Translations under genes and position numbers: made by a program
In this document: piece by piece, positions 1-64,000 of the stretch
How positions within the stretch are numbered: the first letter of the stretch is position 1
How the letters are laid out: each line of letters opens with the position of its first letter
Virus record (IMG/VR): IMGVR_UViG_3300048591_000242
Location: 128,001 to 192,000 of that record
Length of the DNA stretch: 64,000 nt
Source: a virus
Lineage: Duplodnaviria; Caudoviricetes
Strand: one strand, 5' to 3'
The notes under the pieces: generated by a model
What the model saw: only the letters and a program-made list of their open reading frames with translations
The model's database searches: none
Told to the model about the DNA's origin: nothing

Positions 1-64
1 ATGGAAACATGTAGCAGTTCATAAGAGAACGCGCACCATCTAACGAGTGGTGTGGAATATAACG
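1..64 (+). mobile_element. 3' end of a probable group I intron interrupting phuZ (the rest lies upstream of the window)
   Basis: The PhuZ frame has an in-frame TAA at 41-43, and homology resumes exactly at AGT GGA AGT (SGS) at 65, preceded by G64. Nt 1-53 fold into three short hairpins (atg-GAAA-cat; gttc/gaac; gcacca/tggtgt) resembling P9, P9.1 and P9.2 at the end of the intron at 15162-16673. Confidence 0.7.
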
Positions 65-796
65 AGTGGAAGTGTGTTGGGCCCGCTGATAGTAGCGGAG
101 TTACTGCGTAGAGCTATCCCTGTCGTTGCGGTTATTGTGGGTTCCTCTGATTCCGCAAAAGAAGTAAACAACAGTCTAGATACGTTGTCTAGTTTACAGC
201 AGATGTCGAACGGCGGCCATACTGGCGGTAGAGCTATTCCTATGGTTTATTTGGAAAATGCTCGCGCAGTGAAGGGTAATAAAGAAGACAAGATGGCGAG
301 CCGCAGTGCTGTGGACAAGCAGGTTGAAGAAAATATTCGTCAACTGGCTTTACTGTTCTCTGGCATGCATCGTGAACTAGATAGAACTGATCTGGTAAAC
401 TGGTTAGACCACAGTAAGGTTTCTCCTTCTATACCTGCCCAGTTACTGGAAGTCATTATTCACAAAGAAGACGACAGCAACATGCTGGAGGCTTATAGTG
501 GTTTAGTGGTAGGGGTGGCTAGTTTATTGGCCAGTGAAGATGATCTTATTTCTGATCTAAATGCACCCTATGCCACTAAGGGGTATCTACAGGAAGAAGT
601 TCTGGAATATGCTGATATTCCAAATCACACATACATTACTACAGCAGCTCGAGTACCAAAAATATTCGAGCGTTTTACCCAAGCTAAGCAGCTCCACCGA
701 GATACCGTAGAGTCACTAAGCGGTATGGAAGTAGTAGGTGTTAATTCTGGATTTGGTACCTCCGGTATGTCCGGTGGAGACGGCATGGTAATTTAG
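65..796 (+). CDS. phuZ: PhuZ phage tubulin, 3' exon
   Basis: SGSVLGPLIVAELL matches the tubulin signature GGxGSVIGP of PhuZ; LDRTDLVNW; C-terminus GGDGMVI resembles the PhuZ tail; synteny upstream of the polymerase. Confidence 0.85.
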   Translation, partial: SGSVLGPLIVAELLRRAIPVVAVIVGSSDSAKEVNNSLDTLSSLQQMSNGGHTGGRAIPMVYLENARAVKGNKEDKMASRSAVDKQVEENIRQLALLFSGMHRELDRTDLVNWLDHSKVSPSIPAQLLEVIIHKEDDSNMLEAYSGLVVGVASLLASEDDLISDLNAPYATKGYLQEEVLEYADIPNHTYITTAARVPKIFERFTQAKQLHRDTVESLSGMEVVGVNSGFGTSGMSGGDGMVI

Positions 797-804
797 TAGT
801 TATT

Positions 805-830
805 AGCAGGGTGACTTTGGTTGCCCTGCT
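805..830 (+). terminator. stem-loop after phuZ
   Basis: agcagggtgac-tttg-gttgccctgct. Confidence 0.7.
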
Positions 831-833
831 ATT

Positions 834-1187
834 ATGGAGCTATATGTGTCTATGAATGCATTAATAGTAAAGTTTGACTCTGATACACAGAGGGAGATCT
901 TTGAAATAATAAACGGTATACTGGAGTACATAGCAGATCCGTTTGGATGTACGCCTGATGACCTGTACGTTCACTGGCTACTAACGCAGATATCACTAGT
1001 TTATAATAAAACTTATATTCCAACCACAACCACAGTACCTACGTTAGAAATGGAAAATACCATAGAAAGTTGCCTGTCATCATACGTTGATGCATTAAGA
1101 CAAATGGTGACGGTACCGGTAGTATTTCCAGATAATTTTACGGTACAAAGAATAGATTCTAATTCTTTGCTAATAAAAGGGGTTTAG
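834..1187 (+). CDS. hypothetical protein
   Basis: 117-aa ORF in a tightly packed co-directional operon. Confidence 0.75.
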   Translation: MELYVSMNALIVKFDSDTQREIFEIINGILEYIADPFGCTPDDLYVHWLLTQISLVYNKTYIPTTTTVPTLEMENTIESCLSSYVDALRQMVTVPVVFPDNFTVQRIDSNSLLIKGV

Positions 1188-1192
1188 TAGTA

Positions 1193-1954
1193 ATGTCACA
1201 ATTCATAAAAACAAGTCTAATTGTAGAGTATAGACAAACTGCTATAGATGTTTTAACGGAATTGAATAACCTGGTCAGAAGTGAGCTATTGCCGGATCTA
1301 AATATAGACTTAGGCTTCTGTGAAAATATGATAATCTCTCAAGTAAAAGATATAGCTGAGCAGGAGCTACGTGCTATACTTAAAAATAAACCCAACGATT
1401 TTCTAGGTCATCTGGTAGCCAATAAAATAAAGGTACACCTGGCTAATAACAACATTCGTAAAGAATACCTTGATATGATGCCTGAAACCCACCGGGTGTT
1501 TTTGGCTGATAAAAAGAAACGGGAGATACTATTATACAGGTATGCGGCGGAAGGTATCAATGGTTTATTGGATGAGCTGTGTCATTTACCGTTTGCCATG
1601 CGTGACTATATAGTAGAATGTGTAGTTAGTATATGGCCGATAACTAGTACGTCGTACGGGCAATTAAATATGGCATTTAATGTTACTGACAGCGTGTATA
1701 GACCGGACATACGGGAGCTAGAACTAAGAGACATGGAAGCTGAGAAAGTTTCCGGTTTTATTGATAACGTAATGTGTATTATAGACGACTTAGGCTGTCT
1801 TAGTAGGCTAAGAGAATTGGTTTCCAGTAGAATCCATGGTAATCCCTATGATGTTTGGGATGTAACTATTAAACCAGGCGGTATAATGGTAGTAGAACAT
1901 GTAGGGGATTTCAGAATACTGGAATGGCATAGAGCAAACAACCACAGCAGGTAA
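1193..1954 (+). CDS. conserved jumbo-phage hypothetical protein
   Basis: 253-aa ORF; the C-terminal WDV...GDFRILEW resembles phiKZ-like hypotheticals between PhuZ and the polymerase (recall only). Confidence 0.75.
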   Translation: MSQFIKTSLIVEYRQTAIDVLTELNNLVRSELLPDLNIDLGFCENMIISQVKDIAEQELRAILKNKPNDFLGHLVANKIKVHLANNNIRKEYLDMMPETHRVFLADKKKREILLYRYAAEGINGLLDELCHLPFAMRDYIVECVVSIWPITSTSYGQLNMAFNVTDSVYRPDIRELELRDMEAEKVSGFIDNVMCIIDDLGCLSRLRELVSSRIHGNPYDVWDVTIKPGGIMVVEHVGDFRILEWHRANNHSR

Positions 1955-1960
1955 ATAAAA

Positions 1961-2311
1961 ATGATGCCTATTAAAGTACTTGTAGGTATAACTGATATAA
2001 CTAACCACCTTAAAGACTTATTGTCTAGATTCAGCCCTAGCGTAACCTTTATGGATCTAACACACATCACGGAACATTATGTCGACTGCTATATGTACGG
2101 ATCTATGTATGCACAGTACACCATAGATCCAATAGACGAGCTGTTTAGCAGTTTATCCGTACCTACAGATTACAGGACGTACATCAAGACTGACCTTAGT
2201 ATGTCTGTAGTTCTACTGATAGATGAGGCTATGAGGGGGTTGTCTCCAGCAGACGCTAGTTTTGTAATATCGTGGCTACCCAGGGGCGTTGGGGTAATTG
2301 AAGAGGTGTAG
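1961..2311 (+). CDS. hypothetical protein
   Basis: 116-aa ORF, operon packing. Confidence 0.7.
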   Translation: MMPIKVLVGITDITNHLKDLLSRFSPSVTFMDLTHITEHYVDCYMYGSMYAQYTIDPIDELFSSLSVPTDYRTYIKTDLSMSVVLLIDEAMRGLSPADASFVISWLPRGVGVIEEV

Positions 2312-2633
2312 AGTGAGGATAATAGTACCACAACCACATGTAAACTGGATCTACAGAAATCTATCTACAGATGAGACATATATAGCTAGATACGTATATA
2401 TGCTTCTGGTAAATGGGTTTGCAGATTCCACTGAAGAAATCATTAGTAAACTTAACTCACATAACTGGCTAGGTGTATCCAGAGACGCTGACTATACACT
2501 AGTGCTAGAGAGAATAGTTTCCAGAATGGTTTCTGAATACCAGTCTACCGAGCTTGTAGGCTTAGTAAATAGTAAAGTAGTAGATATCTGTCTACTACCA
2601 CCAACCGCACTTATTTTAACGACCAAAGACTGA
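2298..2633 (+). CDS. hypothetical protein (start uncertain)
   Basis: 111-aa ORF overlapping the previous gene. Confidence 0.65.
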   Translation: MKRCRVRIIVPQPHVNWIYRNLSTDETYIARYVYMLLVNGFADSTEEIISKLNSHNWLGVSRDADYTLVLERIVSRMVSEYQSTELVGLVNSKVVDICLLPPTALILTTKD

Positions 2634-2664
2634 CTCTCTAGCCGGGAGTCAGTGAGGTTTTATT

Positions 2665-3060
2665 ATGCATTCCTATAATCATCTTTTTATGCCGTTTGAG
2701 CCTAATGTACAGGCGGCTATAGTTCTAGAACACCGTAACATTTTAAATATATGCTTAAATTCAGGCCTAGCAGATACGTGGTTGTTGTTGCCTGAAATAT
2801 ACACGTGCTTAATATTTAGACCAGAGATGGCGTATGAGGAAATAGCCGATCACCTCCTTAACAGTTCAATGGGGGATGTATTGGAGACTATGGTGGAATT
2901 TAATTATCCAAATTTTACAAATTTGCTTTATAAGTTTGTAGCTGATGTAGTGGAGAGTAGTAGTAAATTTCCATACGACCCAGCTATATACAGAGGCATG
3001 TATGTATTTGAGGCAAGGCCAGTTAGTCGTGACCACATAGCCATTACTTTTAATGTATGA
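2665..3060 (+). CDS. hypothetical protein
   Basis: 131-aa ORF with GAGG RBS. Confidence 0.75.
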   Translation: MHSYNHLFMPFEPNVQAAIVLEHRNILNICLNSGLADTWLLLPEIYTCLIFRPEMAYEEIADHLLNSSMGDVLETMVEFNYPNFTNLLYKFVADVVESSSKFPYDPAIYRGMYVFEARPVSRDHIAITFNV

Positions 3061-3425
3061 GAATATTTGTTATGAAATTAATTATAAGACATCCTGGAAT
3101 CCTTAGGGTATTGGAGGATACTGATCCTGCCATATCCCATATACTTCTGGCTGATGTTTTAAGATTACTTTTAAGTAATACTTATAAGGCACCAGATGAG
3201 ATAGTAGGTGAGCTGCATGCAGAATACGATGCAATGGAGAGACTGTATGATCAGTTACCGGAGAGAGATCCTTATTTGGTAGAAAACAGTGTAGACGATT
3301 TTGTATATGCATTATCGAGTACATTTGAATATCCATACAACCTTACTGACTTTATAGACCTAAGTACGATTTGGGTAAAGAAGGTAGACATTATAGGTAG
3401 AGATGGAGTAATACTGACAATTTGA
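3057..3425 (+). CDS. hypothetical protein
   Basis: ATGA overlap with the previous gene. Confidence 0.75.
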   Translation: MRIFVMKLIIRHPGILRVLEDTDPAISHILLADVLRLLLSNTYKAPDEIVGELHAEYDAMERLYDQLPERDPYLVENSVDDFVYALSSTFEYPYNLTDFIDLSTIWVKKVDIIGRDGVILTI

Positions 3426-3440
3426 CTAAGGCGGTGTGGT

Positions 3441-3752
3441 GTGGCGATAGATATAATAATCAGAGCCGACAACTGGGAAGAGCTAATTGGTGTCATACAC
3501 TGCATCAATTATGCCGATATACCCAGTGACGTATCTATAAGAATGGCCATTTGTAAAGATCTGGAAAAAACCATGAAGGCTTTGTTAAAGGCTAGTGTGG
3601 ATATAGATGATGTATTGTTATCTCATCCAGAAATAGCGATACATTTTAACGAACTTTGGGATAATATACAAGGCTACGGCTATGATATTTCGGATATCAA
3701 GATAATTGATAATTCCGGATCAATTTTAATGCGCATGGGGAGAATTAAATGA
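3441..3752 (+). CDS. hypothetical protein
   Basis: 103-aa ORF, GTG start, ATGA overlap with the next gene. Confidence 0.7.
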   Translation: MAIDIIIRADNWEELIGVIHCINYADIPSDVSIRMAICKDLEKTMKALLKASVDIDDVLLSHPEIAIHFNELWDNIQGYGYDISDIKIIDNSGSILMRMGRIK

Positions 3753-4168
3753 GTCCAATTAGTTTAGAAAACCTTAAGATAGGTGATAACATAATGTTCA
3801 CTACCTATGGTCCGGTTGCAGGTAAGGTAGAGTTTGCAGGTAAGGTAATAGGTTTATCTACAGCAGAATGGTTGCCTGTTACAACTACAGCCCCAACGGA
3901 TCACGTTAACATATATCGTGATTTACCTACTGAGGTACAAGAGTATGTAGAGGATAACTATAGCTCCTATAACTACATAGCAGTTAAAACCATAGACGGC
4001 GTGTTTTACATAGGAGAGCCGTGGATAGTTCTAGGTACACTTGTTTTGGATAATCCGGCCACAGCCACCGTTACCGTTTCTGATTATCGAGAATCTGATA
4101 CAAACCTTTTAACTCAGTTGCTATTATCTAATGGTTTTAAGGTAACTAAAGTAATTGTAAATAATTAA
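3749..4168 (+). CDS. conserved Chimalliviridae core hypothetical protein (phiKZ gp49-like position)
   Basis: Motifs FTTY, H..IY..LP and IG..WI; position just before the polymerase. Confidence 0.7.
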   Translation: MSPISLENLKIGDNIMFTTYGPVAGKVEFAGKVIGLSTAEWLPVTTTAPTDHVNIYRDLPTEVQEYVEDNYSSYNYIAVKTIDGVFYIGEPWIVLGTLVLDNPATATVTVSDYRESDTNLLTQLLLSNGFKVTKVIVNN

Positions 4169-4186
4169 ACGATTTGTAATATATAT

Positions 4187-4490
4187 GTGGAGTTATACTT
4201 TCACGCTGGTGTTTTCGGAGTAGGTCCTCGCTACTCATGTTTCCGACTAAAATCGGTCGCCCCTTTACCAGCGATCTTCTCGCATTCGGGTTTTTTACGT
4301 TTTCTCCCGATACTCCACGTACACGCCAGACCTTCGTGGTTGGGGATCTGGCGTGTACACCTATTTTAAAGGTTTGCGCCCTCGTGCGATACAACGGACT
4401 ACTCTCCGGTTGTTTCTTATGGGCGTTTTGCTAAAGGCTACCATCTATCACTTTACCCTAGCAAAGTGCGGATGGTAGCCTTTTTCTCTA
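4187..4490. ncRNA. candidate structured non-coding RNA 1
   Basis: GC-rich intergenic segment with nested helices: gtggagt/actccac (4187/4318), cgctggt/accagcg, tcggg/cccga, 12-bp gtacacgccaga/tctggcgtgtac, acaac-gga/tcc-gttgt, and a 13-bp terminal hairpin (4433-4483) followed by a T run. Confidence 0.6.
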
Positions 4491-4555
4491 TGCCATATTT
4501 TTTAACAACAAAATATCATTTATATGAGAACAACATCTTAATATAGGAGGATAAC

Positions 4556-4771
4556 ATGAAGATATTTTCAGTAAGAAACATAGTTATACTTCTAAATACA
4601 GTGATAGGTCCAATAACTGATGCCTGCGTAATAGCGCATTGCAACAGCTATATAAACTGGGGGGACTCTAAGCGACACCGATGTCGCGTGGGTCGGAGTA
4701 ACTATAGACGCAGACTGGCACCAGATCGCCACGTGCCATACCGAAGGTGCATCGGGTGTACGTATGGGTAG
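4556..4771 (+). CDS. possible 71-aa peptide overlapping structured RNA 2
   Basis: Strong GGAGG RBS; hydrophobic N-terminal half and Arg/Cys-rich C-terminal half. The 3' part may simply be read through structured RNA. Confidence 0.4.
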   Translation: MKIFSVRNIVILLNTVIGPITDACVIAHCNSYINWGDSKRHRCRVGRSNYRRRLAPDRHVPYRRCIGCTYG

Positions 4772-4820
4772 AATTGCCCCAGTAGATGAAAGTCCTGTTC
4801 TCCGTTACGTAGTCCCGCCA
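4620..4820 (+). ncRNA. candidate structured non-coding RNA 2
   Basis: Helices tgcg/cgca, actgggg/ccccagt, gggact/agtccc, gcgaca-ccga-tgtcgc, cggag(t)aac/gttctccg and tggcac/gtgcca; purine-rich loops; followed by a hairpin at 4840-4868. Confidence 0.55.
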
Positions 4821-4839
4821 AAAAACCTTTATAAGCATG

Positions 4840-4880
4840 GATACTCCTAGGCTGATCCTAGGAGTATCGTACTATGCTGT
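4840..4880 (+). terminator. hairpin plus TATGCTGT motif
   Basis: gatactcctagg-ctgat-cctaggagtatc, then tatgctgt at 4873-4880. Confidence 0.65.
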
Positions 4881-4960
4881 ATTTCCTAATTTAAAACAAT
4901 ATTAGGTAATTCTTTGTAATCAATGCACGTGTCGTTAAAGGACATAATGGGGAAGAACCA

Positions 4961-7292
4961 ATGAGCAATAACCCTTTCATAAGAGATCCGAAGAAATACA
5001 TAAGGGATCTTGATATAATTTCTAACTACTGTGAGAATATGGCGCAGTACTTAGCCATTTCTACTGGGGATAAATACGAAGACGTTCTATTGTGGGTAAA
5101 ATCAAACATCAAACCAGTAGAGCCTAAACTTAAAGTATTAGCCAGAAGAGACGGAGCTGATAGAAAAAAGGAAGTACAGGAATTATCCAAATATTTAAAT
5201 GAGGTATCTCATACTAACAGACTACTAGGGCCTAACCTAATAGTCTATGATAATCCTAAAAAGAATAAGTCTTTTATTTCTGAATTTATAGATAAGGGAT
5301 TAGAGAGGAGATCCATTGTAAAGAAGAAGGGACAGAAGGCTGAGATGGAAGGGGATATGGAAACAGCTATTTTCTGTGACAATCAACAGGGTAGAATAAA
5401 GATTCTAAACAACTCTATCTCGGGCGCACATGCGTCGCCACATAACCCTATTTATAATGCTACAGCGCATACTACACTTACCTCCGTATGTAGGTGTGCT
5501 ACTAGTTATTCTAATGCGGTAGTAGAAAAACTACTTACCGGCAACCGACATTATTATAGTCCGGAAATAGCTCTGGCTGACTTAGCCTCTATTATCAGAA
5601 TAACTGATTTAGATAAGCTAGAGAAAGCAATGGCTAAGTACTCCATAGTGCCACCTACAAAGGAATATGCTTTAGCGCATATTCTAGAGTCTTGTAATTT
5701 GTACTGGAGAAGTCCTACTGGAAACAGACAGCTATCTGAGTTTATAAACGCTATGTCTGACATAGAACTATCTGCTATAACTTACGTATCTGACCTTAAA
5801 GGTATAAGAGATACCAATGATGCCTTCATGCGCAGATTCATAGGCTGTTTGGTGGAAAAGGCCACAGTAGGTATAGATGAGCCTGAGAAGTATCACAAAG
5901 CCGCTGGTGGAGATTTACTGGCTATGGTAGGGTTAGTTATGTCTGAGGAGCTAAAGGGCCGTACGGTGGATAGAATGGCTAAAGAGGACCCAGAGTACTA
6001 CCGACTATATGGTGCTACTATAAAACAGATACTGGATAGCCTGTCCCTGTACACTGACTTTATAGATGCATTCTTGCGTACCGACAACATGCCGCCAGCA
6101 ATTCACACCATAACCTCATCGCTACGACGAGTGGCTATAGTCTCTGACACCGATAGTACTATTTTTACTACTGAAAACTGGGTAAGATGGTACTTAGGAA
6201 AAAATGAGTTTAATGTTAAAGCTATGTCGGTAGCTGGAGCTATAGCTTATATAGACTCACAGGTACTAGCTCATACATTGGCCATGTTATCTAGACATTT
6301 GGGGGTAGGAGACGATCAGTTATTTAGGTTAGCTATGAAGTCTGAGTTCTATCAGCCGGTACTGGGTGTAACTAACATGTCAAAACATTATTTCTCATAC
6401 ATACAGGCATGTGAAGGTAATGTATACTCAGAATTAAAGTTTGATACTAAGGGGGTAAACCTTAAAAACTCCAGGCTGCCTGGGGTAATTAAAACTGAAC
6501 TTAATAACTACATAAGGTGGATTATGGATTCGGTTATGTCTGAAACCAAACCTACCTTACGTGACGTATTAAGAATACCGGCTACTATAGCCCACGATAT
6601 ATCAGCTAGTCTTTCTTCTGGGGATACTAGCTATTTATCACACATGCAAATAAAACCTAAGTCTTCCTATAAGGGAGATAATCCACCAGCATGGGTACAG
6701 TATCAGCTATGGACTAAGGTATTTGCTCCGGTATATGGGCCAGCAGACCCACCCCCGTATTCTGCAGTAAAGGTACCAGTTATTATAGATAGTAGAGCTA
6801 AGATGGATAGTTGGGCTGAGACTTTAGATCCGGCTATGTCTAAAAGACTACGTGAAATGGTAATGGGTGAATACACGTACACTAGTGTTGATGGCTTAGT
6901 TGAACTAAGAGATGGAGATGTGGTTTTATTCATAACCAGAAAAGGAGGTATTTGCGGGGATATGGGTAAGCTGTATACCTATAGAGGTCAAGCCAAGTCT
7001 ATTGATTTAAGTAGCTTAGGATTAAGTGAAGTATCGTCCTCTACCAGAATATGGGAGTATACTGGTTCCACTAGAGAAAGCTTTACTAGTTTTATGGTAC
7101 CTGTATCTAGATTACGTGATGGTAAAATGCCTGTAGAAATAGCGCGTATTGTAGATTCTGCTAAAATTGAAGACGAAATGTTAGCTGGATTTATGATAGC
7201 TCTTGAGACTACTGGGTTCTACATACGTAACTCTGGTAAAACCAGATTACTGTCTAAAGAAATAGATATTGATATTTACAAGGAGAACAAAA

Positions 7293-7300
<8 letters not shown>
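4961..7300 (+). CDS. family B DNA polymerase, palm/thumb part of the split polymerase (phiKZ gp50-like)
   Basis: Motif B IKILNNSISG and motif C SDTDSTIF; partner exonuclease/motif A gene at 51909-53567. Confidence 0.9.
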
Positions 7301-9699
<2,399 letters not shown>

Positions 9700-9713
9700 A
9701 AGGAAAATGTAAG

Positions 9714-10253
9714 ATGTCTAAAGTTACTGAAATATCAAACGTAATTGGTGGATTAGAAGGTGTGAGTGTGGGCGGCATATTGTCGCGCTTAAAACCTACT
9801 ATGGCGGTAAAGCTTTTAGATAAGGAATTCTTTGAGGAGTATGGAATTCCATCGTACGCCACAAATGGATCTGCTGGTCTAGATCTACTAGCCCACGTAC
9901 CTGAAGATATTGTTGTAGAGCCCGGTGAAGTAAAGTTGGTACCTACTGGTATGTGCATTCAGTTACCGTCTGAAGATTTAGTCGCGTTTCTACTACCTAA
10001 GTCGGGTATTGGCCATAAGAGCGGTATCATTCTAGGTAACGGAACAGGGGTAATCGACGCAGATTACCGTGAGCAAATGTTTGTTTCGGTATGGAACAGA
10101 AGTGCGCAGGCATTTACAATTAGTCGCGGTATGAAGATCTGTCAAATGGTTATCTTGCCGGTAGTACAGGTAAATCTTGAAATTAAAGATGAACTAACCG
10201 AAACCGACAGAAGTGGTGGTTTTGGCAGTACTGGTAAATTTATTAACAGATAG
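9714..10253 (+). CDS. dut: trimeric dUTPase
   Basis: GSAGLDL, PKSG, GVIDADYR, KICQMV and RSGGFGSTG motifs. Confidence 0.95.
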   Translation: MSKVTEISNVIGGLEGVSVGGILSRLKPTMAVKLLDKEFFEEYGIPSYATNGSAGLDLLAHVPEDIVVEPGEVKLVPTGMCIQLPSEDLVAFLLPKSGIGHKSGIILGNGTGVIDADYREQMFVSVWNRSAQAFTISRGMKICQMVILPVVQVNLEIKDELTETDRSGGFGSTGKFINR

Positions 10254-10262
10254 CATAAGCTA

Positions 10263-10292
10263 TACAGATACCTCCGATCGGAGGTATCTGTA
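10263..10292. terminator. bidirectional hairpin between convergent genes
   Basis: Perfect palindrome tacagatacctcc-gatc-ggaggtatctgta, flanked by gcata and tatgc. Confidence 0.8.
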
Positions 10293-10310
10293 ATGTATGC
10301 TGTATTTCTT

Positions 10311-11405
10311 TTATTGTACCCAAAGCTCTATTCTACCTAGAGTAGCTTCTATTTTATCCCTAAGAATCCTATCTTCTATTTTACGTAAAACCCCTACATT
10401 ACGAATACGTCTATAGATCTTCTTTAGCGTGTTTCTGTACTTAGTAAGATTGCTATAGCTAGAGGATAGGAATAGGCTAGCTTCTACTAACTGTAGGCTG
10501 GCTAATACTAAAACAGTATAGTTAGCCTGTGTATCTGAGGCTGATATAGTGGCCATGCCGTCCAATATAGAAACGCTTTCACGTATGGAGGGTATGTTGG
10601 AAAGACATGCTTCTGGGGGGATATCCATTACGGTTATTCTATCCAATAAGCCAGATAGCTCCTTCTCTATTTTACTCTCATACGTAGTTACGTGCATACC
10701 TAGCTTGGACTGATAAAGATCCTCATGCCACTCCCCACTAATATTGGAAATCATGTTTAATATAGTACAATTAAACTGACTGTAAAGCATGTTAGGTAGC
10801 ACGTATGAACCTAGAAACTGCTCTATGGTCTCTCTGGTATAGTCTGGGTTTTCTTTAACTAACTTGTTGTTATATTTTACCCATCCAGAATACATTATGG
10901 CTAAAGCTGGTATATCTACAGAAATTACAGAATAGTCATGTCCCTTACCAAAGCCTACTGGATAATGGGTACCTAATAGTCTATAGGGGTGCCGTACTAC
11001 CTTCAATGGCTCCAATGTAATCCAGTCTTCTTCTACCATATTTAGCGTGTCCTTGTACTGTAGGTCACTTGTGGCAATAACATATTCTTGACAAGACGGA
11101 TAAAACACTGAATCAAAAGGAGAATTGCTATTTATGGCGGTGGTTATACCGGCGCCTTGCGCAAGCTCATCTTTACTATCGCTTATTGTCGAATATATAG
11201 AAGTATAGTCTTCTGAAGAGGAGAAGATAAAACTATATACCAGTCTTGTTAGAAAATGACTACCGTCTACTTTCATGCCGCTTTTTCTATAGTAACTTAT
11301 GGCTTTTTCTATAGAAACCATCTGCTGTTTCAGTAGCCTATCTAGGGTAGGCTCCGATAGCGTGGTTTTAGTGAATATAGAGGTTCTATCTAGTAAGGTA
11401 TACAT
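10311..11405 (-). CDS. conserved core protein, probably virion structural (phiKZ gp52-like position)
   Basis: 364-aa ORF divergent from chimallin; synteny. Confidence 0.6.
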   Translation of the reverse strand: MYTLLDRTSIFTKTTLSEPTLDRLLKQQMVSIEKAISYYRKSGMKVDGSHFLTRLVYSFIFSSSEDYTSIYSTISDSKDELAQGAGITTAINSNSPFDSVFYPSCQEYVIATSDLQYKDTLNMVEEDWITLEPLKVVRHPYRLLGTHYPVGFGKGHDYSVISVDIPALAIMYSGWVKYNNKLVKENPDYTRETIEQFLGSYVLPNMLYSQFNCTILNMISNISGEWHEDLYQSKLGMHVTTYESKIEKELSGLLDRITVMDIPPEACLSNIPSIRESVSILDGMATISASDTQANYTVLVLASLQLVEASLFLSSSYSNLTKYRNTLKKIYRRIRNVGVLRKIEDRILRDKIEATLGRIELWVQ

Positions 11406-11465
11406 TTTTCACCTTCTGTGTGTAGCTCGATTGTAGAATGTATATTATCGGCTATTCTTCGAGTA

Positions 11466-11473
11466 TATATTAC
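11466..11473 (+). promoter_or_regulatory. phiKZ-type early promoter core TATATTAC
   Basis: Matches the published phiKZ early consensus; recurs upstream of several genes. Confidence 0.55.
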
Positions 11474-11545
11474 CGAAATAGATGTATGCGTATTTACATC
11501 TATTAAAGCTTCAAACTTAAGGACTAGATCCTAGGAGAAACAACC

Positions 11546-11662
11546 ATGTATAAGAAAATAATAGAACCTGTATTTTTGTTTACAATCATGCTAATGCTAG
11601 GTATGGAGTTACCCGCTAAGGAGCTTATCGAAACAAAACCTGAAATAAGGGTTGTAAAATAA
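11546..11662 (+). CDS. 38-aa small hydrophobic peptide (not in ORF track)
   Basis: AGGAG RBS; MYKKIIEPVFLFTIMLMLGMELPAKELIETKPEIRVVK. Confidence 0.5.
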   Translation: MYKKIIEPVFLFTIMLMLGMELPAKELIETKPEIRVVK

Positions 11663-11693
11663 GTAATTTTTTACACGCCTAACTATCATATAC

Positions 11694-11755
11694 GTTACAT
11701 ACACCAGTGCCTTCGGGTACTGGGTACCAAGCGCCGTCCGCTGGTTGTATGTAAC
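11694..11755 (+). ncRNA. compact three-way-junction RNA element upstream of chmA
   Basis: 10-bp gttacataca/tgtatgtaac enclosing ccagtgcc-UUCG-ggtactgg and acca(a)gcg/cgctggt. Confidence 0.5.
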
Positions 11756-11946
11756 ACAGTTGTATTTTAATACACCTTGTACTCATGTTGTGCGATAGAA
11801 AGACAATGGTCTTCTATTCCAATCTTGATGTATATTCTAACCACAGTAACTTTCAGGTTTGTTTTAGGTATATATCACTAACCTGGTGTTCTAGAACTCA
11901 CCAAGAAATAAATAAAACCATAAACCCAATGTTGGAGTAATAAAAA

Positions 11947-13860
11947 ATGGCTATTAAGAAAACAGGTGGAGAATCCGCAGAAGTGTCACAAGACAATGCT
12001 GGACCACAACAAGGATACACGTACCAACCACAATCTACAGGTGACGACCTGTTCTCTGGTATTGGTGTAGAGACTCTTTCTGGAGGCGTAGATACTGAAG
12101 GCTTCGCTGCGTTCAGTGCTGAGATGGAAAGACTATCTAAGTTACCTGAAGTACTCAGAACTATTAAGTTGAGTGTTATTCCGGTATCAAACCAACACCT
12201 TAGACTGCCGGTATTGGCCATGGCGGCTGAGTCTAAAGACGGGGTTGTGGTTTACAGCCTTCTTATTGAAGGCATGATGGGTCAGCCTTTGGAGCCTATT
12301 CGTGAAATCCGTCGTGATTTCGGTGGCCCACAGGGAGCTGAGATTATTATTGATCGTCCTACTAGTCGTTGCTATGACAACGGTTTGCGTAAGATCGTAG
12401 CGGCTGCGGTAGCTACGCAGTTAAATACCAGTGCTGAGCGTATCGTTCACCAGTCACATTGTGTTGTGCCACGTGGCGCTAACCTTAAGTGTGCTGAAAC
12501 CTGTCGCTCGTTCTTTGACAGCGCTAACCTAGCTCTGACAAACGCTGTAGCGCGCGATCGTATTGCCGGTGTTACCGTAGCTAACCTTACCAACCCAGCG
12601 GGTGTGGTAAATCAGCGTACTACTATTACACCTGGACAAAACAAGTTGAACAAAATCGGTTTGCCTATTGCGGCTGACTTTACAACCACTATTGAACTTG
12701 CTCGTAAGGCGCAAGAAAAGACCAGTTGGTCATCAGATATTCACGTTGCACAACAGCGTTACCATTTGGCAGAAGTAAGCGGTTACATTGATTTCTCAGT
12801 AGCTGGCCCAATTCCACCAAAACCAAACATGAATCCAATGCTGCCACAAACTGTACCTGGTTACATTCCTATGGTTGTAATTACAGAAATCGCTGGTTTG
12901 GCAAACAACGGTTCCTCTATTGAAGACATGCGCACGCAGTTACTGGGTATTGCTGCTACTACAGCGCTTACTGCAGATCACGGCTGGGTACGTGTATTTG
13001 AAAAGATGGCCGGTGCCAAATCCGTCAAGGCAGATATCGGTTTATTAGGTTTGGAACACGATCCGTATATCGGTCGTACACCAGAACTAGGTATGGTTAG
13101 CGTAGACAGCATTAGCTACGGTAAGCAGCCAAAAGAAGGCACAATGACTCCGAAGCAAGTAGCGGATTTGTGGTGTACTGATAAAGTAGCAGTAGCGCTG
13201 GATGTTGAACAGGGTGGCCGTTTGCACTGGATTCAGGATATCTTTGTAGCGGCCTCTGGTGTAGGTGATGAAACTGGTCGCCGTACCGCAGCTAACGAAC
13301 GTATCATTGCTGAGTGTGATGTTCTTACTAACGGTATTTTCTCACGTCTATGGACTGAGTTAAACGGTGGTCAGAAAGCACACGTGGTAGCTACTGAAAC
13401 TGTAGCAGTACATTTGGGTACGTATGATGGCGGTAAGAATGGCGGTCGCCGTGATCTTCGTTCTATCGACTATCTGACAATGCTAGGTCAAATGCCGAAA
13501 GATCTGGAAAAGCTAAGTGCAGCTACTGCCGCTACCATTCCTGGTGGCTGTAATGCTATTACACTTACTGATCGCAGAAACGCTATTGAAAACATTGTGG
13601 GCGATTGTGAATTCACCGGTATGGCTACACGCGTCTTCTTAACTGGTGGTTTCATCAATACTTTCGTACGTGCACTTATCCAGGCAGGTGTTACTTTCCG
13701 TTCTGACGATTTGTTAGGTTACGGTCAGTCTAGCCAGCGTGTGGTAATGAACTACAACTTGGCCGGTACTGCTTCTGAAGGTTTATATCAGACAGCATAT
13801 CAGCAGGGTTCAGTACCAGGCATCCCAGGCGGTGCTGGGTATATTAACCCATTGTTCTAG
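11947..13860 (+). CDS. chmA: chimallin, phage nuclear shell protein (phiKZ gp54-like)
   Basis: 637 aa; immediately upstream of the nvRNAP beta-prime gene; high-expression codon bias (GGT, CGT, ACT); flexible N- and C-terminal segments. Confidence 0.8.
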   Translation: MAIKKTGGESAEVSQDNAGPQQGYTYQPQSTGDDLFSGIGVETLSGGVDTEGFAAFSAEMERLSKLPEVLRTIKLSVIPVSNQHLRLPVLAMAAESKDGVVVYSLLIEGMMGQPLEPIREIRRDFGGPQGAEIIIDRPTSRCYDNGLRKIVAAAVATQLNTSAERIVHQSHCVVPRGANLKCAETCRSFFDSANLALTNAVARDRIAGVTVANLTNPAGVVNQRTTITPGQNKLNKIGLPIAADFTTTIELARKAQEKTSWSSDIHVAQQRYHLAEVSGYIDFSVAGPIPPKPNMNPMLPQTVPGYIPMVVITEIAGLANNGSSIEDMRTQLLGIAATTALTADHGWVRVFEKMAGAKSVKADIGLLGLEHDPYIGRTPELGMVSVDSISYGKQPKEGTMTPKQVADLWCTDKVAVALDVEQGGRLHWIQDIFVAASGVGDETGRRTAANERIIAECDVLTNGIFSRLWTELNGGQKAHVVATETVAVHLGTYDGGKNGGRRDLRSIDYLTMLGQMPKDLEKLSAATAATIPGGCNAITLTDRRNAIENIVGDCEFTGMATRVFLTGGFINTFVRALIQAGVTFRSDDLLGYGQSSQRVVMNYNLAGTASEGLYQTAYQQGSVPGIPGGAGYINPLF

Positions 13861-13871
13861 TAGTTAAACTC

Positions 13872-13899
13872 CAGGGTACTCCTTAATTGGGGTACCCTG
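13872..13899 (+). terminator. stem-loop after chmA
   Basis: cagggtactcc-ttaatt-ggggtaccctg. Confidence 0.7.
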
Positions 13900-13934
13900 A
13901 CTTATTACACTAAAAATTTTACTAGGAAATAAGA

Positions 13935-15161
13935 ATGAGTAAAAACATCCGCGTACTGGATCACGATGAACATTTTAGAAGTTTAAATTTTCCACCGATT
14001 ATTCTAAACGATATACCGGCCAGAACTAAGGAGGAGAGAGAAGCACTAAATAACATCATAATGACCACGTACGACAACACAGATACTTTAGAGTCAGTAC
14101 CTAGCTGTGCGTGTGGGGCTCTGTCGTATGGGCATAACTTAGGGGCCATGTGTAGTAGCTGTGGTACCAGAGTAGAAACCCCTACAGACAGAAAAATAGA
14201 GGCTACCGTATGGATACGTTCTCCAGAAGGTATAGTTTCTTTAGTAAACCCAGTATTGTGGTTGGTGTTAGGGAAGATCTTAACAAAATCACACTACAAC
14301 GTTCTGTATTGGTTTTGTAACCCATATGCTGAAGATCCCCCACATAACAACAAGGCTGCTATTCAGTTAATACGCAGATTTTTAAACTCTGGCATACCTC
14401 GAGGATTAAATTCCTTTATAGTGAACTTCGATCAGTTAGTACCTATCTTTCTGGCCGCAGTACCACTAGCTTCTAACCGACCACATCTGGAATCTTTTAT
14501 TTCAGAAAATAAAGACAAGTTCTTTCCACAGCACCTACCAGTACCGTCTAAGGTAGCGTTTGTTCTGGAGAAAACTAGTACTGGCTCTTATGCCGATATT
14601 AACATAAGAGACCCTATTAACGCATGTCTTACTGTAACTTCACTGGACTCTGGTACCTTAAGTAACGTTAAGAGACTAGAAAGCAGAATGTCTTCTGTTA
14701 TCAATGATTTATCGAACTATTACAAACATATGTTTGGTGATCCGTTCTCAGCTAAGGCCGGTCTTCTTAGAAAGACTGTATTTGGCAGTAGGATGGGTTA
14801 TAGTTTTCGATGCGTTATAACCAGTGCTCACGGGGTACACGACTATGAGCAAATAAAGATACCTTATTCTCAAGCGGTAACTCTACTTAAGGCACACCTT
14901 CTAAACAAGCTACACAAGTTGGAGTATAACGAGAGAGATGCTAAGGCTTATATAGCCCAGCATACCAAGGAGAGAGATCCTCTGCTTCTTAGGCTCTTAT
15001 ATGAGCTTATAGCAGAAGCACCAGGGGGTAAAGGTATACGTTGTCTCTGGATTCGGTACCCTACTTTAACGAGGGGCAGTATACAGTCGCTTCATATCTC
15101 GGATATCTCCGAGATGTCAGCTAGTCTTAGTATATTGGCCCTAAACGGCGCTACGGCTGAT
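13935..15161 (+). CDS. non-virion RNA polymerase beta-prime N-terminal subunit, exon 1 (phiKZ gp55-like)
   Basis: Zinc finger CACG...CSSCGT; LLRKTVFGSR..SFRCVIT; RYPTL; ends SILALNGATAD before the intron. Confidence 0.88.
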
Positions 15162-16673
15162 GAAGCGGCTTAACTAACGATACTTGAACAATTGTGTTTG
15201 CTAATGTACATTAATGCTCTATGTGTTCTTTAAATTAAATAAATATCATGGTGAGGATAAATGTATGTTAGTTGAAATTAAAGGTTTTCCTGGGTTCTAT
15301 AGGGCTGTTGGTACAACAAACCTGGCCGTAAATAAAAATGGAATCATTCTAGATTTAGTTACCCGTAAATACAAACTCACCGACGTTGCATCGGATGGGT
15401 ACATCACCACAAATGATGGCGGAGTAACTAGGAACGTTCATCGCATTATGGGTGATACATTCCTAAAACGTCCTAGCGGGAAGGGGACGTACATAATCAA
15501 CCATAAGGACGGAGATAAAACTAATCCTAGGTTAGATAATTTAGAATGGGTTACATATAGCGGTAACATAGAACATGCCTACGCTAATGGTCTAAGAACA
15601 GACAACACTCCGGTTGAAGTTTATAACTTGAAAACGGATGAAATTATAAAATTTATTAGTATACAGCAGTGTGCTAAGTATTTTAAACGTAACCATAACG
15701 CTATAGTTAAGTATCTTAAAAGCAAGCGTAATGCACCGTTTATGTTGTCGTACAGCATTAGAAAGGTAGGGGAAGGTTGGCCACCTCTTACCAAGAATGA
15801 TATTGGTAAAGTGGTAAATGGGGCACCCGTTAGCATAATAGCGGTTAATGTAAGTACCGGTGAAAAAATAATTTTCAGTGGTGCTAAAGCGGCGTCAGAA
15901 TATCTGGGTCTAAAGAAATCTGGAATAGGTGGTAACTTACGTGGCACACATGGCGATAAGCCGTACCACGGTTATAGATTTTACCATCTTAACACCTATA
16001 ATCTTGAGTCTACAGATAACGCAATTGATGTGCGTGATCCTCAATCAACTAAATCTAAAGGAAAACCACCTAGACAAAAGCCCAAAATGGTTAGTGCATT
16101 TAATCATGATACCGGTATTGAGGATGTGTTTAACTCCATGCGCGTATTTGCTGAGTCTGTAGGGACAACCTATGATGCAATAGCTAGATCGGTATGGAAA
16201 AACGCTGGTAGGTGGAAAAACTACACAATCAAGTATATAGGTTAAGCCGATAGTCCTCTAGGCTAGTAATGGTCTAGTAGTTTCTCTCTAATTGCTGGAA
16301 CCCACTAAAGATTCACCCACTACAACGTAACTGGAAACGGTAAGCGTGAAGGTATCGAAAGATAGAAAAAAGTGGTGAGTATGGAATATGACGATAGTAA
16401 GTCTAAGTTCTATAGACAATGTGGGAATCAGCAGCGAAGTTCCTAAGCTACTCTACCTTGGTAGAGGTGTATGGAATGTGCTCAACGATCAACCGGTAGC
16501 TCGGTGTAGGGTGGCAAGCGATGTAACAATCAGGCCATTCGAAATGGGAGGGGGCCTTTCATGTTTGTGTGAAAGGTTCATGATATGATCTAATATCCAT
16601 CTGTAATGGATGGGAAGTTCGCTACTTCGGTAGTGAGAACTGTATGGGTGTCGCGGCCCATATGAATGCAATG
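15162..16673 (+). mobile_element. group I intron (IA2-like) in the RNAP catalytic DxDGD motif
   Basis: P/Q elements aattgctggaa (16290) and aatcagcag (16426); P7 gctcaacgatca (16480) pairing with gatatgatct (16582); exon ends in U and intron ends in AAUG; splicing restores TADYDGD. Confidence 0.88.
15265..16245 (+). CDS. intron-encoded HNH homing endonuclease (I-HmuI-like) with NUMOD1-type C-terminal repeats
   Basis: VHRIMGDTF...INHKDGDKTNPRLDNLEWVTYSGNIEHA; three F.S...A...L repeats; GAGG RBS before ATG 15265. Confidence 0.92.
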   Translation: MLVEIKGFPGFYRAVGTTNLAVNKNGIILDLVTRKYKLTDVASDGYITTNDGGVTRNVHRIMGDTFLKRPSGKGTYIINHKDGDKTNPRLDNLEWVTYSGNIEHAYANGLRTDNTPVEVYNLKTDEIIKFISIQQCAKYFKRNHNAIVKYLKSKRNAPFMLSYSIRKVGEGWPPLTKNDIGKVVNGAPVSIIAVNVSTGEKIIFSGAKAASEYLGLKKSGIGGNLRGTHGDKPYHGYRFYHLNTYNLESTDNAIDVRDPQSTKSKGKPPRQKPKMVSAFNHDTGIEDVFNSMRVFAESVGTTYDAIARSVWKNAGRWKNYTIKYIG

Positions 16674-16883
16674 TACGATGGTGATGTTCTCAGTGGCTGT
16701 ATAGCCCTTAGTAGGAAGCAATATGATGACTTTGAGTACTTCAGACCACACTACGGTATTCATTCCTTTGTTAAGTTAGGTGAGCTAAATGGAAACTGCA
16801 GTTTACCAGAAACCGACATCGGTGTGATTAACTCGTGGTTTGAGTATGAAGAAGATGAGTTAGGTATTGTAGCTGAACGATAG
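16674..16883 (+). CDS. nvRNAP beta-prime N-terminal subunit, exon 2
   Basis: Begins YDGDVLSG, completing the catalytic motif; spliced product about 478 aa. Confidence 0.85.
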   Translation, partial: YDGDVLSGCIALSRKQYDDFEYFRPHYGIHSFVKLGELNGNCSLPETDIGVINSWFEYEEDELGIVAER

Positions 16884-16902
16884 TTGTAGACAGGGGGAGC
16901 CA

Positions 16903-17340
16903 ATGGCTCCCCTTTTATTTTTGTGCTGTTTGGAGGAAAGGTTTATGGTTATTCAAAATGTGCCAGTAGGTTGGGTATTGGTAGCGGAAGGTAGTGAGGT
17001 ACCGACGGTACATAGGGAAGGACATGTACAGGATGATGGTAGTGTGGTGTGGGCAGATATTCAATATGAGCACACCGATGCTACGCCTGAATGGGTAGGT
17101 CAACAGGAGGGCGTATATATACTTACAACACTAGGGCATTTATTTAACATATATGTTAATAAAGGCGGCTATCGAATATTTCCAGACGGTACCGTGTTTA
17201 TAACCAAACATAATAGGCCGTCTGGGGACATGTATCGTAGTTTTAGACGAGACAAGGTTGGCAGTTTAATATGTAAAGAAACTGGGGATTACTTATTTAA
17301 GTATGAGGAACACAAACCATGCAGTTATGTGGAGTTTTAG
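16903..17340 (+). CDS. hypothetical protein (start possibly ATG 16945)
   Basis: ORF with phage-like codon usage. Confidence 0.65.
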   Translation: MAPLLFLCCLEERFMVIQNVPVGWVLVAEGSEVPTVHREGHVQDDGSVVWADIQYEHTDATPEWVGQQEGVYILTTLGHLFNIYVNKGGYRIFPDGTVFITKHNRPSGDMYRSFRRDKVGSLICKETGDYLFKYEEHKPCSYVEF

Positions 17341-17798
17341 TAGTAGATATCGCTAATGGCTTTTGTTATATATTTGAGTCTAGCGAATCTGCTTCAAGAT
17401 ACCTTATAGGGGAGAACATATTACATATAGAACCCAGTACGGTGGAAAATCTAATACGGGGTACAAATGGTAATCTGTATAAGGGACTCTTCTTTATACT
17501 AATAAACGATTATGCATATAGTCTATCCATAGCTAGAAACGTACACATGCATGCTAGGACTATGCGTATAGAAGCTATGGATACTAACTCTGGTATTATA
17601 ACTGAATATGTAAACTCCATTATGTTTGCTATGGTTACTAGAGTAAATTTATCTAGTTTGAAGCTTTTGTTTACAGGGCATGAGAAACTGGTATATGTAG
17701 GGAGTTGGGTAGTGCGTTTAAAGGATACACCAGTAGACTGGCCTACGGAGGAGGAGATTAATGATTATTTTAATTACATAACCGGCAAGGTATTGTAA
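17319..17798 (+). CDS. NUMOD1-like tandem DNA-binding protein without a nuclease domain
   Basis: YIFESSESASRYL and the IEAMDTNSGIITEY...WVVRLKDTPVDWP segment parallel the C-terminal repeats of the intron HNH protein. Confidence 0.5.
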   Translation: MQLCGVLVVDIANGFCYIFESSESASRYLIGENILHIEPSTVENLIRGTNGNLYKGLFFILINDYAYSLSIARNVHMHARTMRIEAMDTNSGIITEYVNSIMFAMVTRVNLSSLKLLFTGHEKLVYVGSWVVRLKDTPVDWPTEEEINDYFNYITGKVL

Positions 17799-17868
17799 TA
17801 TAACTGCGCATGGGTATATGTTGGAGTACTTTCTGTGCCCTATATAAGGCTCAGCACAATACCAGATA

Positions 17869-17895
17869 TATATTACGGTATAGACACACAACCAC
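17869..17895 (+). promoter_or_regulatory. TATATTAC-N12-CAACCAC element
   Basis: Exact bipartite match, one of four. Confidence 0.7.
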
Positions 17896-17931
17896 AAAAA
17901 GCATGGGAAAAGCCCATGGGAGGATAATAAG

Positions 17932-18549
17932 ATAGCTACCTTTTATGGGTCACCAGAAGAAGCGGCTGCCGCACTATACAGTGGTCCCAGTAACGCAGCC
18001 ATGCAGTACGTAAATCAAACTGTAGATAGATTTGTAGGCTACGCGCAGGCTATGCCCGGTAGTATAGCTAACGTAGTACGGCAGAAACACCAGGAGCTTT
18101 TGTCCAGTAGCACTAGTCGTAAAGTAGAGGCTATACGTCACAAAATAAACAACATGTGGCAGGATAATACTGTACGGGTAATGTGGAGTGTAGGGGCAGC
18201 TCAACAGGCACCAGACGCTATGGTACGTTGGATGATGGCTAATCCTAGAATACGTTCCTTGTATCATGACGGTAGGGTAGAAGGCTATGGCGATAGGTAC
18301 AATGATATTCAGCCTAACTGTGTAGGGGAAGAACAGTATGATTATCGCAGGGTAATGGACGGGATGATTGTTAATACTGAAACAGGAAGCCATTATACTA
18401 CCTATCACGAAGAAATAATACCGGATGACGTTGTATTAAATACTTTAGAGAAAATGAGTATTAGATTATCCTGGGACATCGTTAATAAGGAAATAGAAGA
18501 TGGGAATATGGATGATCCGACGTCAGAATGGAACGCACTGATTGGTTAG
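17932..18549 (+). CDS. conserved core protein (phiKZ gp59-like position), probable ATA start
   Basis: Open frame extends upstream of ATG 18001; GGAGG at 17919-17923 lies 8 nt before ATA 17932. Confidence 0.65.
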   Translation: MATFYGSPEEAAAALYSGPSNAAMQYVNQTVDRFVGYAQAMPGSIANVVRQKHQELLSSSTSRKVEAIRHKINNMWQDNTVRVMWSVGAAQQAPDAMVRWMMANPRIRSLYHDGRVEGYGDRYNDIQPNCVGEEQYDYRRVMDGMIVNTETGSHYTTYHEEIIPDDVVLNTLEKMSIRLSWDIVNKEIEDGNMDDPTSEWNALIG

Positions 18550-18618
18550 TAAATTCAAAATAACAAAAGGGCAAAATTTTGCCCTTTATTTTTTATCAAA
18601 AATACAAGGAGAACAGTC

Positions 18619-19023
18619 GTGTCTAAGACGTTACCTATGTTAGGTGGAGAGGGTTGGCTGACTGATCCTGAACTCATTATGAGTAGAATATACATGCATG
18701 TATTTCTAACGGATCACTCACAGAGTAATATTTACCAGGGCAACATTATCAGCATCCAGTATATTCTATCAAACTCCGGTGATGATCCGGTGGATATTTC
18801 CTCAAACATACAAGCTGGACTGAAGGCTATTTACTCCAAGTACTATGAAAACGTAGACGTAAGTTTTGAACAGTTACCTTCAGATTCATACGGTTTATCT
18901 GAAGCTATAATGGTATTCGGGCTGTCTGTAAAGGGCGAGTTAGATGGGGTTATCTATACGCTGGATAAGGTTTTACAGACAGATAAATCTAGTAGTGTTA
19001 GAAAATTTAAAGAATTAGGATAA
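18619..19023 (+). CDS. conserved core hypothetical protein
   Basis: GTG start after GGAG; LP.LG..GW and SQS..Y.G.I.S motifs typical of phiKZ-like core genes (recall). Confidence 0.7.
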   Translation: MSKTLPMLGGEGWLTDPELIMSRIYMHVFLTDHSQSNIYQGNIISIQYILSNSGDDPVDISSNIQAGLKAIYSKYYENVDVSFEQLPSDSYGLSEAIMVFGLSVKGELDGVIYTLDKVLQTDKSSSVRKFKELG

Positions 19024-19032
19024 GGTGAATTT

Positions 19033-19500
19033 ATGTCAATGGAAAGCCTAAAGGCGCAACTTGGTAATCTACCGAAGATTTCTCAATCTGAATTTAGAAA
19101 ATTCTTACCGATTCTAATAGATCCTAAGGCAGATATAACCCTTAAGAGAAAGTGGTTAGATATCTGCATAGATCCAAGATTATCAGTTATCGTGGTAGAC
19201 GATAGTACTGGGGAAGAAGTACATAGGGTACCGCCACTTATTTATACCACTCAGGAGCTTACTGGTAGAAACATATCTGGTACATTAGATGTCATTGGTA
19301 GAATGGCTGATGCTAATCCTTTATTGGGTAGAAAGTATGCCAGAGAAAACCTTACTCCTGAGGTGGTTATTGGTAAGCCACCTGAAGAAGATGTTCAGCT
19401 ATGGAGAGAAATATTAGTCAGGTATGATATCACTAAAGAGGAGGATGCTGAGGCCTCTAATGTAGTAGCTGGTTTATCGGATGACCCAGGTGCCTGGTAA
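19033..19500 (+). CDS. conserved core hypothetical protein
   Basis: V.VVDD.TGE.V..VPPL; acidic tail ending in W; synteny. Confidence 0.7.
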   Translation: MSMESLKAQLGNLPKISQSEFRKFLPILIDPKADITLKRKWLDICIDPRLSVIVVDDSTGEEVHRVPPLIYTTQELTGRNISGTLDVIGRMADANPLLGRKYARENLTPEVVIGKPPEEDVQLWREILVRYDITKEEDAEASNVVAGLSDDPGAW

Positions 19501-19518
19501 CTTAACGGAGTAACTGCT

Positions 19519-20655
19519 GTGGGTATTAAACAGAAACCGTATGTTTTAAATCTAGCCTTTATCTCAGATATACATCTAGGTAATCCTAGAGTACCTACGC
19601 ATGACATTATATCTAGGCTAGAAAAGGCATTTCCCTCTAATGCAAAAACAGGGGAATTAGATATACTTTTTATAGGGGGAGATTTATTTGATCAAATATT
19701 GAATCTTCCTGAGAATCAAGTAACTGAGATTCACCTATGGATGTATAGGCTTCTAGGCATATGTAAAAAATGGGATATAAAGCTTAGAGTACTGGAAGGT
19801 ACGCCATCTCACGATAGAGGACAAAGTGCGTTATTTGATACAGTAAACACCGTTAGTAAAATAGGTGCTGACTGCAAGTATATAGACAGACTATCCATAG
19901 AGCACATGGACGATCTGGATTTGGATATTCTCTATATACCAGATGAATGGCGACATGATCCGGATGATACCTGGAGCGATGTACAGGAGGCACTGAATAA
20001 AGCAGGCATTGATAAAGTAGATTATTCCATAATGCACGGGGTATTTGAACATCAGCTCCCTGCCCATCTTAGAATACCCACACACATCGGTTCTAGGTAT
20101 TTAGGCATTACAAGGAAGTATATCTCCATAGGCCATCATCACACCATGGTGGTGAGGGATAGGATCATAGCACAAGGCTCTTTCGATAGGCTAAGGCATG
20201 GGGAAGAAGAGGCTAAAGGTTTCTTTAAAGTAACCTCTAGGGATAGAGTAAAGTGCGATAATGATACTTTGCTATTTGTAGAGAATAAGGAAGCAGCTAC
20301 CTTTAAAACCATTAACTTAGTGGGTATGGACGAGGACACTATAAAAAACAGGCTGAATGAAGTTTGCTTATATAGGCAGGGTTCGCACATTCGTGTAGTT
20401 ATAGATAAATTCTCACCTAGTATGGGTCTGGTACAAAGCTATATTAAAGCTAAAGTGGAATTTAAGTGGTCTACTGTAGCAGAAGGAGAGACAGGTAGCA
20501 AGGAGATAAAACCAGTGGAATTTGATAAAACCAAAATAGCTGTAGATATAGGTAAAAGAGATATCACGCAAGTACTAGAGACTCGTCTACGTACTAAGGG
20601 GCACTCTGATAAATTTATATCTAAGGCACTGTCTTTGTTGGAGGCTATTAAATGA
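19519..20655 (+). CDS. sbcD: SbcD/Mre11-like metallophosphoesterase nuclease
   Basis: SDIHLG, GGDLFD, GTPSHD, MHG and GHHH motifs. Confidence 0.9.
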   Translation: MGIKQKPYVLNLAFISDIHLGNPRVPTHDIISRLEKAFPSNAKTGELDILFIGGDLFDQILNLPENQVTEIHLWMYRLLGICKKWDIKLRVLEGTPSHDRGQSALFDTVNTVSKIGADCKYIDRLSIEHMDDLDLDILYIPDEWRHDPDDTWSDVQEALNKAGIDKVDYSIMHGVFEHQLPAHLRIPTHIGSRYLGITRKYISIGHHHTMVVRDRIIAQGSFDRLRHGEEEAKGFFKVTSRDRVKCDNDTLLFVENKEAATFKTINLVGMDEDTIKNRLNEVCLYRQGSHIRVVIDKFSPSMGLVQSYIKAKVEFKWSTVAEGETGSKEIKPVEFDKTKIAVDIGKRDITQVLETRLRTKGHSDKFISKALSLLEAIK

Positions 20656-21443
20656 TTACTCGAGAATTAGGCGAGAAGGTGGCTGTCAGCATAGGCACTG
20701 CCATACCGATAGAGGAGCAGCTACTAAAGGAAAGTTTACCTATTAGTCATTTGTGGGTTAACCTTAGTACCATCTTTAGAAACTTATACGAAGCGTATGA
20801 TGATCCACAGATGATACCCAGGGGCAACCTTATAGGTGAGTTTATTGAGGAGTTGGAGAATATAGCTGGTTTGTTAAGTGGGATAGTGGAAGTGGTCTTC
20901 TATTCTACGGATTCTAGTTACCTACAACAGAAGTTCCCGCACGCTAATGTAAAGGTACCTACTACACCCAAACAGAAGTTATACGCCAACATGGAGCGTT
21001 TGGCTATAGCCGCTGCCACTAACAAGAAAACAGTACCTATAATTAAATGCAAATTAAAAATACCCGGTGATAATACTAGAGCATGGATACTAACCCATCA
21101 TCCTTTAGATTTAATCTCCAGGTATGAGTTTTCCGAATTGACATTACTTAGTAGCCACACCGGATCACTTAAGAAACCGGTAGAGTGGATAGCTAAGCTT
21201 ACTGCTAATCCGGAATATTTAAACATGCCGTTTAACCTACTTACTATACAGGTAGTAGGTGATAGGGCCACACAGTTTAAAGCCGGTAGCGCTATCTTTA
21301 GAAAGATGTTACTTAATGTAGCTAAGGGTGCTAACTGGAAACCAACTACTACCAGATCTAAAGTTAACCACGACTTGGATAAAATAATCGTCCCAGATGT
21401 AAGGGATATCTTTAAGAAAATGTTAAACGTAAAATTAACATAA
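20652..21443 (+). CDS. conserved core protein (phiKZ gp66-like position), possibly 5'-nuclease fold
   Basis: G...VSIGT, WVNL.T.FRN, LTHHP.DL and L.SHTG; overlaps sbcD. Confidence 0.55.
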   Translation: MITRELGEKVAVSIGTAIPIEEQLLKESLPISHLWVNLSTIFRNLYEAYDDPQMIPRGNLIGEFIEELENIAGLLSGIVEVVFYSTDSSYLQQKFPHANVKVPTTPKQKLYANMERLAIAAATNKKTVPIIKCKLKIPGDNTRAWILTHHPLDLISRYEFSELTLLSSHTGSLKKPVEWIAKLTANPEYLNMPFNLLTIQVVGDRATQFKAGSAIFRKMLLNVAKGANWKPTTTRSKVNHDLDKIIVPDVRDIFKKMLNVKLT

Positions 21444-21462
21444 TTGTGCTAGGAGAATATAC

Positions 21463-22242
21463 ATGACTACATTTAAAGCTATACCCAAGAAAAACGTAAC
21501 GGATGACCCTAAGTTAGCTCTGTTTGGGGAACCTTGGAGAGAAGGGGATTACAGTAAGAAACCTAGTATGAAGTTGAGAGTAATCAACTCTACGGGTAAT
21601 CCAAAATCGGAAGTAAAACAAAGCACAGTCGGTGTTTGGATTACCGTATATTTAAATCATCCAGATGAAAATGATGATGCAAAGAAAATTGACATCAAAA
21701 TGGATGCGGTCATATCGTCTACATTTATAGCTGCTATAGAGCGAGCTATAAAGAACCGAGAAGCCACTATGTTGGGTATAGATAACATGGGGTATACCTT
21801 TGTAGGGGGCAACAAGTCAGATAAGCCCACTAGCCTGGGTAAGGTATTTGTGGGTAGAAACGGTGAGGGAGTATTGTGTCTGGTGGTAGATGCACCCAAT
21901 AGACCAAGGGCTTTATTTCCGTTTACACCTACCTTTTGGTGGGCCCTTATTAATAAGAACGGGGATAAAATATCTGCCGTAGAGGCCTCTGAGTTGGTAG
22001 CAGAAGGCTGGGTAGCCATAGTGCGTCCTTTACTAGCTATGGCTGTAAAGGAAACCTACGACGACAAAGAAGCTGCACACAGAAAAGCTGAATTGGAGGC
22101 AAATCGTAACTCACAAGGCAATAGCGGTGGTTACAGCAAGCCGTATGAGAAGAAGAGCTACGATGACAAAAAGAGCTATGAAAAGAAACCGTATAACAAC
22201 CCAAAGCCAACCACCACAGATGTCTTTGATAGCATTCATTAA
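21463..22242 (+). CDS. chmC: ChmC-like nucleus-associated nucleic-acid-binding protein (phiKZ gp67-like position)
   Basis: Synteny upstream of the gp68/PicA homologs; about 260 aa with a low-complexity K/Y/S/N tail. Confidence 0.6.
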   Translation: MTTFKAIPKKNVTDDPKLALFGEPWREGDYSKKPSMKLRVINSTGNPKSEVKQSTVGVWITVYLNHPDENDDAKKIDIKMDAVISSTFIAAIERAIKNREATMLGIDNMGYTFVGGNKSDKPTSLGKVFVGRNGEGVLCLVVDAPNRPRALFPFTPTFWWALINKNGDKISAVEASELVAEGWVAIVRPLLAMAVKETYDDKEAAHRKAELEANRNSQGNSGGYSKPYEKKSYDDKKSYEKKPYNNPKPTTTDVFDSIH

Positions 22243-22250
22243 TTAACTAT

Positions 22251-22289
22251 TTTAGGTAAAGGGCTTAGGCTCTTTACCTAAAGTATGCC
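22251..22289 (+). terminator. hairpin plus TATGCC motif
   Basis: tttaggtaaagggc-ttag-gctctttacctaaa, then tatgcc. Confidence 0.7.
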
Positions 22290-22303
22290 TGGAGTACTGT
22301 AAA

Positions 22304-22852
22304 ATGAATAGTGAAAAAACAGTTAACATGCACACGGATATAGATGTGGCTAGATACTTATTAGCTACAGAAAACGCCAAACATATGTTTCTGGCATTAA
22401 GGGAAGCCATGTCGCCCTATGGCCAAGTAGATATGACCGTACATTGTGGCATATATACCAACAATGACAATCTGCTAGCAGCCATGTACAACTTATGTAT
22501 ACCTCTGGATTGCGTAAGAAACAATGAGGGCATAGGCAGTATAGTGTTGACGGTAGATAATAGGATATGCCCTACCTACAGATACGATCGTGAGAACAGA
22601 GTACTGGTGTTCGATATGGCCCATAACGGAAAACATGTTAAGGTACAAATACCGCCTATTCTAATTATGGGTATGTGCGTGCGGGATTATCCTAGCACTA
22701 GAGTTAGTGTATCTAACTATGGGATAAATGAGTTTATCTCTGTAGCCGGAGATATGGCTATTACTAAATGCCCTGAGACCATATACAAAAGAACGTTAAT
22801 AAAGGGACAGAAGAATTTACCAGATAACGTGGTTTCTATATTCAACAAATAA
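22304..22852 (+). CDS. sspB: SspB-like ClpXP adaptor, paralog 1
   Basis: GSIVLTV...RVLVFDMAHNGKHVKVQIPPILIMGMCVRD aligns by eye to SspB GQIVLNI...EVRFNARFGGIPRQVSVPLAAVLAIYARE; tail NVVSIFNK. Confidence 0.6.
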   Translation: MNSEKTVNMHTDIDVARYLLATENAKHMFLALREAMSPYGQVDMTVHCGIYTNNDNLLAAMYNLCIPLDCVRNNEGIGSIVLTVDNRICPTYRYDRENRVLVFDMAHNGKHVKVQIPPILIMGMCVRDYPSTRVSVSNYGINEFISVAGDMAITKCPETIYKRTLIKGQKNLPDNVVSIFNK

Positions 22853-22864
22853 TGAGGTTTTACT

Positions 22865-23422
22865 GTGACTGATAATCTACCTTACCTTGAGTGTAACACT
22901 GAGCGATACCTAGCCAGCACTATAGCGGCTAAAGATTTATTTATGCATATGCGAAGCATTATGTCCAAGTATGGTACAGTACATGCCGCTATAAACTGTG
23001 GTACCTTTGTGAGTCCAACTGAGTTTATACCGGCGATGACCAATCTTAAAGTACCACAACCATACATAGAAAATCGAAATGGTGCCGGTGTCATGATTTT
23101 GTCTGTATCAGAAGGCTCGTGCATTCATTACGACTATGATCTGTCTAAACGAGTTTTTGTTTTTAATTTGAGTTTCGGAGGTGTAGCCACTGTAGTACAT
23201 ATACCGCCTATTTTAATAGTGGGTCTGTATGTTAAAGACCACCCAGCTACTGTATCTACCATATCTACATACTCACGAGATGAGTTTATTGGGGTAGCCA
23301 ACGGTATGGCAGTTGGTATATGTCCAGATGAGGTCTATAGAAATTTGTTTCTACCGGTACATGAACCTGTAGGTAATGTAGTTAGTATATTCGATAAAAG
23401 CAAGGGTAAGCCGTCTAAGTAG
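22865..23422 (+). CDS. sspB: SspB-like ClpXP adaptor, paralog 2
   Basis: GVMILSV...FVFNLSFGGVATVVHIPPILIVGLYVKD; tail GNVVSIFDK; clear paralog of the previous gene. Confidence 0.65.
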   Translation: MTDNLPYLECNTERYLASTIAAKDLFMHMRSIMSKYGTVHAAINCGTFVSPTEFIPAMTNLKVPQPYIENRNGAGVMILSVSEGSCIHYDYDLSKRVFVFNLSFGGVATVVHIPPILIVGLYVKDHPATVSTISTYSRDEFIGVANGMAVGICPDEVYRNLFLPVHEPVGNVVSIFDKSKGKPSK

Positions 23423-23475
23423 TATTTAACGGTACCTACGTATTGGGTAGACCCGTTTTAATAGAATGACAGGTA

Positions 23476-23502
23476 TATATTACCTACATGTAAACCAACC
23501 AC
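23476..23502 (+). promoter_or_regulatory. TATATTAC-N12-CAACCAC element
   Basis: Exact bipartite match. Confidence 0.7.
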
Positions 23503-23516
23503 GCTAGGATGTTATC

Positions 23517-24953
23517 ATGGAAATAAAAATGAGTGAAATTGAAAAGAATATTCTTTTCGTCACCCACAGAGGGGAGAGTATTCGGTGCCCTACCTCCGGA
23601 TACTTTAAGAAACTATCAACCACAGGCAATAGCTTTGACCCATTAAACGAATACTGGGCCACACTTAGCACGCTGCATCAAGACGCCATATATGCGCTAT
23701 ACGCTGAAGCCAATATGGTTATCGAGGAAACCAATAGTTTTGACAGAACTAAAGCCGATTTGACTGATATCGTAGCTAGACTGTTTGATTTAATAGACTA
23801 CGGTCATCTAACTGATTGGGTACTTAGATATGGTAAGATTTCTTACAACAAAGATATCGCTACGTCCTATAGTGGTGTCTATGAAGAAAGATTAACTTAT
23901 CTAAAAGACGACTATGATGGTCTGGTTGTGCTATCCATGTTCTTTAAGATGCTTACACCTATATGGGGTTTATTCTCTGATACTTCACCTAATTTGGATA
24001 TGGGGTTTAAGGAGATAAATGCATTAGAGATGATGGATACGTCTAAGGTACATTCATTACCGGCCATGGCCAGATTAAAGGACTATTGTGAGGCATTGGT
24101 AAATAAAAACAAGAAGGGGATGACTCCTGCTATACTGGGTAGACATATTGGTACCAGTGAGGTACCTAAGTACTTTTTGGCGTTAGCCGTCGTGCGCAGG
24201 TTAGCGATAGGTGACATTAGAGACAACAAAGACACGTTGATAAAACTGGTTTATAAGTTTCTAAAGTCAAATATAGAAAACCTTAGCAAGGGTGTCAGGG
24301 ATAAGCGTGGGTACAGTAGTGACCCAGATGACCCAGAGTCAGTAGCAGAAAGATATCGTATTTCTCAGAGGGTACCAGATAACGATATTACTACTGCCGA
24401 GTCTTATGTAAAAGACATAGCTAGGTTTGTAACCGATGTATCGCCTACGGGTAATGTAGATAAAGCTATCGCTTATGTAAACGCTATTAAAAATAGCGCT
24501 AGCTTTAGCATAGCTGGATTTCACATACAGTTCATGGGACTAGTTTGTGATAGGGTTATAAGTCCTAGGACATGCAGATTAATGTCAAGAAATAGTTATT
24601 TAACTGTTTTGGGAGTTACCGCTGGTTGGTTATCTGATAACGGGTATCAACTACTGGCCAACATTATAATGTCGCCTAGATATGAAAGAGACCCTGAAGC
24701 CATGCAAATGCATTCGGTATCTGGTTTTGCTTTTACTGGATTAATTAAGGAAAACCGTGAAGCCTTGGATGCTATTTATAGCCACCAACAGCTAGACTTA
24801 CAGGGTAAATCTAAGGGTAACCCTGGAGTAATGATGATTGATATGATCGTGGAAGAAATAAATTCTTACGATTGGGATGAAACGTTAGTCGTACCACAGA
24901 ACATAAGGAACGACATAGCTGCACTGTTATTATACCGGGAGAACGCGCTGTGA
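23517..24953 (+). CDS. nvRNAP specificity (sigma-like) subunit, phiKZ gp68-like
   Basis: 478 aa; synteny between ChmC-like and PicA-like genes; N.YW..L, Y...DY..LV.LS, and E.YRI motifs. Confidence 0.75.
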   Translation: MEIKMSEIEKNILFVTHRGESIRCPTSGYFKKLSTTGNSFDPLNEYWATLSTLHQDAIYALYAEANMVIEETNSFDRTKADLTDIVARLFDLIDYGHLTDWVLRYGKISYNKDIATSYSGVYEERLTYLKDDYDGLVVLSMFFKMLTPIWGLFSDTSPNLDMGFKEINALEMMDTSKVHSLPAMARLKDYCEALVNKNKKGMTPAILGRHIGTSEVPKYFLALAVVRRLAIGDIRDNKDTLIKLVYKFLKSNIENLSKGVRDKRGYSSDPDDPESVAERYRISQRVPDNDITTAESYVKDIARFVTDVSPTGNVDKAIAYVNAIKNSASFSIAGFHIQFMGLVCDRVISPRTCRLMSRNSYLTVLGVTAGWLSDNGYQLLANIIMSPRYERDPEAMQMHSVSGFAFTGLIKENREALDAIYSHQQLDLQGKSKGNPGVMMIDMIVEEINSYDWDETLVVPQNIRNDIAALLLYRENAL

Positions 24954-26446
24954 GCTTAACAAATACCATAGAGTTAGTAAAGGCCTCATTCATAGGTGTA
25001 CCCTGTGAGGCAAACATGCACTATCGCCCATACAAGGCGACATTAGATACCGCTACATTAAATGAGGTAGCAGAAACTACCAGAGGTGGCACTAATATAG
25101 GGTCCAATGCATTTAGCGGTGTAGCTGGCAGAATCTTAGCGCCATCGAGTCAGTCTATGGGGGGTCTAATGATTCCATACGGCTGGGATCAGCGACGCTA
25201 CAGTGTTGTACTGGAGTTTGATGTGATAACGCCATTTGCCGTCGAGCGCTCTATTATAACTGGATATACCGGTTATGATGAGATCACTGCAACTGGCCAT
25301 TTAGATCCAAATATGCCCATATTTGTAAACAGTCACACCATAGCTACCGCTACTGCATTTAAGGATCAAATGGGTATTCGTCGTAACGCCTATAGAAGTA
25401 ATGGGGCCAAGCAAGTACTTAGTGGTGTACAGTACATTAACAATACTGACGGTAGTGTTAATACGGCTAGTACACCAATGCGTCCCTCAGATGCTTTGTT
25501 ATACAAACAAAGACAAGAGATGTGTCTGCTAAATAACGTTGTAGACGCTCGCTCTATGTTGGGAGATGGATATTTGTCATCTAACCGAGATAACGTTATT
25601 GGCAGTAAGTATTTATCTAAGGTCTGTATGGGCTATAGACAGGCGGCCTTATCCAATAGCGAGTATGCTGATACCGATGCGGTTATTTATGGAGATGCTG
25701 CTGAGGTATACGGTGTAGCTGAAAGCAACATAAACAAATCTTTGTTATTCCAAAGACTGAAGGCTCTTACTAGTTACGGACATAACAACTCCATAACTGT
25801 AGGTGAATTGGCTAGCGTATGGCCACAGATTCATGACGATACCACTAAAACGGTTATTCACATGACTCCTGGGCTACCAGAGACTACAGCTAACTGTAAC
25901 AACCACTGGGGTGGTGCTATAAAGGAAACTGCATTGGCATATATGCTTTGTCAATCAGTACCTGCATTGATGAGTACTTTACTATTTAGTGAGTTCTCTT
26001 TTGCTATGGATAACAAAACTATGGACGGCAGCGTACGTATAGCTCTATTAGGCATGCCTAAGTTCATTGTACCGATTCCAGATGACTTACATCGAATCCA
26101 GGCTATGGAGAGTAATCTAGTATCTGACGTAGCCGCACAAATTACTTCTAGTGGTGTAACTGATTTTGATGTAGTTATGACCTGTAGGATAATCGGTAGC
26201 AATCAAGTTACCATTTCTGTCAACGGAGGGGAAAGAATACCCTATAGCGCTCCGGCTTACTGTGATGCCATATACACACCTGTAATGGGTGAGAGCGCCG
26301 ATTCATTAGTTAATTTAGGTAATGACATCGGTTATATGCTACATGGTATATTTGGAGACAGCCACAATAGGTCCAATATACAGCAGCCTGCGGTAGCGTG
26401 GGATGACATTAACGATACACCCGACATATACCTAGGGGGAATGTAG
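24950..26446 (+). CDS. picA: PicA/Imp1-like nuclear import factor (phiKZ gp69-like)
   Basis: 498 aa, coupled to the gp68 homolog; RPY, GW...R..F.LE and GYT motifs. Confidence 0.65.
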   Translation: MSLTNTIELVKASFIGVPCEANMHYRPYKATLDTATLNEVAETTRGGTNIGSNAFSGVAGRILAPSSQSMGGLMIPYGWDQRRYSVVLEFDVITPFAVERSIITGYTGYDEITATGHLDPNMPIFVNSHTIATATAFKDQMGIRRNAYRSNGAKQVLSGVQYINNTDGSVNTASTPMRPSDALLYKQRQEMCLLNNVVDARSMLGDGYLSSNRDNVIGSKYLSKVCMGYRQAALSNSEYADTDAVIYGDAAEVYGVAESNINKSLLFQRLKALTSYGHNNSITVGELASVWPQIHDDTTKTVIHMTPGLPETTANCNNHWGGAIKETALAYMLCQSVPALMSTLLFSEFSFAMDNKTMDGSVRIALLGMPKFIVPIPDDLHRIQAMESNLVSDVAAQITSSGVTDFDVVMTCRIIGSNQVTISVNGGERIPYSAPAYCDAIYTPVMGESADSLVNLGNDIGYMLHGIFGDSHNRSNIQQPAVAWDDINDTPDIYLGGM

Positions 26447-27819
26447 TGAAACCTATAGTAAAGTTCTATAAACAATTTTTACAAGACTTAGGCCTTACCA
26501 TTGGTGACGATGATGAGGTGATGTTGGTGGTAAAGGGACATGACCCTATACACATTAAAGTGAACGTTAAACGGGGTAAAGTATTTAAGCAGTTGCCTTT
26601 GTACTTACCCACTGACAGACATTTAAACGTGGATAATGGGGATAAGGTCTATTTTCATCCAGCAGGGGAGAGTTGTTCTCGCGGGCAAAGTGAGGTATTT
26701 AATGCTACACTTAAAATTGCTACTGAACGTATGTTTGCAGCAGTTACCTGTACAGTAGATAGTTTGCTTAAGCTGTGTGCCGATAGGGAGGCGCATAGTA
26801 ACTCTAATGTTACTGTAGAGGCAGTGGAGCTATTAAGAGACGTAGGGGATGTATCTAAGCCTACAGTAGAGCAGTGGAAATCTTTATTTAAGAAGACTAC
26901 TGGGTATACTGGGGAAAGACCGATTATGTCGGTAGTAGTAGGTAGAAATAAAACCATAGATAAGGTTAGTTATTCTAGAATCTGTGGTGTGCGTTTACCT
27001 ATATTAGACAGTGCTGACATGTATGACATAAAGCTAACTAAGACTGCCCAGATGGCAATACGTAAGTCATTTGATTTGGTTTTAGGTAGTGAGCCTTGTG
27101 TTAACGGTAGTAACTCTCCTACAGCACCATACTTCATGGCATTGGCCAAAACCTATCATCAAGTAATGACCAGCGTTATGTCTGTGGTTCGTATTATAGA
27201 GCCATACATGCATGGTGAAGTTAAGTTTGATGGCCGGTGGCTAAAATCTCTGGATAAACTACATGACTGGTATAGAAACGACTTCTATATTCAGTTAGAA
27301 GGTAATTTGGGTTTAGGTAAGACCGTAGAGGAAGAAGACAAACCTGCAAGTAATACACAGGCTCCCCAACGTATCCTTACTGAAGCTAGACAGGACTCTA
27401 GTGAATCCAGTGTGCGTCCAGTACAAATGCCTACACAGCAGCACGTGGAGCCTATACAGGTACCGGTAAAAGAGCCTGTGCCAGATGACGGCATACCGAG
27501 ATTCAAACCACCCACTGGCGCTACGTTGCCTCCTCCATTACCTGCATACCAGCAATATGGTTACGGGCAACAGCCACAAAACAACGATACTTACTTTGAT
27601 AGCCGTACCGGTACATACCGACCCAGGGGCAGCAACAATGTGGCGCCTAATCAGCAGCCGCAGTACCAGCAACCCCAGCAATATCCACCTGGGTACGCTC
27701 CACCACAACCACAGTACGTACCACCACCGACCTATCAACAACCACAACAGCCTATGGGTTATCCACCACAAGTGCAGCCTATAGCGTATGACCAATACGG
27801 GAGACCAATATACAGGTAA
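26446..27819 (+). CDS. conserved core protein (phiKZ gp70-like) with Q/P/Y-rich disordered tail
   Basis: FHPAGES..RGQSEV and APYF.AL motifs; low-complexity C-terminal ~150 aa. Confidence 0.7.
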   Translation: MKPIVKFYKQFLQDLGLTIGDDDEVMLVVKGHDPIHIKVNVKRGKVFKQLPLYLPTDRHLNVDNGDKVYFHPAGESCSRGQSEVFNATLKIATERMFAAVTCTVDSLLKLCADREAHSNSNVTVEAVELLRDVGDVSKPTVEQWKSLFKKTTGYTGERPIMSVVVGRNKTIDKVSYSRICGVRLPILDSADMYDIKLTKTAQMAIRKSFDLVLGSEPCVNGSNSPTAPYFMALAKTYHQVMTSVMSVVRIIEPYMHGEVKFDGRWLKSLDKLHDWYRNDFYIQLEGNLGLGKTVEEEDKPASNTQAPQRILTEARQDSSESSVRPVQMPTQQHVEPIQVPVKEPVPDDGIPRFKPPTGATLPPPLPAYQQYGYGQQPQNNDTYFDSRTGTYRPRGSNNVAPNQQPQYQQPQQYPPGYAPPQPQYVPPPTYQQPQQPMGYPPQVQPIAYDQYGRPIYR

Positions 27820-27829
27820 TGGCATAAAG

Positions 27830-27860
27830 ATACTCACTCCCACTAAAAGGGAGTGAGTAT
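27830..27860. terminator. hairpin between convergent genes
   Basis: atactcactccc/gggagtgagtat; ggcata at 27821 reads tatgcc on the minus strand. Confidence 0.7.
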
Positions 27861-27881
27861 ACTTATCGCTCTATTTTATTT

Positions 27882-28226
27882 TTATAATCTACCACTAGCA
27901 CTAAGGTGTCTATCCAGAATACCAGTTATGGTGGAAGGTCTAATTATTTTGATTTGCATGTTTGGGTCTAGATAGTCGCCACTGGAATGTAATTCATTTA
28001 CTCTTAGAGTTATCCAATGTAAATGCTCTCTTACACCTAGCTCTATAAGTAATCCAGTAAAGTCACCTTTGTATTTACTGTACTGTCTGCCACTAGGAGT
28101 CTCTACTCTTTCTATGCCACTTACACGAATTAAATCTAAATGATCTTCTATTACTTGACGAAATTCAGGACTATGAAACTCAACAGGGCCCATATCCCTG
28201 GCTGTTCTTATAATAGACATTGTCAT
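27882..28226 (-). CDS. conserved hypothetical protein
   Basis: KY.GDF.GLL.ELG...HW...RVN motif seen in phiKZ-like phages (recall). Confidence 0.65.
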   Translation of the reverse strand: MTMSIIRTARDMGPVEFHSPEFRQVIEDHLDLIRVSGIERVETPSGRQYSKYKGDFTGLLIELGVREHLHWITLRVNELHSSGDYLDPNMQIKIIRPSTITGILDRHLSASGRL

Positions 28227-28281
28227 GTTGTTATACCCTAGATTATGATTTATATATTATCGTCTAACCGATTGTTAAGTA

Positions 28282-28308
28282 TATATTACTTAAATGTAAG
28301 ACAACCAC
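28282..28308 (+). promoter_or_regulatory. TATATTAC-N12-CAACCAC element
   Basis: Exact bipartite match. Confidence 0.7.
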
Positions 28309-28321
28309 TATAAAAGGAGAA

Positions 28322-30415
28322 ATGTTCATGGGCAAACGTACCCTAACACTAGAAGAAAGAAAGGTACCCCTAACCAGAAGAACACATGGCACCATAGCGA
28401 CTTTATCTAGTACCACTACGTTCGATAGTGCCTCCAGGGTACAAATGGCTAGTGTACAGGCAGGTCAAGCCCTAGTGCCACACAAGTCAGATATACCAAG
28501 AATGTTACCTGGATTTGAAGATCAGTTAGCCAAATACACTTTTGGCGTAAAAGCACCAGATGATCTTAAGATTGTCTCAGTAATAAGTAAGTATAGCGGG
28601 GGCTTAGGCGCACATGCCATAAAGTCAAACCCCCTCATAACGGTAATTTATGTAAGTCTGAATACTGGGGAATATGGTTGCTTCCATATAGAGCAATATC
28701 AAAACCAGAGTGAGCGAGTACATGAGACTTTTGGCTTCAAATACAAACTTACTCCTAAAGCCAAGAATTTACACGTTAACATGTGTTTAGAGAAAGGTGA
28801 AGTACTGTCTATCTCTCCCAATGTAGATGAACATGGATGGTACGCCACTGGTATATCAGCTAACGTAGCATACATGTCTACTCCAGCTACTACGGAAGAC
28901 GGATTTGAGATAAGTGATAGTCTATTGGAGAGAGCTAAGCCTACAGCTACTGGTTCTCGTGTAGCAGAATGGGGTAAGAAGTGTTATCCACTAAACATTT
29001 ACAATGAGGGCGATGACAAGTATCGCCCTTTCCCAGAGATAGGAGACCCGATTCGTGAGGATGGTCTGGTGTACGCCATGCGTGACTATGATGACGTTTT
29101 AGCTGGCTTAGACATGACCAACAAGTCTCTTTGTAAGGTGGACTTTGTACACGACGAGTGTGTCTACGGTAAACCAGGGGCTAAGGTATTTGATATAACT
29201 ATCTATACTACTACCAATGAAGGTAGACGTAGCCATAACACTCCATCTGGCATGGAAAAGCTTTGTGAGAAATACTCAAAGCAGCACAGTCAGTATTATG
29301 AAAAGATACTGGAGTGCTATGCTAGCATTAAGCGAGTAACTAATGGGGATTTTAAAATAACCCCAGAATTACAAAACTTAATAGTAAGGGCTAACGGGGA
29401 CATGCCTAACGTAGTGGTACGTAGACTGGAGGACAAGATACGTAAGAAAAATAGTATTATTAAAACTTGGCGAGCTAACCCTATAGATGAGTGGCGAGTA
29501 GAGGTGTTCTATGAGTATTTATTCCCTATAGGGGAAGGGGCTAAGTTTAGTAATCGCCATGGAAGTAAGGGGGTTATTTGTCGAGTCACAAAATCTGAAG
29601 ATATGCCTGTAGATGCCTTCGGTAACAGAGTAGATATAATTATCTATTCTAAAGGTTCTATCTCCAGACTAAACCCCGGGCAGTTTTATGAGCACTTCAT
29701 AAACGCGTGTTCTAGAGACGTCACTCTGGACATAAAGGCCATGATAGGTACTGGTGATAGAAAGGGAGCACTGAAGCATCTGTTGGAGTATTTACGCATT
29801 GCATCGCCTAGGTCATACGAGTTAATTGACTTTGATAATCAGGAGGAACTGGATGACTTATTGGATAGAGCGTGTAAGTATGGTATTTATGTATTCGCGC
29901 CCTCTGACGATAAGGATTTAGGCATAGCTACGTTCTTTAAGCTAATGGAGTTTCGACCACCAAATAAATCACAAGTAACATATCGTGATGTATCTGGTAG
30001 GTTAGTTACTACAGTAGAACCTATTTTGGTAGGGGAAGAGGACGTTATTGTACTAGATAAGCTAGATCATAAACCGATGGCTGTATCTGGTATAAGAAGA
30101 CAACATCATGGTTTCCCTGCTGTAGAGAATAAGAGTACTAAACATAGTACTCCTAGTAAGGAGCAGCCACCTAAGATTATCGGTGAGTCTGAGGCTAGGA
30201 CTGCGGCTGCCGTAATGGGTGGGGATGCAGTATCTGAGTTGTTGGATGTTACTACTAATCCAGAAACACACAGACGTACAGCGGCTGCTATATTCGAAGC
30301 AGAAAATCCAATGGACATAGCGGATTTGGTTGATAGAGAGAATCCTTCTACTGGTGGTAGAAGTATACAATTTATTAAGCATGTGCTTAGCTGTGCTGGC
30401 TATACGATAAAATAA
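28322..30415 (+). CDS. nvRNAP beta subunit C-terminal part (phiKZ gp71-73-like), uninterrupted
   Basis: SASRVQM, EDG..ISD, GAKFSNRHGSKGV, SRLNPGQ and IGESE motifs. Confidence 0.92.
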   Translation: MFMGKRTLTLEERKVPLTRRTHGTIATLSSTTTFDSASRVQMASVQAGQALVPHKSDIPRMLPGFEDQLAKYTFGVKAPDDLKIVSVISKYSGGLGAHAIKSNPLITVIYVSLNTGEYGCFHIEQYQNQSERVHETFGFKYKLTPKAKNLHVNMCLEKGEVLSISPNVDEHGWYATGISANVAYMSTPATTEDGFEISDSLLERAKPTATGSRVAEWGKKCYPLNIYNEGDDKYRPFPEIGDPIREDGLVYAMRDYDDVLAGLDMTNKSLCKVDFVHDECVYGKPGAKVFDITIYTTTNEGRRSHNTPSGMEKLCEKYSKQHSQYYEKILECYASIKRVTNGDFKITPELQNLIVRANGDMPNVVVRRLEDKIRKKNSIIKTWRANPIDEWRVEVFYEYLFPIGEGAKFSNRHGSKGVICRVTKSEDMPVDAFGNRVDIIIYSKGSISRLNPGQFYEHFINACSRDVTLDIKAMIGTGDRKGALKHLLEYLRIASPRSYELIDFDNQEELDDLLDRACKYGIYVFAPSDDKDLGIATFFKLMEFRPPNKSQVTYRDVSGRLVTTVEPILVGEEDVIVLDKLDHKPMAVSGIRRQHHGFPAVENKSTKHSTPSKEQPPKIIGESEARTAAAVMGGDAVSELLDVTTNPETHRRTAAAIFEAENPMDIADLVDRENPSTGGRSIQFIKHVLSCAGYTIK

Positions 30416-30465
30416 ACCATAAACTATCTAGTACTACAGCCATACTTTGGAGACAGTACTAGATA

Positions 30466-30492
30466 TATATTACCTTTTGAGTATACAACCAC
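30466..30492 (+). promoter_or_regulatory. TATATTAC-N12-CAACCAC element
   Basis: Exact bipartite match. Confidence 0.7.
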
Positions 30493-30510
30493 TAGTTAGG
30501 AGAAGAATAA

Positions 30511-32484
30511 ATGTCAATACCTAAATATAAGGCAAATGACATAGCCTTAATGTCTGAGGATGAGGTATGGGGTTTACCTAGGCAGATAGAAATTTTATTT
30601 GCAGATAAGGTAAAGTTAGTTACTACATGTAGAAGAACTATTATCAGTTGGTACATGTGGAGACTACATAGGGACTTTCCTGGGTGTCCTGTATTGAGTA
30701 CGCATCACATAGGTAACAAGCGATTTGTGAAGCGTAGTGAGCTTAAAAGACTATCGGTTATTTTCTGGGACGTATATGAGGGTCATCTGGAAAAGCATGA
30801 AAATACCGTATGGGAGATGAGTAAAGCTACCTATGAAATAATAAATACCATTCACAACATAACGGTATCTAGACTGAGTCCTTATGTAACTACTACGGAC
30901 TTAGCTGATATAGCTGAGATTATGACTCACCCAGTAATAGCTGGAGCTAAACGCAAGGCACAAGAGCGAATAGATGCTAATGAGGATGGTTCGGTAGTAC
31001 TGGCTGAAACCTTTAATGAAATCTTTTCTACGTTGGATGGAGATGACCCTAGCTTACGTAGAAATGGCATAGCCAAAATGGTTCGTTGTGGATTGTTAAA
31101 TAGAAACCAGATTTTACAATTCATAGGGCCTAGGGGATTTGTTAAGTCTACTGACGGTACTATGTATAGTGAGCCTATCTATGCAGGGTATGCGGATGGG
31201 TTAAAGAATCTGTATGACTCTATGACTGAGTCTAGAACTGCATCTTTAGCACTGTATATGAACGAAGGTCCTTTACAGGACTCTGAGTACTTTAACAGAC
31301 AGATGCAGCTTTTAGCAGCAGTTATCTCTGGGGTAGGTCAAGATGACTGTGGTACTCAGCATACCTTGGAGTGGTATGTAAATGAGAACGACCTAGAAGG
31401 GTTAGAGGGCAAGTACCATATAGTAGATGGCAAACCTGTTTTATTCAGTAAGCGGGACAGCCATTATGTAGGTAAGATTATTAATCTTAGATCTATTACT
31501 AGATGTGCTAATCCAGACCCTACTGTAGTCTGTAAAACCTGTCTAGGATTAGTGCACAGGGTAATACCGCCTAGGACTAACGTAGGGCACTTTCTTACAA
31601 TTGAACCTCTAGCTACCTTGAGTCAGCTTATACTGTCTACAAAGCACGTAGTAGCCAGCGTAGCCTCATTGTATCTAGATTTGTCTGGTTTACCGGGTAA
31701 ATGGTTTAGATATGACTCTCAGAATAAATCCGCTATACGTGTAAAGAAAGCTAATATAGCTAACTCTTACTGTATTCGGTTTTTAGCTAGTGAGGCTTCT
31801 GGTTTAAACAGTATAGCTTCCTGTAGCGATGTATCGTCTTTACCGCCGCAGCGCATAAGTTGTATTACTGGCATACAGATAGCTAACGCTGATGTAGACG
31901 GTAGTCCTAAGGGAGAATGGGATTCATTTGATACTGTGGTAGGTGGCGTGGGTAGTGCCTTGTCTGGGGATGTGATAGAAGCCATACAGCGTAATGGCTT
32001 TAAAGTAGTAGGGGAGATGATTGAGGTTTTGTTGGATGATTTTAGGGATAAGGTAATTATTATTACTCCTAGAAGAAACGAAGATATGATGACTTATCTT
32101 AAACAGGTAAAGCATTTTGTATTCGGAGCTGAAAACAAAAACGACAAAGGGGACTCTCTAGTTAGCTATACTAACCCGGCTTTAGCTGTAGCTTCTTTGA
32201 AAAGAATATTTGATGAGAAGATTACAGTTAACGTTATACATGCTGAGATCTTAGTGAGGGCATGTATGACAAGGATAAATCCGAATGACAGGTATGGTAA
32301 CACTGACTACAATTTGCCGGTAGGGGGAGAGGCCTTTAGATTTACTAATGCTAAAGCTATAATTCATAATAGAAGTATATCTGCGGCACTAGCATTTCAG
32401 GGACAGAAGAACTTACTTACCAATCCACAAACGTTTCTGGTACGAGACAGGCATCCACACCCACTGGATGCCTTTATTTATTAA
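30511..32484 (+). CDS. nvRNAP beta-prime C-terminal subunit (phiKZ gp74-like)
   Basis: GPRGF, SEYFNRQMQL, DDCGT, RSITRC...VCKTCLG, LSTKH and IHAEIL motifs. Confidence 0.88.
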   Translation: MSIPKYKANDIALMSEDEVWGLPRQIEILFADKVKLVTTCRRTIISWYMWRLHRDFPGCPVLSTHHIGNKRFVKRSELKRLSVIFWDVYEGHLEKHENTVWEMSKATYEIINTIHNITVSRLSPYVTTTDLADIAEIMTHPVIAGAKRKAQERIDANEDGSVVLAETFNEIFSTLDGDDPSLRRNGIAKMVRCGLLNRNQILQFIGPRGFVKSTDGTMYSEPIYAGYADGLKNLYDSMTESRTASLALYMNEGPLQDSEYFNRQMQLLAAVISGVGQDDCGTQHTLEWYVNENDLEGLEGKYHIVDGKPVLFSKRDSHYVGKIINLRSITRCANPDPTVVCKTCLGLVHRVIPPRTNVGHFLTIEPLATLSQLILSTKHVVASVASLYLDLSGLPGKWFRYDSQNKSAIRVKKANIANSYCIRFLASEASGLNSIASCSDVSSLPPQRISCITGIQIANADVDGSPKGEWDSFDTVVGGVGSALSGDVIEAIQRNGFKVVGEMIEVLLDDFRDKVIIITPRRNEDMMTYLKQVKHFVFGAENKNDKGDSLVSYTNPALAVASLKRIFDEKITVNVIHAEILVRACMTRINPNDRYGNTDYNLPVGGEAFRFTNAKAIIHNRSISAALAFQGQKNLLTNPQTFLVRDRHPHPLDAFIY

Positions 32485-32542
32485 ACTACAGAACGATAGG
32501 GTACAGCCGTGCCCTATCCGACTACATGGGAGTATATGGATA

Positions 32543-32830
32543 ATGAATAGACTAGAACATTTGATGGTTATATTCATGGAAGAATGTGGCGAGGTAGCGC
32601 ACGAAACATCTAAGTTAATGCGTTTTGGTGTTAATGAAAGACAAAGTGATAAACATCTGACTAACATAGAAAGATTATCTATTGAGTTTAGTCAACTTAT
32701 GGCTATGCGCGAAATGTTGGCTGATGAGGGTATAGACATTCAAATATATCCGGCATATCTGGCTGAGAAGAAACTGAAGGTAGAAGATTTTCTTGAGTAC
32801 TCCAGACAGATTGGTACGCTAGTGCCATAA
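32543..32830 (+). CDS. MazG-like nucleotide pyrophosphohydrolase
   Basis: MEECGEVAHETSKLMRFG...EFSQL helical EExxE motif. Confidence 0.6.
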   Translation: MNRLEHLMVIFMEECGEVAHETSKLMRFGVNERQSDKHLTNIERLSIEFSQLMAMREMLADEGIDIQIYPAYLAEKKLKVEDFLEYSRQIGTLVP

Positions 32831-32833
32831 TGG

Positions 32834-33118
32834 ATGATATGTAACTTAAGGGGGTATGTATTTTATTATATATCTGTATTAACATTTGTTATAAGGCTTA
32901 GTGATATGATGTCGTGGCTAGCCGGACAGGGAATGTTAGTTATTAGTGTGGCAAGTATGTTTATTGTACTTTTAGGTATGTTAGTTCTGGTAATACTTCT
33001 ATTTAATATATTAAATTATTTAGAAAAGGATGCTAAGGGCAGTTACAAGTACAGTAGTGGGTATTCGCTGTTTAATAGTAGAAGTAATAATTCAAGTGAC
33101 GGGGAGAGTAGAAAGTGA
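32834..33118 (+). CDS. small membrane protein
   Basis: Long hydrophobic segment LVISVASMFIVLLGMLVLVILLFNIL. Confidence 0.55.
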   Translation: MICNLRGYVFYYISVLTFVIRLSDMMSWLAGQGMLVISVASMFIVLLGMLVLVILLFNILNYLEKDAKGSYKYSSGYSLFNSRSNNSSDGESRK

Positions 33119-33294
33119 AGAAAAGTAATTTAAAGGTACGACCTAATCAGAAGGCTAAGGCTGTAGCACGTAGAAAGAAAGGTATAGCTAAGCGTAATTC
33201 TCGAGGTGGGCAGCGACCGACTACACTAGCGAATCTACCACCAGAGATTCAGAAGATGGTGGCAGACATGCAGTTAAAACAAAAAGCCCAATAA
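33115..33294 (+). CDS. 59-aa highly basic protein (not in ORF track)
   Basis: GTGA overlap and GGGGAG RBS; MKKSNLKVRPNQKAKAVARRKKGIAKRNSRGGQRPTTLANLPPEIQKMVADMQLKQKAQ. Confidence 0.6.
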   Translation: MKKSNLKVRPNQKAKAVARRKKGIAKRNSRGGQRPTTLANLPPEIQKMVADMQLKQKAQ

Positions 33295-33401
33295 TTAAGG
33301 CTAGATTTAAGTGACTAGAGAGAGGATAAAACCTCTCTCTAGCTATGCTCTATTTTTTGAATGTAAGTTATGATATGGATTCTATTTTTAGGAGAAGTAT
33401 C

Positions 33402-33767
33402 ATGAAACCGCATAACTGGATGATGGTTAATTGGAAACCTATGTATGCGTTAATCTATTCTATAGTCTGTCTTGCTGATTTTGTAGTCTTTCCAGCCTGG
33501 GTAGGCATACATCGAGTTAACTATTTTGAACTTTTAGAGGCAGTTAGTAAGTTTGATCCTAAGGTACAAGCGGAGCTTATACACGTCGCTATGAAGAGTT
33601 GGGAGCCATTTACGTTAAAAGGTACCGGTCTATTTCATCTAGCTTCCGGGGCACTATTAACAGGCGCTGCCATTACTAAAGGACCAGACAGTAATGCGGT
33701 CTTTACTGACAAAGGTCTTAAGTTTGCACGTAGAAAAGAAGATAGAGTAAAGGTAAGTGTAGAGTAA
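33402..33767 (+). CDS. holin-like membrane protein (GTA 3TM holin family-like)
   Basis: WKPMYALIYSIVCLADFVVFP...WEPFTLKGTGLFHLASGALL resembles WRP...DF..FP...W.PLTL.G.GLFH. Confidence 0.6.
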   Translation: MKPHNWMMVNWKPMYALIYSIVCLADFVVFPAWVGIHRVNYFELLEAVSKFDPKVQAELIHVAMKSWEPFTLKGTGLFHLASGALLTGAAITKGPDSNAVFTDKGLKFARRKEDRVKVSVE

Positions 33768-33840
33768 ACGTTCTAGGGTATGGGTTTAGGCCTGTACTCT
33801 AAACGCTATGCTGTAGTTTAAATATTAATCAGGGTAGAGA

Positions 33841-36315
33841 ATGGTATACGGCCCATATATAAAGGCCCTATGCCATTTAGCGTTCGCAGACATCCAAGGA
33901 GTTCCCATGGTACGTTATAAGTTCTCGGTATTTTCACATGGATTTACCGTTAGTCTTTTCTATGTAAACGACAAGCAGGCTATCCTTGAGTTTAGTAAAG
34001 ACCTAGCTACATTTGAAGAAATGTGGGTACCCAAGCTACGTAGAAAAATAAGAAAGGTAAAGTCTGTGTTTGCAGCAGCTAGTATGGATAGAATGGAATA
34101 TAGTTTTCTTATAGCTGACTTTGTACCTTTAATAAAATTCTTAAAGGAAAGAGGCTATACCGATGCGGATATGTCTATATATAAACATAACGCCTCAGAG
34201 GGTATGCCTATTGAGATTGAATTGGGGGATGGAGTGGCTCCTAAAGATCAAGAACAAAGAGACGTAGTTGAGTTTATCAATAGTCCAGACAAAACCAATA
34301 TTGTTTTAAATCTAAGAACAGGTGGAGGTAAAGCACAACCTTTAGCTTCTAAGATTAAGATACCGGGTGGTTGGAGTACTATGGGTGAGATGGAAGTAGG
34401 TAAAATTATAACTGCTCCAGACGGTACCCCCACTAAGGTAACCGGTGTACACCCTCAGGGGTTAAAGGGTTGTTATAAATTAACTTTTAGCGACGGTAGA
34501 AGTTGTGAGGCTGACGGGGAACATTTATGGCGAGTATATGTGAAGGGAGAAGAACTTACTATAGATACCGCTGAAGTACATGGCTTGGTAGGTACAGGTA
34601 ACGTACTGACCATACCGCTACCTACATCTGAGCACATATCGGAAGTAGAGTTACCCATGGACCCATATGAGCTAGGAATTGGTTTAGGAGCTATGGATAA
34701 TAACCATAAACTACCTACTGGTATAGTGGATTTAGAGGGATATACTCAGCTAAATGGATTAGCTTATGGCGAATATATCCCTAAACTATATCTACATGCT
34801 TCTACCACACAAAGACTAAATTTAGTACGTGGATTAATGGATGCTTGTGGTCACACTGTAACGGACGGCTCTGTTTACTTTACCTCCAATACCTATACCC
34901 TGGCAAAGAACCTTCAATATTTAGTTAGATCACTAGGAGGTTGTGCTAGCTTAACCACCAATACCACCAACAGGTTTGTAAGAGGGGCTATAAATAGAAC
35001 TAGCTCGAGCTATAGGGTCTATGTAGAGTACCCTATTGTCACTGAGTTATATAGTTGTAATAGAAAGAAAACCAACTGTATGTCTAGAGGCAAATACTTA
35101 AATAAGGTAGAGTGTCGTATAGTGAATGTAGAATACATAGGTAGAAAGGAAACTCAGTGTATCTCTGTAGATCACCCAGACAAGCTTTACATTACTGATG
35201 ACTTTATAGTAACGCATAACACGTTTTTGGGATTAAACTCCATAGCTAACTTTAAAGTACGCACGGCATTGATAATGAATGCCGGGCACTTTAAGACATG
35301 GCAGGATTCCATGTCGTGGGTATACAAGGACGAAAAAAACTACTGTATAGTTAGGGGTAGAGATAATCTTAAACGGCTTATAGAGCTATCTATAGCTGGA
35401 GAAAATGAGTATAAGCTTATCTATATCTCCATAGCTACGCTTAGAAAGTATATTACTGACTATCTAGCCACAGGGGAGACTATAGAGGGGGTACATCCTA
35501 GAGAGTTATTTAGTGTATTAGGGGTAGGTTATCGCATAGTAGATGAGGCACATCAATCTATACATGCGATAGCCATACAAAACATTTTTACTCACGTAAA
35601 CAAAACACTTTACTTATCTGCTACTTTAGTAACGGAAGATCCGTTTCTACAGAAACAGTATAAGAAAATGTTTCCTTTAGAAGATCAGTTTAAGAAAGGA
35701 GTAACTAACAAACACGCTCGAGGTATTAGTATTACCTATAGGGTAAAGGATAGGGATAAGATTCGCTGTACAGGGGGTAAAGGCTATAGTCATGTTGTTT
35801 ATGAACATTGGATTATGTCAAATAAACAAAGACTTAGTAATTACATAGAGATGATAGAAAGTATTTTAACTGAATCATTCATAAGTGTAAGGGAAGGGAA
35901 ACAAAAGGCACTTATCTTCTGCAGCACCACTGAGTTATGTAAGATAGTGGCAGATCAGCTAAGAATAAGTTATGGTGATAGATTTACCATATCAGATTAC
36001 GTAGCCAGTCACGATCCGTCTGTACTACACGACAACGATATAGTGGTATCTACACCACTATCGGCAGGTACTGGTGTAGATATAGAAGACCTAAGAGTAG
36101 CCATATCTACTGTAGCCGTAAGATCCATTCAGCTTAACCAGCAGATGGCCGGGCGATTACGTCCGCTACGTAATCATCCAAATGTAACACCGGATTACAT
36201 CTGGCTAAACTGTGGAGATATACCACAGCACTTGCAGTATAACTCAGCTAAGATGGAGCAGTTAGGAAACCATACCAAAGAGATTAAGTATACCTTTTAT
36301 AACACTGAAATATAA
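33841..36315 (+). CDS. superfamily 2 (UvsW/DEAD-like) helicase, phiKZ gp75-like, containing an intein
   Basis: RTGGGK|T Walker A split by the intein; IVDEAH; LSAT; AGTGVDI; QQMAGRLR. Confidence 0.92.
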   Translation: MVYGPYIKALCHLAFADIQGVPMVRYKFSVFSHGFTVSLFYVNDKQAILEFSKDLATFEEMWVPKLRRKIRKVKSVFAAASMDRMEYSFLIADFVPLIKFLKERGYTDADMSIYKHNASEGMPIEIELGDGVAPKDQEQRDVVEFINSPDKTNIVLNLRTGGGKAQPLASKIKIPGGWSTMGEMEVGKIITAPDGTPTKVTGVHPQGLKGCYKLTFSDGRSCEADGEHLWRVYVKGEELTIDTAEVHGLVGTGNVLTIPLPTSEHISEVELPMDPYELGIGLGAMDNNHKLPTGIVDLEGYTQLNGLAYGEYIPKLYLHASTTQRLNLVRGLMDACGHTVTDGSVYFTSNTYTLAKNLQYLVRSLGGCASLTTNTTNRFVRGAINRTSSSYRVYVEYPIVTELYSCNRKKTNCMSRGKYLNKVECRIVNVEYIGRKETQCISVDHPDKLYITDDFIVTHNTFLGLNSIANFKVRTALIMNAGHFKTWQDSMSWVYKDEKNYCIVRGRDNLKRLIELSIAGENEYKLIYISIATLRKYITDYLATGETIEGVHPRELFSVLGVGYRIVDEAHQSIHAIAIQNIFTHVNKTLYLSATLVTEDPFLQKQYKKMFPLEDQFKKGVTNKHARGISITYRVKDRDKIRCTGGKGYSHVVYEHWIMSNKQRLSNYIEMIESILTESFISVREGKQKALIFCSTTELCKIVADQLRISYGDRFTISDYVASHDPSVLHDNDIVVSTPLSAGTGVDIEDLRVAISTVAVRSIQLNQQMAGRLRPLRNHPNVTPDYIWLNCGDIPQHLQYNSAKMEQLGNHTKEIKYTFYNTEI
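34333..35220 (+). mobile_element. 296-aa intein, class-3 type, with LAGLIDADG-like endonuclease remnant
   Basis: Starts AQPLASK, ends IVTHN before +1 Thr; WCT triad (EHLW, QCIS, VTHN); VRGLMDACG and LAKNLQYLVRSLG. Confidence 0.9.
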
Positions 36316-36319
36316 ACCC

Positions 36320-36355
36320 AGGACTAGGGGATATCCTCTAGTCCTTTTATGCTGT
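36320..36355 (+). terminator. hairpin plus TATGCTGT motif
   Basis: aggactagggg-atat-cctctagtcct, tttt, then tatgctgt. Confidence 0.75.
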
Positions 36356-36372
36356 ATATTGGAGAATTAATT

Positions 36373-37041
36373 ATGATATCAATTTGTTTTAATAATAAGA
36401 TGGTGGCTACAGACTCATTGCACCCAAAAACACCTATAGGGGGTAAAAACTATGGCGCCATATTTACCACGAAATGTGGAAAATTAAACGGCAACAAAAT
36501 AATTGCTGTTGCATGCTGTGGAAATATCGTATTAGCTGGCCAGCTACTATACTCATATTTAGGTGACGTAACGCTGTATAATACACCTGGAAATGAAGAG
36601 GATTTTTCTGTGTGGATCAGTAGAACCTATAAAAGGCTGTTAGGATTTGTCGATAACAGCGAAGTTGTAGTTTTCAGTAAGGGTACAGAAGGTACAGTTA
36701 TACATACTTTTGGCATAAGTAGAAACGGTATATCTACGATTAAGGAAATACCTATGACTGAAGATGATATTGGTGTCTTAGACACATGTATTTATACCTC
36801 TGACGATCTAGACGAATATTGCGATAGTAAAGCCAACGTCAAATTACCAACCAACCCACTGGATAGGATGTGGGTTTATTCTAAATACCACCAGGGTCGT
36901 AATCCTACTATCACATATCTAGAATTTGATACTATGGAACTTAAAACATACTCACCCACACCCGCCATTAAAAGGAAATTAACTAAACTTGCAAAAGATA
37001 CCCTTGAGTTTAGATTAGCTATAATAGAAAATAGAATTTAA
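36373..37041 (+). CDS. hypothetical protein, possibly a degenerate HslV/proteasome-beta (Ntn) fold
   Basis: MISICFNNKMVATDS and IAVACCGN resemble TTI.......AADS and G.AG; no N-terminal Thr. Confidence 0.4.
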   Translation: MISICFNNKMVATDSLHPKTPIGGKNYGAIFTTKCGKLNGNKIIAVACCGNIVLAGQLLYSYLGDVTLYNTPGNEEDFSVWISRTYKRLLGFVDNSEVVVFSKGTEGTVIHTFGISRNGISTIKEIPMTEDDIGVLDTCIYTSDDLDEYCDSKANVKLPTNPLDRMWVYSKYHQGRNPTITYLEFDTMELKTYSPTPAIKRKLTKLAKDTLEFRLAIIENRI

Positions 37042-37197
37042 TCATGTATTGTATTATATGTAAGTTGCCGTGTCTTAAATGCTTTATCGAGTATTTCTAG
37101 CAAACGAGACAATAGCACATAACCCGTTCTATGGCTAGCTTTAGTGCTAGCCATAGACACCCTTTATACCGCTTTTTTATTTTTGGGGAATGCTGTA

Positions 37198-38220
37198 ATG
37201 TATACAGAAATCGTAGCAGAAGAATTAGAATTAGATGCAGCATTGGACTGTTGCTTGGTAAAGTCTAGACTGGTTATGGGGCTAGAGGATATATTTGAAA
37301 GTTTACCTACAGACTGTGACATGGGTAAAACGGTATTGGCTGTGGCGGCAACAAACACTGGCAATACACCCACATATAGTGCAGAAGGTATTTCCGATTT
37401 CCTCGCACAACTGTGGGAGGGGATTAAGAATGTAATGTCTAAGATCTGGGAAAACATTAAGAAATTCGGGGCATGGCTACGTGCTGGCGTGTTAAGATTG
37501 TTTGGTATGTCCAAAAGTATAAAAGAAGAGGCGGATGGTAAACTTGACTTGGTAGGTCAGATAAAAGCGGAACAGTTACAATTTCTTAAAGGGATGGCTG
37601 CTTATGACGATGGTATACGCAATGCAATGAATTTAAGTGAGGGTAGAGTGGGTGCCATTATAGATGCTGTTGATGAATTCAGTAAGAAAGAAATACCTAC
37701 TACAGAAGAAACTATGGCCAATGCCAGGGCTTTTTTGGATGCTAAAAGAGCAGCAAAGGATGCTAAAGCTATTACCGATAAACTGGCCATGGGGGAAATA
37801 GAAGTGACATCCACTAAAGATCCAGAATCTGGGGAAGAGACACTGGTTGGGTTTAATTATGTACCTAACAAACCAGCCAAGGACAGCGATAAGGTTACTA
37901 AAATAACCGGTAAGGATATTTCTAAAATGGCTGGAGAAATATCTAAGACAGAAAGTAAGGTCTTAGATATGACTAAACGATTAACGGACACCAAATGGGC
38001 CGAGGATGCCATTAAGAAAATGGACTCAATGATACGTAGACTGGGTAGTGCGCCGGAAGGTAAAGTAAAACGCTACGTCGCCAGAAAATCCAGAGAACTA
38101 TCTAGGGCCATCCAAACAGAAATAAAGCTCAATAAAATAATAGCCGATGACCTAAAAAAGACACTGGATGCATCCATTAGTGGTTTGGATGGGGCTCTTA
38201 AGTCACTCAGCAACAAATAA
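37198..38220 (+). CDS. virion internal head protein, paralog A
   Basis: Acidic propeptide with LE/SAE cleavage motifs (GLE, YSAEG); W..IK..MSKIW..IKKF. Confidence 0.65.
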   Translation: MYTEIVAEELELDAALDCCLVKSRLVMGLEDIFESLPTDCDMGKTVLAVAATNTGNTPTYSAEGISDFLAQLWEGIKNVMSKIWENIKKFGAWLRAGVLRLFGMSKSIKEEADGKLDLVGQIKAEQLQFLKGMAAYDDGIRNAMNLSEGRVGAIIDAVDEFSKKEIPTTEETMANARAFLDAKRAAKDAKAITDKLAMGEIEVTSTKDPESGEETLVGFNYVPNKPAKDSDKVTKITGKDISKMAGEISKTESKVLDMTKRLTDTKWAEDAIKKMDSMIRRLGSAPEGKVKRYVARKSRELSRAIQTEIKLNKIIADDLKKTLDASISGLDGALKSLSNK

Positions 38221-38251
38221 TAGCCACCAGTAAACTTTGAGGAATGCCGTA

Positions 38252-39256
38252 ATGTATACAGAAGAATTAGAATTAGATGCAGCATTGGATGACTGCATCG
38301 CCAAGGCCAATTTAACTATCGGCCTGGAGAGTGTATTTCCAGATTTACCAGAAAATAGTAAGCTAGGTAGAAAGGTTTTAGAGGTAGCTTCCATGCATAC
38401 CGGCATTACACCTACATATAGTGCTGAGGGTATAGGTGACTTTTTAATTAATGTCTGGGAAGGCATTAAAAATGTAATGTCTAAGATCTGGGAGAGTATT
38501 AAGAAGTTTGCTAAATGGGTAAAAGAGTCCATTGGCAATATGTTTGGCAAAATTGACGATAAAAGAATTGATTCAATAGCCGACAGCGATGTAGTTGTTG
38601 AAGTAGAAGAAGCTGCTGAGTTACCAGATCTTGCTAAACTTAAAAAAATGAATGAAGACGTTCTCTATGAAGGTGACGTTGAAAAGCAAATTGATGCTTT
38701 AGAGAAGGTAGATGAAGATCTTACCGATGACGTAGCTGAAGTAATAGAGGCCGGTACCGCTGAAGTAGATAAAGGTAAGGTAAAAGATCTTAATGAATTC
38801 TTTACTAATAACCAGGTAGTAATTGAATCTACTATTGACCCGCACAGTGGTAAAGAAACCAGAAATGCGGTTACTGTTGTGCCGTTAAACAGAAAAACCA
38901 ATACGGTTAAAATTAAACGTATGAGTGGTAAGGATTTGGCCAAGATGGCTAAGGACACCAAGTCGCTACAAAAGGATGTAGAAGACGCAGTGGAAAATCT
39001 TACCGACACTAAATGGGGTGAAAAGCGTTTAGCCGATTTGGATAAAATCATTAAACGCATCAGTAAGGCGGGTACCTTAAAAGCTAAGAGTGTAGTAAAG
39101 AAACAGGCTATTACTCTTAGCGGTGTAGTGCGGGATAACCTTAAGGTAAAAAGAGCTATGGCTCGTGACCTATTAGAGTCATTAGAGGCCCGTATTAAAA
39201 TAATTGATGGCGCCATTAAGGCTATGGAAGCTGCTGAAAAAGCCGATAAAGAGTAA
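38252..39256 (+). CDS. virion internal head protein, paralog B
   Basis: Near-identical N-terminus to paralog A at both DNA and protein level. Confidence 0.65.
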   Translation: MYTEELELDAALDDCIAKANLTIGLESVFPDLPENSKLGRKVLEVASMHTGITPTYSAEGIGDFLINVWEGIKNVMSKIWESIKKFAKWVKESIGNMFGKIDDKRIDSIADSDVVVEVEEAAELPDLAKLKKMNEDVLYEGDVEKQIDALEKVDEDLTDDVAEVIEAGTAEVDKGKVKDLNEFFTNNQVVIESTIDPHSGKETRNAVTVVPLNRKTNTVKIKRMSGKDLAKMAKDTKSLQKDVEDAVENLTDTKWGEKRLADLDKIIKRISKAGTLKAKSVVKKQAITLSGVVRDNLKVKRAMARDLLESLEARIKIIDGAIKAMEAAEKADKE

Positions 39257-39262
39257 CGCATT

Positions 39263-39751
39263 ATGAAATATATTCCGATTTTTGATGATACTACGGTAGG
39301 TTCTGTATTTGCTGAGCTTTTGGCCTGTCAGAGTGAAGGGGAGACTGAGGCTACTTTAATCTTCAGTGCCCCTGATATGGGTATGTATATAGGTTTGGCC
39401 TTTAGAGACCTTTTATATACCTTTAAGGACACTCTTGCGCTTACGGCGGTAGCCCACATACCCCCTAACCTAAATGAGCTTGTAGCGATTACAGGGTTGC
39501 CTGTAGAGCAGAGAAAGATTACTAAGTCAAATCTAGTAATCTTTGTAAAAGAAACCTGGTTTATCGAAGGCTCTGTTTCTGAGCAGTACATTACTCATTC
39601 AGAAAAGCTTTTAGTAGAAAATAAAATTGTAAAACTAATAAGCGAGTCTTCTAAGCTTACCGAAGAAAACATAAACAACCTAATTAAAGACGGTAAGGTT
39701 GTTCATGCTAAGGATGCTATAGAGGCAGGGTTATTTGGGAGTACTGTATAA
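39263..39751 (+). CDS. degenerate ClpP-like protein lacking the catalytic triad
   Basis: LIFSAP..GMYIGLAFRDLL and ISESSKLTEENI...HAKDAIEAGLFG align with the ClpP scaffold; no Ser/His/Asp motifs. Confidence 0.6.
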   Translation: MKYIPIFDDTTVGSVFAELLACQSEGETEATLIFSAPDMGMYIGLAFRDLLYTFKDTLALTAVAHIPPNLNELVAITGLPVEQRKITKSNLVIFVKETWFIEGSVSEQYITHSEKLLVENKIVKLISESSKLTEENINNLIKDGKVVHAKDAIEAGLFGSTV

Positions 39752-40248
39752 TGGCTACTAAAAGAATACTTTACATTACCGATGACATAGCTTTAGAAAA
39801 CGGCTATGAGGTAATTATAGGTTTGCGTAAGCTAGAGGCAGAAGACCCTATCTCCCCTATAGTTTTGTTTATAAATTCATACGGTGGCAGAGTAGACGTA
39901 TGTCTGGCTATAGTAGACGTTATGAACGATCTGTCGTGTCCTGTATATACCGTGGGATACGGTCAGGTTATGTCAGCAGGTGCCTTTATTTTAGCAAACG
40001 GCTCTAAAGGTAATAGAAGCTTAGCCCCTAATGCCAGAGTACTACTACATCACCCTAACGGCAATAACGTACTGGGAGATACAGACACCGGCATGGCTGT
40101 ATTCTTAGCCTATCGTGATATGGTAGATGTATTAATAGCAGAAGCTTCTGAAAGAAGTATAGAAGAGGTATCTTCTAAGATGTCTACTGACTATTATTTA
40201 TCTGCTACAGAAGCTGTAGAATTTGGTATAGTAGATACTGTTTTATAG
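39751..40248 (+). CDS. clpP: ClpP protease proteolytic subunit
   Basis: INSYGG, VMSAGAF (Ser), LLHHP (His), TDYYLSATEAVEFGIVD (Asp). Confidence 0.93.
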   Translation: MATKRILYITDDIALENGYEVIIGLRKLEAEDPISPIVLFINSYGGRVDVCLAIVDVMNDLSCPVYTVGYGQVMSAGAFILANGSKGNRSLAPNARVLLHHPNGNNVLGDTDTGMAVFLAYRDMVDVLIAEASERSIEEVSSKMSTDYYLSATEAVEFGIVDTVL

Positions 40249-40256
40249 CGTATTAG

Positions 40257-40284
40257 GTATAGTCCTCCATATAGAGGACTATAC
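40257..40284 (+). terminator. stem-loop after clpP
   Basis: gtatagtcctc-catata-gaggactatac plus T run. Confidence 0.8.
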
Positions 40285-40317
40285 TTTTTATGATGTTGTT
40301 TAGGTATTAGTAAAATA

Positions 40318-40325
40318 TATATTAC
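40318..40325 (+). promoter_or_regulatory. early promoter core TATATTAC
   Basis: Consensus match upstream of the gene at 40450; variants TATATCAC/TATATAAC occur at 11871, 40911, 42461 and 45170. Confidence 0.55.
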
Positions 40326-40449
40326 CTAGATGTATATGCACGCTAGAAAACCTCTAATTTAGCCCACAAGAGGTTTTCTAGTTTTAGCCATACAACCACA
40401 GGCCTTAAAATAAAACGGCTGTAAATGAAAATAAGAAGGAAGCATAAGA

Positions 40450-40839
40450 ATGTCAGTAGATGAAGCTTTTATGTTAAAAATAAAACCTTTACTTAAAAAC
40501 AGAGACGCTCTTTTAGAGATACAACAGTCTATAGATTTAGAGAAGCGAGAAGTAAAACGCTATCTAGATATAGAGACTAGAAAGAACAAGCACCCAGATA
40601 GAGACAGAAACTTGTCTATTCTAAAGGACGACTTAGTTTCTCTAGTAGAAAAAGGAAACTATGTTAGGGAAAAGCTACGTATACTGAAAAAGGAAAGGAC
40701 TACTTTAAACAAAGCTAAAACTCGCGCTCTTAGATTTAATGATGCTTTTGTAGCAGCGGCTGAGCTTTTATTAGATGAGGAGCTATTTCTAGAGTTAGAA
40801 GCTAAGGCAGGTACATTGCTTTCTATAAACGAAAACTAA
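40450..40839 (+). CDS. hypothetical coiled-coil basic protein
   Basis: 129-aa ORF. Confidence 0.7.
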   Translation: MSVDEAFMLKIKPLLKNRDALLEIQQSIDLEKREVKRYLDIETRKNKHPDRDRNLSILKDDLVSLVEKGNYVREKLRILKKERTTLNKAKTRALRFNDAFVAAAELLLDEELFLELEAKAGTLLSINEN

Positions 40840-40967
40840 TAGGCACTATACACTCTAGGTTGTCCTAGAGTGTATAGCCTTATGCTTCTATTCAATTTTT
40901 TTTTCAAATATATATCACCCTTATAGATAAAACTTAAACTTTACGTAGAGGTATAACCTCAAAAGGA

Positions 40968-41324
40968 ATGTTTTCTATGATAGATAAAGTATTGAAAAAG
41001 GTCTTAGTACAAATAGGTAATCTTTCAGATAAAGAAGGAGTTAGTCTTACCGAAGGTATACTGATATATCCAGTAATGGGTATATTAGAATGCTGGGTAG
41101 TAGTATACCCAGAAGGACTATGCCATGCGGTTTATAAAGACGGCTACTACGTAGCTACACTTACGATACCCAAGCAGATGATGGGTAGTTGGGATACTTT
41201 ATTAAAGATAGAGCCTTCTGCTGAGCTAGCTATTCTAATGGAAGCCCTTAATGTGTTAGAGGTAGGGATTACTAATGAAGCCATCTTAAATGAACAGATT
41301 AACAAACTAATGAATAAGGAATAA
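40968..41324 (+). CDS. hypothetical protein, paralog of the next gene
   Basis: Shared L.EGIL....YP.GLC....DG.Y..TL motif. Confidence 0.75.
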   Translation: MFSMIDKVLKKVLVQIGNLSDKEGVSLTEGILIYPVMGILECWVVVYPEGLCHAVYKDGYYVATLTIPKQMMGSWDTLLKIEPSAELAILMEALNVLEVGITNEAILNEQINKLMNKE

Positions 41325-41328
41325 GAAA

Positions 41329-41688
41329 ATGGAAACTAAGTTATCTAAACTAAAAGTAATACTGGAAATAGGGGCTACAGGTGAACCCATAGGTGCTATG
41401 CTATCTGAGGGTATACTGGTACGTAAGGTAGAGACAGAGCAAGACACATACATAGCTGCTTATCCAGACGGACTATGTAAGGTAGTCCTACAGGAAGACG
41501 GTCACTACAAAAGTACCCTAGTACTGTCTAAGCCTTTCTCATTCTGCTGGAATACGCATTTCGGTGTAACAGTAGCAGAAGTAGAAAACGATATGGCTGA
41601 CGTACGGTATCTATATACCGGTATAATCTTTAAGTCTGAGATAGGAGACAGACTACGAGAATTAATGGAGTCTAAATATGCAGCATAA
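41329..41688 (+). CDS. hypothetical protein, paralog of the previous gene
   Basis: Shared motif; ends KYAA. Confidence 0.75.
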   Translation: METKLSKLKVILEIGATGEPIGAMLSEGILVRKVETEQDTYIAAYPDGLCKVVLQEDGHYKSTLVLSKPFSFCWNTHFGVTVAEVENDMADVRYLYTGIIFKSEIGDRLRELMESKYAA

Positions 41689-42113
41689 AACATTACTCTC
41701 AGATTTCGGTCTGAGAGTATTTTCTATATTCTTTATTTTTTGTAAAAAAATCCTAGTAATAAAATACTGGCTAGGAGTTATATGGACATCAGTTTTTCAG
41801 AATTATTTTTCACGTAAACATTGAATGCAATGATGTCGGTTTATTCGTCGGGGCCTTACGCCCCCTCCTCATAAACCTCCCCTCTTTTTACAAATCATCA
41901 GTAAACTGAATTAATTTTTACTAAATTTTGATATGTATGAACATAGTTTTTTAACATAAAAATGAGGTACAAAGTAACTCATTTTCTATACTAAAAATGT
42001 AAGTTTAAATTAAAATATTTTAATAGTATATTTTACCTTTAGTTTAGGTTACTAAACTAAAACAGAGGCAGTATGTTAGTTAACTATTCTAAACCTTTAA
42101 AACAATTAAGCTT

Positions 42114-42173
42114 CTCTTATTCTCACTAAGCAATAACGTGAGTGAGAATAAATAACGTGAGTGAGAATAAGAG
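42114..42173. repeat. 19-bp perfect tandem repeat (x2) with a flanking 14-bp inverted repeat
   Basis: aataacgtgagtgagaata at 42132-42150 and 42151-42169; ctcttattctcact (42114-42127) is complementary to 42160-42173. Confidence 0.9.
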
Positions 42174-42530
42174 AGTATATGTTTGTTTTACTGCAAAAAG
42201 AGAAAAGACTAGTTTTGATTTATATCTAGCCTTATACTTCTACCTGATCTTTAGCGTATGCTTATACTAAAGCGACTAGCGCTACACAAATTGGATTAGG
42301 GCCGTTTTCTGAAACCATATATTAAACCAGTATAAACGTAAACGAGAAGGCTCCTAATCTTCTTATAGAGAGCATATTGGCTATGTACCTATACAAAGGT
42401 ATAGGTAAAATAAACTAAGCTTGTATGGGCTTACAATTAGCTTTAAGAAACATTCAGATATATATCACTTTTATAGAAGAAGACAATACCTGTCTTTACC
42501 TAATAGGGTTTTAAACCCAGGAGATTTAAT

Positions 42531-43103
42531 ATGAATACTGAAACTAATGTAAATGTAGATTCCTTGAATATTTCTGATAGAGATAAAGAGGGATTAAGAG
42601 AAATACAAAATGACTCCGAACTCAGTAATGAGGGAGTTATGGTAGTTCCATTCAAAAACGAATGGATTAGTGGTGATGGTACATTGGCTAATGCTACTGA
42701 GGAGCCAGTACCTCAAGGAAAGATCAGAATATTTGTAGACCCTACTGGTAGAAAGGCTATGCTCATAGGTACCGTAGCTGGTACTATTGTAGTCTATAAC
42801 AAGTATCCTGGTAATAACGAAATAGTGGTTTGTAATTTGCCTAATGGATTTGATCTTGGTATTACGGAGATGCGTGAGGATGATTTGAACTTCTTTGCGT
42901 CATTAGCTACAGAGGAAGAGCTATGCCCATTCAAGGCAAAGGCTTTATATTACATGTGGAAGTTGGAGGACGGCCGTATCGGCGACTACGATTATGACTT
43001 AGAAACGCTGATGAACAAGAAGGACATCGTACCTAGATGGAGTGAGGAGCTAGATGAGTTAGATATAGAAAGACTCATTAGAGCATATTCTTCCGCTAGA
43101 TAA
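42531..43103 (+). CDS. conserved jumbo-phage hypothetical protein
   Basis: VPF.NEW..G.G, D..GR...LIGT..G..VV motif (recall). Confidence 0.75.
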   Translation: MNTETNVNVDSLNISDRDKEGLREIQNDSELSNEGVMVVPFKNEWISGDGTLANATEEPVPQGKIRIFVDPTGRKAMLIGTVAGTIVVYNKYPGNNEIVVCNLPNGFDLGITEMREDDLNFFASLATEEELCPFKAKALYYMWKLEDGRIGDYDYDLETLMNKKDIVPRWSEELDELDIERLIRAYSSAR

Positions 43104-43127
43104 AACAACAGATTAAGGAAACTATTT

Positions 43128-43553
43128 ATGGCTAAACAAACTAAAGGTAAAGTGGAATGGGAATTTGACGTGTTTTTAAGGAGGACAACTAGTTCTATCC
43201 CAATCACCGGCTATTCCGATATAATCAACAAGGCTGTAGTTGTTGCAGAAGTACCAATTGTTGTCAATGAGGCATTTGAGTATATTGCCACTGTGCTTGG
43301 TTCCAATATAGAAGCATCTAAAACTAGTACATTAAGATTATTTTCTGGTAGCGAGCTTCTTACAAGTGAATATGGCGATTCTTTCCGGGCACGGGTACTT
43401 GAAAAACTAACACCTTTCTATACGGGTCGTCTAGATGTTGCCTATGACACTTACATCCATGTGCCATATCTAATGAGTAGGATGAGCCATTTGTATCCAC
43501 CAGGATATCAGAATCCTGGCTATCAAAATAGATATGGTAGCCCACTTGGTTAG
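43128..43553 (+). CDS. hypothetical protein
   Basis: 141-aa ORF with AGGA RBS. Confidence 0.7.
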   Translation: MAKQTKGKVEWEFDVFLRRTTSSIPITGYSDIINKAVVVAEVPIVVNEAFEYIATVLGSNIEASKTSTLRLFSGSELLTSEYGDSFRARVLEKLTPFYTGRLDVAYDTYIHVPYLMSRMSHLYPPGYQNPGYQNRYGSPLG

Positions 43554-43637
43554 TGCTGTAGTTAGAATAAGAGGGGCTTCCCTCTTATTTTTTTTAATTA
43601 AATGCTATGGATTAAACATTTAAATTAGGAATTAGTT

Positions 43638-44483
43638 ATGGCGTTTTGGTCGGATTTAAGAATAGCAGTTAAGGAAATGCGGTATATCAAATATCTCTCT
43701 TGGTCTAATAGAGGGGATGGTCCTTATATGAACTGGCCTGAAGATAAACAGGTGATACGGGGCTTTAGAGGTACTATAGCTGGCATACTAAGTGCCTTTG
43801 TAGGGGATCACTCTAATAAGCCAGTCAGTGCTCCTTTAATAGCCAACAAGTACATGGACAATTATAAGGAAGACGAGATTTGGATTTTTGTAAACGGTAT
43901 TATGACAGATACCGATATTTTGAAGAATAACGGCGAGGCTTTAAATTACATATTTAGAAGGCCTATCCATCTTTATCATAATCCTACTCGTGGCTTTATA
44001 AATGACATAGCTGAGGTTATGTTTGAGCGTACCTTTGAAGGGGTAAGTGACATTACCAGACAGATCTATGTTAGAGTATTAGCACTTTTAAACTCCGGTA
44101 CAAAGGTTAGGCTTATCGGCCACAGTCAGGGTACCATTATTCTAAGCGCAGTAATGGATTTACTTTTAGAGGCTAATGTAGTATTAGCAGAAGGAGACCT
44201 AGAGGTCTACTGTTTAGCAGGAGCTGATCGTAGAATGGCGGTACCTAAAAATACACACATTGAGTCCTTTGCCAATGAGCTAGACTATGTGGCACGCATA
44301 GGTACTTTAGCTCACGATATGCATGTGGCTGGGCCTACCTATATTCGTAAAGGAGCTACTGGACACTTATTAAACTGTCACTATTTACCTGGTTTGGTAA
44401 GGGGCTCATTTGGTACTGAGAATAAGCTGTTTGATTATGTAGATCCAAAGGTGTTTATTGACTTAGAATTATCTAATAGATAA
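43638..44483 (+). CDS. alpha/beta hydrolase (lipase/esterase-like)
   Basis: FVNGI oxyanion region, IGHSQG nucleophile elbow, ANELD, late His. Confidence 0.8.
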   Translation: MAFWSDLRIAVKEMRYIKYLSWSNRGDGPYMNWPEDKQVIRGFRGTIAGILSAFVGDHSNKPVSAPLIANKYMDNYKEDEIWIFVNGIMTDTDILKNNGEALNYIFRRPIHLYHNPTRGFINDIAEVMFERTFEGVSDITRQIYVRVLALLNSGTKVRLIGHSQGTIILSAVMDLLLEANVVLAEGDLEVYCLAGADRRMAVPKNTHIESFANELDYVARIGTLAHDMHVAGPTYIRKGATGHLLNCHYLPGLVRGSFGTENKLFDYVDPKVFIDLELSNR

Positions 44484-44488
44484 AACTC

Positions 44489-44526
44489 TATACCCTAGGG
44501 CCAGTGCCCTAGGGTATATATGCCGT
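44489..44526 (+). terminator. hairpin plus TATGCCGT motif
   Basis: tataccctaggg-ccagtg-ccctagggtata, then tatgccgt. Confidence 0.7.
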
Positions 44527-44560
44527 TATTTTTTAATTAATTAAAGTATTTAGTTAAATT

Positions 44561-45145
44561 ATGAATCTTAATAAAAACGTAAGAAAGGAATATACTAAAA
44601 TGAAAGAAAATAAATTTCCAGAATTAATGAGTCCTAGATACTTCATACTCGGCTTCGGACGAGCAGGGAAAGACTCCGTAGCTGAGATGTTAGTAAAAAA
44701 GTTAAACTACAACATGGCTGCTTCTAGTTGGATTTGTGCTAATGAGTTTATCTTTGATAGGCTAAAGAATACCTTTGGATATAAGACGGTAGATGAGTGC
44801 TTCAGGGACAGGCATAGAAATCAGGAAATGCGCGACCTGTGGCATAACCTAATATTTGAATATAACCAAAATGACTTAACTAGATTAAGTAAACTTATAT
44901 TCAAACACAACAACATCTATGTCGGTATAAGAAAAGATGTAGAGCTGTTGGCTGCACAAGAAATAGGTTTAGCGGATCACTACATCTGGGTAGAGGCAGG
45001 GGATAGGATAGAGCCTGAGCCCATTACAAGCATGAATGTTACTAAAGACATGGCTGACTATGTTTTAGATAATACTGGCCCTGAAGAGCATTTAGAGGCT
45101 ATGGTAGATATGATGATAAATGATTTAAACCTACAGCCTATGTAA
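44561..45145 (+). CDS. deoxynucleoside monophosphate kinase-like P-loop protein (start may be downstream)
   Basis: GFGRAGKDSVA, GIRK..EL, WVEA and D.VLDN motifs. Confidence 0.75.
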   Translation: MNLNKNVRKEYTKMKENKFPELMSPRYFILGFGRAGKDSVAEMLVKKLNYNMAASSWICANEFIFDRLKNTFGYKTVDECFRDRHRNQEMRDLWHNLIFEYNQNDLTRLSKLIFKHNNIYVGIRKDVELLAAQEIGLADHYIWVEAGDRIEPEPITSMNVTKDMADYVLDNTGPEEHLEAMVDMMINDLNLQPM

Positions 45146-45349
45146 ATTGTCTCAGCTAACCTTCAGGTATATATAACCGTTATAGAAGACAGATGTTGTC
45201 TTCTATATCCAATAAAGCTTTATAGGTCTGGATAATGTTTTTGTAAAAGGCATACAAGCGGGTTGGGTTGACACACTAACCGAAGATGAGTTGGCTTTAA
45301 TAAGGTCGGCTTACCTTAAAGTATAAATTTAATTTACCTGGAGTAAAAC

Positions 45350-45601
45350 ATGTCTAAGTTAAACCCTAATGAGGTAGAGGTTGTTAAATTTGGTACAGTA
45401 GTAGTTGAAAACAAATATGATCTTCTACGTACCATGTTAAATGACGTACTTGTAGAGCTTAATAAAATACCATCTAATGAGCAAAGAGAAGAGATTGGTA
45501 TCAAGTTAGCTGGCGGTATAATTACCTTAAGTAAAAACCCAACCCTAAGAACCTTTCCGGCTTTTGAGAAAATAGTAGACGCTAAGGTTATTATTAAATA
45601 A
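45350..45601 (+). CDS. hypothetical protein
   Basis: GGAG RBS, 83 aa. Confidence 0.65.
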   Translation: MSKLNPNEVEVVKFGTVVVENKYDLLRTMLNDVLVELNKIPSNEQREEIGIKLAGGIITLSKNPTLRTFPAFEKIVDAKVIIK

Positions 45602-45613
45602 AGCATAAAGCAC

Positions 45614-45644
45614 AGCTAGACTAGGGGATTCCCCTAGTCTAGCT
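45614..45644. terminator. bidirectional hairpin
   Basis: agctagactaggg-gattc-ccctagtctagct between convergent genes. Confidence 0.75.
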
Positions 45645-45654
45645 TGTTTATTTT

Positions 45655-46134
45655 TTACATTCTATTACCTAAAGCACTCATCAGCCCTTCCAAATCATCC
45701 ATCTCGTTCATCTCTGTAGTAGTAAGTGCCCTACAGGAATTAACTACAATCTTAAAGGTTTCGGTGGGCAGGTTCATAAGCTCTAATAAAGACATGTTGG
45801 TTTTTTGAGGAACCTTATACTTTAATAGCATTCTTATTTGATTTGCTCCGGTAGAATGTTTAATGTTAGAAGAAAACTCGTTGTGTGTGGCCAGGGGATA
45901 CGGATTGTTAGGATCTGTATTATCGTGGTCATATACATCGAGTATAGTCTCTATACGCTCTATAGAAAGCATTCTGTCTAGAACACCACTGTGGGTATTA
46001 GGGTGTTCTAATAAGCCCTTTAATAAAGCCAGTCTTTGTTTTTCAGTGGGACTATAGGCTGGCGATATAATTGGTTTTACAGTATAGGGCTTTACAGTGC
46101 CATCTGGGCTGTAGCGATTCGTCCCAATCGCCAC
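45655..46134 (-). CDS. conserved core hypothetical protein
   Basis: Y.V......SL.E.MNLP motif; coupled to the upstream gene. Confidence 0.65.
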   Translation of the reverse strand: MAIGTNRYSPDGTVKPYTVKPIISPAYSPTEKQRLALLKGLLEHPNTHSGVLDRMLSIERIETILDVYDHDNTDPNNPYPLATHNEFSSNIKHSTGANQIRMLLKYKVPQKTNMSLLELMNLPTETFKIVVNSCRALTTTEMNEMDDLEGLMSALGNRM

Positions 46135-47603
46135 GCCATTATGGTAAAAAAATAGCTCACCATATCCATAGGAATAAGACCATGCTTAGCTTCTTCACCA
46201 GTTACCTGACTAGTGCCGCAGCTAGGGCACTTAAAGTTGGGTATACCGGTAAAAGAAACCTGTGTATCGGTCTTGTACTCATTCACAGACTCGGTAGCTA
46301 AATTAACCAGTTTTTCGTTTTGTGCGATTTCTTCCATTAAACCAAAGATAGTTTTAATGTCAGTTACTACTACTACGTCATCGCTTTCTAAATCTAAACC
46401 GTACTGAATGGATTTAATCCAGGGGGCATGTTTTTGGAAACGTAAGATATACTCATAATCCTTAATAAAGTCACGACGCTTAGCTGCACGTGTTTTATTG
46501 TCAGCACCATTTACTGCCTTCATGGCTTTCTCTACCATATCGGTAATGCCAGCTATCCAGTATAACCCAGTGCTCTCGTATCGCTTAAGGTTAGGTTGCT
46601 GATAAGATAAACGCAGCTTAGCTTCCCCTAGTTCTAATACCTCACTTAAGTTATCAGTACTATTAAAGCTTGCCTGATAGCTAAGAATAGACTCTTTGCT
46701 ACGGCTACCCATGGCAGAAGACATGTGGCGTTTAGCTTCCAGACTTACGCGGTTAGTATCTACCCAGACAGTACGGTTAAACTTCAATAAAGAATCCGGA
46801 GTAAACTCCAAATTACCTATTTCCATTTTAACACCACCTTTATAATCACACTTATCTGTGCCACTATTAATGCAGTGTTTTTCGGTAGGATAACCAGACG
46901 GGTAAATAGAATCCAAAGAACCAGCTAACATAGAGGGTACATCGGATACTAAAATAAGTTCCTTTAACGTAGCTTTATCACCTTGTATCCAGTCTTTTAC
47001 GTTGGTAGCTATAACGTGATCTAGTACGAAGTCTACTACCTCCATTACTAGATTTACGTCATTACCAGAAAATAGGAACCCTTGTGTGGCGTAACCTAGC
47101 TCCATACGTTGCTCGTTTAAAGTATGGTTTAGAGAAAGCATCTCACTTTCTTTAAAGTTACCTACAGTTAATACTACACCGCTATGCCATAAAGGTATCT
47201 TAGTAGGTCGACCGACACCCATCATGTTTTGTAGCGCTATAATGGCACTAGCTCCGGTAGTAGCAGATTTATTGCTCATCTGCTGACCTTGTATGCGGAT
47301 AGGGCCACTTTCAGAATCTACCGTTTGATTAAACGCCGCTCCTTCCTTGACAAATAGGCTACTATACTCCCCACGTAACCAATGTCCAGTATAGATAGAC
47401 TTTAACTTACTACTATACTCCTTAATGGCAGCTATAGCGTCGTCTTCATCCAACTTACCCATTACTTCTTTTGTATATTCAGTAATAAGTTCACCGATTT
47501 CTTTTACTGTAGTTTCCGACATAGGTACCGGTACAGTCCAGTCTTTTACTAGAGCTATGCTGTCCTCTATGGATTCAAACGGACTAGTGTAATTGTTAGA
47601 CAT
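46092..47603 (-). CDS. conserved core protein (phiKZ gp77-like position) with C-terminal CPSCG
   Basis: P.WHSG...T, YP.G......C, GIPNFKCPSCG and P.D.V..FF motifs. Confidence 0.7.
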   Translation of the reverse strand: MSNNYTSPFESIEDSIALVKDWTVPVPMSETTVKEIGELITEYTKEVMGKLDEDDAIAAIKEYSSKLKSIYTGHWLRGEYSSLFVKEGAAFNQTVDSESGPIRIQGQQMSNKSATTGASAIIALQNMMGVGRPTKIPLWHSGVVLTVGNFKESEMLSLNHTLNEQRMELGYATQGFLFSGNDVNLVMEVVDFVLDHVIATNVKDWIQGDKATLKELILVSDVPSMLAGSLDSIYPSGYPTEKHCINSGTDKCDYKGGVKMEIGNLEFTPDSLLKFNRTVWVDTNRVSLEAKRHMSSAMGSRSKESILSYQASFNSTDNLSEVLELGEAKLRLSYQQPNLKRYESTGLYWIAGITDMVEKAMKAVNGADNKTRAAKRRDFIKDYEYILRFQKHAPWIKSIQYGLDLESDDVVVVTDIKTIFGLMEEIAQNEKLVNLATESVNEYKTDTQVSFTGIPNFKCPSCGTSQVTGEEAKHGLIPMDMVSYFFTIMAWRLGRIATAQMAL

Positions 47604-48021
47604 TTTGCTTTTTCCTCTCATCGTGTTCTAATGACATGCTGGTTAGTATTGAAAATGGCTCAATTAACTTACCGGGTAATTCTTCATTTAATAAAACCAA
47701 ATTACTGTAGGCTACATAGTAATGTGGAAACTGATCTTCCGTTACGGTAACTTTAGTTTCCGTAGGTAACGTATTAGCTATTTCTTTTAATTCATTTTTA
47801 AGTGGCACTATAGCCTTTACTATTAAATCTATACAGCCTTTAGCTGAGTCTCCGCATTCAGCCATAAACTCAGAGTTTTCTTTAAGTTTTAAAACACCCA
47901 GTGCGGTGCTTCTAATGATACCGTCGATGCATTTAGCTAAATCTATAGCATCGTCCCAGGTAGCCTGTGGTTTAGGGGCAGGTTTCTTTTTCTTTATAAC
48001 TCTTTTCTTTTTAACCGACAT
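47596..48021 (-). CDS. hypothetical protein with basic N-terminus
   Basis: 141-aa ORF overlapping the next gene. Confidence 0.7.
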   Translation of the reverse strand: MSVKKKRVIKKKKPAPKPQATWDDAIDLAKCIDGIIRSTALGVLKLKENSEFMAECGDSAKGCIDLIVKAIVPLKNELKEIANTLPTETKVTVTEDQFPHYYVAYSNLVLLNEELPGKLIEPFSILTSMSLEHDERKKQNV

Positions 48022-48152
48022 ACATGCTCTTCCTATAGTACTGGGGGTGTTTGTTTTGAATTCACATACTGTTATATGTGCTTGTGTATTTTTAATCTAT
48101 ACCTGTCGGGTGGATAGTATATAAGAAACCAATAAATAAAGGGTATATACCG

Positions 48153-48965
48153 ATGGTACCGCAAACTCTAATAGACATATCTTCATTTACACCAGCCACT
48201 GAACTTAGTCTATATGTAGATATAGAAAAAACATTGTTTAAGCTTAACTATACTGATCACCTGGTAGGACTGGATAACTCTGTAGGCGGAGAGAGTTTAA
48301 CTAGCAATGACATTATAGCTAACATCCGCTCCGTCTATACCGAGACACTGGAAGATGTTTTAGAGCAACACGGCATTTTACTAAACGAAGAAGAAACCGT
48401 ACCCCTTAGATTTATGCTAGCTCTGGTAGACGCTATATTAGTATTAGCCGATGGCGACATAGCGGACATAGTAGCCTCTATAGATCTAGAAGAGGCAGAC
48501 GATTTGACTATTTTAGGTACCTTAATTACTGAGGTGAGTGAATTGGATCTGGGAGATATTTACAAATATCTATCTGAGGTGGACTCTGGTTTAATTAAAA
48601 AGATAGCCGCTTCCGTGGTAATAGAGGAAGACTCGTCTAATTCTGATTACTACAAACAAAGGTATTTGGCTTATGTAGGGGAAAGGCGACATGGAGTGGT
48701 AAAAGACTTTATATCCAAAAGAGGCACCCTACCTTTAGACTTTATTTTCTCAGTAACTGCACTAAAGGACAAGCTTTCTGAAATAACTGATATAGAGGAG
48801 TTAGCCTTTGAGTACATTTCACTGTTTAATGCCTCAGATTTAAACACAGAAGACTTCGTATCGGTAGGCTTAAAAGCAATAGAAGACAGCACTGAGGTAT
48901 CCTTATTTATACCGCTGTCAAACAGAATTACTACATATGTAAGGGAGCTAACAAATGGCCAGTAA
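48153..48965 (+). CDS. acidic conserved protein (phiKZ gp79-like position)
   Basis: Coupled to the vRNAP subunit gene. Confidence 0.65.
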   Translation: MVPQTLIDISSFTPATELSLYVDIEKTLFKLNYTDHLVGLDNSVGGESLTSNDIIANIRSVYTETLEDVLEQHGILLNEEETVPLRFMLALVDAILVLADGDIADIVASIDLEEADDLTILGTLITEVSELDLGDIYKYLSEVDSGLIKKIAASVVIEEDSSNSDYYKQRYLAYVGERRHGVVKDFISKRGTLPLDFIFSVTALKDKLSEITDIEELAFEYISLFNASDLNTEDFVSVGLKAIEDSTEVSLFIPLSNRITTYVRELTNGQ

Positions 48966-50229
48966 GTATGAGTATTTTAAGTTAGCACACTCTTTAGGTT
49001 GCACTAAGGAGAGATATTGGGTAATGAGAGTATTCTCCATGCCCACTACTACTAGAAAGCATAGCCATTCTTTAGACACCCCTGGCTATATTTTCTATAA
49101 TGAACTAGAAGTGCCTTTGTTTATAAATGCAGAGGGTAAGCCGGAAACTATAGATGACTATAAACCAGGTGAGCCTATATACGGCATAAAGGAAAAAGTA
49201 GTTATTTCTAAGGGCGACTTTACTATAGCCGATAGCGATTACGATAGTTTTTATAGTACACTCTACTTAAACCTTATTCTGCTGGAATACGCGTTTGGTA
49301 ATATCTTCCCATATCACAATGGCAAATTTAGCGCCAAACAGTTAGATACTTTAATCGGTGCCGCTCTTAAAAACGGTACTATTACAGTAGCTCAATATCG
49401 TGAATACTCCAAGACCTTAGGTTTTATAACGTGTCTTTCTACCGTAGCACTACCTGCCGCTTCTAGGAAGTCCATTATACCCCCGGCCGATATTACCAAA
49501 ATACGAGATAAGTTACTGGCTGAACATAAAGAACAGTTAGATGATCCTGTAGTAGTGGCTAAGATAGAAAAGCAGTTGGTGGATATTTACAAAGACTATA
49601 TAAAAGGTGATATTTCAGAAGGTTTCTTCTTAGACGAAAAGATTTATTCGGTAGTACTTAAGAAGTCATACATAATGCTTGGCTCTGAACCTAAGTTAGA
49701 AGATCCGAATAAGATTAACTTATCGGTTACTTCTCTTAAAGAGGGCTGGCAGGTTAAGGACTTACCCATGATAGCTAACTCACTTAGAATGGGGTCGTAT
49801 AACCGAGGGGCTGCTACTGCTTTAGGCGGTGAGGCAGCTAAGTTTTCTAGTCGTATATACCAGAATACTAAACTTATACCTGGGGACTGCGGCTCTACTG
49901 TAGGCATACCGGTAAATGTAAACAAGTATAACGTTGACTCATTTAACGGCAGAGCTATGCTTGTAAACGGAAAGCCAGTTTACCTAAATAAAGGTGACCT
50001 AGCTAAGCACTTAGGTAAAACCGTATACATGCGTTCCCCACAAACATGTAATACACCTAGCGGTGATTTTTGTGAGGTGTGTATGGGCAAGGAGGTAACT
50101 GAGGTAGGCTTAGGCTTAGGCCCACAGGCGTCTGCGGTAGGCAGTGTGTTCCTGTCGCAATCGTTAGCAGCTATGCATGGTACGAGTCTTTCTTTAGAGC
50201 CTATAGACCTAGAAAATTCAATGGATTAA
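48955..50229 (+). CDS. virion RNA polymerase beta-prime middle subunit (phiKZ gp80-like)
   Basis: SLKEGW, GSYNRG..TA.GGE.AK, DCG, RSPQTC..C.VCMG and AAMHG motifs. Confidence 0.88.
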   Translation: MASKYEYFKLAHSLGCTKERYWVMRVFSMPTTTRKHSHSLDTPGYIFYNELEVPLFINAEGKPETIDDYKPGEPIYGIKEKVVISKGDFTIADSDYDSFYSTLYLNLILLEYAFGNIFPYHNGKFSAKQLDTLIGAALKNGTITVAQYREYSKTLGFITCLSTVALPAASRKSIIPPADITKIRDKLLAEHKEQLDDPVVVAKIEKQLVDIYKDYIKGDISEGFFLDEKIYSVVLKKSYIMLGSEPKLEDPNKINLSVTSLKEGWQVKDLPMIANSLRMGSYNRGAATALGGEAAKFSSRIYQNTKLIPGDCGSTVGIPVNVNKYNVDSFNGRAMLVNGKPVYLNKGDLAKHLGKTVYMRSPQTCNTPSGDFCEVCMGKEVTEVGLGLGPQASAVGSVFLSQSLAAMHGTSLSLEPIDLENSMD

Positions 50230-50248
50230 TAAAACACCATGCATTCTT

Positions 50249-50776
50249 GTGGTATACAAATGGATTAGAATAATGAACCTATTGTACCTTTTTAGCGTAC
50301 TTCTATGTGTGTTATTCGACCTAATACTTATACTGACTGTATCTATAGTAGCTATAAAGTCCGACCTGTCTTTAAAAAGACTAGAAGTCGGACTAGTACT
50401 ATGTATACACTGGTTGTATTTATCAATATACCTAAATATGGCAAATAGTGATAGTTATACGTTATCCATATTAGGTTTTGTATTGTTTTCATCCGGAGCA
50501 GCTTTAAGACTATTGGGCGCTATACTCAAAGAGAACGATACGTATAACGACTCTGAAGTAAAGGAGCTAGAATATACCTCCATAGGACTTTTAGCTTTAT
50601 CAGCTACAAGCTTTGGCGTTATAAGCTTCTTTTCTTCTAGCATTAATTACATGAATAGCTTATCTAGTGTACCAGCGGTACCTATTTACATTGTGTGTTT
50701 AATGCTAATATTCGATCGTAAGTTTAGAATACAACTAGACAAAGCGATTTTGAATTTTTTATTCTCCCACCGATAA
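50249..50776 (+). CDS. multi-pass membrane protein
   Basis: Four to five hydrophobic segments. Confidence 0.65.
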   Translation: MVYKWIRIMNLLYLFSVLLCVLFDLILILTVSIVAIKSDLSLKRLEVGLVLCIHWLYLSIYLNMANSDSYTLSILGFVLFSSGAALRLLGAILKENDTYNDSEVKELEYTSIGLLALSATSFGVISFFSSSINYMNSLSSVPAVPIYIVCLMLIFDRKFRIQLDKAILNFLFSHR

Positions 50777-50821
50777 AACTTAAACTAATAACAAGGGCCC
50801 TATAAAGGGTAGGTATAAACA

Positions 50822-51151
50822 ATGCTTTTAAAATTAATCGACAACACTAAGAACTCCATGAAAACCATGTTAGAAATATCAGTACCCGGTAGAGTCTATA
50901 GAAAGGTAATGGACTTTATGACACCCGGTGAGTTTCTGATAGACTCTGAAGAAACCTTTGTTAAGTTAGAATATGTACCAGAGGCTGATTTGGATAGTCT
51001 GCGTAATGACATAGAGGACTACATAGACCTCGAGTATACCAGAATCAAACGTGGTAAAGGAAGTGATGTCGTATTAGAAGCGTTGGCTGAGTTATATGAC
51101 ATGTTGGTGGAGATTAAAGATACTGGTAAAACAGTATTACTTACAAACTAA
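50822..51151 (+). CDS. hypothetical protein
   Basis: 109-aa acidic ORF. Confidence 0.65.
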   Translation: MLLKLIDNTKNSMKTMLEISVPGRVYRKVMDFMTPGEFLIDSEETFVKLEYVPEADLDSLRNDIEDYIDLEYTRIKRGKGSDVVLEALAELYDMLVEIKDTGKTVLLTN

Positions 51152-51167
51152 ATAAGCGGCATAAAAG

Positions 51168-51195
51168 CTATACTGTCCCTTGTGGGACAGTATAG
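51168..51195. terminator. bidirectional hairpin flanked by cggcata/tatgccg
   Basis: ctatactgtccc-ttgt-gggacagtatag. Confidence 0.8.
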
Positions 51196-51209
51196 TACTT
51201 ATGCCGTAA

Positions 51210-51824
51210 TTAACCTACGTTATAGGCAATACGTAGACGACGCATAATGGTTTCGCTACGAGTAGGAGACATGAAGCGCCCCATGCCACTCCAGTCGAGC
51301 TTCTTAATTTCGTTACCACGTGTAGAAGGATCTGCTGTATTTTCAAATAAAGCCAGTAAAGATTCGATTTCACGACGGTCTTCTTTGCTATTCCATGGAG
51401 TAACATCATAGAAACGGAACAAAGAACGAATGCTGAAAACACCAGTTTTGTCGTTGTGAATGAAGTTCAGGATTTCTTTAATGTTAGCTACAGCTTTAGT
51501 TTCATCTGCATCTGTAACTGCATTAATGATGGCCGCCCTGAAAGCCTTCTGATGCTTAGCACCTGTACGCGCATCTGTAGGCTTATTAGGAGCCATAGAC
51601 TCTGCGTATGTTCTTAAAGCACGACCGATTACAGTATCGCTGGTAGCTTCTTCTTTAATTACTGGTACTGGTGTAGGCTCTGGGGCAGGAACCGGTTGTA
51701 CTTCTGGCTCAGCCGCAGGTTCAGTAGCTACATTGGCTTCTGCAGTAACCGTCTCTTCTTGGGTAGCTACAGGCTCCGTTACAGTAGCCGGTTTAGTTGT
51801 AGCTTGTGAGTTTTTCTTAGCCAT
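51210..51824 (-). CDS. conserved probable virion protein with P/E/T/A-rich N-terminal linker
   Basis: GA..Q..F...I, GVFS...LFRF and A.PSTR motifs. Confidence 0.65.
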   Translation of the reverse strand: MAKKNSQATTKPATVTEPVATQEETVTAEANVATEPAAEPEVQPVPAPEPTPVPVIKEEATSDTVIGRALRTYAESMAPNKPTDARTGAKHQKAFRAAIINAVTDADETKAVANIKEILNFIHNDKTGVFSIRSLFRFYDVTPWNSKEDRREIESLLALFENTADPSTRGNEIKKLDWSGMGRFMSPTRSETIMRRLRIAYNVG

Positions 51825-51908
51825 CTTTATTATCTCCAAACATAATTTATGTTAGTTTATTGGTATATGATACACAGCGGTACCGTGTAGTGCAAAGGGG
51901 GTAGTTGC

Positions 51909-53567
51909 CTACCCCTTACTTACCTTGTAATCTCTAAGCATATCGCCCATAGAAGGTAGATTGTACAAAGTCTGACCAAGGTCTATAGCATTGTTTCGGA
52001 TAGCAGTCATATTAACTCCTACCCTACGTAATTCTTGTTCTGGTAAACCATTAATACCACATACCTCTCTAAGCGTAGTGGCTTTACTGATATTCATAAT
52101 GGCACCGGTAGTAGGATAACCACTGGCAATGTCGACGTCGAATACGTGCGTAAATAACTTAGACGGCATGTTATCTATATCGCTTATTATCGGTGTACCT
52201 CCTTCTGCCAGTAGCTCAGAATGCAAGGTCACGATCCACCCTACCATAGACATTGTAAGGCTGTCCATTTCCTCCGTCATGTTTGGAGAAGTAGCGCAGA
52301 TAATTTTACCCTGTTCCTTTAAAAACAGATGTAGATCATTGGCTAGGTTCTTAGGGCCACTAGTTAAACTACTTAAGTCAGTTATACCACAGCCGGACAA
52401 TACAGCTTTTCGTAGATCACCTGTCTTCTCGTCTAATAGCTCTAGAGATATACCGTCGAATATAGCATATACGCCATATTCTAGTTTGTGGTTCTTCTGC
52501 ATGAACTGATGCCACTCTAGCCCCTCTAAACCCTCCGCCTCTTTGAATCTAAGTTTTCCTAGATTTAGTTCTTCTTTTAAAATATTATCCAAACTGTAAC
52601 TGTGTCTGGCTGCTTCTCTAACTCTATTTATCTTAAAGAAGCACATTGCATCAATGATATAGAAGCTAGCAGGCGCGTCTACCACGTGCCATAGGTTGGC
52701 ATGGTGCTTACTAGTAACCTTTCCGGTAGCAGTAGTTTTCTGTGGATTATCCTTTCTCCAGTTAAATCTTCTATACTTTTCCGGGACTATTGGATCACAG
52801 AATATTTCAGCAGGATCTACGTTATAGTACTCCAGACATTCTACTATTTTGTCTATGTCGAACGCCATGTTCCAGATGGATACAAAGTCAGGTTTTTTAC
52901 TATGTAGAAAACGAAACATTAACTTAACTACACCTAGGTCATTTTCCATGACCTTTACGTATAAATCTATGTTTCTTTCTTTTTTGTATTTACCTAAGTA
53001 ATCTTCAAACAGATCGTGTATCCTAGCTTCTGGATCTACCATCTGACCCAACCACTCACCATTTACAGCCAATACTGCTTTATCTTTAAAGGTACATACG
53101 CCGTAGATTATTTCACCGCGTTCAGAGAAAACATTTGTCTCTGTATCTAGAGTGGCCACTGTAGCTTCTGGCTGATAGGTTGGCCACTTCTCTACGTATT
53201 GCTGTTTTATAAGTGAGGTAGTGGTTATGTCGGTACCGTATAAATAGGGACTTTCCCTAAGTTCTGACATGCGTGCATAGCCGTTTATACCCATGGCTTT
53301 AGCTATGGCTCTAGGTAATCTAGCCTGGTTGGTACTATAGACATCTAGATTTTCTAAATACTCAAACTCCTTTTTGGTTTTGTGTGTGGCCCTATGGCCT
53401 TTCTTGGTGATATAGAACTCTCGTTGAAAATTATGAATAAGGCGCACCTCTGATCTCTCAGTGCCGTCTTGTTCACGTATACGTTCCTTTATAAGGACAA
53501 TGTCGTCACCAGATCTATCTGTGGCCTCACTGTATGTAGCTAACATACACGCTCTTGCTTTTTTCAT
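51909..53567 (-). CDS. family B DNA polymerase, 3'-5' exonuclease plus motif A part (phiKZ gp82-like)
   Basis: ExoI LDTET, ExoII WNMAFD, YSLD.IL, ExoIII Y..FD, motif A DVDIASGYP. Confidence 0.9.
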   Translation of the reverse strand: MKKARACMLATYSEATDRSGDDIVLIKERIREQDGTERSEVRLIHNFQREFYITKKGHRATHKTKKEFEYLENLDVYSTNQARLPRAIAKAMGINGYARMSELRESPYLYGTDITTTSLIKQQYVEKWPTYQPEATVATLDTETNVFSERGEIIYGVCTFKDKAVLAVNGEWLGQMVDPEARIHDLFEDYLGKYKKERNIDLYVKVMENDLGVVKLMFRFLHSKKPDFVSIWNMAFDIDKIVECLEYYNVDPAEIFCDPIVPEKYRRFNWRKDNPQKTTATGKVTSKHHANLWHVVDAPASFYIIDAMCFFKINRVREAARHSYSLDNILKEELNLGKLRFKEAEGLEGLEWHQFMQKNHKLEYGVYAIFDGISLELLDEKTGDLRKAVLSGCGITDLSSLTSGPKNLANDLHLFLKEQGKIICATSPNMTEEMDSLTMSMVGWIVTLHSELLAEGGTPIISDIDNMPSKLFTHVFDVDIASGYPTTGAIMNISKATTLREVCGINGLPEQELRRVGVNMTAIRNNAIDLGQTLYNLPSMGDMLRDYKVSKG

Positions 53568-53640
53568 GTCTCTGTACTCCTTTTGGTCTACAGAATAGAA
53601 CCGATCAATTATTAACTATCTTTTTATGGAGCATTACGGT

Positions 53641-54949
53641 AATGTCAATTTTAAGTGTAGCTATGGAAGCTATTCGCTTTCAAACTAATTCTAAACTAGG
53701 GGAAAGCATCGAGAGTGCTATTAAGCTTATTAGAGGTAGCGATAGCGTTACCGATAGAACAGTAAGTAATTCTGGCCTAGAGAAGGCCATAAAAGATGCT
53801 ACCGGGCTAGACATAGAGGTAGCCTTAGCTAATGGTGAATTCGGTGACATTGAAAACTTTGCGGCTATAGCTGTTACTGACATAGATAGAAACAATCCAG
53901 TACTAAACGACTGGAGACAAGCCTACGCTACTGGCAAAGATGGTTTTAAAGAATTAAGTAAAAGAGATAACGTCATAAAAGGTGAGGTGGATTTAGTAAA
54001 CGCTAAGGTTAGTGGTGATTTTACTAAATTTAAATCTACTCTTTATTTAAGCCGTGACGTTATTTCTAAAGGCAGTAGATTTACTGTTAAGGAGATAACC
54101 GCTATCATACTACATGAAATAGGTCACAAGTTCTCCTACATGGAAGCTTTAGGTAGAAGCGTTAGAACCAATCATGTTTTAATGACGGCAGCTAAGGAAT
54201 TGATTGGCACCAGTGATGCTCAAAAGAAGTATGAGATTCTGGATGAGGTAGAAGCCTTTACCAAATCAAAAATCACTGATAGAAATACCATACTGCAGGC
54301 TAATGAGCCGATGGCAATAACTACCGTGTTGCTAAGTGAGTCAATGATAGCCATGCGTAGTGAGTTAGGTTGTAACATTTATGACTACCGGGGTTTTGAA
54401 CAATTGGCTGATCAGTTCGCTACTCGAATGGGCTACGGTGCAGACATTGTATCGGCATTAGATAAGCTGTTTAGACTGTATGGGGATAAAGCATATTACG
54501 GTAGAATTGGGTTTAGCTTGATGGAGGTGTTTAAACTTACTCTATTTGTGGTTGGAACGGCTGCAACTATTATGCTAGCTACCTTAGCTCCTGTCATGGC
54601 AATGCTATATGCATCTATGGGCGTACTCATGTTAAGTATGAACCCGCTATTAGATGAATATGACAACCCTAAGCGTAGGTTTGAAGTTATTCGTAATGAA
54701 ATTCAGAAAGCGCTTAAGAATACCAAACTGCCTAAGGCAGACAAACAGCGTTATTTAGAGAATCTGGAGTGCATTGAAAACGTTCTGATAAATATGAATG
54801 ATCATAAACCTCTATATGAGTGGGTGTGGCGTAACATCTATCCTTGGGGTAGAAAACAGGCTAAAGCCATTGATGTCCAAAAGGCATTAGAGGATTTAGC
54901 CAATACACGACTGTATGCGGTTTCCGCTAAATTAGATTTACTGGTTTGA
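53641..54949 (+). CDS. virion structural protein with HExxH motif (phiKZ gp83-like)
   Basis: AME cleavage site, ILHEIGH, EQLADQFA.RMGYG. Confidence 0.75.
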
Positions 54950-54959
54950 GGTTAAGAAA

Positions 54960-55781
54960 ATGATAAGCAAAACACACCTTGAAAACATCAAGAAAGAAAT
55001 AAAGGCATACAACGGTGACTCCAGAGCAAAGTGCCTTGTAGTAGCTATGATTATTATGGCTAATGTAAAAGTACAACCGGCGTCTTCTATACCAGAATCG
55101 GTGTCTGAATGGACAGATACTTACTCTAAAATGGTTAAAACTGAATACGATAAGCTAACTACGGCTGTGTACCTAAACAAAGCTTTAGTAATAGAAATGT
55201 GTCGTCAGTTATACAGCATCAGGTCTCTGTTTGCATATAAGCACACAGGGTTAATTTTTGATGATGAAACTATCGTTAATGGCATAACTAGTACTAAAGA
55301 AGAGGCCGATCGCTTAAATGCAATTCAATCGGATAGTATCGGTTTTCTTTTAGACGCATTAGTCTCTAAGTACTCCAATGTCTCGGATACCATTGTCTAC
55401 ATTATGGCAGGTAATGGTCCGGATGCATTTATTAAATCCCCAGATGAAATAAGGGTAGCGGTATCTGAGCTAGGTTTACGTAAAGAAGACAGTACCTTTG
55501 TTTATCATCACGCCATGCAGTTGCGCTTAGTTAAATATTCCATTACTCAGTTTATTTTGGAAGGCGACTACACCGGCTACTTACTGCAGGGTAGATACAG
55601 TAATCCGCTGTCTACCGAACTCTTTATGACTGCCTTCAATGAGACTACACTCAAGAAAGAGGAACTTATCTCTGCATTTGAGATCCTTGAAAGAACCAAA
55701 GTAGAATTTCGTAGTAAGTCATTAAAAACACCAACCGAGCTTAGACTGTTAAAGGTAAATCGTTATGGAGCAACTTCCTGA
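54960..55781 (+). CDS. probable virion structural protein
   Basis: Operon position. Confidence 0.6.
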   Translation: MISKTHLENIKKEIKAYNGDSRAKCLVVAMIIMANVKVQPASSIPESVSEWTDTYSKMVKTEYDKLTTAVYLNKALVIEMCRQLYSIRSLFAYKHTGLIFDDETIVNGITSTKEEADRLNAIQSDSIGFLLDALVSKYSNVSDTIVYIMAGNGPDAFIKSPDEIRVAVSELGLRKEDSTFVYHHAMQLRLVKYSITQFILEGDYTGYLLQGRYSNPLSTELFMTAFNETTLKKEELISAFEILERTKVEFRSKSLKTPTELRLLKVNRYGATS

Positions 55782-56994
55782 GTATTTTGTAGAAACTGAG
55801 TCGGTGCTAGCAAAGATAGCTGAAACTGATATGTTGGTAAGTAACCTACACTGTGTTTACAAATCGGCTCTAGCGGATGGAGTGAATAGAGATTTGGCTC
55901 TATCGCTGGAGTCGATTTGCCCTGAAGCTATACCGAAAGGTCTTTTAGTTCAGTCGTATACGGAGGCTAAATCTACTACTAATCTAAATGTTACTTTAGA
56001 GGGCATTCTAGTTAGTATAAAGGAAGCTATAGTCAATGTACTAACCTATGTGTATGATGCCATTTTAAAGGCTATACGGGCCATTATAAAGTTCTTTAGT
56101 AAGGAAACTAGTGGTAATGGCAGTCAGTCTCCTAAGGCTATAGCTACAGTGGTGGAGGCGGTAGAGGCTAATACTAAATCAGTTAAGGTAGGTAGATTTA
56201 AGGTATCTGTTTCTACTGCTACCTATGAAAACAAAAATCACGCCATGCGGTATATAGAAAACGAATACAAGCATCTTACCACAAATAAGCAGGCACTTCG
56301 GCTATTCAAAGAGACTACTGATCTAATGGTGCTTATTACAAGTCGAATGGATTCCGCTATAGACAATCTTTCTGTTTACTCAGAAGAGGAGTATAGTAAG
56401 GACAAGTTTGATAAGGTTTTTATGGAGGCCTATACTGGACTCAGAAAACCCATAGAAAAGCTATGGAATTCTGCTCCGATAATGGATCTATATAGAACCA
56501 CAACTAACTATTTCTATACGGTTGGTTTAGATAAAGCTATAAAGCTTCCCCCGGTATCTCCTAAAGATACTGACGTGCCTAATAATCGCAGAATGCCGCA
56601 TTCATTATCCATAATGGAGCGCAGAAGGATAATGCTTGCCGGAATGCGAGATACGGCTACCGTCAATAAAGTATCTGTAAAAGAAATGTTTGAAATGGCG
56701 GAACACGGCCTAGATGTAGAATCTTATCCACATGCAATAGCGGATATAGTTAGTCTTTTTGAATCTTTAGAGGGAAGAATAGAGAAATCAAAAAATAGCC
56801 TTATAAAGAACCGAAGTAAAATTGTTAATAGAAATCCTTTAGTAGCAGAACATCGTGAGTTGATTATGGAAAGTGCCAGATATATGGTAATGTTCGGCAG
56901 ATATCAGGAAGTAACTATTACCATGATGCGTATAGTGCAACATGAGAAGAGAAAGATTCTAGATAACTACAACAACTCCATGGTGCCTGCATAA
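55765..56994 (+). CDS. virion head protein with prohead-protease sites
   Basis: ALSLES and TLEG followed by I..I...I..II.FF, typical of phiKZ-like head ejection proteins. Confidence 0.65.
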   Translation: MEQLPEYFVETESVLAKIAETDMLVSNLHCVYKSALADGVNRDLALSLESICPEAIPKGLLVQSYTEAKSTTNLNVTLEGILVSIKEAIVNVLTYVYDAILKAIRAIIKFFSKETSGNGSQSPKAIATVVEAVEANTKSVKVGRFKVSVSTATYENKNHAMRYIENEYKHLTTNKQALRLFKETTDLMVLITSRMDSAIDNLSVYSEEEYSKDKFDKVFMEAYTGLRKPIEKLWNSAPIMDLYRTTTNYFYTVGLDKAIKLPPVSPKDTDVPNNRRMPHSLSIMERRRIMLAGMRDTATVNKVSVKEMFEMAEHGLDVESYPHAIADIVSLFESLEGRIEKSKNSLIKNRSKIVNRNPLVAEHRELIMESARYMVMFGRYQEVTITMMRIVQHEKRKILDNYNNSMVPA

Positions 56995-56998
56995 GGCA

Positions 56999-57030
56999 TA
57001 CAGACTGTCCCAGCTAAGGGACAGTCTGTA
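56999..57030. terminator. bidirectional hairpin flanked by ggcata/tatgcc
   Basis: tacagactgtccc-agctaa-gggacagtctgta. Confidence 0.8.
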
Positions 57031-57042
57031 CTTATGCCGTAT

Positions 57043-59922
57043 TTAAGCAGTTACTTTCTTGCTAAAGGTTACTTCTAACGCATCTGCGATGGTAAGCTTA
57101 CCATTACTCAGTGGCCTAATCTCTGATTTAATAGAGAATCTGCCGTTTCCTGGTATAAGGGTAACTACGTTATAATCACCCAAAGGACTACCGATATCTA
57201 CATCTACTACGTTATTACCTCCGTTTATCTTAAGGCGACTAATAAGCTCCCCTAAAGATAATGTACTATCAGTAAGTACTGAGTTAATAATAGTTTTAGT
57301 GGATTTAGTTAACTCCTTACGAATAGAGCTATCTTCATATGCTCCAGGTACTAGCATATAGTTAATGGTAAACGCTATGGATGTATCCACAACTACCGTG
57401 CTCTTTCCGTCTACTATACCAGTTACTTCTCCTATAGTAGCAGTAGGCTGTAATACTAGTTTAGTTCTAGCCATCATATCTTTAGAGATTACATCTATGT
57501 CTTGCTCTAAAGAATCCAGCACTGAGTCTACTACATCACTGCGATAGGTTTCCAATACATCGGTATCTGCGAAACGATATCTAGCATCTAGCAATACAGG
57601 TTCTATCTCCCAAACCATTCTTTCTTCAGTCAACACAGTAGGTGCACCATATGCATCTAACACTGGGTCACCAGCTCTATACTTCAACACTGAATTACCA
57701 CTACCGTCTAACACTGGATCACCTACATTGTGCAGTATAGTAAATACCGGTGTATTAGTAAGTGGATCTATAGACCACTCTAATTTACCTTCACTGTCTC
57801 TACTGTATACTACACTAGTGTATGTGGCATATACGTCATCGCTATGAGTAAGATAGGTAGGGGGTATTAAATAACCCTTAGACCGTACATGTAGATTAGT
57901 TAGCTCTGTGCCAAAGACAACATCAAAGGTTTCGTGTGTTATACCTATAGCTCCTACAATGCCAGCGGTCTCTACGTCATTGTCAAATAACGCCGGAGGA
58001 TAACTATCCTCCCCTACCTTTATGTAGTACAGGTCAAAGCTAGACTCTAAACCCATCAGTATACTACCAGTTAGACCAGAATTATCGGTAAGATTAACTA
58101 CTTCCATGTTGTTATCTGAGGTTATATCCAGTGTACTTTCTAGTACATACGTAAGTGTAAAATACGTATCACTTATAGATACACTCTGAGCATTTAACCT
58201 GTATTTCTTACCCGAGGGTTCGGTATACACTAACTGACCAATTACGTCAGCTATGCCTTTAGGGCCTTCCGCTGTAATTGTAAGTACAAACTGATTATCC
58301 ACTCTACGGATCTTTATAGCTTTAGTATTTACGGCGTATGGTAATGCTACGTTATTAGCCACAAATGACCTGCTGTTAGATACTGGCTTATCTAGGTGAT
58401 AGGTACGGATACTAAATAAACTATTAGCTGGATCTAATACGTAAACAAACGGACTATAGTAATATCTGTTGTTGTTTAGCTCGCTAGCAAACAACTCAGT
58501 CTCACTTACTCGTTTATCTAACAACGTACCAATCTCCGTATCAGATAAAATATTTATTCCAATATCCGTTTCCTTATACAGTGCCTGAGTAGTTATGGTA
58601 GAGCGCTTGCTGTGGTTAATTACCGATAAGGCGTTATCCGTTCTATCGGTATCCACAACTACCTTACCGTGTCTTACTCCTACGCGGTTAGTGCTACTAT
58701 CGGTATCTAGCATAGGTAATGGTTTTGAACAAATGTACTTACGCTCAGTAAGATTATCCTTGCTCTTAGTAACACTGTAACCTCTGTCACTTAACTCAAA
58801 AGACAACTCTTCATAGGTTATACTTACACGACTATCCGCACTTCTATAGATTACCCTTTCACGTAACTCACTAAAGGAAAGTGGGTTTCTACCCCCTACT
58901 ACTTTGTCTGAAGCAAACAACAACATATCCGTCATTGTCTTAAGTGGTAAAATATAGGGATTCTGTTGATTACCTATATCCTGCCATCTGCCCTCAAAAT
59001 CACCAGAACTAAAGTCACCTAAATCTATGTCTATGGCTCCCTTAGTAGTAAGTAAGTCTACCCTAATGGTTTCCCCTATTACCCCAGTACTTGCATAAAT
59101 TTCTGGTAGCTTAAGCTTCAAGCTACCCTCCGTCACAATAGCTAGTAGCGTAGGAGCGGTAGGGTCGTATACCTGTTTGCTATGTGTTACGCTAAGCTCA
59201 TGCCAAACTCCATCCCCAAAGGTATGATAAGCCCTTGTGTGGTAGTAATGATCAGAGTAGTTTATAGTTACATTAAATCCATTGGATGCAGAAATAGGTA
59301 CACTTAAGGTATCTAATCGCAACTGCTCTACCGGAATATCTATAACCAACTCTTCCCTACCAGCATTATTAGTTATGTTGTAGTTAAGTAGGTTGTTGTT
59401 GGTAGATACTAACGGTGTCTTAGCAGCCATATCGTAGTATACCTGGATAGCTCCGTTAGGTGATACTACAATGTCTATAGGGCGGTGTACGTACCAGTGT
59501 AAACCACCTACTACGAAAGCTGTATCTTTAGGTATAGTAACCTTAGAAGTACCTGAGATTGGATCACTTACTGCATTTAGCTTTAAACTGTTTACCGACA
59601 ATACCAGGGTAAGTATAGTTCTACTAGGAGAGGCAAATCTATCTAGGTAATCTATATCACTCATGTGGTTGTAAAGGTCAGAATAGTTAGTAGCTAATAG
59701 AGGATATAATTCCCGTGATACTGATTCCGACTTTAACATAGCTGCATGCGTATTTGATGCACTAGCCTCCAGTAGAAACATAAATGGATTGGAGGCATCT
59801 ACAATATCAAATTTGCCCTCTGTGGCTTCTTCCAGTAAATCTAGAGCTACCTTCTGTATAAGAGAAGGGTTGTTGTAGTACAAAGCTACTTCATTAGCTA
59901 TTGTATTTTTTGTATTTGACAT
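57043..59922 (-). CDS. large virion baseplate protein (phiKZ gp87-like)
   Basis: NP...Q, DASNPF.FLLE, YP.LA....DLY.HMSD.DY and GG.N..SF..LR.RVI motifs. Confidence 0.75.
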   Translation of the reverse strand: MSNTKNTIANEVALYYNNPSLIQKVALDLLEEATEGKFDIVDASNPFMFLLEASASNTHAAMLKSESVSRELYPLLATNYSDLYNHMSDIDYLDRFASPSRTILTLVLSVNSLKLNAVSDPISGTSKVTIPKDTAFVVGGLHWYVHRPIDIVVSPNGAIQVYYDMAAKTPLVSTNNNLLNYNITNNAGREELVIDIPVEQLRLDTLSVPISASNGFNVTINYSDHYYHTRAYHTFGDGVWHELSVTHSKQVYDPTAPTLLAIVTEGSLKLKLPEIYASTGVIGETIRVDLLTTKGAIDIDLGDFSSGDFEGRWQDIGNQQNPYILPLKTMTDMLLFASDKVVGGRNPLSFSELRERVIYRSADSRVSITYEELSFELSDRGYSVTKSKDNLTERKYICSKPLPMLDTDSSTNRVGVRHGKVVVDTDRTDNALSVINHSKRSTITTQALYKETDIGINILSDTEIGTLLDKRVSETELFASELNNNRYYYSPFVYVLDPANSLFSIRTYHLDKPVSNSRSFVANNVALPYAVNTKAIKIRRVDNQFVLTITAEGPKGIADVIGQLVYTEPSGKKYRLNAQSVSISDTYFTLTYVLESTLDITSDNNMEVVNLTDNSGLTGSILMGLESSFDLYYIKVGEDSYPPALFDNDVETAGIVGAIGITHETFDVVFGTELTNLHVRSKGYLIPPTYLTHSDDVYATYTSVVYSRDSEGKLEWSIDPLTNTPVFTILHNVGDPVLDGSGNSVLKYRAGDPVLDAYGAPTVLTEERMVWEIEPVLLDARYRFADTDVLETYRSDVVDSVLDSLEQDIDVISKDMMARTKLVLQPTATIGEVTGIVDGKSTVVVDTSIAFTINYMLVPGAYEDSSIRKELTKSTKTIINSVLTDSTLSLGELISRLKINGGNNVVDVDIGSPLGDYNVVTLIPGNGRFSIKSEIRPLSNGKLTIADALEVTFSKKVTA

Positions 59923-59937
59923 TAGTTAGTTTCCTTT

Positions 59938-61050
59938 TTAAACAAAACTACCATTGGCAAGATTGCCTATAGCAGAAAGATCGAATGCGCCTACGGTATT
60001 TAAGGTGGACTTATATTCCTTCTCATCCACCCACCACTCTAACTCATTTAACTCATTTATCCTAGGATAGCCCCTGTAGTTAAATAGAAGTTTTTCGTTA
60101 GGTTTAAGTTTAACCATAACCTCATCTCTAACGGAATCACGCATAGAGGAGTTAAAGGTAGCCACAGTTCTATTAAAGTTAACAATGGTAATTGGATCAT
60201 TGTACCTTACGCCATTACAAGTAAAGCGTATACCTATTTGTTTATTCTCTTCATTGAACATGGTATCTGAGTCATAGTTAAAAGCTGCGCCATTAGGTAC
60301 TGCAGATGGAAAGGCTATACCCACATCAGCTATCTTTCGTACAAAGGTTTTTGTAGGGTCTAGTATCAAACGATAGATTCTAGTCTGATAATCTATCTCG
60401 TTTTCAATTATCATTTGTGGGTAAGGATTCATAGAACCCTCAGCGACTCTAGCCGCATATTCCATCCATACTGAGAACAATACCGTAATAGGGTCACCGT
60501 CTATGTTTTGAAAGTTAGCTGTTAAATCAAACGATCCATAATTGTCAGCGATGCTGTCTACCCAGGACACTGTTTCCTTTCGTAGGCCTTCCTTAGAATT
60601 AAAAGCTTCTACTACAAAATCAGGCCAACCGGATAGACTAATAAGGGTATTGGTAAGTAGAGGTATAAAGGCATAACGGTCATCTGTTACTGAGGAACGT
60701 ATGTCCTGTGGATGTCGCTTAGGCATAGCCGACTGTGACCAACCCGGATGTATGCCTACGGTGCTTTCTACTAAAGGACTAAGCGTACAGCGTATAGCTG
60801 CACCTAAAGAATTTGATCCACCTTGCGCTAAAAAGCTTAACCGCCTTACCGCATTAACGTTATCGTATGATAAATTTAGGTTCGGTTTGGTGAAAAAAGT
60901 AAAGCCTTGTTCGTCTGTGTTTGCCGGTACAATGTTACCGGAACCACGGTGGTTTATGCCTCGCAAAATGTTCAATGTGGCTATGCTGGTTCTACCGTAA
61001 CCACCACGCACCTTGGTAATGTCTAGGGCGTCACGTATCTTTTTACTCAT
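59938..61050 (-). CDS. virion baseplate/tail protein (phiKZ gp88-like)
   Basis: GGAG RBS before ATG 61050; G.TFFT.P.LNLS..N, LTN...S.SGWPD and IDY.TRIYR motifs. Confidence 0.75.
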   Translation of the reverse strand: MSKKIRDALDITKVRGGYGRTSIATLNILRGINHRGSGNIVPANTDEQGFTFFTKPNLNLSYDNVNAVRRLSFLAQGGSNSLGAAIRCTLSPLVESTVGIHPGWSQSAMPKRHPQDIRSSVTDDRYAFIPLLTNTLISLSGWPDFVVEAFNSKEGLRKETVSWVDSIADNYGSFDLTANFQNIDGDPITVLFSVWMEYAARVAEGSMNPYPQMIIENEIDYQTRIYRLILDPTKTFVRKIADVGIAFPSAVPNGAAFNYDSDTMFNEENKQIGIRFTCNGVRYNDPITIVNFNRTVATFNSSMRDSVRDEVMVKLKPNEKLLFNYRGYPRINELNELEWWVDEKEYKSTLNTVGAFDLSAIGNLANGSFV

Positions 61051-61087
61051 TTGAAAAACTCCAAAACAATGTATTTTGAGGACATTT

Positions 61088-62161
61088 ATGATAAATTTTA
61101 ATTTAGGCGACAATGCCAAAAATAGCTCGCCCCTGGATGTAGTACGACAAATAACCCAGGTCGTTAACGAGGCCTCTATTTCATCGCTTCCAGAATATAC
61201 CTCTCCTACAAGACTTACCCCTGTTACACTGATTGACAAAAGTCTAACTCTTGTAGAAGACAACGTACTGTCAAACATATTACAGACAATGGTGTCTATT
61301 TACTCTGCACACTATCTACAGGCAGTGGCATTAACTACCAATATTCAAGGCATAAACACCATGAAATTGTTGGATCAGTTCTCCACCAATGCAGATATCA
61401 ATGCAGGTAATATTGGTTCTGGCTGGTTAGACTTCGCAGAGATGAATGGCATCGGTACTGAATCAGCCAAGTTACCTATGTATAAGCCTTCTACTGAAGC
61501 TCGTGACAACGACCTACAGGGTCATGTTAATTTAGCTGTAGGTAGAGTACTGCATGTTAAAGTGGGCGATAACAAAAATTCAATTACTATCCCAGTAACT
61601 GTAGTAATTAACCCACGGGTAATTAACAGCGATGTACTGCCTTCTACTTTAGCTATGGTAGAAACAGATACTTCCGTTATGGGTAGATACCACAAGTGGC
61701 GTAGTGGTGAAATTGAATCGTTTATTGATTATATCTTTGCTTTAGATTTAATCGAAAATGATAAAAAGGCTTTATTAAATGACACCTCTGGTGTCTATAA
61801 AGAAGCCCGTGAAAAGAAATCAAAGAGCCTGTTCAAAAGCCTAGTTACCGGTAAGAAGACGCTTAATACGGCTTCTACTATGGCCGTTATTACTACAGCA
61901 GTAGCGGAAGAACTAGAGCTAGCTATTAAGGGTAGACTGAGTAATTTCCGTGATCGTGAAAAGTATTTCCGTGCTACAAATTCCATGATGTTGGTAGTGG
62001 CAGATACTCGACGAGAGCGTCTACAGATTTACCAGAGAGGTATCTCTGAGCACGGTACTTATACCTTTACGGATATCGAAGATGCTGGCTCTAAAAGCAA
62101 TTCTATGGACATTTCCAGTATCCTTAAGGCTTATAAGTTAGGAGAGTCTCCTTCTCTATAG
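61088..62161 (+). CDS. virion structural protein (phiKZ gp89-like)
   Basis: SL.EYT.P.R..P, NL.VG, R.HKW..G.I and G.SPSL motifs. Confidence 0.7.
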   Translation: MINFNLGDNAKNSSPLDVVRQITQVVNEASISSLPEYTSPTRLTPVTLIDKSLTLVEDNVLSNILQTMVSIYSAHYLQAVALTTNIQGINTMKLLDQFSTNADINAGNIGSGWLDFAEMNGIGTESAKLPMYKPSTEARDNDLQGHVNLAVGRVLHVKVGDNKNSITIPVTVVINPRVINSDVLPSTLAMVETDTSVMGRYHKWRSGEIESFIDYIFALDLIENDKKALLNDTSGVYKEAREKKSKSLFKSLVTGKKTLNTASTMAVITTAVAEELELAIKGRLSNFRDREKYFRATNSMMLVVADTRRERLQIYQRGISEHGTYTFTDIEDAGSKSNSMDISSILKAYKLGESPSL

Positions 62162-62209
62162 TAGAAAGGGATAAATGTATTTTTATTTGTAGTTTTGGAG
62201 ATAATAAAG

Positions 62210-63115
62210 ATGGCTAGTAAGATAGCTTCGGCTCAAGGCGGCATTCGTTCATTCGTGAGCGCTATGTTACCTACCTTTGAAAAAACCAGACTGCTTGAGG
62301 ACTTTAACTCGGCAGTAAAAGAATTACGCATTACACGTGATATGTACAATGTAGATACGCGTGACTATATGCCTGTTCTGGATAAGAAATTTGGTACTTT
62401 GGTATCTGAATTTAAGAAACACGTAAATACCTATAATGGTGATGTATTTGGTACTTTGGTAAAAATCATGGATGCTCGTTTAGCAGACATTGATAAAATT
62501 ATCGACTATGCCGAAGAGTTATATGCGCCGGTTATCGTACGTGATTTACTGGACTATCAGAAAATCAACATGTTGCGATACGTAGACGGTATTAGTTTCT
62601 TTAATAGCTACGCCAGAAAACTGATGCTTTCTGCCACTACATTAAGGCTTGGCGACAAGACTCTAGTAGCGGTAACAGATAAGCTGGATTATGAGTTTTT
62701 AAATGAACTCAATAATACCCGTTCATTTGCGATTATGAGCTCTGCATTGGAGAACAGTTATAAGGAGATTCGTCAGGCTATGGATAAAATGGCTAAGGTT
62801 ACCTTCAGTGCAGATAGTCATGAGATGGTAGCTAAGACAAATTCGGTAAGTGATCCTATGCGTTTAGGCTTTATGCCAGTAGTAGGTACTCTGGTTTACC
62901 ACATAGGCTTAGCCATAAATCTGTATCACAGTAAACGACAGGATCTGGCTCGTGAAGAGTTAGAGAAGTTAAGAATTCAGCAACTTCTACTTAGAAGAAA
63001 AGCTGAAGAATCTACTGATCCTACCGAGATCGCTAAGCTTGAGAAGCAGATGAAATACCATAATAACAGAATTAACAAAATCTCCATGTCTTTAGAAGAA
63101 ATGGCTGAGGGTTAA
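62210..63115 (+). CDS. abundant virion head protein (phiKZ gp90-like)
   Basis: DP.R.GF, C-terminal coiled coil, high-expression codons. Confidence 0.65.
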   Translation: MASKIASAQGGIRSFVSAMLPTFEKTRLLEDFNSAVKELRITRDMYNVDTRDYMPVLDKKFGTLVSEFKKHVNTYNGDVFGTLVKIMDARLADIDKIIDYAEELYAPVIVRDLLDYQKINMLRYVDGISFFNSYARKLMLSATTLRLGDKTLVAVTDKLDYEFLNELNNTRSFAIMSSALENSYKEIRQAMDKMAKVTFSADSHEMVAKTNSVSDPMRLGFMPVVGTLVYHIGLAINLYHSKRQDLAREELEKLRIQQLLLRRKAEESTDPTEIAKLEKQMKYHNNRINKISMSLEEMAEG

Positions 63116-63200
63116 ACTCTGCAATATGGTATACCTAGGGTAATGGGGGTATATTCTACCCCCTAGTGTAAATTATAACAGTGGTAGAGGGTTAAGGGTT

Positions 63201-63665
63201 ATGTTCGTTATTGACAATGAAAGCAGTTGGGTGAGGTTCGAGGAGCTATATAGAAAACAAGATATGGAAGAGCTTACCATGGCTGACGTTATGGAGATAA
63301 CAAACATTCTAAAGAAACTAATTATACCAGCAAGCTATAGCATGCAGCGTATGTCTATTTCTTTCTTTGATTTGTATTATGACCTACTGTCTACCATGAA
63401 GTATGCCATCGAAAACGATTTGCCGTTTATACCTCCCAGTAAGCCTGAGTTCTACCTGACTCTAGGGGCGGGGGAAGTTAGCAACGCCTCACTGGATGAA
63501 CAGGTAAATAAGATTCGGCCTCTACTTAGTTATTTTGCAGGTAGAACCCCTAGTAAGCACTTACGTAATGGTCTATTGGATATCTGTCTTGTCACTGACT
63601 TGAATGACCTTAGATACGTTATGAGTGTGGTGTATGCTGCTACCAGATTCTGGCGCAGAACATAA
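63201..63665 (+). CDS. hypothetical protein
   Basis: 154-aa ORF with GAGG RBS. Confidence 0.65.
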   Translation: MFVIDNESSWVRFEELYRKQDMEELTMADVMEITNILKKLIIPASYSMQRMSISFFDLYYDLLSTMKYAIENDLPFIPPSKPEFYLTLGAGEVSNASLDEQVNKIRPLLSYFAGRTPSKHLRNGLLDICLVTDLNDLRYVMSVVYAATRFWRRT

Positions 63666-63768
63666 TCAAGCAATAATACTATGTCGATAGGTAAGTTCGA
63701 CGTACTTACCCCGGCAATTTAACGTACGTCATTTTCTATAAAACTTAATTAAGTAAAGGAAGTATTTC

Positions 63769-64000
63769 ATGTCAATTCAAAATATTTTGGCCACAGCTAT
63801 GGCCGCTAAGGTATCTCAAGAGTCAGAAACAGAAGAAGTGGTTCTGGATGAAGTGTTAATGTCTTTGGATCAGTCTGAAGATATGGTTGATGCTGAACTC
63901 GAACTGTCTGAAGTTGAAGGCGCTTTGGAAATCACAGAAAACACTGAAGTTGCTCTGGAATCTCTGGCTGAAGCAGTTATTGCTTCTCAAGAAAACGGTG
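63769..64000 (+). CDS. internal head protein, N-terminal fragment (runs off the window)
   Basis: AAGGA RBS; acidic propeptide MSIQNILATAM...GALE...VALESL with repeated A-x-E sites. Confidence 0.7.
   Translation, partial: MSIQNILATAMAAKVSQESETEEVVLDEVLMSLDQSEDMVDAELELSEVEGALEITENTEVALESLAEAVIASQENG

Follow-up and report, generated by a model that had tools for sequence, protein, structure and literature searches.

The 64-kb window that we analysed, meaning the whole stretch of DNA under study, is part of the 202-kb genome of an uncultivated nucleus-forming (phiKZ-like) jumbo phage, and our best reading is that this phage carries acquired, mutually independent accessory modules related to proteolysis, two at the least and perhaps three. 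Taken as a whole, the explanation to which we would give an even chance of being right comprises a pair of SspB-fold proteins, a gateless ClpP/ClpR pair and an orphan proteasome-fold protein as separate modules, with the Ala-Ala endings of certain phage proteins being coincidental. As the sequence-only reading had supposed, the phage has no unfoldase of its own: a genome-wide search returned no AAA_2, AAA, ClpX zinc finger or HslU-type ATPase, and neither ClpS nor tmRNA is encoded. Thus, any ATP-dependent degradation would need a host motor.

The SspB-like genes lie in tandem at 22304–22852 (+ strand; 182 aa, ending in NVVSIFNK) and 22865–23422 (+ strand; 185 aa, with a GTG start), inserted between homologues of phiKZ gp67 and gp68, and their products are 38 % identical. 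Directly upstream of the first gene is a hairpin followed by TATGCC (22251–22289, + strand), in a layout matching those at 36320–36351 and 40255–40292; here we infer a terminator with a TATG-type promoter-like junction, the putative promoter class likewise being read from the sequence. In the AlphaFold2 model of the second paralogue, residues ∼12–136 formed a folded core (pLDDT 70–83), whilst the disordered tail (137–185) contained the peptide NVVSIFDK. When this model was used in Foldseek, the top 13 matches were all SspB (E 2e-5 to 6e-4), and all four SspB representatives headed the VIA-align list, with Z 11.5 and 11.3 for the E. coli and H. influenzae proteins and 6.2 and 5.9 for alpha-proteobacterial SspB, compared with 3.7 for the next unrelated chain; the alignment with E. 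coli SspB (Z 11.5) had an rmsd of 2.5 Å over 104/105 residues. For the first paralogue, ESM Atlas gave PF04386 on the nearest clusters and SspB as the best structural neighbour. Independent weak sequence and language-model signals for SspB were present on both paralogues, with the weak sequence matches being to SspB only (PF04386 score 13.9 bits, against a family threshold of 27). We are confident of the SspB fold predicted for both products, and the two SspB-like genes that had been proposed from sequence are borne out by the model and its structural matches.

Bacterial SspB (E. coli, H. influenzae; PDB 8et3, 1ou9, 1ox8; PF04386) has this fold in common with the phage proteins over essentially the whole substrate-binding domain, and likewise combines a folded domain, a long disordered tail and a short conserved peptide. 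The phage proteins differ in being only 14–18 % identical to it, far under the Pfam threshold, in having an insertion after the first helix, in carrying NVVS(I/L) in place of L-R-V-V-K and, in two of the three family members, in placing this peptide away from the very end. NVVS is invariant in all three members, the sequences of which are 24–38 % identical. A published counterpart from a nucleus-forming phage is gp39 of Erwinia phage RAY, which is annotated as an SspB-like ClpXP adaptor, is cytoplasmic (PMC10299810) and so occupies the same compartment as host ClpXP. Like the pair described here, it is an accessory SspB-fold gene of a chimallivirus; unlike them it is single, scores above threshold for SspB (29.3 bits) and has a host-like C-terminal end, TLTVVK. 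The tandem genes, duplicated and at a different genome position, represent a separate and much more divergent lineage, with tblastn giving no match and hhalign an E-value of 0.003.

By analogy with SspB and RAY gp39, the SspB-fold proteins most likely dimerise and bind cargo, which the tail peptide NVVS(I/L) would tether to the N-terminal zinc domain of host ClpX, whereupon it would be fed to host ClpXP. Use of host ClpX is probable on this analogy, and the XB peptide is functional at any position in a polypeptide (PMC12373786); NVVS(I/L) departs from the canonical L-x-V-V-K, however, and binding of ClpX by the tail itself is therefore a guess. We regard it as unlikely, yet worth weighing, that these proteins are not delivery adaptors, and instead block the host system (for instance by tying up ClpX zinc domains or shielding tagged proteins) or bind an unrelated partner. 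Such a role would fit the loss of an L-x-V-V-K tail that RAY gp39 has kept, the sub-threshold similarity to SspB and the tiny size of the family, with three members among 1.84 billion representatives. The architecture is nevertheless that of an adaptor, with a folded domain, a long disordered linker and a conserved short terminal peptide, and for inhibition either the tail or the domain would suffice by itself.

The second module is a ClpP and pseudo-ClpP pair, also correctly recognized in the sequence-only reading. The gene at 39751–40248 (+ strand) encodes an active-type, N-terminally truncated ClpP of 165 aa (PF00574, E 3e-39). Its Ser-His-Asp triad is intact, and it aligns with bacterial ClpP structures at 34 % identity, beginning at chain residue ∼26. 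Immediately before this gene, at 39263–39751 (+ strand), is the gene for a dead ClpP-fold, ‘ClpR-like’ paralogue of 162 aa, which matches PF00574 over its full length at 18–21 bits and has all three catalytic residues replaced (Ser to Asn, His to Val and Asp to Gly). For this protein ESM Atlas gave a TM of 0.87, and 97 of 100 feature matches were to CLP_protease. The stop codon of the dead paralogue and the start codon of ClpP overlap (TAATG), and the genes form a translationally coupled pair. Live and dead subunits also occur together in two uncultivated phages (contigs L005 and L007) and in the cultured Vibrio phage vB_pir03, where the order is helicase, a divergent His-less paralogue and then ClpP; the orthologues of the dead paralogue score 19.6, 23.2 and 16.6 bits for PF00574. 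Whilst an earlier study reported ClpP from certain jumbo phages of group 1 (phiKZ-like), with a proposed anti-host role (Iyer et al., 2021; PMC7824862), the jumbo-phage ClpP literature that we searched contained no description of a dead partner, of N-terminal truncation or of adjacency to internal head genes.

Mixed rings of ClpP/ClpR or ClpP1/ClpP2 are found in cyanobacteria, plastids and actinobacteria. As in these systems, the phage combines an active subunit with a conserved paralogue that lacks the catalytic residues, here encoded by adjacent, translationally coupled genes, and we infer that mixed rings of this kind are most likely formed by the live and dead subunits together. The phage subunits differ from those of the known rings in that both are truncated. 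Moreover, we detected no closer relationship of the dead subunit to ClpR than to any ClpP, and as such its triad was probably lost independently.

Every member of the pair begins at approximately residue 23–26 of mature E. coli ClpP, so that the axial gate (residues 1–18) and helix A are absent from all of the phage ClpP-fold proteins. Using the list of docking-pocket residues from bioRxiv 10.1101/820209, and reading these in an alignment of pairwise level at ∼33 % identity, we found that most residues of the IGF/IGL pocket were replaced (e.g. F82 to D/S/K, F112 to S/M, L114 to A/S and F49 to K/A/S). Thus, whilst the active phage subunit shares ∼34 % identity and the triad with cellular ClpP (E. 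coli, H. pylori; PDB 1tyf, 2zl0; MEROPS S14), it departs from it in the gating loops, helix A and most of the pocket. With neither gate nor helix A, and with the ATPase-docking pocket unconserved, the phage ring is less likely to partner host ClpX than to work late in infection as an open peptidase that needs no unfoldase; non-canonical docking on a host ATPase may occur. We consider it highly improbable that the truncated live and dead subunits instead mix into host ClpP rings, poisoning or re-tuning host ClpXP/ClpAP and so protecting phage proteins from host proteolysis. The absence of docking elements from both subunits would suit such a role, as would the fact that the dead subunit is as strongly conserved as the live one (39–47 % identity to its orthologues in two other phages, against 42 % between phages for the live subunit). 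This reading, which presupposes a ring interface compatible with host ClpP, is, however, pure speculation, and poisoning would have no need of an active triad, which has been retained.

The genomic context of the live/dead pair is a unit that starts behind the helicase gene, at a terminator-like hairpin with TTTATG after it (36320–36345, + strand), and is closed after the ClpP gene by a second terminator-like hairpin (40255–40286, + strand), with no other strong hairpin found on the + strand between 36345 and 40255. Within it lie two paralogous genes of phiKZ-type internal head proteins (IP), at 37144–38220 (+ strand; weak PF12699 phiKZ_IP match) and 38237–39256 (+ strand; phiKZ_IP type), and the best reading of this arrangement is that the live/dead pair is co-transcribed with them. 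The first of these proteins has homologues in L005 and L007, encoded by the IP genes that adjoin the ClpP pair there; the pair lies beside phiKZ_IP genes in three phages, in differing gene orders. These associations would suit a head-associated protease unrelated to host Clp ATPases, either packaged with internal head proteins or clearing propeptide fragments of head maturation, as would the findings that phage ClpP-like prohead proteases were structurally nearest to the dead paralogue and that the PHROG matches of the active subunit are to ‘head maturation protease’ families. Such a function is possible but in our view doubtful: in vB_pir03, judging from the annotation of neighbouring genes, no IP gene accompanies the pair, and the active subunit resembles prohead-protease families (E 8e-16) less closely than it does cellular ClpP (E 3e-39, 34 % identity). 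In addition, a gp175-type prohead protease gene, the usual one, is separately present in the phage (E 7e-39), which makes the pair accessory.

Heading the same IP-ClpR-ClpP unit is the gene for the possible third module, an orphan, probably non-catalytic protein with a putative proteasome/Ntn-hydrolase fold (36349–37041, + strand). It had been put forward as a pseudo-HslV, an assignment that was at best weakly borne out: the ESM Atlas model aligned with proteasome subunits at a TM of 0.60 over 193 residues. This model and language-model features are the only indications of a proteasome-type fold; at the sequence level there was no Pfam Proteasome match at E ≤ 10, no relevant PDB match and no homologue among 5.8 billion proteins, and a single-sequence AlphaFold2 model had a pLDDT of 40. 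Translation probably starts at the ATG at 36373, where GGAG lies 5–8 nt upstream, and this would give the N-terminus Met-Ile-Ser; an N-terminal Thr is absent at either possible start. The protein differs from HslV and proteasome beta subunits (PF00227) in this respect, in the lack of any HslU-type ATPase in the phage genome and in its absence from relatives at the corresponding position. In both related metagenomic contigs no such gene lies between the helicase and IP/ClpP genes, BLAST found no homologue in the examined stretches of these contigs, and an ORF of the same length on L007 and a 253 aa ORF on L005, when compared directly with the phage gene, were unrelated.

Every part named in the sequence-only reading, except for the HslV-like one, is real, and that reading had joined them into one circuit: the SspB-like adaptors would pick out substrates, among them phage proteins with Ala-Ala ends, host ClpX would unfold these and a phage ClpP/ClpR ring would take the place of host ClpP as the peptidase. 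The absence of a phage-encoded unfoldase is in keeping with this, as is a ribosome-binding region common to the first SspB-like gene and ClpP (15 of 16 nt), albeit one not found in L005. We consider the circuit improbable. A phage peptidase operating under host ClpX is not supported, with the gate, helix A and most pocket residues lost, and the modules occur apart in relatives, vB_pir03 having the live/dead pair and no SspB, and RAY an SspB-like gene and no ClpP. In the only relative for which both genome slots can be seen (L004/L005), an SspB-like gene accompanies the ClpP pair, which fits a link between them; shared ancestry alone may also account for it.

With regard to the degrons that the circuit would use, the endings DEAA and KYAA do exist, but Ala-Ala C-termini were found in three of 203 ORFs against 0.9 expected (Poisson P ∼0.06), and this lies within chance. 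One of these is an artefact of intron read-through: exon 1 of the non-virion RNA polymerase beta-prime gene ends, together with three intron codons (Glu-Ala-Ala-stop), at 15141–15173 (+ strand), so that the unspliced ORF terminates in TADEAA, and is followed by an HNH endonuclease (15214–16245) and a group I intron core (16233–16611; Rfam E 1.2e-8). With this ORF removed, the Poisson P is ∼0.23, and coincidence is the likeliest explanation of the Ala-Ala C-termini. The small protein ending in KYAA (41329–41688, + strand) has a paralogue encoded at 40968–41324 (+ strand) that ends in LMNKE, without Ala-Ala, which again counts against the circuit. In its favour, the only distant homologue of the KYAA protein, on contig L007, ends in GLAA, and this recurrence of Ala-Ala on tails that are otherwise unalignable hints that the ending may matter.

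The sequence-only reading had joined SspB-like adaptors, a ClpP pair and Ala-Ala degrons with a borrowed host unfoldase into one phage-encoded Clp circuit. Our analysis does not support the circuit as proposed, and the value of the locus lies in its parts rather than in a new system. By its sequence the phage belongs among the phiKZ-like, nucleus-forming jumbo phages, because its RNA polymerase beta and beta-prime genes are split, a gp175-type prohead protease is encoded elsewhere in the genome (E 7e-39), phiKZ-type internal head proteins are present in the window, the 637-aa product of 11947-13860 gives a colinear alignment to the nuclear shell protein of phiKZ and is encoded at the equivalent position (pairwise E 3e-4) and the gene order is that of phiKZ gp66 to gp75. 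The IMG/VR record, of which the window takes up bases 128001-192000, spans 202,179 bp with direct terminal repeats. The closest cultured relatives are the Vibrio phages vB_pir03 and C-ZP2022, with an RNA polymerase beta subunit identity of just 37 %; no close relative was found in the isolated-phage collection or in IMG/VR, scans of IMG/VR with the SspB-like protein and with ClpP gave no relatives, and megablast of 15141-35000 against isolated phages returned a single 66-nt match and nothing else. In nucleus-forming phages, all protein synthesis takes place in the cytoplasm of the host, beside its proteases; to our knowledge, phage control of protein turnover in this compartment has been little studied.

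The two SspB-like genes, 22304-22852 and 22865-23422 (the latter with a GTG start), lie in tandem, and their products are 38 % identical. In Pfam, paralogue 2 matched SspB (PF04386) alone, with E 0.057 and 13.9 bits against a family cut-off of 27, paralogue 1 gave no SspB match, and the score of the SspB-like protein in the whole-genome search was 12 bits. Additionally, the sole match in a search of PDB sequences was SspB 1yfn (E 1.5), and the nearest neighbours of paralogue 1 in the ESM Atlas were clusters with PF04386 and an SspB model; the sequence signal is therefore faint but specific. A phmmer scan of 1.84 billion representatives recovered the query, its paralogue and one 188-aa protein, nothing more, and tblastn against isolated phages found no match. 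As a profile of these three sequences matched no PDB sequence at E ≤ 10, the fold had to be shown via structure prediction, for which an AlphaFold2 model of paralogue 2 was built from the three family sequences. The core (residues 12-136) reached pLDDT 70-83, and the tail (residues 137-185) stayed below 50 and is predicted to be disordered. Using Foldseek, the 13 best matches to the model were all SspB structures (E 2e-5 to 6e-4), and an independent VIA alignment against representatives placed the two gamma-proteobacterial SspBs at Z 11.5 (104 of 105 residues aligned at an rmsd of 2.5 A) and 11.3, the two alpha-proteobacterial SspBs at 6.2 and 5.9 and the first unrelated chain at 3.7. As judged from the predicted model, we regard the SspB substrate-binding-domain fold (N-terminal helix plus beta-sandwich) as settled, and the two adaptors put forward from sequence alone are in this respect borne out, with a Pfam score below threshold.

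Among the three members, an invariant Asn-Val-Val-Ser is the lone conserved element of an otherwise unalignable tail, and this peptide differs from the canonical L-R-V-V-K ClpX-binding (XB) motif of SspB. By analogy, the protein is laid out like an adaptor that carries a peptide for tethering, and ClpX binding is putative. The internal position of the peptide would not matter, since an XB peptide functions irrespective of its place in the polypeptide (PMC12373786). The genes are inserted between the homologues of phiKZ gp67 and gp68, a slot at which phiKZ and vB_pir03 have just a short spacer. The gene 3' of the tandem is preceded by TATATTAC in place of the hairpin-TATG junctions described below; by the promoter classes of phiKZ, this sequence has the appearance of an early promoter. 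An SspB-like adaptor of a chimallivirus, Erwinia phage RAY gp39, has been reported and is cytoplasmic (Prichard et al., PMC10299810). By the same token, the adaptors described here may dimerise and tether cargo via their NVVS(I/L) peptide to the zinc domain of host ClpX, and host ClpXP would then be used on this cargo, as has been proposed for RAY gp39. Within the literature searched, the genes appear to be new, representing a second SspB lineage that is highly divergent and has another tail peptide, and a duplicated lineage of this kind could reveal another ClpX docking mode or a new partner.

The product of 39751-40248 is, by its sequence, unambiguously a ClpP: it matched PF00574 (MEROPS S14) with E 3e-39 and 135 bits, is ∼34 % identical to solved ClpPs, and in each of the three phage orthologues the Ser, His and Asp fall opposite S97, H122 and D171 of E. 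coli ClpP. Its start codon is overlapped by the stop codon of 39263-39751, an arrangement of translational coupling. The product of this 5' gene scored 18-21 bits across the full length of PF00574, its orthologues on their own scored 19.6, 23.2 and 16.6 bits, and its ESM Atlas model had TM 0.87 to ClpP-fold proteins, with CLP_protease in 97 of 100 feature matches. The homology rests on Pfam and the Atlas because hhalign gave a weak match between the profiles of dead and live ClpP (E 0.006, probability 6 %) and BLASTP between the two proteins was meaningless; tblastn of the dead protein against isolated phages gave one match only, at E 0.4. Asn, Val and Gly stand in place of the catalytic Ser, His and Asp in each of the three close orthologues. 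Moreover, the 'hypothetical protein' QNI21073 encoded 5' of the annotated ClpP of vB_pir03 (MT811961.1, 15716-16731) is a divergent ClpP-fold paralogue in which the catalytic His is replaced by Thr and a further Thr occupies the aligned catalytic-Ser column; as such, a cultured phage carries the same live/dead pair. Between phages, identity is 39-47 % for the dead subunit and 42 % for the live one, and conservation to the same degree argues that the dead subunit is under selection as a non-catalytic partner. The ClpP and pseudo-ClpP of the sequence-only reading thus hold up, and 39263-39751 is best described, from sequence and predicted fold, as a ClpR-like inactive paralogue kept beside an active ClpP.

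Residues 1-18 of ClpP form the axial gate of the pore, which is opened when the IGF/IGL loops of the ATPase dock. All eight phage ClpP-fold proteins (from the window, the related metagenomic contigs L005 and L007, and vB_pir03) have their first residue opposite about residue 23-26 when aligned with mature E. coli ClpP; for the live ClpP of the window this point is about mature residue 23, with an in-frame stop 5' of it, and the axial loops (residues 1-18) are absent. The E. coli IGF/IGL pocket comprises L23, L48, F49, A52, Y60, Y62, F82, I90, M92, F112, L114 and L189 (bioRxiv 10.1101/820209). When the residues of this pocket other than A52 were mapped by sequence alignment, the live phage ClpPs were found to carry D, S or K for F82, S or M for F112, K, A or S for F49, A or S for L114, V for Y60, and R, D or L at L48. 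Because residues 1-18 are absent and pocket residues are replaced, the pore would be gateless and the subunits are unlikely to dock in the canonical way on ClpX or ClpA of the host. This is the main argument against that part of the circuit in which a borrowed host unfoldase would serve the phage peptidase. In the genome, searches gave no match to AAA_2, AAA, the ClpX zinc finger or ClpS, and neither a tRNA nor a tmRNA gene, which is consistent with an absent phage unfoldase.

The distribution of the genes also bears on the circuit, which we consider quite improbable. In a coarse co-occurrence check of five phages and contigs, the window phage carries two SspB-like genes, the live/dead pair and, tentatively and from the Atlas only, a proteasome-like gene. 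The L004/L005 contig has one SspB-like gene in the same slot as well as the pair; contig L007 has the pair, with the SspB slot outside the contig. In vB_pir03 we found the pair, and in RAY the SspB-like gp39 and an HslU-type ATPase (gp116); Pfam searches of the whole records revealed no SspB-like gene in vB_pir03, no ClpP in RAY and no proteasome-like gene in either. The modules can therefore occur apart, and of the two the pair has the wider distribution and is older than the SspB-like insertion.

The surroundings of the pair provide a different indication. Strong hairpins, each then followed by TATG, are located at 36320-36345, 40255-40286, 40846-40877 and 41694-41719, with none between 36345 and 40255, so that the proteasome-like gene, two paralogues of the phiKZ-type internal head protein (IP; 37144-38220 and 38237-39256), the dead ClpP and the live ClpP may form a single unit. 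In gene order, the pair adjoins a phiKZ_IP gene in the window and in the two related metagenomic contigs, in varying order: IP, IP, dead, live in the window; IP, dead, live in L007; and dead, live, IP in L005. This recurrent adjacency in the gene maps is the best clue to the function of the pair and points to late expression with head components. The live and dead subunits could form mixed, gateless rings that would need no unfoldase and would act late in infection, either alongside the head-internal proteins or upon them. Should the pair work in this way, it would be a natural 'always open' ClpP, a state that acyldepsipeptide antibiotics create artificially. A conserved live/dead pair stripped of gate and ATPase-docking surface is also present in cultured vB_pir03, and can be tested there. 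A role as prohead protease was rejected in view of the clear gp175 homologue elsewhere in the genome. For jumbo phages of group 1, ClpP has been reported, as have ClpS adaptors of phages, and both were read as anti-host tools (Iyer et al., PMC7824862). Literature searches on phage ClpP function, ClpR in phages and the vB_pir03 ClpP gave nothing relevant, and as far as these reach, the dead partner, the loss of gate and docking pocket and the link to internal-head genes are new.

For the proteasome-like product of 36349-37041, Pfam gave no match at all, including none to PF00227 (HslV/proteasome) at E ≤ 10; no relevant PDB sequence match and no homologue was found in any search, and tblastn against isolated phages was empty. 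The ESM Atlas model (pTM 0.75) had TM 0.60 to archaeal proteasome subunits, and PF00227 is found in a minority of the clusters that its features matched; a single-sequence AlphaFold2 model was unusable (pLDDT 40). The first ATG sits within the post-hairpin TATG without a ribosome-binding site, and the ATG at 36373 has GGAG 5' of it; the N-terminus would be MLYIGE... or, likelier, MISICF..., neither of which supplies an N-terminal Thr nucleophile. Both related contigs lack the gene at the place that it has in the window, 3' of the helicase and 5' of the IP/ClpP genes; a BLAST search of the L005 and L007 stretches examined gave no homologue, and direct comparison showed a 253-aa L005 ORF and an L007 ORF as long as the proteasome-like gene to be unrelated to it. 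Of the suggested pseudo-HslV, the Atlas fold is tentative and a sequence match and N-terminal Thr are missing, such that the predicted structure justifies the label 'possible pseudo-HslV' but nothing firmer. RAY gp116 was rejected as an HslV-like precedent, being annotated as an HslU-type ATPase and not comparable.

Three of the 203 ORFs in a crude gene set end in Ala-Ala, as against 0.9 expected from composition (P ∼0.06). The ...DEAA ending is the read-through of a group I intron in the beta-prime gene, a real sequence feature that a three-codon accident suffices to explain. The product of 41329-41688 ends in ...KYAA, its in-genome paralogue in NKE, and its only distant homologue, encoded two genes 3' of the pair in L007, in ...GLAA with unalignable tails; this recurrence comprises two data points and serves as a lead rather than as evidence. 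The third such ORF encodes 103 aa, lies outside the window (G000:C1:2316-2627; L019:817-1128) and ends in ...DGTEALAA; it matched neither a Pfam nor a PHROG family, and the four residues at its end are those that close the E. coli ssrA tag. Of the degrons first proposed, the free ...DEAA and ...KYAA ends are real; the count over expectation is not significant, the homologues differ in their ends, and the termini are probably coincidental. A hybrid phage-host protease might also be envisaged, in which a gateless ClpP/ClpR ring is engaged by non-canonical contact with host ClpX or with the adaptor NVVS(I/L) tails and removes phage proteins ending in Ala-Ala. One candidate substrate would be the small protein encoded 3' of the pair, whose Ala-Ala recurs in a second phage; if true, the virus would have built its own layer of substrate selection and peptidase, which is undescribed for any phage, and we consider this improbable. 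The reading we prefer takes the observed adaptor fold and architecture, the live/dead nature, truncation and conservation of the pair, the gene order and the hairpin-bounded units together with the proposed adaptor and mixed-ring mechanism and coincidental Ala-Ala termini; as a joint set, it has about an even chance of being correct, the rest being shared between the integrated circuit and other rival explanations.

A number of further features were observed. Hairpin-TATG junctions are present at 36345-36351, 40286-40292, 40877-40886 and 22282-22289, with the TATG within a few bases of the hairpin, which suggests terminator-promoter junctions of one promoter class. The ribosome-binding regions of SspB-like paralogue 1 (22291-22306) and ClpP (39738-39753) are alike in 15 of 16 nt, GGAGTACTGTA[A/T]AATG, and the 11-mer GGAGTACTGTA occurs at these two sites only in the 202-kb genome. 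No comparable match exists between the SspB-like and ClpP genes of L005; as the likeness is not reproduced there and may be coincidence, it was not counted as evidence of co-regulation. The two IP paralogues (37144-39256) share a near-identical N-terminal segment with ...PTYSAEG..., fitting the Ser/Ala/Gly-X-Glu cleavage rule of the phiKZ gp175 protease, and their true starts are probably internal Met codons opening MYTE.... The beta-prime non-virion RNA polymerase gene is split by the group I intron (15162-16685), within which lies an HNH/NUMOD1 homing endonuclease (15214-16245); the Rfam group I core at 16233-16611 (E 1.2e-8) is under the gathering score, and the phiKZ HNH gene gp56 occupies the position equivalent to that of the endonuclease. 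Finally, the gp75-type helicase (33841-36315) is 824 aa long versus 537 aa in phiKZ and has a probable intein, as judged from a weak LAGLIDADG match and from similarity to intein regions of the terminase type; its homologue in L005, of 859 aa, has the same intein-type signals.

What the first reader, a model, noticed from the sequence alone, without database searches (positions are those of the whole stretch)
22304..23422. Tandem SspB-like adaptors inserted into the conserved ChmC-gp68-PicA block
Seen: two diverged paralogs with an SspB-like core and a shared tail (NVVSIF). Known: SspB tethers substrates to ClpX through a short C-terminal peptide, and alphaproteobacterial SspB tails resemble xVVSL. 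Inference: the phage redirects host ClpXP to chosen substrates such as defence proteins or regulators, with two specificities or as a heterodimer.
Basis: partly seen in the sequence, partly recalled or inferred. Interest (0 to 1): 0.72.

Follow-up and report, generated by a model that had tools for sequence, protein, structure and literature searches.

The report
Duplicated orphan SspB-like genes in jumbo phage
An uncultured nucleus-forming giant phage carries two neighbouring, highly diverged copies of the bacterial SspB protein, which normally hands proteins to the ClpXP protease; similar genes are already known in related phages, but this version is a rare sequence family with an unusual docking tail, and its function is untested.

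Summary
ORF-A (22304-22852, 182 aa) and ORF-B (22865-23422, 185 aa) are intact tandem paralogs (38% identity, E 1e-43). Both end in NVVSIF and lie between the phiKZ gp67 (ChmC)-like and gp68-like genes. Both fold as SspB. In an exhaustive search of 48,161 PDB chains the top four hits are all SspB (Z 10.2, 10.1, 6.9, 6.5; next 3.6). By sequence they stay below Pfam's SspB threshold. HMMER over 1.84 billion cluster representatives found only one relative, a single-copy gene at the same junction in another metagenomic chimallivirus. That gene keeps an NVVSL tail. Eleven other relatives, including the closest (gp68 72% identical), have nothing at this junction, so this is a patchy accessory cassette. 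However, the phage tails match only the first half of that motif, and ORF-A and ORF-B do not stand out under the full-motif test. ClpX binding is a reasonable inference but is not shown. SspB-like genes with host-type tails are already annotated in other chimalliviruses (phiKZ, RAY), and this scan has noted them before on other DNA. Verdict: a new variant of a known kind, of moderate interest.

The parts
21463..22242 (+). Upstream flank: phiKZ gp67 (ChmC)-like gene, 259 aa
   Evidence: BLASTP to PHIKZ067, E 3e-11; phrog_3284, E 7.5e-28; 38% identical to the 240-aa gene in the same position of L007
22248..22285 (+). 17-bp RNA hairpin between the ChmC-like stop and ORF-A; possible terminator, attenuator or stability element (function inferred)
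   Evidence: MFE -23 kcal/mol, z -4.0, 0 of 200 shuffles as stable; L007 has a hairpin in the equivalent spot
22291..22294 (+). GGAG ribosome-binding site of ORF-A, 9 nt before the ATG
   Evidence: read from the sequence
22304..22852 (+). ORF-A, 182 aa, SspB-fold protein (paralog 1)
   Evidence: ORF. AF2 model has core pLDDT 75-86. VIA-align against 48,161 chains: 8et3_Z Z 10.2 (104 of 105 residues, rmsd 2.8), 1ou9_A Z 10.1, 2nys_B 6.9, 2qaz_A 6.5, next 3.6. phrog_8945 'SspB-like', E 0.007
22826..22843 (+). ORF-A C-terminal motif NVVSIF (residues 175-180), candidate docking peptide
   Evidence: 100% identical to ORF-B after a spacer with 0% identity; NVVS is invariant in all three family members
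22854..22857 (+). GAGG ribosome-binding site of ORF-B, 7 nt before the GTG
   Evidence: read from the sequence
22865..23422 (+). ORF-B, 185 aa, SspB-fold protein (paralog 2)
   Evidence: ORF. AF2 model pLDDT 57.6, pTM 0.63. Foldseek: top 13 PDB hits are all SspB, prob 1.0. VIA-align Z 8.1-8.8 to SspB, next unrelated 2.9. Pfam SspB E 0.057, below threshold. The only PDB sequence hit is 1yfn SspB, E 1.5
23375..23392 (+). ORF-B C-terminal motif NVVSIF (residues 171-176), followed by the basic tail DKSKGKPSK
23476..23483 (+). TATATTAC octamer 34 nt before the gp68-like start; possibly a promoter element, which would place the pair outside the gp68 transcription unit (weak)
   Evidence: 10 copies in the window against 9.0 expected, so the octamer alone is not significant
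23517..24953 (+). Downstream flank: phiKZ gp68-like gene, 478 aa
   Evidence: tblastn onto PHIKZ068, E 4e-20, and 167 chimallivirus records; phrog_3209, E 5e-78
24950..26446 (+). phiKZ gp69 (PicA/Imp1)-like gene, 498 aa
   Evidence: BLASTP to PHIKZ069, E 2e-39

Best explanation
ORF-A and ORF-B are a lineage-specific tandem duplication of a fast-evolving accessory gene for a remote SspB-family protein. Each has three parts. First, a long N-terminal helix plus a beta-rich peptide-binding domain of the SspB type. Second, a conserved hydrophobic C-terminal extension that stands in place of SspB's long acidic linker. Third, an unconserved spacer of about 8 residues followed by the invariant peptide NVVS[IL]. 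My preferred mechanism is that the proteins act in the host cytoplasm like SspB: the core binds a peptide on chosen host or phage proteins, the C-terminal peptide docks on the N-terminal zinc-binding domain of host ClpX, and the cargo is handed to ClpXP for degradation. What is shown: gene integrity, paralogy, SspB fold, conservation of the tail, and accessory (patchy) distribution. What is inferred: ClpX docking, delivery as opposed to blocking, the cargo, and any difference or pairing between the two paralogs.
For: SspB fold in both paralogs, from models built without any SspB sequence in the alignment. SspB chains are the only strong matches and cover the whole SspB domain. The one sequence segment that aligns is the SspB signature hairpin, F..FGG......IP....Y. 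The protein atlas gives SspB-annotated, phage-rich clusters as nearest neighbours, as a lead only. Tail anatomy fits a docking peptide: A/B identity is 36-41% in helix, core and extension, 0% in the 8-residue spacer and 100% in the tail. NVVS is kept in P0004, which is only 24-28% identical overall, while flanking core genes are 45-55% identical. VVS[LI] is the start of the real alphaproteobacterial SspB tail (25/25) and is expected by chance in 0.0019 of tails. P0004 also has a hydrophobic residue and two arginines where the alpha motif has F-R-K (2/412 null tails score as high). In both known SspB branches the C-terminal peptide is the ClpX tether (established knowledge; PMC5422525 and PMC8138137 state that SspB binds the ClpX N-domain). 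Other chimalliviruses carry SspB-like genes whose tails copy the E. coli-type motif: phiKZ ...KLTVIK and RAY gp39 ...LTVVK. RAY gp39 is cytoplasmic (PMC10299810).
Against: There is no experimental or computational evidence of ClpX binding. The proteins fail Pfam's SspB threshold (13.9 bits against 27; none for ORF-A and P0004). A three-member profile finds nothing in the PDB by sequence. With the full 11-column alpha tail matrix, ORF-A and ORF-B are not outliers (18/412 and 42/412 null tails score as high), and they score at background with the E. coli-type matrix. The strongly conserved DAFRKK half of the alpha motif is missing. The segment before the tail is hydrophobic (34-42%, against 8-16% in real SspB linkers) and conserved, leaving a tether of only about 8 residues, unlike any characterised SspB. 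The host is unknown. The nearest cultured relatives infect Vibrio, a gammaproteobacterium whose SspB would be expected to use the LRVVK-type tail. The family is very rare and absent from the closest relative, so it is dispensable.
Confidence: 0.4

Rival explanations
1. SspB-fold peptide binder with no ClpX link. The fold is reused as a small chaperone or scaffold. The conserved NVVS[IL] peptide either binds another partner (a phage protein, for example the phage's own ClpP-like pair or a nucleus- or import-associated factor) or forms a strand that packs on the conserved C-terminal extension or on the partner subunit of a dimer.
For: Only half of the alpha ClpX-binding motif is present, and ORF-A and ORF-B are not significant with the full motif. 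The pre-tail segment is conserved and hydrophobic, unlike a flexible SspB linker, and the spacer is only about 8 residues. The ORF-B model places a short strand on residues 172-174, at low confidence. A shared fold does not prove a shared function. The family falls outside Pfam SspB.
Against: In both characterised SspB branches the C-terminal peptide is the ClpX tether, and the phage motif starts exactly like one of them. The pattern of an unconserved spacer followed by an invariant terminal peptide is typical of a docking motif. The gene position gives no support for a link to ChmC, gp68 or PicA, because 11 relatives lack the insertion. ClpP homologs occur in many phages that lack this family.
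Confidence: 0.33
2. ClpX N-domain decoy or anti-adaptor. The proteins dock on ClpX through the tail, but their main effect is to displace host adaptors and N-domain-dependent substrates. This would protect phage proteins or derange host regulation instead of delivering cargo.
For: All the tail evidence of the main explanation applies. The very short tether and the folded extension may be poorly suited to handing a cargo to the ClpX pore (inference). From my own knowledge, phage modulators that act by competing with host protease adaptors are known, for example SPO1 gp53 on ClpCP.
Against: A decoy needs only the peptide, yet the whole SspB peptide-binding domain is kept at 36% A/B identity in two intact copies and in P0004. 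That argues that something is bound by the core.
Confidence: 0.17
3. Dispensable moron in decay: a recently duplicated selfish or neutral cassette with no current function.
For: Patchy distribution and absence from the closest relative. Extreme rarity: three proteins found by HMMER over 1.84 billion cluster representatives. It evolves faster than its neighbours.
Against: Both ORFs are intact and have ribosome-binding sites. The fold is preserved in both. Specific motifs (CG, IPPIL, NVVS) are invariant at 24-38% overall identity.
Confidence: 0.05

Closest known systems
Bacterial SspB, E. coli / H. influenzae type (PDB 1OU9, 1OX8, 1YFN, 8ET3; Pfam PF04386)
   Same: Same fold over essentially the whole substrate-binding domain (Z 8.1-10.2, 99-118 residues aligned, rmsd 2.8-3.9). 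Same signature hairpin (F..FGG...IP...Y). Same overall plan of domain plus a short conserved C-terminal peptide.
   Different: 12-19% identity and below the Pfam threshold. The tail is not LRVVK-like (background score). There is no long acidic or PGSAT-rich linker; instead there is a conserved hydrophobic extension of about 30 residues and a spacer of about 8 residues. No evidence for ssrA or RseA recognition.
Alphaproteobacterial SspB (SspB-alpha; Caulobacter 2QAS/2QAZ, Agrobacterium 2NYS)
   Same: Same fold (Z 4.4-6.9). The tail begins with the same xVVS[LI] (25/25 sampled alpha-type SspBs read (E)VVSLDAFRKK). P0004 also mimics the hydrophobic-Arg-Arg part.
   Different: The core is structurally nearer the E. 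coli type than the alpha type. The DAFRKK half of the tail is absent in ORF-A and ORF-B, so the full-motif score is not significant. The linker differs as above.
SspB-like genes of other chimalliviruses and jumbo phages (phiKZ gp232-type ORF, Erwinia phage RAY gp39, phrog_8945; also Pf16 gp18)
   Same: Phage-borne SspB-fold proteins with a conserved C-terminal peptide, in nucleus-forming jumbo phages. RAY gp39 is cytoplasmic (PMC10299810). None has a tested function.
   Different: No detectable sequence similarity by tblastn, and only E 0.002-0.007 to phrog_8945. Those genes carry E. coli-type tails (KLTVIK, LTVVK), are single-copy and lie in accessory regions, not at the gp67/gp68 junction. 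phiKZ's version has a very long linker (302 aa).

Membership tests
SspB (Pfam PF04386) | Sequence match above the curated Pfam gathering score (27 bits) | tested here: not met
   ORF-B 13.9 bits, E 0.057; ORF-A and P0004 no hit. Own-genome scan: 12 bits. RAY gp39 passes at 29.3 bits.
SspB (structural family) | SspB substrate-binding-domain fold (N-terminal helix plus beta-rich domain) | tested here: met
   ORF-A: Z 10.2 and 10.1 to 8et3_Z and 1ou9_A, 104-118 residues; next unrelated chain Z 3.6 among 48,161 chains. ORF-B: Z 8.1-8.8; next 2.9. Foldseek prob 1.0.
SspB (structural family) | Conserved signature hairpin (F-x-x-x-F-G-G ... [IV]-P ... Y) | tested here: met
   The same segment is aligned by Pfam (profile positions 66-98), phmmer to 1yfn, BLASTP to RAY gp39 (E 8e-5) and hhalign to both SspB core types (E 0.039 and 0.27). 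Each score is weak on its own.
SspB (functional family) | Homodimer through the N-terminal helix | tested here: inconclusive
   A long N-terminal helix is present in both models (residues 12-36 and 6-39). The oligomeric state was not modelled.
SspB (functional family) | Long flexible linker between domain and tail | tested here: not met
   The 38 residues before the tail are 34-42% hydrophobic and as conserved as the core (40% A/B). Real SspBs have 8-16% hydrophobic, acidic or PGSAT-rich linkers. Only about 8 unconserved residues separate the extension from the tail.
SspB (functional family) | C-terminal ClpX-binding peptide, E. coli type (L-R-V-V-K) | tested here: not met
   PSSM scores -0.9 to -1.3, with 62-74 of 412 null tails as high. 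E. coli SspB scores 17.0 and RAY gp39 12.4, with 0/412.
SspB (functional family) | C-terminal ClpX-binding peptide, alphaproteobacterial type (x-V-V-S-L-D-A-F-R-K-K) | tested here: inconclusive
   The first half, xVVS[LI], is identical and invariant in the family. The full-motif PSSM gives P0004 2/412, ORF-A 18/412 and ORF-B 42/412.
SspB (functional family) | Physical binding of the tail to the ClpX N-terminal domain and stimulation of ClpXP degradation | not testable with these tools
   Needs a binding and degradation assay.
Chimallivirus/jumbo-phage SspB-like proteins (phrog_8945; phiKZ gp232-type, RAY gp39) | Sequence membership in phrog_8945 and a host-type L-[RT]-V-[VI]-K tail | tested here: not met
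   phrog_8945 gives only E 0.0018-0.0071. No tblastn match to any of 50,697 phage records. The tail is of a different type.

The most novel reading that the evidence does not exclude
The NVVS[IL] tail is a working ClpX-docking peptide of the alphaproteobacterial type. That would mark this marine phage lineage as the first nucleus-forming (chimalli-) phages of an alphaproteobacterial host. Alternatively, it would show that a half-motif is enough on gammaproteobacterial ClpX. In either case the duplicated paralogs would form a heterodimeric or dual-specificity adaptor that feeds host defence or regulatory proteins to ClpXP, possibly to a hybrid protease containing the phage's own ClpP pair.
Probability: 0.1. 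Interest if true: 0.72.

Novelty: new variant of a known kind. Interest (0 to 1): 0.45.

Why it matters
SspB-like genes recur in jumbo phages, but none has a demonstrated function. This pair adds a third, very divergent branch of the SspB fold. Its architecture is different (folded extension, very short tether), its tail resembles the alphaproteobacterial ClpX-binding peptide and not the E. coli-type tail seen in phiKZ and RAY, and it is the only tandem duplication seen here. If the tail does dock on ClpX, three things would follow. Phages would be tuning adaptor tails to their hosts' ClpX. Tail type could serve as a host-prediction marker for uncultured phages. The pair would be a compact natural example of how adaptor specificity diversifies after duplication. 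If the tail does not dock on ClpX, this is a case of the SspB fold reused for another job. In either case it is an accessory, dispensable gene and not part of the nucleus core machinery.

Tried and rejected
1. tblastn of ORF-A and ORF-B against 50,697 phage records: no match. Megablast of the block: no match.
2. Word-index search of 5.8 billion proteins: only the window's own protein.
3. HMMER over 1.84 billion representatives: one true relative (P0004). P0005 and P0006 are simple-repeat proteins and were rejected as spurious.
4. Three-member profile against PDB sequences: nothing at E <= 10.
5. Pattern scans for more family members in IMG/VR and in JGI metagenomes: none confirmed. The gp68-like single-protein scan found none. 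The alignment scan gave two distant loci, and the one I inspected (L151) has no insertion.
6. Complex prediction with two copies of Caulobacter ClpX residues 1-62 plus ORF-B residues 140-185: no verdict (score 0.20, mark 0.32). This counts neither for nor against binding.
7. The look-up of sequencing runs: none was listed and no RNA holder was listed.
8. Whole-record searches of the Logan and ENA relatives for SspB-like genes or ClpP elsewhere: records not held. Co-occurrence therefore could not be tested there.
9. The phage ClpP pair (39263-40248) as the adaptors' partner: considered and not used as evidence. ClpP homologs occur in 81 phage records, including Vibrio chimalliviruses that lack this family, and one is annotated as a head-maturation protease.
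10. Primary papers on alpha SspB and on ClpX N-domain peptide recognition (Lessner 2007, Chien 2007, Chowdhury 2010) are not held. I confirmed only the existence and title of Chowdhury 2010. My recollection that each species' SspB can deliver to the other's ClpXP, and that the Caulobacter determinant spans about 10 residues, is from memory.
11. TATATTAC as a promoter mark: not enriched in the window (10 found against 9.0 expected).
12. Host assignment: not resolved. The genomes sampled for SspB tails carry no taxon labels, so I anchored the two groups to E. coli and to the Agrobacterium and Caulobacter PDB chains instead.

Full report
**What is there**

The window is bases 128001-192000 of a 202-kb IMG/VR virus record with direct terminal repeats. 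ORF-A (22304-22852, 182 aa, ATG) and ORF-B (22865-23422, 185 aa, GTG) lie on the + strand, 12 nt apart. They are clear paralogs: 38% identity over 173 residues, E 1e-43. Both have a Shine-Dalgarno-like site at the right distance. The public gene call of ORF-B is a truncated 128-aa form. The full reading is supported by the ribosome-binding site and by homology to ORF-A from residue 7 onward. G+C content (39-40%) matches the flanks.

**Context**

The neighbours are the conserved chimallivirus block:
- an SbcD-like gp65 homolog and a gp66-like gene (phrog_3229);
- a gp67/ChmC-like gene (E 3e-11 to PHIKZ067);
- then the pair;
- then gp68-like, gp69/PicA-like (E 2e-39) and gp70-like genes.

In phiKZ, Vibrio phages pir03 and Yong MS32, and IMG/VR locus L151, gp67-like is followed directly by gp68-like. 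A search with the gp68-like protein returned a graded series of metagenomic relatives. I inspected the junction in eight of them.
- L007 (gp68 55% identical) has one 188-aa homolog, P0004, at exactly this site.
- L153 (72%, the closest relative), L154, L155, L156, L157, L158 and L159 have nothing there.

So the cassette is present in 2 of 9 members of this clade, single-copy in one and duplicated in the window. ORF-A and ORF-B are closer to each other (38%) than to P0004 (24-28%), so the duplication is lineage-specific. Flanking core genes are 45-55% identical between the two phages and ChmC is 38%. The SspB-like gene therefore evolves faster than its neighbours. This is the behaviour of an accessory gene sitting in a permissive intergenic site. 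It gives no support for a functional tie to ChmC, gp68 or PicA. A strong hairpin (-23 kcal/mol, z -4.0) separates the ChmC-like gene from ORF-A.

**Is it SspB?**

By sequence, only marginally.
- Pfam SspB gives E 0.057 for ORF-B, which is below threshold, and nothing for ORF-A or P0004.
- phrog_8945 'SspB-like' gives E 0.002-0.007.
- The only PDB chain with any sequence signal is E. coli SspB 1yfn, E 1.5.
- A three-member profile finds nothing in the PDB.
- All weak alignments fall on the same segment, the SspB signature hairpin.

By structure, clearly yes. An AF2 model of ORF-B was built from the two paralogs alone (pLDDT 57.6, pTM 0.63). Its top 13 Foldseek hits are all SspB chains (prob 1.0). 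VIA-align gives Z 8.1-8.8 to SspB, with rmsd 3.0-3.9 Å over 99-116 residues, and the best unrelated chain scores 2.9. The ORF-A model (core pLDDT 75-86) was compared with all 48,161 PDB representatives without Foldseek pre-filtering. The top four are SspB of E. coli (Z 10.2, 104 of 105 residues), H. influenzae (10.1), Agrobacterium (6.9) and Caulobacter (6.5). The next chain scores 3.6. No SspB sequence was in either alignment, so these results are independent of the hypothesis. The protein atlas agrees, as a lead only. I conclude that these are remote SspB-family homologs: members by fold but not by the Pfam criterion.

**The family is almost an orphan**

HMMER over 1.84 billion cluster representatives found only the two window proteins and P0004; two further hits are repeat artefacts. 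tblastn over 50,697 phage records, the word-index search and pattern scans of IMG/VR and JGI metagenomes added nothing.

**The tail**

I sampled PF04386 in 301 genomes of the phylum that contains E. coli; 278 had a match. I then extracted 60 SspB genes.
- 25 end in (E)VVSLDAFRKK.
- 26 end in [HN]LR[VL][VI]K.
- Nine extractions failed.

Core type and tail type co-vary 51/51. The first group is anchored to Alphaproteobacteria: L098 matches Agrobacterium 2nys at E 8e-65, that chain itself ends VVSLDAFRKK, and L098 also matches Caulobacter SspB. The second group is anchored to E. coli SspB, which ends ALRVVK.

The phage tails read NVVSIFNK (ORF-A), NVVSIFDKSKGKPSK (ORF-B) and NVVSLTDMRRIK... (P0004). 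NVVS is invariant. VVS[LI] occurs in the last 25 residues of no other ORF of this phage (2 of 414; expected 0.0019 per tail).

Region by region, A/B identity is as follows:

| Region | A/B identity |
|---|---|
| N-terminal helix | 41% |
| Beta core | 36% |
| Residues 133-162 | 40% |
| 8-residue spacer | 0% |
| Tail | 100% |

This is the signature of a short docking motif.

The stricter test is sobering. With an 11-column matrix built from real alpha tails, and with this phage's own ORF tails as the null, P0004 is marginal (2/412). ORF-A (18/412) and ORF-B (42/412) are not outliers, because the conserved DAFRKK half is missing. All three score at background with the E. coli-type matrix, whereas RAY gp39 (12.4) and E. 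coli SspB (17.0) beat all 412 null tails. The resemblance is therefore real but covers only the first half of the alpha motif.

**Differences from SspB**

Real SspBs have a long linker that is acidic or rich in Pro, Gly, Ser, Ala and Thr, and only 8-16% hydrophobic. Here the 38 residues before the tail are 34-42% hydrophobic and as conserved as the core. They probably form a folded extension, even though AF2 is unsure of that region. Only about 8 residues tether the tail.

**What is already known**

SspB-like genes are already annotated in jumbo phages. [quoted passage not shown] Pf16 gp18 is another example (PMC5587285). BFVD fold hits include Noxifer, 201phi2-1, PhiPA3, PA7, Rebecca, phiA8-29 and VAP7. 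I verified that phiKZ has a 302-aa SspB-like ORF ending KLTVIKGGKK and that RAY gp39 ends LTVVK. Both are E. coli-type tails, and both phages infect gammaproteobacteria. Earlier notes of this scan reported the same for phiKZ-type phages on other DNA. None of these proteins has a tested function. Against this background the window's pair is a new variant: a different sequence family, locus, copy number, linker architecture and tail type.

**Mechanism**

I favour SspB-like action, at 0.40. The core binds a peptide on chosen proteins, the tail docks on the ClpX N-domain, and the cargo goes to ClpXP in the cytoplasm. The rivals are:
- an SspB-fold binder with no ClpX link (0.33);
- a ClpX N-domain decoy (0.17);
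- a decaying moron (0.05).

The phage's own ClpP (PF00574, E 3e-39) and its degenerate paralog at 39263-40248 are suggestive. I do not count them as evidence, because ClpP homologs occur in 81 phage records, including Vibrio chimalliviruses that lack this family.

The host is unknown. The alpha-like tail points to an alphaproteobacterium, while the nearest cultured relatives infect Vibrio and unchecked earlier notes mention Pseudomonas-like accessory genes. From memory, Chowdhury et al. 2010 (title confirmed) reported that E. coli and Caulobacter SspB each work with the other species' ClpXP. If that is right, tail type need not identify the host.

**Verdict**

This is a new variant of a known kind, of moderate interest (0.45).

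Noticed in passing
window 39263-40248: Phage ClpP (39751-40248; PF00574, E 3e-39) is preceded by an overlapping, degenerate ClpP paralog (39263-39751; E 0.002). No ClpX-like gene was seen. ClpP homologs occur in 81 phage records, including Vibrio chimalliviruses.
   Followed up: partly
window 22248-22285: Strong 17-bp hairpin directly after the ChmC-like stop codon (-23 kcal/mol, z -4.0). L007 has a hairpin at the equivalent place. It may be a terminator, attenuator or RNA-stability element marking the edge of the cassette.
   Followed up: partly
window 26446-27819: The phiKZ gp70-like protein (457 aa) ends in a low-complexity tail of roughly 130 residues, rich in Gln, Pro and Tyr. It looks like a disordered, possibly condensate-forming region.
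   Followed up: no
window 22865-23422: The public gene call for ORF-B is truncated to 128 aa (it starts at Met58). The GAGG-7nt-GTG start at 22865 and homology to ORF-A from residue 7 support the 185-aa form, which includes the N-terminal helix of the fold.
   Followed up: yes
L155:1506-2265 and L156:514-756: Relatives carry other small accessory genes inserted elsewhere in the same conserved block: 119-aa and 121-aa genes between the gp65-like and gp66-like genes in L155, and an 80-aa YhfG-like gene in L156. Intergenic sites of this block therefore act as general insertion spots.
   Followed up: no
window 23476-23483: TATATTAC lies 34 nt upstream of the gp68-like start.
   Followed up: partly
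L161:1471-2379 (phiKZ record): The phiKZ SspB-like ORF (302 aa) has a very long Asn/Ser/Asp-rich linker and ends KLTVIKGGKK. It scores just below the Pfam SspB threshold (24.9 bits).
   Followed up: partly

Follow-up and report, generated by a model that had tools for sequence, protein, structure and literature searches.

The locus described here lies in a 64,000 nt stretch of viral DNA (the window), which corresponds to bases 128001–192000 of a 202,179 bp viral record with direct terminal repeats. At its centre are two adjacent genes, ORF1 and ORF2, whose products are referred to below as subunits A and B (Table 1). The stop codon TAA of ORF1 (39749–39751) shares its last nucleotide with the start codon ATG of ORF2 (39751–39753), so that the junction reads TAATG and the genes overlap by 1 nt, as had been noticed in a first-pass annotation of this DNA. 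From the SD-like site inside the A gene together with the overlap of the two genes, we infer that A and B are co-produced through translational coupling.

Table 1. Features of the ClpP-like gene pair and its surroundings (window coordinates).
Feature	Position	Strand	Description
UvsW-like SF2 helicase, putative LAGLIDADG-like insertion	33841–36315	+	824 aa; conserved directly ahead of the pair in every related locus
Terminator-like hairpin	36320–36345	+	11 bp stem (6 GC pairs) and T-rich tail; probably marks the 5' limit of the transcription unit
230-aa ORF	36349–37041	+	First gene of the putative unit; no Pfam or PHROG match
Internal-head-protein-like paralogue 1	37144–38220	+	Weak Pfam phiKZ_IP match, 16.5 bits
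Internal-head-protein-like paralogue 2	38237–39256	+	Weak Pfam phiKZ_IP match, 16 bits; ends 6 nt before ORF1
ORF1 (subunit A)	39263–39751	+	162 aa; predicted ClpP fold, lacks catalytic triad and N-terminal axial loop
SD-like GGGAG	39737–39741	+	Within the 3' end of ORF1, 9 nt before the ORF2 ATG
ORF2 (subunit B)	39751–40248	+	165 aa; ClpP with Ser75-His100-Asp147 and Gly45-Gly46 motif, lacks N-terminal axial loop
Terminator-like hairpin and T-run	40255–40286	+	13 bp stem followed by TTTTAT, directly 3' of ORF2; probable end of the unit

The two hairpins bracket five genes: the 230-aa ORF, the two internal-head-protein-like paralogues, ORF1 and ORF2. Neither the genome nor any related locus yielded a homologue of the 230-aa ORF, and a three-part system including its product was rejected, because no homologue lies near the pair elsewhere. 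The two paralogues match each other at E = 1e-62 and share the motif TPTYSAE-G. Their 5' ends are duplicated, including an SD sequence and an ATG (M-Y-T-E), which is why the listed GTG/TTG starts of both are probably too far upstream; the real start of paralogue 1 is probably the ATG at about 37198.

The UvsW-like helicase gene is the sole neighbour conserved next to the pair in all loci. Its Pfam matches (DEAD, ResIII, Helicase_C and LAGLIDADG_3) are all weak, while phmmer comparison with the gene upstream of the pair in L005, L008–L011, L013–L015, L018 and L019 gives E values from 0 to 7e-62. The LAGLIDADG_3 match covers residues 325–377. The orthologue in L013 has 507 aa and those of the Vibrio phages have about 460–510 aa, such that about 300 residues of the window helicase are absent from them; this suggests that the window gene carries an intein or homing-endonuclease insertion. 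On the other side of the pair, the adjacent 118- and 119-aa ORFs at 40968–41324 and 41329–41688 both match one and the same L005 ORF downstream of the pair (E = 2e-9 and 4e-11, respectively) and, by sequence, look like a small duplicated family.

ORF2 matches the Pfam CLP_protease family (PF00574; MEROPS S14) with 135.1 bits (E = 3e-39, cut-off 20.2). Against ClpPs in the PDB it scores at E of about 1e-24, with alignments running from ORF2 residue 4–5 and chain residue about 26–29 onwards; for E. coli ClpP (PDB entry 1tyf), residues 26–189 align with ORF2 residues 4–165. This end-to-end alignment with solved ClpPs supports a ClpP fold for ORF2. Its identity to bacterial and phage ClpPs is 31–34%. 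The intact Ser-His-Asp triad originally read from the second protein is found at Ser75 (codon 39973–39975), His100 (40048–40050) and Asp147 (40189–40191). The Gly-Gly motif ahead of the catalytic residues (Gly45-Gly46) is kept, and the triad is retained in all nine aligned ORF2 orthologues. In its sequence, ORF2 looks catalytically competent.

ORF1 is more divergent. Its match to PF00574 is borderline: the protein scores 18.2 bits, and a six-frame search of the genome gives 20.9 bits. In a phmmer search of the PDB, ten of the 11 matches are ClpPs, with a best E value of 4e-4 over the full length. The columns of the catalytic triad are occupied by Asn69, Val95 and Gly144 in the MAFFT alignment and by Pro, Phe and Val in the HMMER alignment as read by eye; neither alignment shows Ser, His or Asp at these columns. 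The full triad is missing from all ten aligned A-family proteins. Asp49 and Arg84, which occupy two columns that are near-invariant across all aligned ClpPs, are kept in A.

The family to which ORF1 belongs was revealed by an exhaustive HMMER search of 1.8 billion representatives. It is small, with members mostly of 162 aa (P0001–P0006 and P0009), and these score 19.6–41.6 bits on PF00574, the homologues P0002, P0004, P0005, P0006 and P0009 lying between 21.8 and 41.6 bits. Searches of a phage collection with ORF1 at the DNA and protein levels gave no matches, a word-indexed protein search returned only a 98% copy, and pattern scans of IMG/VR based on ORF1 and ORF2 yielded no relatives. Comparison of the A-family and B-family profiles by hhalign gives a probability of 97.5% (E = 7e-12) over 141 columns.

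The fold of ORF1 was modelled with AF2. The model obtained from a 14-row alignment has a pLDDT of 91 and a pTM of 0.84, and all of its top matches in the PDB are ClpPs (TMq 0.78–0.84). As six of the 14 rows are true ClpPs, this model is supporting evidence that is not independent of the sequence evidence; from the single sequence the pLDDT is only 48. Helix 112–128 of the model, read by eye, lies at the expected position of the handle. The profile comparison, the PDB match and the model agree with the description given in the first-pass annotation, in which the upstream protein keeps the ClpP scaffold and no triad, and they speak against a fold other than that of ClpP for ORF1. Since Ser, His and Asp are all absent, ORF1 is, judged from its sequence, a pseudo-enzyme of the ClpP fold and not a peptidase.

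The A–B module is conserved in nine sequence-distinct aligned loci, always behind the UvsW-like helicase gene. Where contigs reach far enough downstream to show the family of the next gene, this is an overlapping ClpP (L005, L008, L009, L010/L011 and L013/L014); in the shorter contigs with an ORF1 homologue the overlapping ORF that follows is incomplete. The arrangement recurs in the cultured Vibrio jumbo phages vB_pir03, C-ZP2022, vB_VpaM_sm033 and BONAISHI and in four Yong phages. An A profile made from metagenomic sequences only detects the upstream proteins of BONAISHI, vB_pir03 and Yong, with scores above those of the B proteins of the same phages.

At the A/B junction the genes of the nine loci overlap by 1, 4 or 8 nt or, in one case, are separated by a 2 nt gap, and each of the nine has a GGAG(G)-like motif in the same position ahead of the B start. 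A programmed frameshift generating an ORF1–ORF2 fusion was rejected because of this variation, as the frame relation between the genes is not conserved. Such tight coupling and joint conservation is what a putative hetero-oligomer of A and B predicts. In L014 (2248–2678), a metagenomic relative, two ORFs of 68 and 75 aa take the place of a single active ClpP gene, owing either to an error in sequencing or assembly or to breakage of this copy.

A maximum-likelihood tree places the A family and the B family each on one side of a 98/98 branch. The internal branching of the two subtrees is broadly congruent, which points to long co-inheritance. The A family forms a long branch outside all active ClpPs in this tree, which was built without ClpR sequences, and an origin of A by duplication of B was set aside as not demonstrable on account of this position. 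A 179-aa ClpP with an intact triad and a short N-terminus (P0007, L012:1092–1631; 147 bits on Pfam) is the active ClpP nearest to the dead A family, with E = 2e-6 to ORF1 and 66 bits on the A-family profile, and may represent an intermediate. Its gene ends the 1.7 kb contig, so a partner gene is not visible.

Mean pairwise identity is 23% for A and 33% for B, with A the lower in 35 of 36 pairs. This faster evolution of A, together with the loss of every catalytic residue, would suit a scenario in which ORF1 is a decaying, functionless duplicate and ORF2 acts alone. We regard this as very improbable: an intact A ORF of 162–190 aa is kept in ten lineages at identities down to 11–30% and is always coupled to B, the near-invariant positions Asp49 and Arg84 are retained, and ORF1 is still predicted with confidence to fold as a ClpP.

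Among the best 80 other IMG/VR loci with an ORF2 relative, none has a second ClpP-like ORF within 3 kb, and the ClpP ORFs at these loci are all full-length (189–254 aa). Single, longer ClpP genes occur in Atu_ph07, Phosso, PA5oct and Vibrio phage 2.275.O, and no ClpP was found in phiKZ. From these comparisons, the A–B pair is lineage-specific.

In ClpP, the axial pore is gated by N-terminal loops, which become ordered when they touch the unfoldase; loss or re-ordering of these loops opens the pore. The IGF loops of the unfoldase dock in hydrophobic H sites (PMC9035409). ORF1 and ORF2 both begin at canonical ClpP precursor position about 31–34, at the first core strand, in line with the early observation that the two proteins start there without an axial loop. 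Both lack about 25–30 N-terminal residues, which comprise the axial loop and the greater part of helix A. All aligned A and B orthologues start at the same point of the fold with the same N-terminal shortening, and by the definition of the ORFs no in-frame upstream ATG, GTG or TTG could lengthen either protein. In E. coli ClpP we take the H-site residues to be L48, Y60, Y62, F82, I90, M92, F112, L114 and L189; in one alignment, ORF2 has R, V, F, D, V, Y, S, A and L at these columns. In the same alignment, the columns are variable in the proteins of the pair and often polar or charged. The absent gate and the non-conserved docking positions would fit a protease without the usual docking of an unfoldase.

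Differences are also seen at the columns corresponding to residues 169–170 of E. coli ClpP (the oligomerisation sensor). Canonical ClpPs and the B subunits of the Vibrio phages have an acidic residue followed by Arg. Most A subunits show the reverse order, Lys/Arg followed by Asp/Glu, and B of the window has Ser-Thr. These differences may reflect a changed ring–ring contact or an alignment artefact.

The first-pass annotation had found no ClpX or ClpA gene in the window, and this extends to the genome: PF07724 (AAA_2), PF00004 (AAA) and ClpS have no match in the whole 202,179 bp sequence. Likewise, vB_pir03, BONAISHI and Yong XC31 have no AAA_2 match over the cut-off. An SspB-like signal was seen in a 185-aa protein encoded at 22865–23422 (13.9 and 12 bits, cut-off 27), and the neighbouring 182-aa protein has no Pfam SspB match. 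A phage 'Clp toolkit' with SspB adaptors is not supported by Pfam, the SspB scores of 12–14 bits being below the cut-off of 27.

These results bear on whether the pair could work with an unrecognised unfoldase or adaptor, either of phage origin or a host ATPase bound in a non-canonical manner, as a regulated ATP-dependent protease. To our knowledge, all characterised ClpP/ClpR cores use Hsp100 partners, and the genome contains many unannotated genes among which such a factor, like the faint SspB-like signal, might be sought. We nevertheless consider this very unlikely, though less so than a functionless ORF1. The SspB signal is far below the cut-off, AAA and AAA_2 are without a match in the genome, no third gene apart from the DNA helicase is conserved next to the pair, and both the N-terminal loops and the docking-site positions that an unfoldase would use are absent or not conserved.

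The same lack of a phage unfoldase match would suit subunits that insert into or stack on host ClpP and thereby open, poison or retarget host ClpXP or ClpAP. Stacking of heterologous rings is known for ClpP1/ClpP2 systems, which also appear in the PDB titles among the ORF1 matches, and the predicted handle helix of A would be available for it. Knock-down of host clpP lowered infection by another nucleus-forming phage, an effect that was attributed to motility (PMC11797060). Against such mixing, B shares only about 33% identity with bacterial ClpPs, the subclade of the window shows no conservation at the oligomerisation-sensor positions, and two co-evolving phage subunits are more simply seen as partners of each other. 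On this evidence mixing with host ClpP seems rather unlikely.

The position of the pair in one terminator-bounded unit with two internal-head-protein-like genes raises the possibility of a role in the head. The genome shows phiKZ-like synteny, with homologues of gp178 (virion RNA polymerase β), gp176 and gp175 at genome positions 91639–99175 in the phiKZ order. The homologue of gp175, the head maturation protease of phiKZ (E = 8e-40), is encoded 68 kb from the pair. As this homologue fills the role of head protease, the pair is probably not the head-maturation enzyme, and head maturation was rejected as the main reading. The pair might instead be an auxiliary morphogenetic protease whose substrates are internal head or scaffold-like proteins, either for processing or for degradation, or it might itself be packaged. 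Homologues of the internal-head-protein-like genes are likewise found next to the pair in L005/L006 and L008, and ClpP-like phage proteins carry the PHROG label 'head maturation protease'. The gp175-type protease in its phiKZ-like setting speaks against this, as do the S/A/G-x-E motifs of the internal-head-protein-like genes, which are typical of gp175 cleavage; the motif TPTYSAE-G fits the phiKZ gp175 consensus, which is reportedly S/A/G-x-E. In addition, no such genes lie beside the pair in L009, L010, L013, vB_pir03 and BONAISHI, and most relatives carry the pair downstream of the helicase gene, amid genes for RNA polymerase. We therefore think an auxiliary head role quite improbable. Because the internal-head-protein-like genes flank the pair only in its nearest relatives, a link with head assembly is possible without being a core feature.

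Several known systems resemble the phage pair in part. Cyanobacterial ClpP3/ClpR and plastid or apicoplast ClpP/ClpR likewise consist of a catalytic ClpP co-encoded with a triad-less paralogue of the ClpP fold. Their product is a hetero-oligomeric core, which would be expected by analogy for the phage pair. The phage system differs in its phage-borne genes, in the absence of axial loops from both subunits, in encoding no Hsp100 partner and in its non-conserved docking positions. The initial label 'ClpR-style' holds as an analogy, for a triad-less ClpP-fold protein co-encoded with an active ClpP, and implies no orthology: the best solved matches of A are ordinary bacterial ClpPs, and an origin of A independent of ClpR is therefore likely on present sequence comparisons.

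In the bacterial ClpP1/ClpP2 systems (Mycobacterium, Listeria, Streptomyces, Pseudomonas and Chlamydia) adjacent clpP paralogues also contribute to one particle, and ClpP1/ClpP2 structures are among the top matches of the ORF1 model. There, however, both isoforms keep the triad and the N-terminal loops and dock ClpX or ClpC. The single ClpPs of the large phages Atu_ph07, PA5oct and Vibrio phage 2.275.O share with the pair a phage-borne peptidase of the ClpP serine family with a patchy distribution, and are thought to act on host or phage proteins. These have about 200–250 aa and an N-terminal region, whereas here there are two shortened subunits, one of them dead. N-terminally truncated or ADEP-activated ClpPs, in which the gating loops are lost or re-ordered and the pore is open, form the basis for proposing an open pore in the phage protein. 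In the laboratory this state is engineered or drug-induced; the phage truncation is natural, affects both subunits and removes the whole loop and most of helix A.

The same module is found in BONAISHI as ORF86/ORF87 (GenBank MH595538), where a helicase gene is followed by a ClpP-like protein without a full triad and a ClpP, with a 1 nt overlap. The gene table published for this phage in 2018 names ORF86 and ORF87 as Clp subunits without comment, and the paper contains no discussion of the dead triad, the truncation, the conservation in the clade or the function (PMC6207643). In the literature on a phage ClpP/ClpR pair we found nothing beyond such annotation tables, and the dead partner, the truncation and the conservation are not described in it.

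Taken together, the pair probably represents two subunits of a phage-specific, gate-less ClpP-type peptidase in which ORF2 is catalytic and ORF1 is not, a reading that we hold with moderate confidence. A and B would be made together through translational coupling and would assemble into mixed or stacked heptamer rings, in analogy to ClpP/ClpR and ClpP1/ClpP2. Because the gating loops are absent and the docking positions are not conserved, the axial pore would be open. In the infected cell, the complex would cleave peptides or unfolded proteins with no canonical docking of ClpX or ClpA.

A bolder form of this proposal sees the complex as a permanently open, unfoldase-independent ClpP that one clade of nucleus-forming jumbo phages builds from one live and one dead subunit. 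It would be a natural equivalent of ClpP deregulated by ADEP and would destroy host targets in the cytoplasm. Such targets would be unfolded or nascent host proteins, or factors of defence or cell division. ClpP has been put forward as a possible anti-host peptidase in some jumbo phages (Iyer et al., PMC7824862). We consider the bolder form of the proposal unlikely, if worth keeping in mind.

What is new here is the conservation of the pair as a module across a clade of marine phiKZ-like phages, with broadly matching trees for the two subunits. Normally, its gate and its need for an ATPase keep ClpP safe. If the reading of the pair as a two-subunit phage peptidase is correct, a conserved, gate-less ClpP core with a dead partner would represent a different way of controlling a chambered protease, and the dead subunits might limit or shape its activity. 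Proteolysis would then emerge as a likely tool of nucleus-forming phages against their hosts. As the same module is present in the cultured Vibrio phages BONAISHI, vB_pir03 and Yong, these ideas are accessible to tests at the bench now.
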